Shown here: piece after piece, positions 1 through 64,000 of the stretch
Layout of the letters: every line of letters begins with the position of its first letter
Position numbering within the stretch: the stretch's first letter is position 1
Origin: Chiloscyllium plagiosum
Lineage: Eukaryota
Length of the DNA stretch: 64,000 nt
Reading direction: 5' to 3'
NCBI RefSeq assembly: GCF_004010195.1
Contig: NC_057710.1
Coordinates: 106,952,896-107,016,895 of the forward strand
Notes under the pieces: generated by a model
Database searches by the model: none
The model's input: the letters and a program-made list of their open reading frames with translations, nothing else
What the model was told of the DNA's origin: nothing
Translations under genes and position numbers: made by a program

Positions 1-916
1 TAACAACCAACCCTCAAAAATTGAGGAACAGAATGCTCCAGCTTTATTGAATGGTTTTACCAGTCATTTCAGATACAGCAGTAGGGACCTGAAGATAGGG
101 TGTAGCAAATCCTCAGTCAAAACATAGATAGCTAGGTGTAGATTTGAGACAGTTTACTGAAGATCCTGTGAAGAGGTTGATACAGTTTGATAGAATTTAT
201 TTAAAGTAGAATAAGAGTCTAATAAATATTGTTTTTCCTTGACAAATTGTTCAATAAAGTATTCATTAAAGTTGTGTTGGGGCCTTCCCTGACTCTTGGC
301 ATTTTTGTCTCATGCATCACACCCCCATGTTAAAAAGGGTTACTGCGATCTGGTCGAGATTTGTCAGGGTAAATATACGCACACTTTCACTTTACAATAC
401 TATATCAATGCTTTGCTGACTTTCTAATACTGAGGGTACCTTGCCAATCTGAATTTTGTTGAGGACCATAAGTTATTATAATACTATTCCTTAGGCTTAA
501 CCCCTTCCTGAAAACAGTTGGAGCAAGAAATTCCCAAACTGTTTATTCTAATGAGCAACTTTCAAAGTTGAGCTTTGGCTCAATTATTTTAAAAAAGCAC
601 CGTAGACTAAAATCACTCATCACATGACTAGCTGCATAGAAACTGGAGAACATGCATACAACAACCACTCAAACTGCAGAAACAATCCACATTATAAACC
701 ATTGTTCTAAAATCCCACTTGCTGAAATTCTCTTCATAACTTTCATGCGCATAACCTTGCACATAATTAAGTGCACCACAGCAAAGTGCATAGTACAAAC
801 TAACTGTTCAGGACATGGAGAGCAAGTCAGGAAAGGGGACGGTCAGTTGTTTGCTGAGCTTTGAGTTTCTAGAAAATAATTGAGAGGATAGATTCACAAC
901 ATGTTGAATTGCTGCA

Positions 917-2575
917 ACTAATGCTGTGGTAGCGTGGAGGGAAAGTTTAGACCGCAAATTGCTGAAATGAGAGATTCTGGAGTTTGTGTGTTTGGTGGAA
1001 CAGAGAAAGCCAATCCATTGTCACAAGGATCAGTTTGTGCAGAGCTATAAAACAGCAAGAGCATCAAATAGTGGTAGTAATTGTTTGCAAGCCATTGAAC
1101 AGTAGCAAAGTACAGCACAATATAAATCTGGAAATTAGCGGTGTTGGTAGCAAGAGCAATACAGCAATCATAGGGGCCTTCAATCTACAGATAAATTGGG
1201 TAAACTAAATTTGCTAACGCTGTGAAGGACAAATTAATAGCACGTGTTGAGGAACCACAGAATGGATAATTTTAAATCTGGGATTGCACAATGAGAAAAT
1301 GATAATTAATAATCTTGTTGTAAAGGTACCTTTATGGAAGTGTATTCATTAAATGATAATGTAAAATTCTAAGCCTGAAAGTACAATGATCATTCTGAAA
1401 TTAAAGCCTACCTTGAAACAAAAATCTATGGGTAGATTTGGATTTGAGTTTTGAAGAGCCAATGAATTGTGCTCCACTAGAAATACTAAAGAGGTGTGAC
1501 TGCAGACAGGAAATGGATAGCATTTGAACAGTTAATTCATGGTTTACACTAAATTCGGATTCCTTTGAAAAACAAAAATCCAATCATGACAAAAAAAATT
1601 GTTCTAGGTTAAAGGAAGACACCAATGAAGTTGGCAGAAAATCAATATAATTGCGGATGGGGAGCACTTTAAAATTCAACAAAGAACCACCAAAAACCCT
1701 TGGAGAAAATGTCATATGAAAGTAAGCTAGCAAAGCCAGTACTGGTAGTCGCCAAGTTACGAACGGGTTCCATTCTGGATTCTATTTGAAAGTTGATTTG
1801 TATGCAAGCTAGAACACAATGTAGGACAATGTAAAGCAGTCGTTTGTAAGAACAAATTTTTTTAATGCCAGGTCAATAATTTCGCCCGTGGGGAATCATG
1901 TTGGTAAGCACAAGCATTCTTAAGTTGGATGCTCATAAATTGACAGCCCCTGTAAATGCTTTTACAAGCATGCAAATTGGAAAAGATTAGCAAAAACAAA
2001 CATGAGTGAGTATGCTCCAGGCAGAGACAAGAGAATCTACAATGGGAAACAAGAAAATGCACAGAATCTAACCAAAAATGTATCGGTCTTCAGAGAACAA
2101 GATAGAAAAAAAATCTCCCAGACCAAATGGACTAATGAGAACAAGGACTGAAAGAAATTAGCATTAATTTAAAAAATAATAGGGACATAAACGGGAATGT
2201 ATGTGGATAAATCTTCTGAACCTCATGATTTCAGAACAATGGATTAGGTGGCTATAAAGATAGTGAACAGGTCGGTGGACATATAAAATCCTATGAATAA
2301 AGAACTGTTCCAGCAGACTGAAAGGCAGTGAATCTCACCTACCTATGCTTATAGGATATGATAGCAGGACATTTTGAAAGTAATGGTAGGATCGGGCAGA
2401 GTCAACGTGAATTTACGAAAGGGAAATAGTGTTGGACAAACCTGTCAAAAGGTTTTGGATGATGTAACTAGCAGAACAGAAAGGAGAACCTGTGGAGACA
2501 GTGTATTTGGATTTTCAGTAAGCCTTCAGCAAGATATTAATTTTGATACTGAACAAAATTACACCACATAGGATG
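917..2575 (+). mobile_element. Old degraded CR1-group LINE ORF2 (APE to start of RT); continues at ~5620-6240
   Basis: Decayed APE/RT motifs (GxFNL, 'aatcttctgaacctcatga' PGPD-like, 'gagtcaacgtgaattt' SQHGF-like). The RT continues after nested insertions. Confidence 0.65.
1742..1952. mobile_element. Tigger/pogo-like non-autonomous DNA transposon (MITE)
   Basis: TA-flanked with degenerate TIRs (ctggtagtcgccaagttacga ... tcataaattgacagcccctg); interrupts the old LINE. Confidence 0.45.
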
Positions 2576-2581
2576 TGGCAG

Positions 2582-2985
2582 AATAGAATCACAGTTTGAA
2601 GAGGCCCTTCAGTCTATCATGTCTGTACTGCCAAAGCTACACAAAACCTACACTATTTCCACCTTCTAAGACCACAGCCTTGAATTTTATGACTTTTCAA
2701 CCTTTTGAAGGTTGAGAAGTTACCTGCTTCTATTACACACTTTAGTGCATTTCACAGCCCCACCACATTCTGCATGAAAAACATTTCCCTCAAATCCCCT
2801 CAAATATACTGCCTTCCACCTTAAAATTATGTCCCCTTTTTATTGGCCCTTCAAGTAAGGGGAACAGCTGCTTTATATTCACCTTGTCCAAGCCTCAATT
2901 ATACACCTCTATCACCTCAACCTTCGCTGATCCAAAGAAAACAAGCCAAGCTTATCCAGCCTCTCTTCACAGCTAAAGTGCTCCA
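2582..2985 (-). mobile_element. CR1/HER1 LINE 3' fragment (continues 5112-5610)
   Basis: Reverse-strand CR1 3' UTR and RT C-terminus. ORF 5193-5435(-) reads 'LAFISGGIDYKNREV...LEYYV'. Confidence 0.75.
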
Positions 2986-4852
2986 AGTTCAATGGTGCAA
3001 TACCTTAGCAGGGATGACAGTGGAGGAACAATGGCTGATATTTCTGTGTATAATGCAGAAGATGCAGGATCAGTTCATTCCAAAAAAGAAGAAAGATCCT
3101 AGGAGGAGGCATGGGATGCCGTGGCTGACAAGGGAAGTTAAGAAAAATGTAAAGTTAAAAGAGAAAAAGTATAACATAGCAAAGATAAGTGGGAAAACAG
3201 AGGACTGGGAAGCTTTTAAAGAACAACAGAGGATTACTAAGAAGGAAATACGCAGAGAAAAAATGAGGTACGAAGGTAAACTGGCCATAAATATAAAGGA
3301 GGATAGTAAAAGCTTTTTTAGGTACACGAAACGCAAAAAAAAGGTTAAGACTAAAATTGGGCCCTTGAAGACAGAAACAGGGGAATATATTACAGGGAAC
3401 AAAGAAATGGCAGAAGAATTGAATTTGTACTTCAGATCTGTGTTCACTGGGGAAGACACAAGCAATCTCCCTGAGGTAACAGTGACTGAAGGACCTGAAG
3501 GGAATTTATATTTGCCAGGAATTGGCGTTGGAGAGACTGTTAGGTCTGAAGGTTGATAAATCCCCAGGGCCTGATGGCCTACATCCCAGGGTACTAAAGG
3601 AGGTGGCTCTAGAAATCGTGGATGCATTGATGATTATTTTCCAGAGTTCAATAGATTCAGGATCAGTTCCTGCAGATTGGAGGGTGGCAAATGTTGTACC
3701 ACTTTTTAAGAAAGGTGGGCAAGAGAAAGCAGGAAATTATAGACCAGTTAGTCTGACGTCAGTGGTGGGAAAGATGCTGGAGTCAATTATAAAGGATGAA
3801 ATTACGACATATCTGGATAGCAGAAACAGGATAGGTCAGAGTCAGCATGGCTTTATGAAGGGGAAATCATGCTTGACTAATCTTCTAGAATTTCTTTGAG
3901 GATGTAACTCTGAAGCTGGACAAGAGAGATCCAGTGGATGTAGTGTACCTGGACTTCCAGAAAGCTTTTGACAAAGTCCCACATAGGAGGTTAGTGAGCA
4001 AAATTAGGACACATGGTATTGGGGGCAAAGTACTAACTCAGATTGAAAATTGGTTGGCTGACAGGAAACAGTAGTGATAACCGGCTCCCTTTCGGAATGG
4101 CAGTGGGGTACCGCAGGGATCAGTGCTGGGACCGCAGCTTTTTACAATATATNNNNNNNNNNNNNNNNNNNNNNNNNNNNNNNNNNNNNNNNNNNNNNNN
4201 NNNNNNNNNNNNNNNNNNNNNNNNNNNNNNNNNNNNNNNNNNNNNNNNNNNNNNNNNNNNNNNNNNNNNNNNNNNNNNNNNNNNNNNNNNNNNNNNNNNN
4301 NNNNNNNNNNNNNNNNNNNNNNNNNNNNNNNNNNNNNNNNNNNNNNNNNNNNNNNNNNNNNNNNNNNNNNNNNNNNNNNNNNNNNNNNNNNNNNNNNNNN
4401 NNNNNNNNNNNNNNNNNNNNNNNNNNNNNNNNNNNNNNNNNNNNNNNNNNNNNNNNNNNNNNNNNNNNNNNNNNNNNNNNNNNNNNNNNNNNNNNNNNNN
4501 NNNNNNNNNNNNNNNNNNNNNNNNNNNNNNNNNNNNNNNNNNNNNNNNNNNNNNNNNNNNNNNNNNNNNNNNNNNNNNNNNNNNNNNNNNNNNNNNNNNN
4601 NNNNAGAAACTTGTTCACCCAGAGAGTGGTGGCTGTGTGGAATGCTCTTCCCCAGAGGGCAGTGGAGGCCCAGTCTCTGGGTTCATTTAAGAAAGAGTTG
4701 GGTAGAGCTCTCAAAGATAGTGGAATCAAGGGTTATGGAGATAAGGCAGGAACAGGATACTGATTAAGGATGATCAGCCATGATCATATTGAATGGTGGT
4801 GAAGGCTCGAAGGACATAATGGCCTACTCCTGCACCTATTGTCTATTGTCTT
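2986..4852 (+). mobile_element. Young 5'-truncated CR1 LINE ORF2 (RT), frameshifted
   Basis: KSPGPDGLHPRVLKE, NYRPVSLTSVVGK, SQHGFMKGKSCLTNL, FTQRVVAVWNALP; (attgtct)n tail; contains an N gap. Confidence 0.95.
4153..4604. other. Assembly gap (N run)
   Basis: 452 Ns inside a CR1 copy. Confidence 1.
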
Positions 4853-4857
4853 ATCTT

Positions 4858-5108
4858 GGCAACACTTGCTGGAAAAACTCAGTAAGGTGTGGCAGCATCT
4901 GTAGTGAGAAAGCAGAATTAATGTTTCAGATCCAGTGACCCTTCAAGCATAAACATGACTCAATTCCCATTCTGAGGAACAGTCACTGGACCTGATTTAC
5001 TCTTTTACACTCTCTCTCTCTCCATAGATGCTGCCAATCCTGCTGACTTTTCCCAGCAATTTCTGATTTGGTTTCATTTTCAGCATCTGAAGTTCTTTGT
5101 TTTTTTGT
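4858..5108. mobile_element. Fold-back Penelope-derived short element (family C) with degenerate hammerhead motif
   Basis: Inverted arms (ttgctggaaaaactcag..ggcagcatctg / agatgctgcc..ctgactttt..ccagcaa) and ctgaggaacagtcactggacctga. Related copies at ~28050-28135, 31330-31497 and 44795-44885. Confidence 0.6.
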
Positions 5109-6309
5109 TTACAGTCCAGGCAACAACCCAGTGAATCTCACCTGCAACCCCTCGAGTGTAATCACATTGAGTGTCTAGTGTGGAAACCAGAATTACACAT
5201 AGTACTCCAGCTGTGATCTAAATAAAGCTTGATACACAACCTCTCTGTTCTTATAATCTATGCCTCCACTGATAAAGGCAAGTGTCCCAGATGCCTTAAC
5301 TATCCTATTAACCTGCTTTGACACCTTCAGATATCTTTGAACAAACATCCCAAGATCCCTCCGCTCCTCAGCTTTATAGTATTCTACCAAACAATTACTC
5401 CTTTGTTTTGTTACTTCTATCAAATCATCTCTCACTTATCAGGGCTAAATTCCACTTGCTACTGATCAGCCCACATGACCAATCCGTTTATATCTTCCTT
5501 TAATATAAGATCCCCTTCCTCACTTTCAAAAACCCAGTCAATAATTCTGTCATCTGCAAACATACTGATCAAACTCCCCCTCAACACGCTCATCTACATC
5601 ATTTATATACATTGGCATTAATTTGTTAGCATGGATTAGGAATTGCAACTAGGAAGGAGAACAGAACATTATTGGAATAAATGGATCATTCTCAGGTTGG
5701 AAGTCTGTGACTGGTGGGGTATCACTAGTAAGAGTGCTTAGGCCCTAGCTATTCACAATCTATTTTAATGATATGGATGTGAGATCAACATAATATTTCC
5801 AAGTGTGGCAATGACAAAATTAGGGAACACAAGTTGTGAGAAGAATCCAGAAGTTAAGGGATTTTAGACAGGCTAAGTGAGTGGGCAAGCACATGGCAGA
5901 ATCAATGTTGTGTGGAATACTGTGAAGTTATCTGCTTTGCAAGGACAAACAGAAATGCTGAGTATTTCTTAAATGGTAAGAAATTGCCAACTGTTGTTGC
6001 TCAGAAGGGCTTGGCTGTCTTTATTTATATAAGTCATACGCAAATGCAGTAAGCAATTAGGTAGATAAATCAATTTGTTGCTCCAGATTTAAATGCAGGA
6101 ATAAGAAAGCCCTATTCTAGTTCAACAGAGCCTCAGTCAGACCTCATCTCACGTGTGGCTAGTTTTGCTCTCCATATCAAAGGAAGAATATACTTGTTAT
6201 TCAAAGAGTACAACAAAGGTTCACCAGACCACCTCCATTTGCAGCAACAGTAGGAACAGGGAGATCAAGGACCAGGGGGCTGCCAGGAAGGTCAATTTTC
6301 ATCTGAAAT

Positions 6310-8170
6310 CATGAGGTCCAGAAGATTTATCCACAGATTCCCATTTATGTTTTCATTACTTTTTTTAAACTTGTGGAATCAGCGGCCTCCATTTGCACCC
6401 AACTCCAGCTCCTCACAGACCGCGTTAGGAAACTGGAGGAACTTCAGATCATTCAGGAGGTTGAGGAGGTGATAGAGAGGAGTTTATAGGGAGATAGTCA
6501 CTGGGAGATAGGGGGAGGGGGGAGAGAAGAATAGTAGATAGTAGATTCAATTGTAAGGAAGAGACAGAAGATTCTGTGGTCACGAGCTAGACTCCTGGAT
6601 GGTATGTTGTCTCCTGGGTGTCAGGGTCAGGAATATCTTGGATCGAGTTAAGGGGAAGGGTGAGCAGCTAAAAGTCTTGGTACACATCGGTACCAAGGAT
6701 ATAAGTAGGGAAAGGGAGGATGACCTGAAAAAAAGAGTACAGGAGGTTAGACTGGAAGCGAGAAGGCAGGATGAGCAGAGTAGTAATCCCAGGATTGCTA
6801 CTGGTGCCATGTGCTCATGAGGTTAGGAGTAGAGAGTGTGCAGATGAACACGTGGCTGCAGGGCTGTATAGGAGGGAGGGCTTAAAAAAATGTGGATCAT
6901 TGGGATACCTTCTGGGGAAGGTGCGACCTGTACAAGGAGGATGGGTTGCACTTGAACTGGAGGGGCAAAAATATCCTTGGCTGGAAGTTTGCCAGAGCTC
7001 TTCAGGAGGGTTGAAACTAGATTGGCAGAGAGTGGGAACCTGAGCTATGGATCAGATGATGGAGTAGGTAGAGAACAGCCAGATACACATGCAGAGAGTC
7101 TGTGAGGAGGGATAGGCACTCATTGGGGCAATGGTGCAGTCAGTATGATGGGTCGAAGTGTGCCTATTTTAATGCAATTAGTATAGGAATTAAGGGTGAC
7201 AAACTCTGAGCACGGATCAGTTCTTGGAACTTTGATGTTGTGGCCATGATGGAGGCTTGGATATCACAGGGACAGGAATGATTGTTGGATGTTCCAGAGT
7301 TTAGATGTTACAAAGGGTTTTTTTTGCAGGGGGGAGAAGAGTGGCATTGCTAATCAGGGATACGATCACAGCTGCAGAAAGGGCGATTGCCGAGAACGGT
7401 TTCTCTACAGAGTCTATATGGGTGGAAGTCAGCAACAGGAAAGGAGCAGTCACTTTATTGTGAGTTTTCTATAGGCCCCCGAATACCAACCGAGATACGG
7501 AGAGCAGATTGGGAGGCAGATTTTGAAAAGATGCAGGAGTAACAGGGTTTTAATCATGGGTGACTTCAGCTTTCTTAATATTGACTGGAACCTCCTTAGT
7601 TCAAAATAGTTTGGATGGAGCAGTTTGTGTCAGGTGTGTCCAGGAACTGTTCCTGACACATTATGTAGATAGGCTAACTAGACGGGAGGCCATATTGGAT
7701 TTCATGCTTGCCAACAAGCCATGCCAGGTGTCAGATCTCTCAGTGGGACTGCATTTCAGTCAGTGATCACAACTCACTGACCTTTACTGTACTTATGGAG
7801 AGGGATTGGAGCAGATGGTATGGGAAAGTAATTGATTGGGATGAGGGAATTACAATGCTTTTAGGCAGGAACTGAGGGGCCTAAATTGGGAATACATTTC
7901 TCAGGGAAATGCACAACAGAAATGTGGAGGTTGTTTAGGAAGCACCTCCTGATACTGCTAGACAGGTTTGTCCCACTGAGGCAAGGAAGGGATGGGAAGC
8001 TGAAAGAACCTTGAGTGACAAGGTAAGTGGAACATCTAGTCAAGAGGAAGAAGGAAGCTTACTTAAGATTGAGGCGGCAAGGATCAGATAGGGTTCTGCA
8101 GGGTTACAAGGTAGCCAGGAAGGAACTGAAGAATGGACTTAGGAGATCCATAAGGGGCATGAAAAAGCTT
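6310..8170 (+). mobile_element. CR1 LINE: ORF1 (SGNH esterase-like) and ORF2 APE domain, degraded
   Basis: MVCCLLGVRVRNI..VLVHIGTKDI (CR1 ORF1 esterase), then APE motifs (YFNA.SI, W.FDVVA, MGDF). Confidence 0.85.
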
Positions 8171-8171
8171 T

Positions 8172-8625
8172 AGAACAGAACAGAACATTACAGTGCAGTA
8201 CAGGCCCTTCAGCCCTTAAATGGTCAGTGCAACAATCTGAAGCCTATCTATCCTATACCTCTCCATTTTCATCCATATGTTTATCCAATTACTATTTAAA
8301 TTGCCCCCAAAGTTGGTGAATCTACTACTGTTGCAGGCAGGGTGTTCCAAGCCCCTATTACTCTGAGTAAAGAAACAACCTTGGACATCCGTCCTATATC
8401 TATCATCCCTCAATTTAAAACTATGCAACCTTGTGCTCACCATCCTGTGAGGAAAAAGGCTCTCACTATCTCTCCTATGTAATCCTCTGATTATCTTATA
8501 TGTCTCACTTAAGTCACTATCAACCTCCTCCTCTCTAACAAAAACAGCCTCAATTCCCTCACCCTTTCCTGATAAGGCCTTCTCTCCATACCAGGCAACA
8601 TCCTAGTAAATCTCCACTGAACCCC
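8172..8625 (-). mobile_element. CR1 LINE 3' end
   Basis: (agaac)n tail on +; RYRTDVQGCFFTQ on minus. Confidence 0.85.
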
Positions 8626-8629
8626 TACT

Positions 8630-9659
8630 GTTTTATATGTTGTTGCATTGTTCTGGAACTTTGGAGAAAAAAGTCAAAACAGCAGCACTTTTAAAAGGGA
8701 GAGGAACAGACAAAGGCAGCATAGGTGAAGTCAGTGCAGGGGAGAGGCGGACACTGGTAACTGATACAGCAGTGAACCTGTGCAGTTACTGCCTTTGCTG
8801 TTTGAATTCATGTATTGCTGTACATCAGAGTACATCTGGTAAAATTAACAAACAAATTCAAAACTGATCTTGGAGGAACCTGCTTGGGAGAGGTCACAGC
8901 ACAGGCAGATAAGCGAATAGCTTTAGGTGTGGCCTTGGGGCCTTGCTCGAAGTCTGCAGTAGTGAATAGAGTGGCTTCTTTCTTGATTAAATGTTTTATT
9001 GAGAGGAGTCTCTTGACTAAGCTTAAAATAAGCCATAAGTATCGTTAGCCTGGAGCAGTATTTTGTAGAGGAATAAGACAGTGCTATTTTCTGGGTCTGC
9101 AGATTGTGAACAGCAAAATGGGCCCTTAGTAAAATGATATGCTCTTCTTGACGGATGTGAGAGTTTAGGGAGAGTTTGTGTTACTGAGGATTTTATCTGC
9201 AATAAATGCCATTGGTTGCAAATCCTATCAGATCGAATGGAATGGTTGGAGTGACAGTTAGAGGCAATAAGGAATTTACAAGAGCAAGGGGGTGTGATGG
9301 ATGGCAGTTATATGAAGGAAGAAAAGTCACAGATGCAGTCACATAGATGGGTTAACTCTGGGAAAAGTGAGAGAGGTAGTGTAGAAGTCTTTGGTGGCTA
9401 TCCCTACTTCAAACAAGTATGCTGTTTTGGAATATGTAGGGGCTGTTGGGTTCTCAAGGAAACATAGCATGAATTGCCAAGTTTCTGGCATTGAGATTGG
9501 CTCAATGCAATGAGGGGTAAGTCGGGTTCCAAGACTGTTAGGGGACTCTCTAGTCCGAGGTACAGACGTTTCTGTGGCCAGTAGCAAAAAAATCAATGGT
9601 TTTCAGCTTCCCTGGTGCCAGGATCAAGGATGTCTCAGAGAGGGTGCAGAATACTCTCA

Positions 9660-9690
<31 letters not shown>

Positions 9691-10920
9691 AGAAGAGGGT
9701 CCAGCAGGAGGTCGTTGTACACATTAGAACCAACAACATAGGAAGGGAAAAAGTCGAGATCCTGAAGGGAGATTACAGATAGTTTGGCAGGAATTTAAAA
9801 AGGAAGTCCTCGAGATTAGTAATATCTGAATTACTCTTGGTACTACGAGCTAGTGAGGGCAGGAATGAGAGTATAGAGAAGATGAATGCATGGCCGAGGA
9901 GCTGGTGTATGGGAGAAGGAGTCACATTTTTGGATCATTAGAATCTCTTCTGGGTAGTAGTAGATGGAAGGTTATCAGCCTGGAACTTAGTGACCAGCGG
10001 TGTTCTGCAGGGATCGGTTCTGGGACCGCTGCTTTTAGTGATTTATAGAAATGACTTGGACGAGGAAGTGGAAGGGTGGGTTAGTAAGTTTGTCGATGGC
10101 ATGAAAATTGACAGCGTTGTGGATAGTGTGGAGGGCTGTTGTAGGTTGTAACATTGACAGAATACAGAACTGGGCTGAGAAGTGGCAGATGGAGTTCAAC
10201 CTGAAAAGGTGTGAAGTGATTCATTTTGAAAGGTCTAATTTGAATGTAGAACATAGGGTTATTGGCAGGATTCTTAGCAGTGGGAAGGAACAGAGGGATC
10301 TTGGGGTCCACATCCATAGATCTCTCAAAATTGTCACCCAAGTTGATAGAGTTGTTAAAATAACATATGGTGTGTTGGCTTTCATTAGTGGGGGATTGAA
10401 TTTAAGAGCTGCGAGGTTACACTGAGGCTCTATAGAGCCCTGGCCACATTTGGAATATTGTGTTCAGTTCTATTTGCCTCATTATAGGAAAGACGTGGAA
10501 GCTTTAGAGAAGGTGCAGAGGAGATTTACCAGGCTGCTGCCTGGACTGGAGGGAGGTCTTCTAAAGAAAGGTTGAGGGAACTAGGGGTTCTCTCACTGGA
10601 GAGCGAAGAAGGATGACAGGTGACTTGATAGAGGTGTAAAAGACGCTGAGAGGCAGAGATAGAATGGATAGCCAGAGACTTTTCCTGTGGTGGAAATGGT
10701 TATTATGAGGGGACATAATATGGTTAACTGGATGAAGGTTTAGGGGAGACGTCAGAGATTGGTTCTTTAATTAGGGAGTGGTGGGTGCGTGGAACGCACA
10801 GTTGGCAGTCATAGTATAGGCTAATACAGTAGATACATTTAAACAACTCTTGGATAGATACATGGCAGATAGTACAATGAAGGGTATGTAGGTTAGTCTG
10901 ATATGGTATTCAAATGGATG
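8630..10920 (+). mobile_element. CR1 LINE with 5'UTR + ORF1 joined directly to RT 3' half
   Basis: Zn-finger-like C..C, SGNH motifs (LGDSLVRGTD, FPGARI, VVHI.TNNI), then an abrupt switch at ~9955 to RT (VTSGVLQGSVLGP, WAEKWQMEFN). Confidence 0.85.
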
Positions 10921-11345
10921 ATCAGACAATAGACAATATAGACAATATGTGCAGGAGTAGGCCATTCTGCCCTTCGAGCCTGCACCACCATTCATTATGA
11001 TCATGGATGATTACCCTCAATCAGTATCCTGTTCCTGCCTTATTTCCATAACCCTTGATTCCACTATCCTTGAGAGCTCTATCCAACTCTTTCTTAAACG
11101 AATCCAGAGACTGGGCCTCCACTGCCCTCTGGGGCAGAGCATTCCACACACCCACCACTCTGGGTGAAGAAGTTTCTCCACATCTCTCTCCTAAATGGCC
11201 TACCTCTTATTTTTAAGCTGTATCCTCTGATTCGGGACTCACCCATCAGTGGAAACATGTTTCCTGCCTCCAGAGTGTCCAATCCTTTAATAATCTTATA
11301 ATCTCAATCAGATCCCCTCTCAGTCTTCTAAACTCAAGGGTATAC

Positions 11346-11904
11346 TGTTTTAAAAAATTCTCAAGGTCAAGGACCAGGCTCGCAGGAAAGTAGTCTGACA
11401 CAGAACAAACAGCCAAGAGGCGAGTCTGCTAGAATATAAGTGTTTTATTCCCCGCAGCGTCGCCACAACCAGTCTCGTACTTACAACGGGTCTGGTTTAT
11501 ACTCACTCTACGTGTTACCGGAACTGGGAGCCGTCAGTTCTCGTAGAGCGGTTGCCAACAACCCACGCTCGGCGGTTAAACGCAACCCCGGAGCAGACTC
11601 TACCGAACTGGAGACTTCCCCAGCTGATATACCCTTTTCCAGATATAAACATTCATGTGAACAGCAGAGCAAGGCTAAAAAACACATTCCATTCTGGTTA
11701 CATACAGATAAGAAGATTCACACGGGAAGGTGTATAATAAGATTCACACGGGACTAAGCGACACCTTCCAGTTTCGGTTAGATTCACACATGTATTGGGA
11801 CACAATTTTAACCCTTTCACCACATTCCACTGCTTGGCCCAATACATGTGTTACATTATGATTCACACATGTATTGGGACATAATTTTTAACCATTTCAC
11901 CACA
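11346..11904 (-). mobile_element. Putative LTR (solo LTR or end of an LTR element)
   Basis: TG...CA ends; minus-strand TATA-like sequence (~11627-11648) upstream of AATAAA (11444-11449); duplicated 44-bp block in the U3-like part; CpG retained; cleanly interrupts a CR1. Confidence 0.6.
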
Positions 11905-11950
11905 NNNNNNNNNNNNNNNNNNNNNNNNNNNNNNNNNNNNNNNNNNNNNN
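11905..11950. other. Assembly gap (N run)
   Basis: 46 Ns. Confidence 1.
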
Positions 11951-14154
11951 GCCTTGTACAGCTGCAGAAGAACCTCTTTGGTTCTATACTCAATCCCTCT
12001 TGTTATGCTATTAGCTTTCTTCACTACCTTCTGTACCTGCATGCTTGCCTTCATTGACTGGTGTACAAGAACACCCAGATCTTTGTACTGCCCCTTTACC
12101 TAACTTGGACTCCATTTAGGTAGTAATCTGCCTTCCTGTTCTTGCCACCAAAGTGGATAACCATACATTTATCCACATTAAACTGCATCTGCCATGCATC
12201 TGACCACTCACCTAACCTGTCCAGGTCACCCTGTAATCTCCTAACATCCTCCTCACATTTCACCCTGCCACCAAACTTTGTATCATCAGCAAATTTGCTA
12301 ATGTTACTATTAATACCATCTTCTATATCATTAATATATATTGTAAAAAGCTGCGGTCCCAGCACTGATCCCTGCGGTACCCCACTGCCATTCCGAAAGG
12401 GAGCCGGTTATCACTACTGTTTCCTGTCAGCCAACCAATTTTCAATCTGAGTTAGTACTTTGCCCCCAATACCATGCGCCCTAATTTTGCTCACTAACCT
12501 ATGTGGGACTTTGTCAAAAGCTTTCTGGAAGTCCAGGTACACTACATCCACTGGATCTCTCTTGTCCATCTTCAGAGTTAAATCCTCAAGGAAATTCTAG
12601 AAGATTAGTCAAGCATGATTTCACCTTCATAAAGCTATCCTGTTACTGCTATCCAGATATGTCATAATTTCATCCTTTATAATTGACTCCAGCATCTTTC
12701 CCACCACTGAGGTCAGACTAACTGGTCTATAATTTCCTGCTTTCTCTCACTCCTTTCTTAAAAAGTGATACAACATTAGCCACCCACCAATCTGCAGGAA
12801 CTGATCCTGAATCTATCGAACTCTGGAAAATAATCACCAACGCATCCACGATTTCTAGAGCCACCTCCTTTAGTACCCTGGGATGTAGACCATCAGGCTC
12901 TGGGGACTTATCAGCCTTCAGACCTAGCAGTCTCTCCAACACCAATTCAGCTGTGATTAGTTGAATGACAGAGTTCAGAAGCTGAAAGGTCTACCCTGCT
13001 CCTAATTTGGAGGTTTCGATGTTAGTGTTTAATTTAGAAGAAAACTTGAAGGTCATTGATTAGCTGCCAATTTGTCACAGAAATAGAAATCTGTTGAGCT
13101 ACAAGTTTATTAACCGAATGCAAATAATAATTCTATGCAAATCAATATCCTGCAGGGATCCAACCTTTTTAAAACTTACACATTTCAGATAGCTTGCAAG
13201 GAATTTTAGAATCTGCAAGTGTACTCAATTGTACTTCTGAAATTAACTTGAATTGGCTTGCGGGTGACCATGATTAAGCATTCTATGCCTGATAACTCAT
13301 GTTATCATTTAAAAACACAGGATTATATTATTACTTTAAGAAAATGGGAAAAATCTTGACCCAAGTGTAAGATCTACAAAACTGAACATTAAGAATCAGT
13401 GGAAGAGTGCAAGAAGCAACATATACTTGGAAATGAGAATGCCAAGGAAAGCTAGGTCAATACAGATGTGCATTGTATCTGAAGGGCAGAGCTTGGGTAC
13501 CTAGCTGCGCACTGATCTCTGCATACATTGATTTGCTCACAGACCCATTACTAATGCACTACTTTGTATGAGTTTGAGTGTATGCTGTAATGACATAGGC
13601 AGTACACATGAAGCAAGCACAATCAGCCCAATTCATCCTACAAAATCTTATTCACTTAATTCTGACAACTTGCACCAAAATTGAGAACTATCCAAAGACT
13701 AGGTGAGCAAGAGATCATCATACTCACCACGATCATATCTTTCAGCATGTCCCACACTCCATCACCCACCAGGTATGCCCTGTTCCACCAGTGATAAAGA
13801 CCCACCACTGAGTGTTTTTGGGAGTTTGAGTATAAACTGCAGAGTTGTTGACACCAAATATTACAAAAAGGGACAATCAGCCCAATCAAGCTTAAAATCC
13901 TGTTCATGCACATCTGGGATCTTGTGTCCATGCAGTCATCAACACTGACTCAGGACTTCATGAACTCTCATGCAGTCAGGTGAACTATGCTCAAGGAAAA
14001 ATCTGACAGATTATAACCTTCCACCCTTTCTTGTCTGATGAACCAATATTCCATTTAAACACAACTGAAAAGGACAAGAACAAAGAATGCACTCTGGATT
14101 AAAAACTTTAGCGACCACAAGAGTGGCTCAGTAGCATCACTACTGACTGAACCA

Positions 14155-14503
14155 TAGAATCAAAGAGGTGTACAGCACGATTAACAGACCTTTTGGTCCA
14201 ATTTATGCATGCCAACCAGATATTCTACCCTAATCTGGTCCCATTTTCCAGCACTTGGCTTATATCCCTCTAAACCCTTCCTATTCCGATACCCTTTTAA
14301 GTGTTGTAATTGTACCAGCACCCACTACTTCCTCTGGCAGCTCATTCCATACACGCACCACCCTCTATGTGAAAAGGTTGCCCGTTTGGTGCCTTTTAAA
14401 TCTCCTCTCCGCCCTGCCCATCCCCCCCTCACCTTAAACCTACGCCCTCTAGTTTTGGACTCCCCATCTCAGGGAAAAGACCTTATCTATTTACCCTACT
14501 CAT
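14155..14503 (-). mobile_element. CR1/HER1 LINE 3' end
   Basis: Typical reverse 3' end (cccatttcccagcacttggc..taaacccttcctatt..accctct). Confidence 0.8.
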
Positions 14504-14860
14504 GAATAAAAAAAGAATAATTCTGCCAGACTTGGACTATGGCAGGTAATGAGAGAAGCAGCAAAACAGAAAAATGTTATTTCATCTCAACCTCACTAAT
14601 TTCATGTACCACAAATACCTCTGGCAGTATTGGTAGGTGTAACCAATATACAGTAGAGACAAAGTCCTATATTGACAGTGAAGGGAACATCCACTGTAAA
14701 AGGTAGCATTAACACTGTGCTACACAGGAAGGATTAAGACCACTTATAGCAGCTCAAAACTGAGAAACAATGAAGTGCTCCCAGCTATCAACATCAGCAT
14801 TGTATTTAACCACAATCTGTAAATTCGTGACCAAACATATACCTCACCTGACAACCAAGG

Positions 14861-15600
14861 TTAAAAGATAAAAAAAGACTGCAGATGCTGGAGTCCAAAA
14901 TAGACAGGTAGGAGGGCTGGCAGGACACAGAAGCTAGGCAGCATCAGTGGTCGAGAAGTTGATGTTTCGGGTGAAACTCTTCTTCCGGACTTGGGGGGTG
15001 GTGAAGATGGGATAGGTGAAGACAAGTAGAAAGTATGACCTGGTTGGCCAATGGGAGGAATGAATCCGGTTGGTGGCAGGGAGCAGTGGGAGGGATGGAG
15101 AGGAGCTCAGTGAGCCATAAACTTAGGGAGCAGTTCACTGAACATCACAGCCAGGGCCACAGGGGCTGACTAAACCTCCCAGTCACTGCCCATTTCGATT
15201 CCCCCAACCGCTCCCTTTCCTTGACCTCCCCATTGCCAAAACAAATCACAGCGCAAATTGAGGGAACACCACCTCATCTTCCGCCTGGGCAGCCTACAGC
15301 CCGGAGGATTCAACATGGAGTTCGCCAATTTCAAGTAATCTCCCTCCCTATCCTGACTCCGTTCCAGCCCCTCCCCATCCTTCCATAATTCCCATCATTC
15401 CTGGAATTGACCAACCAGGTCGTATCCTCTACCCGTCTTTACCAATCCCCACTTCACCACCCTGCCCCCCACCTCCCCCGTTATCTGCAGCTTCCCCAAC
15501 ACTTACCCCCAGTCCTGAAGAAGGTTGACACCCAAAACAAACTTCTCCACCTCCTAATGCTGCCTGGCTTGCTATGTTCTTCCAGCCTCCTGTCCACCTT
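14861..15600 (+). mobile_element. Penelope-like element: GIY-YIG C-terminus flanked by inverted pseudo-LTRs (family B)
   Basis: EHHLIFRLGSLQPGGFNMEF (PLE endonuclease tail); inverted arms 14900-15090 vs 15360-15600; direct repeat acaaccaagg at 14851-14860 and 15601-15610 (TSD). Confidence 0.85.
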
Positions 15601-16038
15601 ACAACCAAGGCAGTGCCAACTGCATTTCAGGGAGTGTAGGAAAGCATGTAATGAGCATCAACAAGCATACCAAAAAGTGGGGCACCAACTTGATGAAACT
15701 ACAACACAAGACTTTACGCTTGCTAAATCACAGCAGCAGTATTTCATCAACAGACCTAAGCATGGCACTATTTGATAAAACACTGCTATCCAGCAACACA
15801 CTTACTACAAAATGGATCATTTTGTCCATGAGCCAATTGCAGTTTGCTAGGGGTTATAAAATAATCAGGTATTCGTTAGAGTGGCTCCATTTGTAAAGCA
15901 AAATAGTAGTTGCAAAGTATTTTACAACAACCCCGGAGCATTACAAGACAATAGAAATGCAAACTCTATCTTTTCTTTCTGGATAAACAACAAGCACAAT
16001 CACAAAACATATCACAAATTCAGTTCCTAAGCAACTCA

Positions 16039-16182
<144 letters not shown>

Positions 16183-16627
16183 TCAAGCAAGAGTTAAATC
16201 TTCACAATAGATTTCTATAGACTGCAAAAATAGGTGTGCATAAAAATTCATTTTTAACTTGGTATAAAATTTGCAAATATGACATTAGTTTTTGAAGAAA
16301 AAAATTTTTCTTCAATAAGACTTAAAATACTTCAAGAGTCATAAACACAGATTGAAATTGCCACTGAGTATTTAAAGGTCACAGAAGAAACTAATGTTAA
16401 ATTAAGTGATTTACTCAAAAGGCAAAAACAAATTTGATAGACATCATTTCACATTTCTCAATCTATGTTATCAACTATACCCAAAGTAATTCCATGCCCA
16501 AAGCACAAAAAATTTCAAAGAATGAAATGCACTCAATATGCACAATAGTAGAAATAAGGTTTCATAAGTATATTGAGCTATTTCGATAGACTTCATATAA
16601 CAGTCACCACAGAAAATTTAGATATTT

Positions 16628-16755
16628 CATAGAGTTAGAGAGATGTACAGCATGGAAATAGACCCTTCAGTCCACCTTGTCTGTGCCGACCAGATATCCG
16701 AACCCAATCCAGTCCCACCTACCAGAACCTGGTCCATGTCCCTCCAAACTCTTCG
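16628..16755 (-). mobile_element. Short CR1/HER1 3' tail in RBPJ intron 2
   Basis: catagagttagagagatgtacagcatggaaatagacccttcagtcc, the same tail as the other copies. Confidence 0.75.
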
Positions 16756-16969
16756 AAATTGGTTGGGTATAACTTTGGTCCCCAGTATTAAACTTATAAC
16801 ATTAAAGTGCAAATCATTTTTGCAGTTTTTCCCCACGTATTTTAAACTGTAACCCAAGCTGTATGTTCTGTTGCAACACAATAATGTAACTGTGAAGCGG
16901 TCGGTGGAATTTTTGTCTTTAAACTAAAATTATAGTGATGCACAACACACCGACGTCACAGAACCTTAC

Positions 16970-17008
16970 CTGGTAAGGCGTTTGGGTTGAGGTCGCTCCC
17001 CAAATTTC
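16970..17008 (-). CDS. RBPJ: RBPJ coding exon 2 (39 nt)
   Basis: tttgctttgcAG|G AAA TTT GGG GAG CGA CCT CAA CCC AAA CGC CTT ACC AG|GTAAGG = (G)KFGERPQPKRLT(R). Canonical splice sites, phase 2-2. Confidence 0.96.
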
Positions 17009-17844
17009 CTGCAAAGCAAACATTTAAAAAGCGCATTAATAAATTGTAAATCCAAATTTCAAAACTGCTACAACTGTCACCAAGAACATTTCTCTCTATC
17101 CAAAAACACCCCTCACCCCATAAACGAGTATATATTTTTCTTGCCATCAGGACCCAAAGCCAAATTTTATCCATCTAATTTTCCAAGATTTTCCTCTTAA
17201 ATTCATGTCTCAACCTTCCTTAGTAACAAATCTGGCACAATTCAAAGCTGCAGATAGTCTAAGCTCCATAAATTTCAAGCCAGGTAACCCACTCGAATCT
17301 CAAACTGAATTATTACTTTATACAAAATAAACTTAAATACTACTTCACAATACTGGACTAACAAGACGCAAACAGGGCACGAACACTACATAACTAAATA
17401 ATCTGCCAACACCTACTGATCAACCTAATTTTATTGTGACTTGATTCTGCAAAGTGATTAGGTAAAAAGTAGGCTGAGATGACAAGTTCAAATAGTCAAA
17501 TTAAGAATTGATGTTTTGCCACACTTGCAGTGAACAGACTCAAATGGAGTTCTACATTTTGGGCATTACATCTCCAAGGGTCACAGCTACAGACCAAATA
17601 TGGGTAGAGTGTTCAGATAGAGATCAGTCATGGGCCAAATAAATTGGGATAAAGCCTCTTATGTCTTGCTCCCTTTTGTATGAGATTAGGAATATCAACT
17701 CCACAAATGGAGTAAAGTATAGAATAGATCCAATAAAGCTAATAAACACAAAAATCCTTGAATTCTTATATAGCTGCATATACCATAACATCAAGATAGA
17801 CATGAAAGGGGATGATAAAGCTCATTTTATCTCTGCCTTGGTTC

Positions 17845-18220
17845 ACTTACATACTCTGGACCTGAACTGCAAGGTTAGAGGTTTAAACCTTACTCTAGAT
17901 ATTTAATTTTTCATTTGAATGCAGGAGTAAAATGCGCTGCACTGCTAAACATACCTTCTTCTAGATGTGATTTTAAAACTGTGGCAACACCTGCCCCTCA
18001 AGGGATTGTAAAAGATCCCATAACATCATGAGAAGTTTGTCAAAGTTAATTTAAGATTATCTAAAGCTCATTTTTTGCCTTTTTTGCTATAACGGGTACC
18101 ATGTGGTGAGCAAATCAGTGTCTATGCTGCTTTATATTTCAAAGAATTGGGTTTCAAAGTACCCCTATTAGCAAAGTGGTTTGGGGTGACCTGACACCAC
18201 TCAGATACAAGTCTATTATT
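17845..18220 (+). mobile_element. Ancient DeuSINE-like SINE (Deu domain), degraded
   Basis: gctgcactg..ttctagatgtga.tttaaa..gtaaaagatcccat resembles the Deu core. Further relics at ~29800-29990 (+) and ~44085-44240 (-). Confidence 0.55.
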
Positions 18221-18951
18221 CCTTCCAAAGCTATTCAAAGGCATGATTTTTTTTGTAATTTTAGTTTGCGAAGAACATACCAAAATCAATATTGCAATAT
18301 CTTCAGCTAGTATTAAAAAAATGCATATGGCTGCAAGAAAGCAACTGTAGAGATCAAAAATGGAGAAGGAGGATAACCATAATGCTGTGGTACGTATTTC
18401 TTCCCCGTGGAAATTTCTTGAAGAATTAGGTTCAATTTTCAGAAGATTTGTTTTACTAAGTAAATTTTATATATTTGCATTAAAATGAATGCAGATCTTA
18501 TGCAAATCAGCATTTAAGAAGTAATTTTCCAAATGGGATCCTACAAAGAAAGTACACTATCAATTCTACATCAACTGATTGAGGTTTTATTTTGGAACTG
18601 CCTCTATTGTTCCAGAGGCTTCAAATCTGCTAAGTCTCTTAGCAATTTACAACTAAAATAAGGCCAAATTCTAATTTTACTGTGTAACCAGCTGCTGCAA
18701 ACATAAGACCATGTTACTGCACTCCAGTTGGGACATGGGAAGATTGGATAATCATGAGTGAGGGAGAATTAAATGACGAGATACATAGTATGGGTAGCAA
18801 GACATGCAATTCAAACATCACTTGTACTTTATTATCAACATTTGTCCATTGGTATTGAAAAGCTGCTCATTTACACAAGGATTATTTTAAAACACAAGCT
18901 ACAATGGCAGTGTTTCAAATTACAATATCAATAAGAACTTGCATTACATAG

Positions 18952-19124
18952 TTAAAAATCATAACACCAGGTTTTAAACCAACAGATTTATTTGGAAGCA
19001 ATAGCTGAAGAAGGAGCAGCCTTCTGAAAGCTAGTGCTTCCAAGTAAACCTGTTGGACTATAACCTGGTGTTGTGCGATTTTTAACTTTGCACACCACAG
19101 ACCAACACCAGCACCTCCAAATCA
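18952..19124 (+). mobile_element. Fold-back Penelope-derived mini element (family A) with hammerhead-like core
   Basis: ~55-bp inverted arms (gttaaaaatc..aacaccagg / cctggtgtt..gatttttaac); CTGAAGA 19005-19011 and GAAA 19026-19029; 13-bp TSD ttgcattacatag at 18939-18951 and 19125-19137. Confidence 0.8.
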
Positions 19125-19889
19125 TTGCATTACATAGGATTTCTGGTTTAGAATAGAATACTTCACTAACAATGAAGTCAACTGGTGGGAAAAATAGATT
19201 AAGAAGTTAGTTAAAAGTTTGGCAGCACAGTGGCTCAGTGGTCAGTATTGCTGCTTCACAGCATCAGAGACTGACTTGCTTCCACAATGTAGGGATTCCA
19301 TGATGTGAAAAAGACACGGGAAACGAGAATGCAGAATATTTCAGGAAGAAGTGACATTCCTTCCAAGTAGCTTTATTGTACAGAAAAGCATGGTCTTTAC
19401 TGGTTATCGGATTCTCTATTATGAACTTTAACCTATCCCTGACCACATTTCCTCCTGGCACCAGGTCTATCCTTCTTCTAAACTTCCTCGCTTTCTACCT
19501 CCTGCATTTCCTACAATTCAAATTGATCCTGTCAACAGCATTTGAGCTATTTTCATCTCTGTAACCAATTCCTCATATCTGTGTAAATCAGTACTTTTTC
19601 CACTTTGCTGCTTTTTTGTTGTGCAATTTAACTACTTGAATAATTTAGGTTGGAGGCTCTCTGCAACTATCATATTTTGGGATTCCCTTGTTAATGCTTG
19701 AAAGATCCAGTGCTGAAGGTCAGTTGAAAGACAAATAATCAATTAAAAGCAGAAAATGGCTAAAACAGATGAAGTGCCAGTAAATTCATGATAGTAAAAT
19801 ACAAAACCAATGGCCATTGCAGACCTCTTCTTAATTCCAATATGAAAATATAGCACTGAATGAAAATGTGCATAATTCAAGCTGTACTC

Positions 19890-21110
19890 AAATACTATTT
19901 AAGAAAGGTGGTAAGGAAAGCCAAGGAACTGTAGACTGGTAAGCCTGACATCGGCAAGTGGGCAAGTGGTTGGAGGGAATCCTGAGGGATGGGACTTGCA
20001 TGTATTTGGAAAGACAAGGACTAATTAGAGATAGTGAACATGGCTTTGTGCATGGGAAATCATGTCTCATGAACTTGATTAGTTTCCTGAAGTAACAATG
20101 AAGAGCTGTGAGCAAAATCATTTTGGAGTTCAGTACAGCTTTTGCCATTTATATAAACCTCTATGGATATGTATGGATGTGAACACAGAAGGTATAGCTA
20201 AGTTTGCAGGTGACACCAAAATAGTGGACAGTGATGAAAGTTACAGAGTACAACAAAATCTTGATCAGATAGGCCAATGAGCGACAGATGGAGTTTCATT
20301 TACATATAAGAGGTCCAGCATTTTGGAAAAGCAAATCTTAGCCGGACTTATACACTTAATGGTAAGGACCTGGGCAGTGCTGCTGAACAAAAAAGACTCG
20401 AGTGTGTGTTCATAGTTCCTTAAAAGTGGAGTCGCAGGTAGACAGGGATAGTGAATGTAGCATTTGGTATGCTTTCCTTTATTGGATTCAGCATTGGAGT
20501 ATAGGAGTTGGGAGGTCACGTTCAGCTTGAACAGGACATTAGTTAGGTCACTTTTGGAATACTGTGTGCAATTCTGGTCTCCCTCCTATTGGAAAGATGT
20601 TGCCACCGCATGGGTGGCACGGTGGTACAGTGGTTAGCACTGCTGCCTCACAGCGCCAGAGACCCGGGTTCAATTCCCGCCTTAGGTGACTGACTGTGTA
20701 GAGTTTGCACATTCTCCCCGTGTCTGCGTGGGTTTCCTCCGGGTGCTCCGGTTTCCTCCCACAGTCCAAAGATGTGCCGGTCAGGTGAATTGGCCATGCT
20801 AAATTGCCCGTAGTGTTAGGTAAGGGGTAAAAATGTAGGGGTATGGGTGAGTTGCGCTTTGGCGGGGCGGTGTGGACTTGTTGGGCCGCAGGGCCTGTTT
20901 CCACACTGCAAGTAATCTAATCTAATGTTGTGAAACTTGAAAGGATTCAGAAAAGATTTACAAGGATGTTGCCAGGGTTGGAGGGTTTAGGCTACAGGGA
21001 GAGGGTGAATAGGCTTGGGCTGTTTGCCCTGGCTGAGGGGTGACCTTATAGACGTTTATAAATTCATAAGGGACATGGACAAGGTCTTTTCACTGGATTT
21101 GGAGAGTCAG
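19890..21110 (+). mobile_element. CR1/HER1 LINE RT fragment
   Basis: Decayed RPVSLT, HGFVHGKSCL, KFAGDTK and YCVQFWSP motifs. Confidence 0.85.
20603..20924 (+). mobile_element. HE1-type V-SINE (tRNA-derived), full length
   Basis: A box (tggtacagtggttag), B box (ggttcaattccc), V domain gagtttgcacattctccccgtgtctgcgtgggtttcctcc, (taatc)n tail; TSD atgttg at 20597-20602 and 20925-20930. Confidence 0.93.
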
Positions 21111-21114
21111 GAAA

Positions 21115-21385
21115 TGGAGGACATAGCTTTCTTCCATTGGGCAGAAGATACAAAAGTTTGCAAACACGTACCAAAGGATTCAAGACAGCTTCTTCCCCAC
21201 TTATGGAGACTTATGAATGGACCTCTCATATTAGAGCTTATCTTTCTCCACACCTTCTGTGTGGCTGGAACACTATATTCTGCATTGTGTTCTTTTGTAA
21301 AAGATACTTTGTCTGGATAGCATGCAAAACAATACTTTTCACTGTATCTCAGTTCATGTGACAACAACAAATTAAATCAAAATTA
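21115..21385 (+). mobile_element. Rex1/Babar-like LINE 3' end
   Basis: GRRYKSLQTRTKGFK.SFFP-type C-terminus with an (aaatc)-like tail. Confidence 0.6.
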
Positions 21386-22044
21386 AGTTGATATTAAATC
21401 CTGCTGGTTATCACTCATATTCCTTTGTTACAGTCTACTTCTGGAATTAAACCTGCGCTTATATTTGTTCAACATCATTGTAATTTCCTCAATCCGATGA
21501 ATTTCTCCTGCCTCTGCTTTTAAGTGGCCTACATTTACTTTAGCTATTCTCTTTTTATATACTCAAGTTCTCATTTATATATCTTTGTGTTTATAGCTAG
21601 TTTACTTTGATATTCTACTTTCTCCCTTTTTATTAACTCTTCGATAGCTGTTTTCTGGTTCCTAAAACATTTCCAAACCTCACACTTGTTACTTTTGTTT
21701 TATATCAGCTCTTCTCTTAAACACTATTCTTAACTTCCTGAGTTATGGATATGTCTTTCTCGCTGAATTATTTTTCAATGGAATGTATTTTAGCAAACTA
21801 AATTGGTCAAACTTCTATTTTATCTTCTTGGGACAGCAAAAAATTGTACAAATCAGTGTATTTGTAAAATGAACACTTCCCATCATTGAGGAATCAATAC
21901 AAATATTTCAAAGCAACTTGAAGTATAGGATGACTTACTTCCAAACTCTTATTCAATGTCATACCAAGAGTCACAAAATATTTAGGTTAATGGTAGTCAA
22001 TTTTCATGCAACCATAAAATCTAGAATAAACTTCATATTTCACC

Positions 22045-22960
22045 ACAGAATCATAAATTTACAGCACAAAAGGAATTCATTTCATCCAGTATGTTGGTGT
22101 AAGCCAAACAAGCCAGCTAGCCAAATTTCACTTTCTAGCACAAGTGCACAGCACTTATGGAAAGTGAAGTCATTTACCTTTTTCAGACAGTGAATTTGAA
22201 ACCTTCCATTACCTTGAGTCTGAAAGAATGTCATTTTAATGCTCTAATTCTTCTGCCTGCCACTTTAAATTCATATGACTGGTCAACTAACCACATTGCT
22301 ATTAGGATTAGGTCCTACTTATCTCTCTCACCCCTCAATTTTATGTACTTCAATTTACTAATATTTCATTTAGTTTTTGCAAACTCTTCCTGTTCTTATA
22401 ATCCATGTCCTTGATTAATAAACAAAAATATACGGTACATTCTGTCTACCTGACCTCTTACTTTCCAGATTCTGATGACTTGTACTCCAAGGTCCCTCTG
22501 CTTCCCAGTATCCTTTCATTTGTGCATTTCTTGTTCTTCCAAACCAATGTCACGGACTGAATTCTATTTGCCACTTTTTTGCCCACCAGACCAGTCCATT
22601 AATATCTACCCACAAAGTACAATTTTTGTATCATCTGTGATTACAATTACATTCTTTACATTTACATCTAAATGTCCTGAAAGCAACAGACAAGTATTGA
22701 CAACCTAGTCACAAAATGCATTGCCCACTTTCTACAACTGAGGCAATTTCAGATCCAATTTGACAGTCACTCTTGGATCCCATCAGCCTTAGTTTATTAA
22801 TATGCCATGTGTAACCTTGTCAAAATCCACAGATTCCATCAAAAATATTACCTCCTCAAAATTAAAAGAGGGTAGCAAGTAGAATCAAAGTAGTCAGAAA
22901 TAATCACCCCTGAACAAATTCAGGTTGACTGCCCTCTCTTAATTCATCTAAGTAAGCATT
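22045..22960 (-). mobile_element. Old degraded CR1 LINE fragment
   Basis: Reverse RT remnants (attctatttgccact, tttgtatcatctg, aaccttgtcaaa). Confidence 0.55.
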
Positions 22961-23101
22961 CAACTAATGAGAATGAGAATATCACTCTTGTGATGGTTCA
23001 CAGATCATTAAGTAACTGCAGCCCCTCTGTGGATCTAGATAGTGGTAATGCAGGAAACTTATTGAAACTACATCAGAATGGACCCAAGATATTATACATG
23101 A

Positions 23102-23408
23102 AGGGCAGCACAGTGGTTCACTGGATAGCACTGCTGCCTCTCAGCACCAGGGACCCAGGTCGATTCCTGGCTCGGGTGACTGCGTGGAGTTTGCACATTC
23201 TCCCCATGTCCGCGTGGGTTTACTCTGGGTGCTCCCGTTTCCTCCCACAATCCAAAACATGTGCAGGTCAGGTGAATTGGCCATGCTAAATTGCCCAATG
23301 TGTCAGGTGCATTAACGGGGGTAGAGGTAGGGAGATGGGTCAGGGTCACTGTGGACTTGTTGGGCGAAGGGCCTGTTTCCACACTGTAGTGAGTCAAACT
23401 AACCTAAT
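23102..23408 (+). mobile_element. HE1-type V-SINE
   Basis: Same head, V domain and tail as 20603-20924, more diverged. Confidence 0.9.
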
Positions 23409-23594
23409 TACTGATACTAAAAAGCAAATTCCGTCACTGACAGTTTCTACTAATTCAAAAACCACAATACAGATTATTGATTGGTTTCAAGTTTAGTTTA
23501 AGAACATTAGGTATAGACAGCACTATTGCTGCATATGTACCTTATAGAAGTCGCAAAATTATAGGCAAATATTCTCCAGGACACATTTTATCTC

Positions 23595-25210
23595 CAGTTG
23601 GGCAATATGACTTGATTTTGTAAGGGGAAGATCATTGCTAATAAATTTGACTGAGTTTTTTTGAGGTGGTGACTAGGTGTGTGGATGAGAGTAGTGCAGT
23701 TGCTGTAGTTTACACTGATTTCAGTAAAGTTTGTATCAAAGTCTCACATAGCAGACTGGTTAAGAAGCTAAAAGCCAGGGGATCCAGAACAATTTAGAAT
23801 CAAAACTGGCTTACCAGCAGGAAGTTGAGGGCGATGATGGAAGGGCATTTGTGTGACTGGAAGTCTGTACCAGAGATCAGTACTAGCTCCCTTGCATTTG
23901 TAGCGGATATTAATAATCTAGACATGAATACAAGAGGTATGATCAGATGACAAAAAAAATTGATGGTGTGGTAGATAGCAGGGAAAGCCTTCGACTACAG
24001 GACAATATAGATGAGCTGAAAATTCAACTGAGCAGCAAACTAAATTTAATCTCGAAAAGTGTTGGTGATGCATTTTGGGAGGACTAACAAGGCAAGGGAA
24101 TACACATTGAATAAAAGGACCCTAGGAAGTACAGCGGATGAGAAGAACATTGGTGTGCATGTCCACAGATGCTTGAAAGCAATAAGGTGAATAAGGGGGC
24201 ACATGGGATACTTGTCTTTATTAGTCAAGGCTTTGAACGCAATAGCAAGGTTATGATGGAACAGTATGTAACATCAGTTAAGTCACCATTGGAGTATTAT
24301 GTGTAGTTATGGTCACCAGGCGAGGAGGTGCTACGAGACTGTTTGAGATGGGTTGCAGAGGAAATTCTGCTGGATGTTGCCTGTGAAGTGTTTCAACTAT
24401 GGAGAGACACTGGATAGGCTGGCGTATTTTGCCTTAGAGCGGGGAAGGCTGAGGGAGGATCTGATTAAAATGTACAAAGTTCTAAGGTATATAGACAAAG
24501 TAGATGGGGTGAAGCTTTCCCATTAGACGAGGGATCAACAACCAGGGAGTTCAGTTTCAAGATAAGTGGTGAGTGGTTGAGACAGGATTTGATTGAAACT
24601 ATTTTCACCCAGAAGGCTACGGGTTCCTGGAACTTTATGTCTGAATGGATGATAGAGGTGGGAATTAGAACATAGAACTATACAGCACAGAACTGGCCCT
24701 TTGGCCCTCGATGTTGCACCGATCTATAAACTAATCTAAGCCTGTCCCCCAACACTATCCCATCATCATCCATATACTTACCCAAGGACTGTTTCAATGC
24801 TCCTAAAGTGGCTGAGTTAACTACATTGGCAGGCAGAGCATTCTACACCCTTACCACTCTGAGTAAAGATCCTGCCTCTGACATCTGTCTTTAATCTATC
24901 ACCCCTCAATTTGCAGCTCTGCCCGCTCATTCAAGACAACGTCATCATCCTAAGAAAAGACTCTTCACTGTCTAACCCATGTAATCCTCTGATCATCCTG
25001 TATGTCTATTAAATCCCCTCTTAGCCGCCTTCTCCCCAATTAGAGCAGACATAGGTCCCTCAACCTTTCCTGATAATTGAAACATCTAGCCTACAGAGCT
25101 ACAAGCCAAGAAATGGAAAATGGGATTAAAATCGATGGATGCCTGAAGACCAGCACAGACACGATGGGCTGAAGGATCTTTCTGTACTGCAAATACTTTA
25201 TGACTTTACA
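23595..25210 (+). mobile_element. CR1 LINE RT/3' region with a nested antisense CR1 3' end (~24666-25075)
   Basis: Decayed RT motifs; the nested piece begins with (agaacat)n and resembles 8172-8625. Confidence 0.8.
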
Positions 25211-26264
25211 AAGATTGCTTAAGAATAAATCTTTACCAAATATTTTATTCTTTTAATTATATTACATTGAACGATATTTGCTCTTCAATGGATTTTAAGT
25301 GGTAGACTGTACAGGACTGGGACGAGGGTCCAACAGTTTGCTGTAATCAGAACCACACTCTGGAAAATGAAACACATACAGATTACAGTCCATTCCAGTC
25401 TGGCACAGTGTTATCAACTGCTTAAGACAGAAAAAGCCATCATTCCAATTACTGCATTTCAACTTTTTGTTTAATGATTGAGAATATAACAAAAATAACT
25501 GTGTAAAGAAAATTATAACAATCTTGAAATTCAGAACTCAGCAGGATTTAGAAAACCCATCCCAAAGGAAAAAAAAAATTCTAAATGGTCACTACATCTA
25601 AACAAAGCCAAAACTGGTTCCACAAACATGCTCAGAATATATCTACAGATGCAGGAAATGGCTTCAAGGCTCAGACAAAATGTCCAACTCTGGAAATTAA
25701 ACAGTAGAGAAACAGATTTGAAGGCACAGCATGCAAAAATGGCAAGAACGTGAAAAACCACAGAGCTAAGTATGGATAACCAAATGATTTTATGGGAAAT
25801 AACAAGTACTTTTAGTAATTTGTGGACCTGCACATTTATCCAGATCAAAAATAAAAAAGTTAGAATTGCTTTGAAAAGGTAACTTGGCAAAAGTTGGTTA
25901 GAAGTACACTTCCCAATGATTACATTTTGGTCCTACAGTTACATCCAGAAGAGACATTACTCATGAGATAATTAGAGCCATCTCAAAATTGCAGCAAAAT
26001 GCAGAATCTATTTTAAACAATTAAAAAGGAGGAATTTCCTCTAATAATTGCCCATTAGATTTGCCCTTGCACAGTTGCTCATAAGTCATGACTATAACTT
26101 CTCTTCTGTTTACTACCTTTACTTGATACATAAAAAAATGAAAACTCCAGAGCAACAATTCCTCATACTTGAAACATTTGTGGAAAATAAACGGTTAATA
26201 CCAAACTTAAGAGTTTATCCAGCTTTCTCCATTTGCAATAAGTTGTTTTTTAAAATTAATTCAG

Positions 26265-26592
26265 GATGAGAGCTATCAAGACATTTATTGCCTATCCCTA
26301 ATTGCCCAGAGGGCAGTTAAGAGTCAACCACGTTGCTATGGATCTGAAGTCACATGTAGGCCAGACCAGGTGAGAATGGCAGTTTCCTTCCCAAAAGGAC
26401 ATTAGTGAACCAGATGGGTTTTTCCAACAATCAACAAAGGAATCAAAAAGTCAGTGGACTCTTAATTCTAGATTTTTACTGAATGCGCATTTCACCATCT
26501 GCCATGATGGGATTCGAATCAGAGTCTCCAGGACTTTATTCGGGTCTCTGGATTAACAGTCTAGTGATTATATCACTAGGCCATCACCTCCT
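26265..26592 (-). mobile_element. tRNA-derived SINE sharing 5' and 3' ends with the LINE at 54145/41860
   Basis: Minus strand: tggcctagtga.. A box, gattcgaatccc B box, body ctggttcactaatgtcc..ttaactgccctct, tail gggcaattagggataggcaataaatg. Other copies at 48495-48775(-), 62805-63170(-) and ~46270-46520(+). Confidence 0.85.
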
Positions 26593-27568
26593 GCTCTGGG
26601 TATAGTTACTACAGGTACTTGCTTTCTCATGGATGGTTGATTTCAAGTTGCCATTCTGATTTGACTTTGTCAATAGAATGGTCTCTGCAGGCCCGTATTC
26701 AAATCTTTTGCCTGAACAATATAGGTATGCTCAACTGACTGTTTACCTCGTCAAGACAGCACTGCCTTCAAACACCTAAATGGAAACTATTTATTTTGGT
26801 TAGCATACTGCCTCTGTGGGGGAACAAGTTAGCTTTTTTACATACTGTAGTTATCAATAACAGAATTGCCACAAAGTCTTGAAGCCTCAAGCACAAGATA
26901 ACTTTCCCACTGTACTTCAGTTTTTCTGTGCAAGTCTACAACATTAATCTGTTCAGTTGAAACATACAATGTCTTTAATCCAGAATGTACCTACATACAG
27001 CTCAAATTCTCCCAATATTTGGCCAGAACGCTACCTAGTTTTCTCATCCTATGTAGCAATGCAGCTACTTAAGTTGAAGAACAGTTCTTGCACAACAAAA
27101 TTAATGCGCCCTGTTGGTAAACAAAGATATGCAACCCTGAGAAAACCAATGTACATAGCCCTGTCCAACGATTTTAAAGTCTCAGTTAAATACCTGTGAA
27201 GTCAATGGGATGAAACATTCTAAACACGATTTCAGAAGTAAGTTTAGAAAACTTCTCATAGATCCAACTAAGCAAGAGATGTTGCTTCAAAATTGCTGCA
27301 GATTCACGAAAATGTGGTGTGCCAATTCAACAACTTCAATTCCAAACTAGACAGAAGTTTTTCTGATTAAAGCCTGCTCTTCATATCTTGAGCCACATAC
27401 TGTCTACATCCAGTGGTGGCTCATCAATTTCCTCTTTGTGCAGACATCATCTTCAGTTTTGTTTTCTACCAATCCCTCACTTTCCCATTAGGTCGAAGAA
27501 AATAAAATGGCAAAGGATGAAACTGGATTCCACATTACCTCATCAATATACTTAATTTGAACGTCAGA

Positions 27569-27945
27569 GTTAAAATCTCAACACCAGGTTACAGTCCAAC
27601 AGTTTATTTGAAAATACAAGCTTTCGGGGCGTTGGTCCTTCGTCATGTGGCTAGAGGGACAGGATCATAAGACACAATTTATAGTAAAAGATCAGTGTCA
27701 TACAACTGACGCAATGTATTGTAAAAACATAGATTGCTGTTAAATCTTTAACCACTTAGAATGGGAATGAAGGTTACGATTCATTAATATATAAATCCCA
27801 GAACTTCTTTTGTCACAGTCCAAAGCACTAGCTACCTGACGAAGGAGTAGTGCTCCAAAATCTTGTACTTTCAAATAGACCTGTTAGACCTGGTGTTGTG
27901 TGATTTTTAACTTTGTCCACCCCAGTCCAGCACTGGCACCTCCAT
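27569..27945 (+). mobile_element. Family A fold-back Penelope-derived element
   Basis: Inverted arms with hammerhead-like cores on both strands (27620-27648 minus; 27836-27865 plus). Confidence 0.8.
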
Positions 27946-28137
27946 ATTAAATGTCTGAAAAAGTCAGTTCATAAAGGTTAGTTTCATGCCTGCTGTAAGC
28001 ACCTGGCAGAAGCAGCAGTGTCACAGAAATGGGAAAAGAGAAAGAAAAGCAAAATAATGCAGATGTTAGAAATCTGAATTTAAAACAGAAAATACTGGAA
28101 ACACTCGTAGGTGTCAGTCGGTACCTGTGGACAAAAA

Positions 28138-28735
28138 GTTAAAAATCATACAACACCAGGTTATAGTCCATTAGATTTATTTGGAAGTACTAGCTTTTGG
28201 AGCACTGCTCCTTCATCAGGTAAGTATGGAGTAGGATCATAAGACAGTATTTAAAGCAAAAGATTACATTGTCATGAATGCAACTGATACGATATATAGT
28301 AGAGGAACCTTGATTATCCAAACGTCAATTATCTGAACAAGCTCACAAGGTCCTGACGCTTGGCTAAAATGTGTTATCCAGCATTCGATTATCCAAACAA
28401 AATACTCTCCACCCAAGTTGTTCGGATAATCGAGGTTCCTCTGTGTTGAACAAACCTAGATTGCTGTTAAGTGTTTCATCTTTCAGAAAGAGAGTTGCAG
28501 GCTTTGGTTCATTAATATGTAAATTCCAGAACTTCTTTCAAGTCACATTCCCGAGTTACCTTAAGGTTTTATAAAAAAGGCAACATCTCAGCTCAGCCAA
28601 TGCATTAAAGGTTTATGGTTAGAGTCTGTCTGTATCCAAATCTTGAGTCAGACCGGTTCTGTTTCTAAAGTAGAAATTTATGAAATGTATTAGACTGACT
28701 CTAACCTCAACTTTAATGCACTGTCTCAGCTGAGA
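28138..28735 (-). mobile_element. Family A element arm plus internal sequence
   Basis: gttaaaaatcatacaacaccaggttatagtcc..tagcttttggagcactgctccttcatcag; the internal part matches 27650-27820 and 49115-49380. Confidence 0.75.
28299..28443. mobile_element. Tc1/mariner-Tigger-type MITE nested in a family A element
   Basis: ~24-bp TIRs agaggaaccttgattatccaaac / gttcggataatcgaggttcctct, inserted in a TA context. Confidence 0.7.
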
Positions 28736-28739
28736 GAGT

Positions 28740-29700
28740 CAGAAACAGAGACGTACAGCACAAAAACAGACCCATTAGTCCAACCCGCCCACGTGACGGA
28801 TGTCGTAACTTCATTTAGTCACATCTGCCGGCACTTGGCTCACATCCCTCTAAACCCTTCCTATTCATATACCCATCCAGATGCCTTTTAATGCTGTAAT
28901 TGTACCAGCCTCCACCACTTCTTGTGGCAGCTCATTCCAGACACTGAAAAAGTTGTCCCTTAGGTCCCTTGCATATCGTTCGCCGCTCATCCTAAACCTA
29001 TGCCCTCGAGTTCTGGACTTCCCTACCCCAGGGAAAAGACCTTGTCTATTTATCTTATCCACGGCCCTCATGATTTTAAGCCTCTATGAGGTCACCCCTC
29101 AGCCTCTGATGATCCAACTTATTCAGTCTCTCCCTACAGCTCAAATTCTTCAACCCTGGCAACATCCTTGTAAATCTTTTCCGAACTTTTCCAAGTTTCA
29201 CAACATCCTTCCGATAGGAGAGACCAGAATTGCATGCAATATTTCAAAAGTGGCAAAACCAATGTCCTGTACGGCTGCAATATGACCTCAACTCCTATCC
29301 TCAATGCTCTGACCAATAAAGGAAAGCATACCAAACGCCTTCTTCACTATCCTATTTACCTGCAACTCTACTTTCAAAGGAGTTATGAACCTGCACTCCA
29401 AGGTCTCTTTGCTCAGCAACACTCCCCAAGACCTTACCATTCAACGTATAAGTCCTGCTAAGATTTCCTTTTCCAAAATGCAGCATCTCACAGTTATATA
29501 ATTTAAACTCCATCTGCCACTCCTCAGCCCATTGGCCCATCTGATCAAGATCCCGTTGTAATCAGAGGTAACCTTCTTCACTGTCCACTACATCTGCAAA
29601 CTTACTAACTATATGTACACATGCAAATCATTTTTGTAAATGAAAAGAAGTGGACCCAGCACCCAGTGGCGTCGCACTGGTCAGAGGCCTTCAATTTCTA
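28740..29700 (-). mobile_element. CR1/HER1 LINE 3' ~1 kb
   Basis: ORFs GQWAEEWQMEF, YCMQFWS and SRTRGHRFR. Confidence 0.9.
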
Positions 29701-30301
29701 GAATATAAATGCAGATAGACTATTCCCTGGTTAGTGAGTGAGAAATTCAACAATGGTCCCATATGTCCTATCAGATGGGTACAAAGCAGACAGGGAAAAA
29801 TAAATTGTACCGTACTATTCAGAGGGTTCTCAGTCAGCCAACAATAATCAGTTAAGGTCGCTCATTTCCTTGCTAATGTAGGAGTTGCTATAGACGAATC
29901 TGTGTTATCTGCATTAGTGACAACATTCAAAAGCACTTTGGGACATTGTGATCATGAAAGCATTGCATGAATACTCAGATGTTTCTCCATTTAACAATTT
30001 TCTTCGACCTGAAATAGTACCTGAAATCTATACTGAATGCAGCACAATGATTTTAGAAAAAAAACTCTCTCACTTTTCATTACAAAGCAACTCCCTGGTA
30101 CTTTACAGTTAAAACTGCAGTGAAACAAACTGCTCCCACTTATTGTCAAAAATAAATTTGTAACCAGAAAAAAAAGGGGAGCACAGGAGAATGTGGGATC
30201 AGTCAGGCACAGAAGTTTTGTACTTGCTATGCCTTATTCATTACAATGAATGTGCGCAATAGCTTCTACTTTCAATCCCACTGACTTAAATGTCTACCCT
30301 T

Positions 30302-30950
30302 AGAGTCAGATGTACAGCACTAAAACAGACCCTTTGGTCCAACTCGTCTATGTCAACCAGATATCCCAACCTAATCTAGTCCCAACTGCCATCACCTGGC
30401 CCATATCCCACCAAACCCTTCATATTCATATACCCATCCAGATGCCTTTTAAAGGTTACAATTGTACCAGCCTCCACTACTCCCTCTGGCATCTCATTCC
30501 ATACATATACCAATGTGAAAAAGTTGCCTGTGGTCTCTTTTATATCATCTTTCCCATCTCACCCTAAACCTATGCCCTCTAGTTCTGGACTCCCCCAAGA
30601 CAAGGAAAGAACTTTGCCTATTTATCCTATCCATGCCCCTCAATTTTGTAAACCTTTAAGGTTACCCCTCAGCCTCCAACGCTCCAGAGAACACAGCACC
30701 AACCTCTCCCTATAGCTAAATCCTCCAGCCCTGGCAACATCCTTGTAAATCTTTTCTGAACCCTTTCAAGTTTCACAACATTCTTCCGATAGGAAGGAGA
30801 CCAGAACTGCACACAATAGTCACCTAACCAATGTCTGTACAGTCACATGACCTCCCAACTTCTATACTCAATGCGATGACCAATAAAGGAAAGCATACCA
30901 ATCACCCCCTTCACTAACTTATCTACCAGCGACTCCACTTTCAAGGAACC
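30302..30950 (-). mobile_element. CR1/HER1 LINE 3' end
   Basis: Close paralogue of 28740-29400. Confidence 0.85.
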
Positions 30951-31019
30951 TTGTATGCAAGTGAAATAATAATTCTACAAACCAGAGTTAGCCCATCTTT
31001 CAGATCAAAGCCTTCAAGG

Positions 31020-32910
31020 ATCAGAATACATATGATAGTGGGCCACCCAGCCCATCGAGTCAATGAGATCATGGTTGATCTGATTATCTTCACTTTCCTG
31101 TCTGTATCTCATAACCTTTGATTTCCTCACTACTTTAAAATGCATCTCAGCCATAAATATACTTAACAACCCAGCCTCAACAATGCTTTGTAGTAATGAA
31201 TTTCACAGATTCACACCCTCAAACAAAAGATCTTGCCTCATCTATAAAAAGTGCAATCCTTTATTCTGAAATTATGCCCTCTGATCTTCAGGGGGAAAAC
31301 AAGCTTTCGGATCTACCTTTTCAAGTCATCTAAACTGGAGAACCTCAGCAGGACGGGTACCAATCTGTGGAGAGAAAAGAGTCCATTTTAGGTCCAGGGA
31401 CTCTACTCTTCTCTTCACAGATGTTGCCCAACCTGCTGAGGTTCTTTAGCAATTTGTATTTGTTTCAGTCTCAAGCATCCACAAGTCTTTGTTTTTGCCC
31501 AATATACACAACCTCCCCTCATTAGGCAGCCTGATATCAACCCAGCGTACCTTCTCTGGACTGCTGCCATTGCAAATACATTTTTCCTTAGATAAGGGAG
31601 CCCAAAACCATTCACAGTATTTCAGCTGTGGTCTGTCTCGTACATTAAGTTTTAACAAAGCCTCATTACTGTACTTTACTGTATGAATCTAAGGACTATA
31701 ATTCAAGGTTCAAAGGAAAAATTGTTTTTAAAAAATTGTGTGTTCTTGGAATGTTGATCATTCTAACTTTGATCAAATAGACAGCTCTGCTGAGTTGCTT
31801 TTGCAGTTGCACAAACATGCAAATTAAGAGGAGGCCACCCCTCGAGCCAGCTCCACCATTCAATTAGATCATGACTGATCTATTCCTCCTCATTCCTGCC
31901 TAGCCCTGATAATCTTTCACTCCTTGCTTAAAAGCATACTCAAAAGACTCTGCTTTTACCACCTTTTGAGGAAGATTGTTCGAAATATTCATGATCCTTT
32001 ATTAGAGGAAATTTCTCCTCATCTCAGTCTTAAATAGGTGACCCGTATTTGTGGATTTTCCATAATATCCAGGCATATTAGCCTTGGGAAGTGCAGGGTT
32101 ACAAGGATAGTGTGGAGATGGGTCGGGATGGGCTGCTCTTTGCAGTGTCGGTGTGGCCACAACGGGTTGAGTGGCCTGCTTCCACAGTGTAGGGATTCTA
32201 TGATTCAATACCTAACCTTTTCTTGAAAGCATTCAATGTTTTGGAAGCAACGACTTTTCACATCAGAGAATCGCAGTGAAGAAATTTCCCCTCAACTCAG
32301 TTCCCCTACCCAGTATCCTTAAACTATGCCACCTGATTCTGGACTCTCTGGTTATCTGGAACATCTTTCCGGCATTTACCGTTCTATTAGCTTCCCTACT
32401 TAAAATATCAAGCTTACTGACCTTTTGCAATTCATACACTGGGACAGCCAGATACCTCAATTTTAGAGCTTTGCAAGTCCTCCCCATTTAGTTTCTATGC
32501 TTTTTCATGACAAAATGAATTTCATATTTACTCGTGTTTTATCTATCTGCCCAATCTTTGCCCACTCACTCGCTTATATCTTTATATCTCCGTTTGACCT
32601 CTTCATAATTTACTTATGATCATCACCAAACTTAGAAACAATATCTTTGGTTTCTTTAAAGTCATTTTTATAAATTGTAAAAAGTTACAGTCCAACAATG
32701 ATCCTTGTGGCACACCAGTTCTTACCCCTTGCCAACAGAGAAAAGGTCAATTTATGCTTAATATTCTGTGCATGTCATTAGATTTTATTTCTGAAATTAA
32801 TATTTGACAAGGCATCTTATCAAATGTTTTCTAGAAACCTTAGTGCATCAACTGCTATATCCACATCATGTCAAGAACGGGTTTAGGATTACTTCCCTTT
32901 CACAAACCCA
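31020..32910 (-). mobile_element. Cluster of degraded CR1 fragments with nested family C element and HE1 tail pieces
   Basis: RPQLKYCEWFWAPL, SRIRWHSLRI; HE1-like segment at ~32065-32205. Confidence 0.65.
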
Positions 32911-35643
32911 CCCGAGTGATTTCATTACAATCCTAACTTCTACCCTGCAGTTAAATACTACCTTGATATTCCTGTAGCTGCTAGGCATTCGCATTCTAAT
33001 ATTCTACACACATCTGTTGGAACACAAAATAAGTATGGGCAGCTCAGGATCTCATGCTAAGCAAGAAATAACTAATTCTCATTGTTATTTACTTCTAAAG
33101 ATAATTATATAAAACACCCATGATTTTGCACAAATCAAGTGTTGTGTAATATTGAAATTGGAGCATGGTTGTGGTAGTAAACTACTAGTTTGCACTATGC
33201 ATTCAATATTACAGATCTAACTTAGCAGAACACCGATACAGAGAGCTTTTTGTAAAGTGCTGAGGTCATCGCAGCCTCCAGGATGATATCTGCCTTTTTC
33301 TCCCCTGAGAGATTGACTTGCGTAAACTAGAGTGATATCTATGAGTAACAGATGCAACTCAATGTTGACTTGCGGCCCTGCGAACTGGCATCTTAATTTA
33401 CTAAGCAAAAAGTTTAAAACACTGTAGGGAATCTAATCTGATCTACATCTCAGAAGCCCCAGTTGTCATTTCCCTTTCAAATTCAAAAGCCTACAATTCA
33501 ATTTCCCATAAATTAGAAATATATTTCATATTTCCATTTTTTTAATGGAATATAATCTGATAAATTGATATTTTTCAGTCCAAAAACATCAAATTAAATA
33601 ATTTGAATTAAGCAAAGTTACAAAGTGGAAATCAAGTGCACAAATTCAGATCAATTGAACTCTCAATTTGAAGCACAGACTACATTGTTATGATTTATTT
33701 TCAGAGGTCTTTGAAAAGTCTGTAGTTTAACTTCTTTATCCACACACAGGATATCCATTTACATATGACATGGTGACTACACTTGTACTTTTTTTTGTTA
33801 AAAAGTCACTTCATGGTTTCCAATCTGACCACAAATCTTACTAGAGTCTCTCGCAAGCAAAATCATAGTCCAGTCTATGCCAGCCACCAACCCCCATCCT
33901 GACGTCACTACCTTTGTATACAACACCAGGACCGGGGATCATTCCCACAAGAACTGAACTCAAAGTCTTACCCACAAAACCAAGAAAACCAATCTGAGAT
34001 GAACACCCAAGCTTCTGTTTTACTCACTATAAAACAAATACTTAATCCATAACCCATATATCAGACAATAATTATAATCTATGGAAGTCAAATAAATCCA
34101 CCAGTAAAACGTCATAGTCATTTGTAGCACAGAACACAGCCAGTCGCCTTTATGAATCTATATGGAACAATAGAGTCAGTCCCATTCCCCACCTCTATTC
34201 CCACAGATTTACTTTCAGTAAATGGTTAAACCTCAAAATTGATACTTTAATAACTCAATTTACGAGTCTAACTTCCCTTCACCTCTCACTTCCCTCCATT
34301 AAACTTCCAAAAGAAAACCATTCCAGCAATTATCCTCAATGAGTCGATTTTCACATCAACACTTCATTTTGTAACATATATCTCATTTTAAAATAAAAAT
34401 TAAAATAGAGAAATAGATGAACAAAATTAGAAGTGTATATATGTGAAAGTGGATATTCCTTCAATGACACAATGAAATTAGCCTTCTAGACTTCTATAGA
34501 TTGAGATCTAAAGAAACCTTAATCATAATATATTCTATGCTCTGTTGTATTACGTCTACTGGCAATGTGTTAAAATTTGCACATTAATATTCATATATCA
34601 CACTGTTCCTAATGCTCATTAAAATGTTGTTTTTAGTGTAGTTGATAATTTCCAAAGAGTATGCTCTAATTTCCAAAGTTCCTTGATGAAACATTAAAAT
34701 TATTCAATAGAGAAAGGTTGCATTCTAGCAAATTGTGAAACATTAAAAATCAAATAAAGGTTTCTTGACTAAAGCCAGACCTCACTTTGCAGACTCAGTA
34801 AATGACAAAAGAATATCCACAAAGAATATGCGTCTGTTACCAATGTAGATGCTCTAATCATGACACACAAAGTACTCTGAAAAAAAAACTATCTCCACAC
34901 TAACTTAATCTTCTAATAAGTTAGATGCATCAAGACACTACTATAAGCCTTACACGTCTATAACGGATATATTTAAAATAGGCAGCAGTGAGGCAAGAAG
35001 GAATCCTAGCAAAACTGGAATCAGGGGTGCAAACGCTCTACCAGTTTCAGTCATACCTGGCACATAGGAAGATGGTTAAGGTTGCTGGAAGTCAGTCATG
35101 TCAATTCCAGGACATCTTTGATACTTTCGTCAGGCAAGATATTTTCTAATCAACCATATTCAGAGATGTGACTGCACATTTCTGGAGCAGATGAAACTTG
35201 AACCTGGGCCTCGTGGTTCAGAGATTGGCACAAGACCATTGTGTCATGAGAGCCCTGGAGTGCCTCAGGTAATATCCTGGACCTAACCTTTTTCAGCTGC
35301 TTCAATGACCTTCCCTCTCTAAAAAGGTCAGAAGTGGGATGCTCAAGGATTGCCCCAAGTCCAGGCTTGGGCTCAAGAGTGGCAAGTAACAATTGCACCA
35401 CACAAATGCCAGGCAATGACCATCTCTGATAAAACACAATATAACCACCGCTCCTTGACATTTATTAGCCTCACCATCACTATATCCCCCACTAACAACA
35501 TCCTGGGAGTTATCATTGAGCAGAAACTCAACTGGACTCACCACATACTGGTTACAAGTAGTAAGAGGCTAGGAATACTCACCTCCTGACTCCCCAATCC
35601 CTGTTCATCATCTAAAAGCACAAGTCAGGAATGTTGTGAATAT

Positions 35644-36199
35644 ACAAGGTATTCGCAAAAAACGGATATCCTCGCAATTTCATCAACAGAAGCGTAAGGG
35701 AAAGACAACAGAAGGAGGACATGCCGCAACCCAAAGGACTAGCCACACTACCATACATCAAGAACATCTCTGAAATGACAGCCAGACTACTGCGACCACT
35801 AGGACTTATAACAGCACACAAACCAACAGCCACTCTCAGACAACAACTCACCAAAACGAAGGACCCGATACCCAGCATGAGCAAAACTAATGTAGTGTAC
35901 AAAATCCCATGCAAGGACTGCACAAAACACGAAACGACACGAACCACAGCAACGAGCACCCGAGCTACAAATCTTCTCACAAACTTTGATACAGCGGACA
36001 GCTGAAACTGACAACCGGAAGCGGCAGGGACAGACCACTATAAATGCCGGAGGAAACACCACAGAAGCGCTTCACAGGAGGCTCCCAAGCACTGAGGATG
36101 TCACCTCGACAGGGGACGAAACGTTTGCACAAAAACTTGCAGCTCGGCGAACAGAACCACAGCAACGAGCACCCGAGCTACAAATCTTCTCACAAACTT
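35644..36199 (+). mobile_element. Penelope element (RT C-terminus, start of GIY-YIG, direct pseudo-LTR)
   Basis: TLPYIKNISE..HKPTATLRQQL..NVVYKIPCKDC; ~47-bp direct repeat at 35941-35987 and 36154-36200; 12-bp TSD tgttgtgaatat at 35632-35643 and 36200-36211. Confidence 0.92.
36089..36128 (+). ncRNA. Minimal hammerhead ribozyme motif in the Penelope pLTR
   Basis: gca-CTGAGGA-tgtcacctcgacaggggac-GAAA-cgtt-tgc: intact core, helix II gtc/gac + cct/agg, palindromic AACGTT helix III, short helix I gca/tgc. Confidence 0.7.
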
Positions 36200-36479
36200 T
36201 GTTGTGAATATTCCCCACTTGCCTGGGTGAGTGCAGCTCCAACAACATACAAGCTGACAGCTTTCACGATAAATCCGTTTACATCCAATCCCTTCACTCA
36301 GCAGAGCAGTGTGTATACACTGCAGTAATTCACCAAAGATCCTTAAGCACCTTTTATACCCATGACCACTTTCATCTATAAGGCAGCAGATACATGGGAA
36401 CACCACCTGCAGGTTCACTTCCAAGCTACTCACCACCTGACTTGGAAACATATCAGTGTTCCTTCACTGTCACAGGCCT

Positions 36480-38610
36480 TAGAACCAAGCCTGCTGGATT
36501 TTTAACCATTCAAACCAGACTACCCCCTCACTGAGGGATGAACTATCAGTCCTCAGCAAAACGTCTCACCTTCATCCCACTATGCTCCTGGGTCAACGAA
36601 TTCCATATGTGATGTGACATTTAACTTTTCTTCCCCTGCCGCCATGCTTATGTTTTCAATCGTGACTCCCACCCATCCTCAGAGGACCACTTCTCCCATC
36701 TCCAACATACTCCATCCTCTTGAACACCCCATTTGGGCCTCGTACCTTCCCTTGACCTCAGGACAGATTGAGGCAGTCAACCCCTCTCACTCTCGCATCA
36801 TGCAGTCCCCCCCTCTAACTCCAACCTCATCATTAAACCAGGAGCAGCCAGTGGTTCGGTGCACCGACCTCTACAATCGCCGAAACCAGGTGCCAATTCA
36901 CTGACACCTCCTCCCATCGCCCCCTCAACCACACCACCCAGACCATCCACAATCTCTGTTGACCTATTGTCTCTGCCTGCTCCTGCCCAATCTAACTTAT
37001 CTCCTCATATCTCAACACCAACTTGCCCCCATTGGTCCAGGAACTCGCCACATATTTAGGACAGCACCCACACCTGCCACCTCCTCAATGACTTTCATTT
37101 CCCCAATCCCCAACACCTCAGCCTAATCATGGACATCCAGTCCGTTTACATGTCCACCCATCATGGCGAAGGCCTCCAATCCCTCCATTTCTTCCTCTCC
37201 CGTTGACCTAACTAGTACCTGTCCGACACATTTGATTGATATAAGGAGCTTCACCCTCAACAACTTCTCTTTTGAATTCTCCCACTTCCTTCAGATGCCT
37301 ACTTCCTCGTAGGATACTTCGTAGTTGCACTGGCACCACCCCCAACCTTTTCCTCCGCTACACGGATGACTGTAGCGGTGTCATGTCATGCTCCCATGAG
37401 GTTGAATAACTCAACTTCACAAACACCTTCCAGCCCTTCTTGGACCTCTCCATCTGTCTCCAACGACCAACTCACCACATATTTATTTGAAATGCACTGA
37501 CTCCCACAGCTATCTTGACTACACTCCTCCCACCCTCATTCCTGTAAAAATGCAATCCTTTACTCCCAATTCTTGTGCCATATCTACGCCCAGGAGAAGC
37601 AATTCCACTCCAGGATATCTCAGATGGTCTCCTGTTTCAAAGACAGCAATGTCCCCTCCCACAAGATCAACAATGCCCTCCAGTAGTCCTCCACTTCGAA
37701 CACCTCCGCCTTTGAATCTCACCCCTCCAACGGCAAGGATAGACCTTCCACCCCACTAGTCTCCTGATACAATGCATTATGCTCCACCATTTCCAACATC
37801 TATAATCAGACCCCAGCACCAACAATATATTTCCCTCCCGACCCCTATCTGCATCCCACAGAAATCATTCCCTCCATGACTCCCATTAACCCACCCTCCA
37901 CATGCGGCACCTTCCTTTGCCACCGCACAAGATTTAAAACCTGCACCCACACCTTCCCGCTCACTTCTGTCCAAGGCCCCAAAAGGATCTTTCCACATCC
38001 ACCACAGATTTTCCTACACACTCACCCACCTCATCTACCGTCTTCACTGCTCTCAATGTGGTCCTCTCTACACTGATGAGACAGGACACCAACACACAGA
38101 GGGTTTTAGGGAACATCTCTGGGGGGGACACACCAAACAACCCCACCGCCCTGTGGTCAACCACTTGAACTCCCCTCCTTTTCCAAAGGACAAGCAAGCC
38201 CTGGCCTCCTCCACTGTCAAACCAAAGCCACCCACCAAATGAAGGAAGAACACCATGTTCCACCTTGGGGCTCTTCAACCACACGGCATCAGCATCAACT
38301 TCACTAGTTTCCAAATCTCCCCACCTCATCCCAGATCCAACCCTCCAACTCGGCACCACCCCCTTGACTCCATCTTCCTTCCCACATCTGCTCCACTCTC
38401 TTCACTGACATATCACAATTAGCCCCTACTTGCATCCACATATCGCCCTCCCAGCAACCTTACCCCAGTCACAGCCCCACCCCTATATTTATCTCTCAGC
38501 ATCCATTCCCCTTCACATTCCTGATGAACAGCTTATGTCCAAAACATCAACTCTCCTACTCAGATGCTGCCTGACCTGCTGTGCTTTACCAGCACCAAAC
38601 TTTTCAACTA
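36480..38610 (+). mobile_element. Long degraded Penelope-like element (RT + GIY-YIG + family B tail)
   Basis: Decayed MDIQS.Y, NNFSF, FLRYTDD, PFLDL, C..CG.LY.GET and LG.LQP.GI motifs; ends cctgatgaacagcttatgtccaaaac..gatgctgcctgacctgctg. Confidence 0.8.
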
Positions 38611-39459
38611 TAACAATATTGTAAAATAGTAGTCACAGTCATGACAACACCTACTCTATATACTAAACTTTAGTATGAAACATCTCCACTAAAATATATT
38701 GAATGCTTTTAAGATTTAAAATTTACCAATACAAAGCACTTTCACCAATCTGGAATTCAACCTTGAACCGGACACCACTTTCAAAACAGCTTCCAGGACT
38801 TTCTTCCAACAATTAAGCATAATTCAGATCGACTGCTGAGAATGTTGACTTAACAGTATTTACGAGGTCATCTCACACCTTGATCCAGAATACAGTTAAG
38901 TGTCACTGATTGGGTTTTGTTTCTTCCACTGGTCTGAAAGTGATTATTTCAATTAGTTACGCTGACCACAGTTCCTCTCAAAAGTAGTTTTGGTATTTCC
39001 ACAGGGCGAGGTCTGATGTATTGATCCATTAAATGTTAGCAGATAAATAAGTACCTAACAGGGATCAAATCAAACTTAAACTCTGCTTTTCAAAGCTGCT
39101 AGATTTTATTGCTCCAGAAAGGTGGCACTGCAAATAACATTTCAATAATTCAAGCTATTGTGGAGTACGATGCTGCAAGGGAAGCGTCCATGGAAAATTC
39201 AAAATCTACTCACTAAATTCAGTTCTTAGAGTCAGGATCTGGAACTCTTTAAAGTCAAGTCCCAAAACAGATAACAGATTAATTGTGACTCAATAATTAG
39301 AATAAGGAGTACTAATTAGCGATTCAGAGACTCTTCCCACTCTACTAGCAAATAATGTGGCTCAGATCCTGTTTTGCCCACCTCCTGGATTAAAATTTGA
39401 ATGAAAGAGTAGCCACCCAGTTAGGGTTTCTAACTGACAAGGTCTTCCACATTTAAAAA

Positions 39460-39565
39460 ATATATATTTTCCAGAAGTGTTATTACACACTCCTGGAGCA
39501 GGTGAGACTGAAACCCAAGCCTTCTGACTCCAAGGCCAGGAAACCACTATGACAAGAGCAGCCAA
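39460..39565 (-). mobile_element. ~110-bp tRNA-derived mini-SINE (copies at 35145-35255(-), 57760-57870, 57890-58000)
   Basis: Minus strand ggctgctcttgtcatagtggtt..gggtttcagtctcacctgctccaggagtgtgtaataacac. Confidence 0.65.
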
Positions 39566-39965
39566 GTCTTCCCCCTTCAAAAAAATAATTTAATAAGCTC
39601 AACAGTTATTGGTTAGATGATGTAAACCTCTAAAAATTAGCACGTTAAAGCTAAATTGGATTAAATTGTAGACCTTTAAAACTTGTCAAAACTGCCATTT
39701 ACTTTAAAGTATTAAATAAAATACAGAATAAAGCCAACTGGAGCTCTGCACTGAAAAGGCACATTAAGACAGCAAGACAAAATTTTCTCTTGTGGTTTAG
39801 CAGTGTCATTAACTGAAAATGTACCACTCCCTATAGAACTAGAGCTTGTTAATTCTTTACTTTTCAATGTGCTGTGCTGCACAGGAGAGCTTCATTTAGT
39901 TTTGGCAAGCAGTTTGATGGTTGGAGCTAGTTCTAGAAATATTGCATGGCATAGTAGTAGAAGGC

Positions 39966-41250
39966 TTAGAGTCACAGAGCTCAACGGCATAGTAAAAGAT
40001 GCTTCATCCTATTGATTCTTTGCCAATGAGAAACCTATCTATTCTAGCCCCATTTTCCATCACCTGGCCCACAGTCTTGTATGGCTTGGCATCACAAGAG
40101 TACATCTAAATTTTTTTTCAATGTTATGAGGGTTTCCGCCACTATCACCCTTACAGGCAGTGAATTCAAGATTCCCACCAGCCTCTTGGTGAAAAGAATT
40201 TCCTCATATCCCTTCTAAACCTCCTACCCCTTACCTTAAAAGGTATGACCCTGAGACACTGATCCCTTTACCAAGAGAAAAACTTTCTTCCCATCTACCA
40301 TCTATTCTCCGCATAATTTTATACATCACAGTCAGATTCCCCCCCTCAGTCTCCTCTGCATGAAGGAAAATAACCCATCTATCTAATCTCTCCTCATAAC
40401 TAAAAGTCTCCAGCCCTGGCAGCATCCTAGTAAAGGTCCTCTGCAGTGCAATCACATACCTATTTAATTTTGATTCCAGAACTGCACACAATACTCTAGC
40501 TGTGGCCTAACCAATGTTTTATGCAGTTCCAGCATCATCGCCCTCCTCTTAAACTCTATGCCTCAAATAATAAAGACAAGTATGCCTTCTTAACCACTTC
40601 TACCTAACCTGTTACCTTAAGGGACCCCTGTACACACACAGCAAGGTTTCGCTCAACCTCAGTGGTCCAGTGAGTGTTACCCATCATATTCCTTTGCCTT
40701 GTTTGTCCTGGCCAAATGCATCACCTCCCACATATCCAGCTTGAATTTCATTTGCTTCTGATCAACCAGTTCATATGTTCCTCTAGCTTTCCTTCTCACT
40801 ATTTATTAACCACCCAATTTTATTTTAATCATTCATGAACTTAAAGATCAATCTTGTTATATTCAAGCCTCAGTCATTTATTGGTGCACCAAAAACAACA
40901 AGGAGCCCAACTGTGATCCCTGTGGAGCTCCTCTGGACAAGGCTTTCAGTCACAAAAACATCCTCGACCATTACACTGCTTCTTGCCACTCAGCCAATTT
41001 GCCAAGTTTCCTTAGGTTAAATCTCACACTCGGGACCTTATCAAAAGTGTTGCTGAAGTCTAAGGAGTCTATGTTGAATGCATTGATTAATGCTTCATTA
41101 AAATTTACTTCCCTTTAGAAGTTAGAAATTACTTCCCTTTAACAAAACTATGCTATTATTCATTAATTCCTCCAAGTGCAGATGAATTCTGCCTCTCAGA
41201 GTTGCTTCCAATGGTTTCCCCACCAGAGATTAGACAGATAGACACTGGTA
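39966..41250 (-). mobile_element. CR1 LINE RT/3' region, degraded
   Basis: LQRTFTRMLPGLETFSYEERLDR. Confidence 0.85.
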
Positions 41251-41859
41251 ACACATCCATGTCCAGAAACCTTTTGCAACTCTGTACTACTGTGGTTATA
41301 TATGTTGCAAATTGTGCTATTCATTTGCCTATTTTTAACAGCTGTCATGTGTTAAAATAAATAGGGAAGGATTTTGTTCTGTGCTAGGTAATTAAAATTT
41401 AACATCAGAAGCAATGTTCTCTCACATCAAAGTCATTGAAACAATGCTGGACATTTAAGCAGAGGCATTTTGCAAGGCTGGATATATTTCATACAAGATT
41501 CAATAAATTGTAGCTAAATTCAGAATCAGTTTTTGAAGCCAATGTATTTGCATAATATTCTGAGTTTCAAGAATGTTCGAGTCTCCATATGAAGAGAAAC
41601 AGGAGCCTTTCAAACCTATTAAGTCACATTATTTTGTAAATAAATAGATAAACTCCAATTCTGGAAATCTAAGTCTTTAAGGTTTCAATTGAGCAATCAT
41701 CCCCAATCTTTGAGGGAAAGGTGGTCCAAATTTCCAATCTGCCTTATGTAAATATTCTTCCACATTTCACACTAAATGTTGCAACAATAAAGGACATGAC
41801 TGGTAGGCTGAGTCTGCAGTCTGATGAAGGAGCCAAGAAGAAAAAACGCACATGACCTC

Positions 41860-43990
41860 AGCCTCAACAATATGCCTGACACAGAGGCATTTGTCCATGA
41901 TTGACAAGAGTAACCACTACAAAATCCACAGGAGATGAAGTCCTATCTTCACATTAAGGGTACCCTCCATAACTTTGCATAGCACTACAACAGTGCTAAA
42001 TGTGACAGATCTAGAAACTCAAGACTGGTAGCCCACAACACCTTGTGGATACTCATCAGCAGAACTGGAACACAATCTGCAACCACATAACCCAACATAC
42101 CCATTACTTTGTTATGACTGTCAACCCAGGGTCAATGAAGAATGCAGGAAGGTGTGCCAGCAGCATCACCAGGTGAAGTACCTAAAATTAGGCATGAACT
42201 TGGTAAAGCTGCAACACTGGACTACTTACATGCCAAAGACCATAGACAGCAAGTGATAAGGTTGAGAGATTCCACAAATCAACACTTCAGAATTAAACTC
42301 TACATTCCTGTCACTTCCAGTGGGAGTGAATGATGGCAGGCAATTAAACAACTCACCAGAGGAAACAACTCTCAAATATCCTCATCACCAATAATGGGAA
42401 ATTCCAGGACAAAAGAGAAGGCTGCAACATTCATTACCCAGCAGGACAAAGTTAACAAATTTACCTTAGTCTCCTCCAGAGGTCTCTAGCATCACAGATG
42501 CCAGTGGTTCAGCCAACTTAAGTCACCTTACATGATAAGAAAGGACTGAAGTCACTGGATGCCACAAAGACCAGAGACCCTGGCAACACTCTTACGTAAC
42601 ACTGAAGATTTGCTTCAAACAAGCTGCACCCCTAGCCAAGATGTATTGGTAAATCTACAGCACTCATCTACCTGACACATGAAAATTGTCCAGGTATGAC
42701 CTGTACATAAAAAGGACCAATTTATCCTTCTACTCTTGATCATCAGCAAAGCGACAGAAGGAGTCATCAACAGCTGATCAAGCATGGTTGCATAGTAATA
42801 ACTGATGCTGAGTTTGGATTCTGCCAAGGCAACTTAACTCCTTACTTATTTAAAGCATTGGTACAAATATGGCTATAAAAAAGGTGAATTCCAAAGGAAG
42901 ACCAGCATGACTGTCTGATATAATTTGACCAGGTGCCATACCAAGGAATCTTAGCAAATTGAGGGTCAACAGAAACCAGTAAGAAAACTGGTGGATTCAA
43001 ATCTAGCTGAGGTTGAGATTGGGGTTGAAGGTCATTCACTTCAGCTCCAGAACATCATTGCAGAATCCCTTCCACTGCCCTAGTTCCAAGCATCTTCAAT
43101 TGCTTTGATGACCTTCTCTCCATAAAAGGTCAGAAGTGGGGGTGTGTAAACATCAGCGAACAATATTCAACGCCATTCATGATTCCTCAGACATTCAACA
43201 CGCACCCATAGCAAGACATGGACAACATCCAGGATTGAGCTGACAAGGAACATGCGTAGTACACGTGCCAGGCAAGCAACATCAAGAAGAGAATCTAATC
43301 ATTGCCCCTTGATATTCACTGGCACTAGCATTACTGAATTCCACCCTCCTCACCACTATCAATTCCCTGTGGATTACCACTAGATGAGTAATATAGATAC
43401 TGCAGCTACAAGAATTCAGAAATTAGGAGTCCTGCAGTGAGTAACTCTCCACCTAATCTGCAAAGCTTCTCCAAAATGTAGTGGTGGAATACCCCCCCAT
43501 TTGTCTCAATACATGCAGGTCCAAAGAAACTTGATACCATCAGGGCAAGGTAGTCTGCTCAAATAACATCACATCCTTGAGCAGTCAATCCCTTCACTAC
43601 CAGATGCAGTGGCAACAGTGTGTGCCATCTCCAAGATGCACAGCAGAAATTTACCAAGGCTCCTTGAGCAGCACCTTCTAAACCCACAATTGTTAACATT
43701 CAGAAGGACAAGGGCACCAGATATACGGGAACACCATCACTTGCAAGTTCCCCTCCAAGCCATGCATGAGCATGATTTGGAAATATATTGCTGTTAGTTC
43801 ACTTGCACCAGATCAAAACCCTGCAATTCCCTAACAGTACTGCAGATGTACCTACACTAAATCGACTACCGAAGGGTCTGTTTGCATGCTGTACATCTCT
43901 ATAACTATGAGCAGCAATTCTCAAACTCAACAAGGGATGAGTAATAAATGCTGGTCCAGACAAAGTTCACATTCAAGGAATGATTAACAA
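41860..43990 (+). mobile_element. Degraded tRNA-headed-family LINE, ORF2 through 3' tail
   Basis: Colinear with 55040-55835 and 35030-36475; 3' tail caagggatgagtaataaatgctggtcc resembles the SINE tail. Confidence 0.75.
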
Positions 43991-44689
43991 AAGTAAAATA
44001 GCCAGATTTTCCTTTAAATGAATTTACTGAAGGATAGATATTTTCCTTAACATGTATTTAACTGTTGTGCTTCACAGGACATTTCATATTTACCACAGGG
44101 TGAGACGAGTCCTATGTTTAGGATTTGCATCTAAAAGCATCTTCTCACAATGTAGCATACCCTTAGTATTATAGTATCAACCAATATCAAGTTTTTTTGC
44201 TTTACAAGTTTAAGGCACAAGAGGAAAATTACTTCGCAAACAGAATTCTCCCCATTTTCAAAGTTATTTTCATTCATACTTCACAGCAATAAAAGTCCTA
44301 CTCACTCATTACCATGATAACACAGCAATGTGGACATTTGAAACAGATTTTTATCACGCTTATCTAACAAGTTTCTGGCACTACTAAGTTAAGCCATTGA
44401 ACAAAACTTTCCAATTCATCGACTACAGAAAACCACTTTCTTAGACCGTCCAGCTAAGTTCAACAGACTGGATCACCTTTCATCAACATCACAATAGAGA
44501 CTACCACTAGCGCACAGCCTGAGCCGCCTTAGCATTATATGAATCCAATATTAAAAAAATCAAATCAGGATACTCAATGTCAAATTAGTTTAATGCTAAT
44601 TAAATGTATATTGAAAAATGATGATGCAAGAATCAATTCATGAGTACATGTCAAAGACAGTATGTGTGAATAAGGCATAGCAGTGCAAA

Positions 44690-45360
44690 GCCCTCTGCGT
44701 ATATAGCACCTTTAACATAAAACATTCCAAGGTGTTTCACAACTGCAACATCAAGCAGAATTTGACACCAAGCCACATAGTGGTGTTTACAAATTAAAAA
44801 CAAAGTGCTGGAAAAACCAAGCAGGTATCGCAACGCCCTTGCAGAGACAAAAAGTTAATGTTTCGAGTCCGATGAGATTCTTTATAAGTCAGACATCCAT
44901 AAGCTTGGTCAAAGATTTCAAGCTTTTCGAGAGGCAAAGTTGTTTAAGACAGAAACTCAAAAGACTATGCAGTTGGAGGTATAGTGTAGTACTTAAAATT
45001 TGGCATTCTTAAAAGGCCAGAATTAGACAAGCACAGATATCTTACAACATTGTGGAACTGAAGAACAGTACTGAGATTGAGGTGTAGAAGGATTTGCAAA
45101 CAAGGTTGAACATTGTAAAATTGGAATATTTCTTGCCAGGCGTCAATGTAACTCAGTGAGCACATGAATCTTGTGTGAACTGGGATTGGTGCAAATAGGA
45201 TACAGGCAGAGAGGAGAGTGACATCAAGTTGAAAGAAAAGAATGCTTTTGGAGGGACAGCTAGCAGTGCATCAGAACAGTCAAGTTTTCATTCCTTTTAA
45301 ACATGAGTGATGGTTTCAGCAGATAAAAGGTTGAGGCAGAGGCAAGTGAGATTACAGAGA
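44690..45360 (-). mobile_element. Old L2-like LINE 3' fragment
   Basis: tatatagcacctttaac..ccaaggtgtttcaca..tttgacaccaagccaca..agcttggtcaaaga reverse tail. Confidence 0.55.
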
Positions 45361-46839
45361 TGGATGCTTCAGAGCAATTCTACAGCAAAACCTTTCACTT
45401 AACACAAGCTTTTTGGTTTTCATATTATCAGGGTATAATTCTGCATCAGTGTGGCATCAATGAGCCCTTGCAAAATTGAAGACAGTGCAAATCAGGTAGT
45501 AAAGCTCTTTTGCTGGTTGGAGTCATACCGAGCACAAAAGAAGATGACCGTGATTGTTGGAGGTCTAACAATGTAGTCACATCAACACAAGTATTCTCCA
45601 GCAGTGTTCTAGGCCATTCATCTTCATCTGTTTCCACTATTGCCTTCCCAACAATATACATCCCCAAATAGGGGATGTATATTACTAATACTTGTGTACT
45701 GCTCAGCATCATTTGCACTCCTTAGATACTGAAGCAATCTATGACCGAACACAAGCTCAGTTCCATTCCAGGCAAAGCTGCCTATTTAATTGGCATCATG
45801 TCAGAGTATCACTGAGCATTTTGTTTCCACATATTTACTTCTCCTGATCTAGACTTGAATAAACTATCCACATAGATTACCTGAAATAAACAGGATGCAC
45901 AGAATAAGACTGCCACTTCAGACAATGGAAATAGCAAAACTAAATTAAGTCTGCCACAAATTTTCAATGCTGCGTTTAAATTTTAAGAATTTATTCATTT
46001 CTCAATGGAGATTGAAGTTTGAATCACAAGAGGCAGGTCATCTTCAGGGTGAGCTTTGCTGTAGGAACAGATGACCTCACAATATAACACAATATGTTAA
46101 AAGCACTCAAGTGTAGAGAAAATTCAGCAGCAAAATGCAGTTACTACACAATAATATCAGATTCTAGAATATTCAAAAGTTACAGCATTCTCTTCACAGC
46201 ACCTAACTACTGTTCATCATTCTCAAGTATGGAAGGCTAATTCCACTTCAATAGTGGTACTACATATTTCAGGCGTTATGCCACTGGACTGATCACACAA
46301 AGGAAATAAAAGTTCAAATCCTACAATGGCAATTTGATCTTTAGAAATACATTTTACAAATCTAGAAATAAAAAAAAGTGTTTCCAATAGAAGTTGCCTT
46401 TGAACTGTCAGATGACCAGAAAACCCCAAACGATTGATTACGCTCCAAGGGCAGGAAATGTGCTGACTTTAATCATCTTCAGGGTACTCGGCAATTAACA
46501 ATAAATCCTGCCCCACCCCACACATCCATCCCCATCCAACTGAGAATTTTTTTTAAAATTAAGATTTCAGAACATGTATGCATAGTAGTAAATCATGTTG
46601 CCTTATACTGTGGCTCACATAGGCACAAATAAACAAGTTTTGGGAAGACTATTGACATTTGTAATGCTTAGCTAAAAAGTTCACACTGATGAACTAGTTT
46701 GCAGTACAGCATTTAACAGTACTGAGAGCATTACAGCTGAGTATCGGTAGCTGTACTATGTCAACTGACTTTAGGTAAATCTGAACCATCAACTTATTCA
46801 CGGCAATTTATGGAAACGGCTAACACTATTGCATTACCA

Positions 46840-48040
46840 GTATCCTCGTTCGCGAAGGGCGGACGTTAAATGGAACTAGAAAGAAAAACTCCCAGAGGAC
46901 GCAACAGTTTCTGGAGTAATTCCCTGTAGATACCCTGATGCGTACAAGCACGCTTGTTTGCGCCACAGGCGAGTAGCTTCGATTCGCTCGGCTGGGGTTA
47001 ATCCCCAACCAGCTGCGTCCTTTCACCAGGGGAACTGTTAGTCCTGGCGATGCACAGTGAAATAGTGACAGGGCTCAGAGGCGACCATTCACGGGGGGCG
47101 GGGAGAGAGAAACATGGACAAAACAGCCCAATAATGTCAACACTCAAACTACCTTGACCACCGTCAGTGGAATACTAGGAACAGGAGAAAGAAACTGATT
47201 TTTTTTAAATCCCCAAAACACTAGAAAAATAAATCGCTGTCATCAGCAGCGAGAAACAAGGTCTCAGGAGACGAAAAGAGAGGGGAAGGGGGTTGGTGGT
47301 GGTGTCCGACAGCGGATACTCAGCATAATCAAGTCGCAAACAAAGTTGGCCTTTCTGCCTCCTCATTCTCCACCCTGCGGGGGGGGGGGGGGGGGGCGGA
47401 GAACGGTGCATCTTCTGGCCGGGGTCCTCGGGGACAGGGCTCACTCCAAAAGACAAACACCCAAAGGGTCGGGTCGGGTCAGGTCGGGCAGGAGGTGAGC
47501 TGAGGAGCAGTCCCGAGCTGGGCTCAGGACCGGGCCTGTGGAGCCCAGCCGCACTCCCTGTCCTTCCTTCCCCTTCAACACCTCCTCCCACCCAGCTTCC
47601 CTGCGCACTGAGCCAAGCGGCAGCTCCCGGAGCGGAGAGCCCGGCCCCAGCTGACGGCCGACACTCGGGGAGCTGGAGTCACACAAAAAAATACACACAC
47701 ACACACGGAGCAAACAATAGGGACCCCGGGCCGTATGAGCAGCTGCTGACGGCCCGCCGCCGCCACTTGTCGGCCCAGGCCGGCTCCCGTCCTCCACAGC
47801 AGCGGCTCCGGGAGCCGTGGTGGCGAGGCCGGCGCTCGGCAGCGGGCGACGGGCAGCGAGAGCCCTCCAATCGGACACTCACCCTGTCACAACAGGCGCC
47901 ATCTTCCACAAACTCTCAGCCAACTCCAACTCTCGCGAGAATCCGCCCCATCCCTTACATCTCCCTCCCCGTACCCCCACCAACCCACGCGGGGCGGGGC
48001 GGGGCGGGTAGGGGGAAGGAGCATATCTCGCGAGATCTCA
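46840..48040. promoter_or_regulatory. RBPJ: CpG island / RBPJ promoter and first-exon region
   Basis: Only long GC- and CpG-dense segment in an AT-rich, CpG-depleted window, and it contains the RBPJ ATG. GC boxes GGGGCGGGGCGGGGCGGG at ~47991-48008; TCTCGCGAGA at 47931-47940 and 48026-48035; YY1-type CGCCATCTT at 47897-47905; CCAATCGG at 47867-47874. Confidence 0.9.
47883..47902 (-). CDS. RBPJ: RBPJ (CSL/Su(H)) coding exon 1, MAPVVTG isoform
   Basis: Minus strand reads GGAAG-ATG GCG CCT GTT GTG ACA GG|GTGAGT, giving MAPVVT(G) with a good Kozak context and a consensus donor. It lies in a CpG island, and phase 2 joins exon 2 to give the known vertebrate N-terminus MAPVVTGKFGERP. Confidence 0.95.
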
Positions 48041-49030
48041 GAGTGGGAGAAAAGGAGAGTGAGAGAGGTTGGGAATGAGACAGGGGAAGAAAGAGGGAGT
48101 GAGGATGAGGTAGAGAAAGTGACACAGACAGATGAAGGGACTGAGAATGAGATAGAGAGACAATGAGACAGAAAGAGAGGTGGTGACAAAGGCAGACAGT
48201 GAGAATGAAACAGAGAAAGTGAGAGATACTAAGACAATGAGAATAAGAGAGAAGCAGTGAGAAAAGGAGGGGAGATACTGAGTGACAGCAGAATGAGACA
48301 AAGAGAGAGAGAGGTGGACAAAGATGGGAGACATTCAGAATGAGTGAAAGGGACATTGGAAAGAGAGTGATTGTGAGAATAAGATAGGGGGAGACTGAGA
48401 ATAAGAGAAAGAGTAACAGTGAGAATGAGAGAGAGGTAGTAAGAATGAGACTGTGAGGGAAAGATTGAGAAATAGTGAATTGCTCAGAGGATAGATAATG
48501 ATCAACCACATTGTTGTGGGTGTGGATTCACATGTAGGCAAGACTGGTAAGGATAGTACATTATTTCACTAAGGACATTGGTGAATCAGATGGGTTTTCA
48601 TGACAATCTACAGCGGTTTCACGTCATCATGAAGTTCTTAATTCCAAACTTTTGTTTTAGTAAATTAAAATTCTCTATCTGCCATGGTGGAATTTGAATC
48701 TGGGTCCCCATCACATCAACTGGTCTCTTAAATAATAGTCTAGTAATAATAACCACAAGTCCATTGCTTCTCTTAAATAGTGGTAGCGAGAATGGGAGAA
48801 ATAAAGAAAGTGAGAATCACAGAGAAATAGAGACAGTGAGAAAGAGAGAGAAATAGAGATAATGATAGAGAAAAATAAAGACTGTGACAATGAGCAGGAA
48901 AGAGAGAAATAACAGAGAGAAACAAGGTGGGAGAAAAAAAGAGAATCAAGGAGAGAAATAGAAAATGACAGAAATAGAAAGTGAGAAAGAAATAGGGACA
49001 ATAGGAATGAAACAGAGCAATAGCAGCAAT
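48040..49030 (+). repeat. Purine(GA)-rich low-complexity tract upstream of RBPJ, split by a SINE
   Basis: Degenerate gagaatgaga/gagaaataga units; similar tract at 55843-56070. Confidence 0.85.
48495..48775 (-). mobile_element. tRNA-derived SINE (same family as 26265-26592)
   Basis: tcaaccacattg..cacatgtaggc..ggacattggtgaatcagatggg..atctgccatggtggaatttgaa. Confidence 0.8.
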
Positions 49031-49114
49031 GTGAGTGACCAGTGGAATGGCACAAGGATGGTGCTCGGTCCACTACTTTTTGTCATTTATATAAATGATT
49101 TGGATGTGAACATA

Positions 49115-49380
49115 GTTATCTTGAGAATGTGACTTAAAAGAAGTTCTGGGATTTACATGTTAAAGAAACGAAACCAGCAAACCCATTCTAAAAGATGAAA
49201 GACTTTACAATCTAGGGTTGTTCAATATATTATTTCAGCTGCATGAGACTAATCGTTGCTTTAATTTCTGTGTCTTCTCGTCCTGCTTCACAACCACACA
49301 ATGAAGAAACAGCACTTTGAAAGCTAGTGCTTCCAAATAAACCTGTTGGACAATAACCTGGTGTTGTGTGATTTTTAACC
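49115..49380 (+). mobile_element. Family A element, right arm plus internal sequence
   Basis: gaaagctagtgcttccaaataaacctgttgg..cctggtgttgtgtgatttttaac. Confidence 0.75.
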
Positions 49381-49804
49381 TTACGAAATGCTACAACTTG
49401 CCTCATTAATATATAACTTCCTATCTGACGAAATACACCAGCCAAGCTGGACGTCAAGAATTCTGGATGTGTATATTAGAACAGGTACCTGGCTACTTCA
49501 ACTCACCTCTGGTTGTGATGGACCCCCCATGTTGCTCACCATGCAACTCCATTTCAAGGCTTGATCCATATTCACCATGTACTCCTGCATCTTAATACTT
49601 GCCAATCATCATGGTACATCTCTAATTGACTTGCAGGTCACTTAGGAAGCACAAACTTGCATTGCAGGGCATTCCGGCAAGCAGGATTGAAAGATTGTTG
49701 CAAGGGCACTTTGTACACAGGGACAGAAATCCATTTAAGGATTGGACCGGACTGCATTTCAAGTCTGCTTGCTTGCTCTTTTAATAATCATTTAGTAGGT
49801 TCAT

Positions 49805-49968
49805 TCCCAACGTCCCTCCCCCAAATCCCTCCTCCCTACCTTTTATCTCAGCCTGCTTGGCACACCTTCCTCATTCCTGAAGAAGGACTTATGCCCGAAA
49901 CGTCGATTCTCCTGCTCCTTGGATGCTGCCTGACCTGCTGCACTTTTCCAGCAACACATTTTTCAGCA
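49805..49968 (+). mobile_element. Penelope family B tail with near-intact hammerhead motif (49873-49908)
   Basis: CTGAAGA-aggacttatgccc-GAAA-CGTC. Confidence 0.75.
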
Positions 49969-50639
49969 ATAATCATTTCGTGCTTATCTGCACTCTTGCA
50001 GTATCCATGCATTGCATTGCCATGCATGTTAGCAAATTGCTGCTTCAGCCAGAGCCAAAGACTATCAGTATTGCTTTATAAATATTCTCTTATCTGGAGA
50101 GGATTGGAAGGGATGTTGGGGGAAGATTGCTGTTATGAACAATGTACAAAGACATCAATCTAACACCTACAGCACATGCCATTTGCTTGTGTGACAAATG
50201 TCCTGCGTGTTTATTCAACCAAATAGGTGGAGGAAAGTTGGCCGGAGAGGTAACTGTCAGTCAGGGGTTCCCCATACCATTATTAAGGTACACAATCTGT
50301 ACATACTCCAGGGACTTGTTCCCAGTCAGTTAGCCTGTTGTGTTATTCATAGTCAGGGCATCTGTTCGATTACAGTCCAGGGAATGGACAAAGGTCAGTC
50401 ATGTCGGGCCAGCACCACCTGTCAGGGAATTGTATATTGTTTGTTAGGGAGGTAAAATTTATTACGGTTGGTCTCCACATGGGGATGATGGATGGAAATG
50501 GGCTTTTGGGGTAATGTAAGCTGAAAGGGGATAAAGATGGGGGGGTGCAGGGAAGAAGTGACACCGTACTGACTGTATCCATTGTAAGCTGTGTTTCCTA
50601 CGATTGCTTGCCTTTCTCTAGATGCAAAATGCACTGGCA

Positions 50640-52508
50640 AATCAGGGATAGCATAGGGAACTTGTGTGTGGAGTCTGAGGAGGTAGGGGAAGCCCTAAAT
50701 GAGTTTTTTGCTTCTGTCTTTACGAAAGAAATGAACTTTGTAGTGAATGAAACCTTTGAAGAGCAGGTGTGCATGCTGGAATGGATAGAGATAGAAGAAG
50801 CTGATGTGCTGAAAACTTTGTCAAACATTAAAATTGACAAATCGCCAGGCTCGGACCAGATTCGTCCTTGGCTGCTTTGGGAAATGCGATTGCTTCACCA
50901 CTTGTGAACATCTTTGAATCCTCGCTCTCCACTGGAGTCGTACCTGAGGACTGGAGAGAGGCAAATGAATTCCTCTCTTCAAGAAAGGAAATAGGGAATC
51001 CCCGGCAATTACAGACCAGTAAGTCTCACATCTGTCGTCTGCAAGGTGTTAGAAAGGATTCTGAGGGATAGGATTTATGACCATCTGGAAGAGCATGGCT
51101 TGATTAAATGCAGTCAACACGGCTTTGTGAGGGGCTGGTCATGCCTCACAAACCTTATCGAGTTCTTTGAGGAGGTGACTCGAAAAGTTGATGAGGGTCA
51201 AGCGGTGGATGTGGTGTATATGGACTTCAGCAAGGCGTTTAATAAGGTCCTGAAGAAGGGCTTATGCCCAAAACGTCGATTCTCCTGTTCCCTGGATGCT
51301 GCCTGACCTGCTGCGCTGTTCCAGCAACACATTTTCAGCTCTCATCTCACTTTCTCCTTGAAGATTGAATAAGGTTCCCCATGGTCGGCTCATTCAGAAG
51401 GTCAGGAGGAATTGGGATACAGGGGAACTTAGCTGTCTGGATACAGAATTGGCTGGCCAACAGAAGATAGCGAGTGGTAGTGGAAGGAAAATATTCTGCC
51501 TGGAAGTCAGTGGTGAGTGGTGTTCCACAGGGCTCTGTCCTTGGGCCTCTACTGTTTGTAATTTTTATTAATGACTTGGATGAACGGATTGAAGGATGAG
51601 TCAGCAAGTTTGCAAGACGACTCAAAGGTTGGATGTGTCGTTGACAGTATGGAGGCATGCTGTAGGCTGCAGCAGGACATTGACAGGATGCAGAGATGGG
51701 CTGAGAGGTGGCAGATGGAGTTCAACCTGGATAAATGCGAGGTGATGCATTTTGGAAGGTCGAATTTGAAAGCTGAGTACAGAATTAAGGATAGGATTCT
51801 TGGCAGTGTGGAGGAACAGAGGGATCCTGGGGTGCAGGTACATAGATCCCTAAAAACGGCCATCCAAGTGGATAGAGTTGTTAAGAAAGCATATGGTGTT
51901 TTGGCTTTCATTAACAGGGGGATTGAGTTTAAGAGTCGTGAGATCTTGTTGTAGCTCTATAAAACTTTGGTTAGACCGCACTTGGAATACTGCGTCCAGT
52001 TCTGGTCGCCCTATTATTGGAAAGATGTGGATGCTTCGGAGAGGTTTCAGAGGAGGTTTACCAGGATGCTGCTTGGACTGGAGGGCTTATCTTATTGAGA
52101 GAGGTTGACTGAGCTCGGACTTTTTTCATTGGAGAAAAGGAGGAGGAATGGGGACTTAATTTAGGTATACAAGATAATGAGAGGCATAGATAGAGTTGAT
52201 AGCCAGAGACTACTTCCCAGGGCAGAAATGGCTAACACGAGGAGTCATAGTTTTAAGCTGGTTGGAGGAAAGTATAGAGGGGATGTCAGAGGCGGGCTCT
52301 TTACACAGAGAGTTTTGAGAGCATGGAATGCGTTGCCAGCAGCAGTTGTGGAAGCAAGGTCATTGGGGACATTTAAGAGACTGCTGGATATGCATATGGT
52401 CACAGAAATTTGAGGGTGCATGCATGAGGATCAATGGTTGGCACAACATCGTGGGCTGAAGGGCCTGTTCTGTGCTGTACTGTTCTATGTTCTATGCTCT
52501 ATGTTCTA
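50640..52508 (+). mobile_element. 5'-truncated CR1 LINE ORF2 (RT)
   Basis: KSPGSDQI, SQHGFVRG, DFSKAF, WAERWQMEFN, FTQRVLRAWNALP; (tgttcta)n tail. Confidence 0.95.
51249..51367 (+). mobile_element. 119-bp Penelope family B tail inserted in the CR1 RT
   Basis: Begins at cCTGAAGAagggcttatgccc; TSD aataaggt at 51241-51248 and 51368-51375. Confidence 0.85.
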
Positions 52509-52569
52509 AATCATGAAGGCAATGCCCTACAGATATAAGGACCATTGCGGAATCTCTCAGTTGTACATC

Positions 52570-53290
52570 TACAAATGGGTCAGAAAAGTGACTGATGCCC
52601 CATCTGTGTAAGATCACACTGGTTCATTTCCCAATGACAAGGTCAGAACTGCAGCCTGGGAGGTAGGATTCAGGAACATAGCTGGCTGGGTGCCATTGAC
52701 TCAGACACTTTGCACTGCAATGGCTGTAACACAATGCTACAGAACTCATTAACAAGAAAATGCTCCATTCAATTAATGTCCAGATGACCTGTGATGTTAC
52801 AACTTCCTGGAGGTATGTGTCCATGAACTTGGCAGCCGCCATGACTCCTACTTGGTACCTTTGAGGATGCTTACCAGTTTGATTAGTGGAGGACGAAGTC
52901 TATCCACTACAACTATGGCTCATGTGCCATTGCACAGGACACTGATTGATGAAGATCGCAGGTACAATGTGCTCATGCTTTGACCAGGGCCATGGCAGAA
53001 CAGACAATAGGGCTGCTGAAGGTGGTTTCACTGCTTGTAGTAATCTATGGGAGAGTCCACTAGCATAGATTGAACATAGTATGCTGCACCATCCTGGAAT
53101 GCAGTGCTATGCACATTTAGAGCAGACAACAAGGCAATGTGATAGATGCTGAAGAACTTTGAGAATGAAAGCAATTTTCCAAGGAGGAGGATGAGGACAC
53201 TGAGGGAGAAGGAGGCTCTCCTTGTCCATGACAGCTCAGCTGTGTCATCAAAATCCAGGCAGGACTTACTTGTCATCCAGTTCCAGTAGA
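52570..53290 (+). mobile_element. PIF/Harbinger DDE transposase relic
   Basis: Frameshifted motifs in the expected order: GAID, INKKMLHSINVQMTCD, GSRHDS, LVEDEVYPLQLWLM, RYNVLM..TRAMAEQTIGLLK. Confidence 0.7.
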
Positions 53291-53314
53291 TAAAAGCCAG
53301 GTGCAGCAGGCCAT

Positions 53315-53790
53315 CAAAGAGTTATACAGCATAGAAATAGACCCTTCGGTCCCACTTGTCCACACCGAACAGATATCTTAATGTGACCTAGTCCTGTTTG
53401 TCAGTATTTGACCCATGTCTCTCTAAACCCTTCCTAATCATGTACCTTTACAGAAGCCTTTTACATGTTGTCACTGTGTTTGTCTCCACCACTTCTTCTG
53501 GCAGCTTGTTCCATACATCCACCACCCTCTGTGTGAGAAAGGTACTCTTCAGGACTTTTTCTCACCTTAAACCTATGCCCTCTAGTTTTGGATTCTCTCA
53601 GCCAAGGAAAAAGACCTTGGCTATTCACCCTATCGATCTTTTGCACCCTCTCAAGTTTAACACCGTCTTTCCTATAGCAGGGCAACCAGAATTGTACATG
53701 GTATTCGAAAAGTCGCCTCACCAACATACTGTAAGCTGCAACATGATATCCCAACTCCTATACTCAATGTTCTGACCAATGAATGGAATG
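53315..53790 (-). mobile_element. CR1/HER1 3' end
   Basis: EYHVQFWLPCYRKD..SKTRGHRFKVR. Confidence 0.85.
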
Positions 53791-54144
53791 TAAAATTGCT
53801 GATGGTTAAGGTTCCAGCTTTTGATTTGCATTATGGAGGCATCCTGCAGGCTTTATTTGTTTTGGTTGTGTTTTCCTTTGGTGGCTGTAATAAAAACTCT
53901 TGTTTGGAGTTGTCTGGTTTGCCTGTCGGCATGTGTGGGAATTGGGGACAGAGTAATGGTAACCTAGAAATGGCGTTTAGATGGGATGTAGTAATGGTGG
54001 TGAACCAGTGAATAGAGTGAAAGAACGTGGTTGTATTTGTGAGAGAGTGTCAGCCATGCCAGCTATGAGCCCTTGAGCAGTGTGGCTTTGGGCTGCTATG
54101 CCATTACTTTGTCAGTGAGGGATAACACTAGATTGCCAGCACTT

Positions 54145-55835
54145 GGACCTAGTGGTATTATTGCTAGACTATTAATTCAGAGACCCAGCTAACACTCTGG
54201 AAACCCAGGTTCAACTCCTGCCATGGCAAATCAGTAATTTTGAATTCAATAAAAATCTGAAATTAAACAACAATTGATGAAAGTATTGCCAATTGTCAGG
54301 AAAACCTACCTGGTTCACTGATGTCCTTCAGGAAAGGAAACTGCTATGCCTACCTGGTCTGGACTGCATTGACTCTTGACCCACAGCAATTTGGTTGAGC
54401 CTTAACTGCCCTCTGAAATGTCTGAGTGAGCTGCTCGGTTGTAACAGCTGTTAGAGACTGTCAAAAAAAATAAAATCAGACAGACCATCTGGCATCAACC
54501 TCGGCACCGGAAATGACAACAGCAAAAACAATGCCTGTTAAGTCCTCCTTATTAAAATCTGGGGACTAGTGTCAAAACTTGGAGAATTGTCTCACGGATT
54601 CATCAAGCAACCACCTGACATAGTCACGCAAAATCATACCGTAAAATGTCCCAGACACCACCATCACCTTTCCTGGATATGTCTTGTCCCACTAGCAGAA
54701 CAAATGGCAGTATGGTGAGATACAGTTGGGAGGGGGTTGCCCTGGAAGTTCTCAACATTGACTCCAGATCCCTTGAAATCTCATGGTATTAGGTTGAACA
54801 TGGGCAATTATCACAGACATATCAGTGTTTCTTCGGATTTACCAACTCTTGGAGGAAGCATTAAGGGTGGCAAGGGTGCAGAATGGACTCTGGATGGGGA
54901 ATTTTAACATCCACAATCAAGAGTGGCTCACGGCAGCACTACTAACTAAGCTGGTTGAGTCCTAAAACAAGTAGATTTGATCTGCAGACTTGATGAGAGA
55001 ATGAACAAGGAGAAAAATCATACGTATTCTCATCCGCAGCAATCCACCTGTTGCAGACACAACTGCCTGTGACAGTAAGAGTGTCGCTGCACTGTCCTTG
55101 TGGAGATGAAGTCATGCATTCGCATTGAGACTATCTCAAATTATGCTGTGTGGCATTATCACTGTGCTAAATGGGATGGACACAATAGATCTAGCAACTC
55201 AATAAACATCTGTTAGGTGGTATGGCCATTGCAACAGCAGAATTATACTGCAACACAATCTACAACCTTGGCATATCACCCACTCCAGCAAGGGAATCAA
55301 CCCTTGTTCAAAGAACAGTATAGGAAGGCATGTTGGAGCAGTACCAGACATACCTAAATATGAGGTGTCAACCTGGTGAAGCTACAAAACAGGGCTACTT
55401 GTGTGTCAAATAACATATGCAGTAAATCAAAGACACAGCTAAACTATTCTGCATCCAATGGATCAGATCGAAGTCATGAATGACATTGGTTAATAAACCA
55501 ACTCGCATTTGGAGGAGGCTCCACAAAAAGCCCCATCCTTAACAATGGGAGTGCTCAATAAGTTAGTGCACAGGATAAGGCTGAAGTATTTGGAACAATT
55601 TTCAGCTAGAAGTACTGAGTTGATGATCCATCATGGCCTCCTCCAGAGGTCCCCAACATCACAGATGCCAGTCTTCAGCCAATTCAATCCCCTCCACATG
55701 ATATCAAGAAACAGTTGGAGGCAATGAATACTGCAAAGGCTATGAGCCCTTACAGCATTCTGGCAAAAGGGCTGAAGACTTATGCTCTAGAACTTGCCAA
55801 ATCCCTAGCTAAGCTTCCAGTACAGTTACAACACT
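54145..55835 (+). mobile_element. 5' part of a LINE with a tRNA-like head followed directly by an APE domain
   Basis: Head ctagtggta / ggttcaactcc, SINE-like body, then IWGLVSKLGEL, PDIV and WMGNFNIHNQEWL motifs. Confidence 0.8.
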
Positions 55836-57759
55836 GATAGGGCAAAAAAAGAAAAATAGAAATGGGAGAGAGAAATAGAAATGGCAGAGAGAGAGAAAAA
55901 TAGAAAGCGTAAATAAGGGAGAGTGCAATAAATTGAAGCAGTAAAAATGAGAACAGAGTATGAAAGGAAATAAGAAATACTGTACCTGGCAGACATGATT
56001 ATCTAAGTTAGTAAGAAAAGCAAATAATGAGCACATGACAACAGTAAAAGAGATTATTAAATAGTGAGAACAGTAACATTATGGTTAATTACTGCTCTTA
56101 TTCGAAGGTCAATTATGGTTTCCTTAAATTTCATGATCAGAACTATACACAATAATCCAGTTGAGGCCTAAGCAAGGCTTTGTATTGCTATAGCAAATCT
56201 TTCTCTCTATACCTGTAGATACAAACCCAACATTCCAGTAGCCTTTTTAATTCATATTTGTATTTGGCCAATATTTTAATAACCAATGATTGTGGAATCC
56301 TATATCTCTTTGGACCTCCCATTGTTCCTGGTTTTACACCATGTAATAGTTTTCACCACCAAATGGTTTATTTCACATGTAATTGTGTTGAAATCCATCT
56401 GCCACATTGTTATCTAAACACTTAATCTATCAATGTCTTTGTGAATTCATGGATCTTTCTGCATGTTAATATGATATATTGCTGTGTCATCTGCAAATTT
56501 TCAATTGTATTATCTATGTCAATAATATATATAGTGAATACTTGTGACCGAAAAGTTAACGATAAAACATGGAAGTTATCCCAAAGTCACAATCTCCTTT
56601 GAAGAACAAAAAAGCAATTCAGAAAAATGTAAGAAAAATGTTCAGAGAAAAAGACTTTAGTTGTGTCTCTCCACTCATTAGCTGTCCATACCAACAAAAT
56701 GTTTCTCCATAAACTCATTTGCCAAGGGAGAAGCAGGTAATTAAGGGTTATAAGAAAATTGTTGGAGGCAGTTCCATTAGTGACTCAGACCTTGGGAATA
56801 ACAAAGTCATGACAAATATTAAGGTTGAGTTGGTGGCCATGAATATTCGCCAGAGAAGTTACAGGGGAAGTAGCATTGAGAGAAGCAAGATAGCAAATGA
56901 ACTCAAAGATCAAAGCCATGAGAATGTAGACAAGAGCTTTACCATTTAAATGTCAGTTCCCTCTACATTCAGTTACTTGAGACATCCTATCATATTCATG
57001 TGTCACCTGGCAAAAACAAATTAAATTGAGAGCATTTCTTTGTTAGCTTCAAGTGCGTCCTTTTGTTTACCTGGTTGGCTGATTCTCAAGGGTACCTCTC
57101 CCTTATGAAGCAATTTTGATGTTGACATTGCACACCAAACATAATACATGATAACTCATCTTGGAGATGCGACTTTGATTCAACATTTGTTCTGCATTAT
57201 CCAACATTATTCCCTTAAAGATGCTTTAGATTGATTTAAGTGAAGAAAATTTTTAAGTGAAGAGAAAGATTAAAAGAGAATATTTTTGTTTATCCATTAT
57301 TACACCATTATTAATTAAAATTATTCATGCAAAACCTCAACAGATATCCTTTAATATTAAAAGTAAGAGAAGGATGTACAGAAAGATATGTAATTGTTTG
57401 GCTGACGTCATATAGGTTCTGACATCTAAAAAAGGTAGACCAAGCCTGAAACCCTAATCTTGGATCTAATTGTGCAGTGTTACATGAAAAGAAGGTAAAC
57501 AGGAGGACGCCACTATTGAATCGAATAATAATAACGAGATGATGGAAAAGCAGATTACACTGAAAGAATACAGATACTTTGCCACTGTGATGACATCATA
57601 AGAAAACTTGGATTAGATTAATAGTGGAAAAGAGAATATGATCAAAGGATTATTAACTTTAAGAAGTTAAATTTATGGCTATGATATGAACTGATGGACC
57701 TAGAATAAAGGGAAACAGGTGAATTATGTTTTAGATTATATTATATGGAAGTACATAGT

Positions 57760-58000
57760 GCCCGTTGTGGTGCAGTGGTAGTATCTCTACCTCTCGTCCA
57801 GAAGATCGAAGTTCAGACTCCTTGCTCCAGGGAGGTGACATAACATATCGGAACAGATTGAGTAAAAAAAAACTCTACATTTACATTAAGCTTATTATGA
57901 CACAGTGTCCTTTACCTCTGAGCCAGGAGACCTGGTTCAAGTCCCACCTTCTCCAGTGATGTGTAACAAACATCTCTGAATAGGTTGATTAAAAGATATC
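57760..58000 (+). mobile_element. Tandem pair of tRNA-derived mini-SINEs
   Basis: gtggtgcagtggtagt..gaagttcagactcc..aacagattga, then gacacagtg..ggttcaagtcccacc..ataggttgatt. Confidence 0.65.
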
Positions 58001-58047
58001 TAATAGTAAAAGGTATGTGTGCCAATCCAGTAAAGTGTAAGGCTCTC

Positions 58048-59115
58048 ATAAGACCATAAGATTTAGGAACAGTTGTAGGCTATTTGGCCCCTCAAGCCTA
58101 CTCCACCATTCAATAGGATCATGGCTGATCCACAATTTCTCAGATCCACTTATCTGCATTTTACCACAAATCTTGATTCCCCTCTGATCAAGAAGCTATC
58201 TATCTCACTTTAAATATGCACATTTCTCAGTGGCTAGGCGTTCCAATGATTTACAACCCTCTGAGATAAGAAATTTCTCCTCACCTCAGTCTTAAATTGC
58301 CTTCTATTTATTCTGAACCTATGCCCTTTGGTCCTAGACTGTCTAGTGAGAGAAAATGTATTCTCAACATTTACCTTGTCAAGCCTCTTCAGGATCTTTC
58401 ATGTTTTAATAAAATTATCTCTCATTCTTCTAAAGTCTAATGAGTAGAGTCACAACTTTAGCCTTTGCTCAAAAGGCAATCCCTCCATACTGGGGATCAT
58501 CCTCCTGAACCTTCGCTGAACTGCCTGCAATGAAATGTTAGCTATCCTTAAATAAGGAGATGAAAACTGCTCACAGTCCTCATTTTGCAATCATTGACTG
58601 TCCCACCTTCCACCACACGCACAGGTAGCAACTTTCAGTTCAATGTCACTTACTGTTTTAAAATAAGTCCTCACATAACTTCTGAATCACTTGCTCAGAA
58701 CTTTATATCTGTAGAGCATTGTCCTTGTATTATCAGTGAATGGGAATCATGTTTCCTTGTCTACCTTATAAAAATCTGTCAAAATATTATACATCTGTCA
58801 AATCTCTATTCAATCTCCTCTGCTCCAAGGACAACAACAACTTCTCCAGCTTGTTGCTTAAAAAAATTCCATTTCTACAACCATTCCTGCATCTTCTGCA
58901 TCTTGCCAACCCTGACTCCACCTTCTCAAGGACCCTCACCTGATTTTCCTAAACAGTAATGATCAGAAATACACTAGTTCAGGCAGAACCAGGGAGGTAA
59001 AGTTTCAACATATCATCCCTGCTTTGTACTCAATGTGTCTATTTCTTATGTCCAAAATCCCAGTTCATCTCACCATGTCCTGCTAGCTTCAAGGATCAAT
59101 GCATGTATACACTCA
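58048..59115 (-). mobile_element. Degraded CR1 fragments
   Basis: (cataaga)n tail; gaagaaatt-like FFTQ reverse motif. Confidence 0.7.
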
Positions 59116-60249
59116 GGTATGTAGTGCTGCTGACTGCACCAAAGTGCCATTCCAACACCCTCACTGTGCAAGGCTAATGTCCCTTGGGGTGGTTGTGGGC
59201 TTATTGTTGAGAAGCCCATCAATGAGATAGTCAATGTCCAAGGCAAACAATAAGGAGCATGGACAATCTTAATCGACTGGTCATTCAGACAATGAATTTT
59301 GTTGTTGTGAACAATAATAATGATTGTTTGGGAGTACTTGTCAGATCCCTCAACCCACTTTTTTGCCTAACTCATGGACATTTGTTTTGGCCTTGTCGTC
59401 CTTAATCTTTTCTGCTGCTGTCTTTATATTCAGCTATGTCTGGAGTCTGTGCAAAGGAAAATTGGTGACAACGTTTCTAAGCAACTTCCCCTCAGTCCAA
59501 TAGTTAACGTCTTTCCCTATAAAGTGAAGAATCAACTTCTCTGTTTCAAATCCTCAATTCACTGGAAACTGCTTCTGATTTAAATCCGCCCACCATGGTC
59601 TCCACCCCTTCTTTTCCTGCATCTGTGCATTTGCCCAATGTTATCAACAATTTGAGATTAGATGGCACTGGATAAGAAAATGGTAGTATGAGACATCAGA
59701 CAACTTGAAGGCCACCCCCAAAACGAAAAAAAGAGCAAACTTTTAAATGACTCACACTGGTACAATGTATCTTGAATATCTCAAAATGGATCTTCAGTAT
59801 ACTTCCAAGTATAATAGGTATTTCCTTAGGCAGTTTGGCCGTAAATGAAATTTGAGTTTGCCTTCAAGGTCTTTCCAGTTAACTGCAACAAAAGACTGTG
59901 TTCTCAATGTCTGGCTACCATTGATAACTTACCATGGAAAGTTCTCCTGCCAATCTTTTAGGTATGGATGCATCATCCTTGCATAAAAGCTGTATCAGAA
60001 AGTTCTTCTGCCAAGTGGATAATAATAATTTAACTTGGTACAGAATCTACTACAGATATTTTGTATGTAAGAGGAAGGTTGGAAGTCCAAGGCTGCTGCT
60101 GACAAACCGAGTAGAATTTCAATACAGGACAGTCCAGCAGTATTTTGGAAAGTAAAAGACTATTATGTAAATTTGCAGCAAACCTGGGCATGAGAAGAAT
60201 AGGTGAGGCTGTTGTTGGAAACTAACCATTATACAGTACTGCCAAAAAA

Positions 60250-62320
60250 GTCCAAAGAAACTGTCCAAAGAAGAGATTAAAGCACTTGGAGCCAGACTGT
60301 TATTGCTCTTGTCAACTTTATTCCCTCAATTGTATATGGGTCCTGGCAAATCCATGCTTTTATTTTTCCCCTGACTCCTATTTATAGAATGGAAACATCT
60401 TGATTGTTTTTTATGAGCCAAGTCCCATTGAGGTTGCGCAACTCGTACTACTATTTATCTGTGAGGATCTTCAACTCACCTGCTGTTCTTATGCCAATAC
60501 TGAGGAGATTCTTACTTGTTACTGAAGTCTAGGAGAATGGTCTGGAATCCTTAGCTTCAGCAGTTGAAAGAGATGGAGTTTTTAACAAATTACTTCTCCA
60601 ATACAGGGTTCAGGCTCTATTTCCTCCACAGGTTGTTCTGGTTCTGAATGTGTTATTTTAAGCTTTTTAAATGTTCCTTTCATCTCCTCCAGGCCTTCAT
60701 CCTCCCTCAATTGTGAGTGTGTCAGTCAGTGCAAGTAAGAGATTTGGCTTGAACATTGAATCAGATGGAGATTGCAATATTTGGAGACTTTATTTAAACA
60801 TCTCTTGCTTCACTTATCATTTATTCTGGTGGTTCAAATGATTAATATCGAGGAAATGCTGGAGGCAACATATTTTCATCAACCTCCAGAATCTCAAAAT
60901 TAGGCACTCCACCTCTGCTATCTCTTCAGCAAAAGTGAAAACCCTCACATTAAATTGGAACATTGGGAAATATTGAGACAAGTCAAAATCGATCAAATTA
61001 GCTCAAAAAAGTGTGAGGTTTGAAAGATCCCAAAGGTCAAATGATAAAGGAATAGTAAATCTGGATGAGTGTCCTCATGAAGTACACAATTGACAATCTC
61101 CTTAACCATTTCTCTTTCTGGGGTGGTTAGGAATGGAGGAAGTACTAAAAGAAATAGAATTTCTATAGAGGCAACCATTAATAGAAGGTGTTAGGCAACA
61201 GGGTATCATCTCTGGATGGACTTATGCCAGTGACTGGTCTTTCTTCTGTCTTTATGAAATTACTAAAATTATTATTATTATTATTATTATTAGGATCATC
61301 ATTATTAGAATAATTATAATTATAAATTATTAAAACTTTACTTGGCCCAGGGTAACTACTCAGATATGGGACAGTCTGGTTTCCAGCTGGTCTGGCCCCT
61401 GCCCAGTCTCAAATGTTTTGGATGCTTTCCCAATATTTTTAATTTGAATGTCCAGACTATATAATTGAAATAAATTGTTTTTCTTCATTGGTTAATATTA
61501 GTTTATTTAAAATTATCATTATACAGGTTCTGGACATCACTAAACTTAGATTGAATTAATTGACAATGAACTCTATCTAGTCATGTTTAAGGTGCCAGTT
61601 CATTGACTCTCTCATGGTTTGTGCTTTCCTGAAGAAATTTCTGTGCAAACCAAGTTACTCAATCATGTCCTCAATGTGGTGTAAGATATCATGTCCAGTG
61701 TAAATCTGCTGCAACACTGACTAAGGTATTTTTATCACTGCTCACCATCAAGATGTTTTCTGGTGAGTTTTCTCAACCATGCCCAGACATGAAGCGCATG
61801 AGGAGAGTTTTGTGCTCTCTTTATTAGGCAGCCAAGTGCTACTGTTGGATCGATCCTGGAATAAGATAATAAATGCATGCTCAAATAATGGCGGATGGGC
61901 ACCCATCTGGCATAACGGCTTTAACCCAAAAAGACTGTAGCCTCTTGTCACAGTGATTCTATGCATTTGATCTCAAATTGGGATTCACAATCAGGCTTGA
62001 TGGAGGACTGTCCAATATTCTTGAATTCTCTGCCACTCTATTGTCATGAATTAGAAATGAGTTAACATCACTCCAATCCTTAAAAGGATGCATTGATTGC
62101 CTCAAAAAGAGCTCATAGCAATAAACCCAATATTCCCTCTGGATCAGATGTCCCAACGGCAAGCAGTGGGAATTGTTGTAAATACTCATTAAGTTATAAA
62201 TTTTTAGATTGAACTTTGTGATTAAGTGGAAGGTGAAACATGGTCCTTCATATTCAGGTCTGGTGAAAACTGTGGTGGAGCCAGCAAGGTAGTTTTTGAG
62301 ATAGATTAGGAGTTGCTTCA
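60250..62320 (-). pseudogene. Degraded transposase-like coding relic (possibly Academ/DUF6589-related)
   Basis: Minus-strand peptide remnants with stops and frameshifts: SLIVNPN, FWVKAVMPDGCP, MRFMSGHG*E, SHWHKSIQ, LVLPPFL, HPDLLFLYHLTF. The family assignment is recalled, not searched. Confidence 0.35.
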
Positions 62321-62804
62321 CTGTTTAGATGGCGGGGTGCAGGAACAGGAGATGGATGTTTTGCTGTTTCATGAAATGTAGGACTTGGCATTCTATGGGA
62401 GGGTGTCGATTGACTTGAAACGGGGGACTGTTGGTGGGAAACAGAGAGAGGCAAAGAGAGAGGGGTTGAAACAAGGGCAGCTTAAGTTTGATTGAGGGGA
62501 GATCAATGGTACTTGAGGAAGAGTTAAGAGTCACCATGGGCAGAGCAGGGATTATGGGGGAGGATCAATGGTGAATGCATGGGGAGAGTGGAGGGTAATT
62601 GATGGGCAATTGAAGATGACGTAGGGAACAATGAGGATGATAGTGGTGATAGTGGGACATTGCAATCAGAAGAAACTGGTAGAAGAGTAGGCCATTCAGC
62701 TTCCCAAATCTGCTCTGTTATCCAGTAATGCGATGGCTAACCAAATTGTGGCCTTAACTCCATTTTCCTGATTGCTGCACCCACCCATCCCCAACAACTC
62801 TATT

Positions 62805-63170
62805 TAAAAATTATTTCATGGGATCTGAGCATCACTGCCTGCACAGCATTTATCACCCACCTCTAATTGTCCAGAGGGCAGCTAAGAATCTATCACATTG
62901 CTGTGAGTCTGGAGTCACGCGTTGGTCAGACCAGGTAAGAATGGCAAATTTCATTTCCTAAAGGGCATTAGTGAACCAAAATTGGCTTTTACAGCAGTCA
63001 ACAATGGGTACATGATCACCATTAGGGCTAGCTTTTTATTCCAGTTTTTTTTTTCTTGAATTCAAATTTCACCATCAACAAGGATAGGATTGAAACCTAT
63101 GTTCCCTGAGCATTGGCATAGTATTCTGGATTGCTTGTCCAGTGACATTACCGTGACATCACTGCCTTCT
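62805..63170 (-). mobile_element. tRNA-derived SINE (same family as 26265-26592) nested in a CR1 remnant
   Basis: cagcatttatcacccacctctaattgtccagagggcag..ggcattagtgaacc. Confidence 0.8.
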
Positions 63171-64000
63171 CCAAACTCCTTTGGTGACCAAAACCTCTCT
63201 ACAATTCATCATCTAAAATATGCAGTGACCAAATGTTCACTGCTCTCTTGGGTTGAACATTATAAACATTAATGGTCCTCTGAGAGAAGAAATTTTGTCG
63301 TATGTCAGTCCTAAACAGGAGACCCAGTATTTTAAATTTTGTCTCCTAATTCCCTGTGATGGGAAACTTTCCCTCAGCATCCATGCTGTAAAATCCTCTC
63401 AAAATCTTATATTCTTCAATAAAATTACCTCTCATTCTTCAAAATTCTTTCCTTTTTGCCTTTTAATTTTCCACATTTCTCAGATACCTTTTGTGTCTTT
63501 TACTGGAAAGACAGGCACAAAATACTCTTCAAATCTCTGCCAGTCCCTTGTTTCCCCGTTATTAATTCCACAGTCCCTTTAGTAATTCAATGGAATAATG
63601 CTTGGTTTAGCCACCTTTTTCATTTTTATTTACTTATAGAAGATATTACTGCCTTTTAAAAATATTTCTTACTTGTTTTCTTTCATAATCTAATTTCTCC
63701 ACATATATTACGCTTTGAGTAGTCATTTGATTGTTCCTAAAATGCTGAATTTGTTTGCCCTACCACTAATCATTGCAGCATTGTATGCCTTTCCTTTCAG
63801 TCTAGTGCCTTCTTAACAGAATTATCAACAGATTGTACATCCTACTCACAGTCCTTTTTCAGTGGAACACAGTATACTGCTGTTGAAAGTTATGAAATAA
63901 CAACTGTGATGTTGGGGACTTCATGAGGAGGTGGAGATGGGTCATCCATTTGACAATTCCGTCTGAAGATGGATGTACTGGCCTCATGCATTGTTGAGAA

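Follow-up and report, generated by a model that had tools for sequence, protein, structure and literature searches.

The closest described systems are Penelope-like elements (PLEs) that bear an endonuclease. In Adineta vaga, Pen2a_Av shows 5′ truncation, partial tandems that form pLTRs, and an inverted 5′-truncated copy at the 5′ end (PMC3846280, PMC8557442). The same sources describe a 30–40 bp tail at one end only, TSDs of 8–10 bp in Adineta, and a pLTR that contains an initiator-like motif and, together with the tail, overlaps the ORF start. In the Neptune and Nematis clades, a zinc-finger-like motif lies between RT and EN (PMC8557442). In the case of Poseidon of Anolis carolinensis (PAc), the hammerhead is located at the pLTR-ORF junction, the protein nicks and extends both target strands, and RT has two internal start sites, both within the 5′ portion of the ORF, that define the tail; ribozyme cleavage was not required in vitro (Frangieh 2024, PMC11167929). 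The origin of inverted ends and one-sided tails in PLEs and the role of the hammerhead are still treated as open (PMC8557442, PMC11167929), and the end statistics of the short copies described below bear on these points.

The DNA analysed here is a 64,000-nt stretch of the Chiloscyllium plagiosum genome (the window), in which a sequence-only reading had described a dense population of non-coding, MITE-looking ribozyme elements. Families A, B, and C were found at the places cited for them, together with a Penelope/Poseidon-type family, P (Table 1). All such elements are dead members of a class already known. Their density in the window is at the level of the genome at large: the 14 hits counted over 63.5 kb, with the element at 14861 entered twice, correspond to 220 insertions/Mb, versus 237/Mb elsewhere (231 insertions in a random sample of 100 pieces of 10 kb, 975,693 bp), which rules out local enrichment. 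Extrapolation from the 231 insertions in ~976 kb gives about 0.8 million insertions per genome. First-look genome-wide candidates numbered 2428 (A), 1772 (B), 4016 (C), and 4055 (P). Five window elements are fold-backs (4866, 14861, 18952, 27565, and 31335), as the description of inverted arms had it. The TSDs of 8–13 bp assigned to such arms were recovered in part: the repeat at 18952 is 13 bp long, those at 14861 and 4858 measure 16 bp and 7 bp, and none was found at 27565 or 31335. TSDs of three unfolded copies are included in the table. Two of the elements are not non-coding, since the copy at 14861–15600 retains a GIY-YIG C-terminal remnant and the one at 38520 is the end of an RT-zinc finger-GIY-YIG remnant starting at 37060. 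A Pfam search with two short window peptides gave no match.

Table 1. PLE-derived elements identified in the window (positions of the window; intact or altered boxes refer to the hammerhead core).
Positions	Strand	Element	Features
4866..5106		Family C fold-back	Minus arm 4866-4944 untailed, plus arm 4970-5106 tailed; CTGAGGA at 4972, GAAA box lost; flanking repeat only 7 bp
14861..15600		Old B/C-related 5′-truncated PLE, inverted 5′ arm	Neither core intact; GIY-YIG C-terminal remnant 15231-15332; 16-bp TSD, 1 mismatch (14845, 15595)
18952..19124		Family A fold-back	Plus arm begins at core (19005), which keeps both boxes; damage in helix II; 13-bp TSD
27565..27947		Family A fold-back	Minus arm to -182, plus arm from -2; both cores changed; no TSD found
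28041..28138	minus	Family C arm, tailed	Start ~+37, without core
28135..28565	minus	Family A copy	To -192; break ~28335-28445; GAAA box is AAAA
31335..31496		Family C fold-back, decayed	Core not intact; TSD not found
35640..36200	plus	Family P Penelope/Poseidon-type copy	RT-thumb end and EN start; internal 48-bp duplication; intact core 36092; 14-bp TSD, 1 mismatch
37060..38609	plus	Decayed long PLE	RT, thumb, zinc-finger linker, GIY-YIG, then family B terminus; core at 38521, GAAA box is AAAA
44774..44887	minus	Family C arm	69% identity to consensus; first core box lost
49114..49382	plus	Family A copy	To -188; untailed; first core box changed
49802..49967	plus	Family B copy	From -75, untailed; both boxes intact at 49877; one helix II mismatch; 14-bp TSD, 1 mismatch
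51249..51364	plus	Family B stub	Begins at core edge; GAAA box is AAAA; 11-bp TSD, 1 mismatch; 3′ end a few bases beyond usual tail, into body-like sequence

The family consensus sequences contain the proposed minimal hammerhead with a palindromic helix III. They read CTGAnGA-N-helix II-GAAA-(GC/CG)-T-H and show the core boxes, the extra base after A9, the palindromic positions 15.2–16.2, and the NUH of a minimal type I hammerhead. The published minimal PLE hammerheads share with them the CUGANGA and GAAA boxes, the extra nucleotide between 9 and 10.1, the G10.1-C11.1 pair, a short helix I, and the palindromic positions, and they are likewise mostly single motifs from truncated PLEs; opposite-strand pairs 100–700 bp apart are already noted in that description. 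In contrast to them, loop III of family A has GC instead of CG and the triplet of this family is CUA, and helix I of most B copies includes a U-U pair. The shark families are not named in the searched sections and two supplementary files of that publication. In the window, only 3 of the 13 cited sites (19005, 36092, and 49877) keep both boxes, and the other 10 have lost or altered them. The bare motif pattern is not above chance in the window (10 occurrences versus 7.0 ± 2.7 expected), and an Rfam search of the window returned 10 matches at E ≤ 5, none of them a hammerhead family. Among sampled arms, targeted loci included, both boxes are intact in 67/107 (A), 121/163 (B), 38/105 (C), and 36/41 (P).

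Helices I and II are supported by covariation. Helix sequences differ between the four families and the pairing is kept. Within families, double changes from G-C to A-T were observed at pair 9/18 of B (7 arms, Fisher 2.7e-9), 9/20 of C (9 arms, Fisher 0.002), and 10/18 of A (2 arms, Fisher 0.002), with the remaining pairs mostly uninformative and the arms not independent of each other. Minimum-energy folding of monomers gave no hammerhead fold beyond helix II in A, which is expected for minimal motifs.

All three families adjoin a PLE ORF upstream, in agreement with the PLE origin given to them. A, B, and C run into GIY-YIG, and B and P also into RT, which marks the first three families as truncated ends of coding PLEs. 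The family B parent contains RT (Pfam RVT_1, 3.5e-8), a zinc-finger linker, and GIY-YIG (0.01, below the Pfam cut-off), in that order; for P, RVT_1 was detected at 2.9e-6 and EN was recognised by translation. In both B and P, RT is followed by a C-terminal GIY-YIG in one ORF that lies upstream of the terminal motif. Continuity with the ORF was seen for family A at three loci (L113, L122, and L124; blastp to the B nuclease, 4e-20) and for family C at two (L156 and L168; tblastn, 1.9e-8). In A and C the sequence reached covers the nuclease and the linker, with the RT core outside it; two longer stretches beside A or C termini showed no RT. Pfam had no match for the nuclease fragments of A and C or for the N-terminus of B, and for this reason they were assigned by motifs and blast to the B nuclease. 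A Cys-x4-Cys-x2-Cys linker is present in the B and A translations and absent from P. By this zinc-finger linker, which they have in common with Neptune/Nematis, the A and B parents would be of Neptune type. PAc, in contrast, is of the same Penelope/Poseidon clade as P.

The layout of the shark insertions is that of published PLEs, with an inverted arm, a one-sided tail, and a TSD (PMC3846280, PMC8557442). Each family has fixed 3′ ends and ragged 5′ ends that form ladders into the ORFs. The 3′ ends cluster at ~+81–85 and +120 (A), +80–94 and +124 (B), and +91–111 and +127–134 (C), and the two fixed ends, ~35–40 nt apart, correspond to the PLE tail, an optional 30–40 bp extension of the fixed 3′ end. 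A partial tandem was found at L361, where EN is followed by the B motif and tail, then the ORF N-terminus, RT, and a 3′ B terminus. At L287, L290, and L292, the B tail continues into the ORF, and L290 and L287 start with the motif. In family B, the stretch at the hammerhead edge also opens the element body, a junction seen in this family only. An inverted 5′ copy is present in 79/231 sampled insertions, counted as fold-backs.

These data make it quite probable that A, B, and C are end pieces of three coding PLE families, likely dead ends made anew when the enzyme of the parent element copied just the first 85–135 bases of the parental RNA. A separate family of ribozyme mini-elements is not supported. 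The earlier picture of a non-autonomous, MITE-like family moved as units is likewise not supported, given the ORF continuity, the ragged 5′ ends next to fixed 3′ ends, and the near-uniqueness of the junctions. Retrotransposition with TSDs of variable length was confirmed, and no sign of a DDE partner was seen. Genome-wide TSD lengths are 8–19 bp (14–17 bp in 38/62), and the fixed-length TSDs that would mark a DNA transposon are absent. These lengths, and arm ends that differ in 66/76, do not fit a MITE with its equal terminal inverted repeats. A TSD score of at least 7 was reached by 43/79 fold-backs, 19/152 solo copies, and 0/200 controls; for most sampled solo copies, TSDs were not found. 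A TSD is evidence of a single insertion event, not of copying from an earlier mini-element. For annotation, ~0.8 million MITE- or SINE-looking insertions would be PLE ends and belong filed with their parents.

The 5′ ends of the A, B, and C arms pile up at the edge of the hammerhead. Starts within -15..+14 were counted in 29/46 (A), 92/162 (B), and 41/76 (C) sampled arms, i.e., 54–63% start no more than 15 nt from its 5′ edge, and in 1/18 for P, alignment-based starts being blurred by junction palindromes. Among young arms only, the counts were 35/56 (B) and 16/28 (A). A stop exactly at -4 was recorded for 14/46 in the first count, a figure raised in part by older subfamilies whose upstream sequence differs, and none of 66 short solo copies has upstream sequence in common with another copy. 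The base before -4 was G 4, A 3, T 7 in a first set, G in 3/4 solo copies of a random set, and G 2, T 11 in a pooled set, a count confounded by long, older subfamilies. These three sets do not establish an extra G from cap copying, and the exact stop base is therefore uncertain. A splice acceptor at this boundary was rejected: family C does show CAG and a pyrimidine tract at this point, yet its arms often retain those bases, and B lacks an AG in the same position. The pile-up is absent from the passages on PLE layout in PMC3846280 and PMC8557442, and the PAc paper treats neither it nor fold-back stubs (PMC11167929).

Self-cleavage by the hammerhead could supply RNA with a new 5′ end, and 12/284 A/B/C arms do start near the predicted cut at +24..+34 (A 3, B 5, C 4; P 0). 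However, 162/284 arms begin ~30 nt upstream of that point and retain the core entirely or for the most part, and insertion needed no cleavage in PMC11167929, which makes self-cleavage a very improbable origin of the short copies and excludes it as the main source of 5′ ends. Dead-end copies might also arise if RT stalled or dropped off at a folded hammerhead in the 3′ terminal repeat, with fold-backs formed by cDNA snap-back on the helix II palindrome. In each of A, B, and C, the boundary does fall on the 5′ strand of helix I, several junctions fall in helix II or nearby palindromes, and Arkhipova et al. interpret junction palindromes as self-priming (PMC3846280). In family P, helix II is longer, yet there is no pile-up. 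Snap-back alone copies the same cDNA and fails to give two different fixed arm ends, as in 66/76, with the tail on either arm; moreover, many junctions contain non-palindromic filler. We regard this explanation as rather unlikely.

The A/B/C stubs likely represent cDNAs that ran off the RNA at its 5′ end. In such a scheme, the GIY-YIG nuclease would nick both target strands ~12–17 nt apart, and RT would begin at one of two internal sites. Using the site copy near the RNA 5′ end, it would run off at that end, which is probably a transcription start at an initiator-like motif just before helix I. If both nicked strands were extended, one per start site, the cDNAs might join head to head, giving a fold-back with one tailed arm; exactly one arm is tailed in 66/76 A/B/C fold-backs, and 71/138 solo copies are tailed. 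The hammerhead would be an uncut passenger of the parent's terminus. PAc and the shark families are alike in having the hammerhead at the pLTR-ORF junction and, as proposed here, two internal start sites that define the tail and the nicking and extension of both target strands. That hundreds of thousands of stubs correspond in PLEs to the strong-stop DNA of retroviruses, as complete run-off copies from the two RT sites to a transcription start at the first base of helix I with both nicked strands primed at once, one per site, is a tentative proposal to which we give slightly less than an even chance. If true, the stubs would be a genome-scale record of PLE insertion and would show that the copied RNA is not cut by its own ribozyme. 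The end statistics predict that transcription starts near -4, that one arm carries a tail and the other does not, and that the template is uncut.

We also weighed whether the short and fold-back copies propagate themselves as SINE-, MITE-, or retrozyme-like non-autonomous elements, whose transcripts, perhaps after cleavage by dimeric hammerheads, would be reproduced whole by PLE proteins. A near-identical 5′ boundary is common to more than half of the arms, and pLTR sequences are enough for mobilisation in trans in Adineta (PMC3846280). Three junction signatures recur (in 7/68 elements), two of them perhaps as copies of each other. Nevertheless, 64 signatures are distinct among 68 fold-backs, and one repeated junction must have arisen more than once because it was found in two subfamilies with different helix II loops. 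Ladders into ORFs, subfamily markers common to short and longer copies (inspected by eye), and a core retained where cleavage would remove it also speak against a short master. Fold-backs look to be made afresh at each insertion. PLE-derived non-LTR retrozymes have been reported from one chondrichthyan; like the shark copies, they are non-coding, hammerhead-bearing, and pLTR-related (bioRxiv 10.64898/2026.07.22.740005). They are head-to-tail tandems with a hammerhead per unit, whereas the window and sampled shark copies are dispersed; their arms stand singly or head to head and have TSDs and PLE tails. RNA reads matched the motif in one run (3432 reads) and not in the other (0); they cover both strands, as self-propagation would allow, but 93% of them continue into unrelated sequence, as expected of embedded copies. 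No transcription start was obtained from the two runs, in which embedded copies dominate. Taken as a whole, self-propagation is improbable, and a minor self-propagating fraction may be present among the copies.

In comparison with Adineta PLEs, the shark copies are mostly 85–135 nt per arm, their TSDs are longer, mostly 12–17 bp, and their number reaches the extrapolated ~0.8 million. Separately, one short tandem of family A arms was observed at locus L007.

A search of the 3.56-Gb genome gave thousands of first-look candidates for each of the short hammerhead-bearing repeat families A, B and C, and likewise for P, a Penelope/Poseidon-type coding copy. Copies of the three families were also confirmed in the window, so that their existence, claimed in the sequence-only reading, is established. 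All four are genuine repeats and belong to the already known class of Penelope-like elements (PLEs). Position numbers such as -4 or +124 take as their origin the C that opens the first hammerhead box, CTGA. In each consensus, CTGAnGA and one extra base are followed by helix II, GAAA, a palindrome of two bases and T-H, and helix I is 3-4 bp long; this is the minimal hammerhead type already described for PLE terminal repeats (PMC4209133, available excerpt). The helix sequences of A, B, C and P are unlike one another, yet all pair. Covariation of helix II was found as a G-C to A-T double change at one pair within families (7 arms, or PLE-end copies, in B, 9 in C and 2 in A, the arms being non-independent). 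The hammerheads that had been claimed thus hold for the consensi, with their core and paired helix II, but only 3 of 13 window sites keep both core boxes. The bare pattern showed no excess in the window (10 against 7.0 by chance), and hammerheads were absent from the matches of an Rfam search of the window. Helix I contains a U-U pair in the majority of B copies. In a young B subfamily (L068, L138, L178 and L183) the 4-bp helix I is fully paired and the helix II loop is different; this subfamily would be best suited to an assay of cleavage. Despite differing hammerheads, B and C have in common two conserved blocks 3' of the core (+45 to +110), possibly a signal for protein binding or for the start of reverse transcriptase (RT).

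In every family, the 3' ends are fixed and the 5' ends ragged. Upstream of the B terminus we found a GIY-YIG nuclease, a cysteine linker and RT (Pfam RVT_1, 3.5e-8; GIY-YIG, 0.01). A long CA-rich untranslated region precedes the A terminus, and beyond it lie a nuclease and linker related to those of B (blastp, 4e-20), whereas upstream of C there is a nuclease remnant (tblastn, 1.9e-8). Coding PLEs with the same termini therefore exist, the A and C parents being traced to these parts, short of the RT core. The claim of PLE-derived, non-coding elements was right as to origin and too broad as to coding, since the elements at 14861-15600 and 38520 hold coding remnants. In the A parent (L113, L122, L124, L127 and L132), the 3' untranslated region contains a CA-rich minisatellite and spans about 700-800 nt from the nuclease stop to the hammerhead. 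The cysteine linker marks Neptune and Nematis (PMC8557442, available excerpt), and the A and B parents, which share it, are provisionally placed with these clades by it; P, without linker, is classed from its sequence as Penelope/Poseidon-like. At three loci (L287, L290 and L292), the ORF N-terminus directly follows the B motif and tail, the tail being the optional 3' extension between two fixed 3' ends about 35-40 nt apart. L361 is a partial tandem in which nuclease, motif, ORF and RT succeed one another up to a 3' terminus. Consequently, the B stub sequence is insertion end and element-body start alike, as in Adineta Pen2a (PMC3846280, available excerpt) and anole Poseidon, PAc (PMC11167929). 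Loci L276 and L277, on different contigs, are identical over about 1 kb across the PLE junction and flank, likely by segmental or assembly duplication.

To determine density, 10-kb stretches were taken at 100 round-number positions on large contigs (975,693 non-N bases). They contained 231 insertions (237/Mb), compared with 14 counted in the window (220/Mb, the 14861 element entering twice), so the window is ordinary and not, as had been proposed, densely populated. Extrapolation from the sample gives about 0.8 million insertions genome-wide. Head-to-head pairs (fold-backs) made up 79 of the 231. The tail was on exactly one arm in 66 of 76 A/B/C fold-backs, on neither in 6 and on both in 4; 71 of 138 solo copies were tailed. 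Target-site duplications (TSDs) with a score of at least 7 flanked 43/79 fold-backs, 19/152 solo copies and 0/200 control intervals, with lengths of 8-19 bp, and the first 40 stretches agreed with the full sample on fold-backs and TSDs. The sampled fold-backs match the published PLE layout, in which the 5' copy is inverted, the tail sits on one side and a TSD is present (PMC3846280 and PMC8557442, available excerpts). Inverted arms with TSDs had been claimed for the window; its five fold-backs bear out the arms, but TSDs are clear in two (16 and 13 bp), one has a 7-bp repeat, and none was found at the other two. Three unfolded window copies have TSDs of 11-14 bp.

Non-autonomous elements moving as units, as that reading had it, would share the junction of a fold-back master if copied from one. 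However, 68 fold-backs with adjacent arms had 64 junction signatures; three were repeated, one of them across two subfamilies. As nearly all junctions differ, the fold-backs most likely arose at each insertion. PLE origin and consensus hammerheads stand, but self-propagation is improbable; the short copies are probably dead-end PLE ends, made anew.

Arm starts fell within -15 to +14 in 29/46 A, 92/162 B, 41/76 C and 1/18 P arms, and near the predicted cut (+24 to +34) in 3, 5, 4 and 0. Young arms keep the pile-up (B 35/56, A 16/28), and hidden shared upstream sequence was found in 0/66 short solo copies. The boundary lies at TCATTC in B and TCAGTT in C, which we take to be initiator-like, the A of the motif being -4, the first base of helix I. 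Three results count against a transcription start there: older subfamilies confound the number of stops exactly at -4, among copy 5' ends no cap-derived extra G was demonstrated ahead of -4, and the RNA reads did not reveal the start site. The main rival explanation for the boundary is RT stalling at the folded motif, then snap-back. Drosophila Penelope has a promoter within its repeat (PMC2377424, available excerpt). In vitro, PAc nicks and extends both target strands and inserts without need for ribozyme cleavage; its RT starts at two internal sites, which lie toward the 5' part of the ORF (PMC11167929). On the run-off reading, RT would start at the site copy closest to the RNA 5' end and yield a cDNA of 85-135 nt; priming at both nicks, one per start site, would give a fold-back with a single tail, and the nick stagger would give the TSD. 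We regard this full model of run-off and two-strand priming as tentative, its chance a little under even.

Hammerheads of PLEs had been reported by 2014, along with pairs on opposite strands and truncated single motifs, and the available part of a preprint describes PLE-derived tandem retrozymes with one chondrichthyan among the hosts (bioRxiv 2026.07.22.740005). A search of mainly open-access papers found nothing on shark PLE stubs or a hammerhead 5' pile-up, and 'strong-stop' and 'twin priming' occurred in none of the papers it listed; the available part of PMC6155905 added nothing on sharks.

Table. Coding remnants and neighbouring features in the window
Position	Feature	Remarks
14861-15600	Element	Nuclease remnant inside
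38520	Terminus	Closes RT-linker-nuclease remnant beginning at 37060
28299-28445	Short insertion breaking a family A copy	Inverted ends 28301-28323 / 28420-28442, 91% complementary; looks like a small DNA-transposon derivative
50600-52030	Long LINE-like RT-coding remnant, presumably CR1/L2 type	Host of family B stub inserted at 51249
3500-4850, 10900-12950	Copies related to the 50600-52030 remnant	
3519-4846 / 10938-12948	LINE-like pair, inverted	92-99% identical, 6-9 kb apart, assembly gap in each
47379-48020	GC-rich; possible CpG island or promoter	Weak Rfam matches there 76-83% GC
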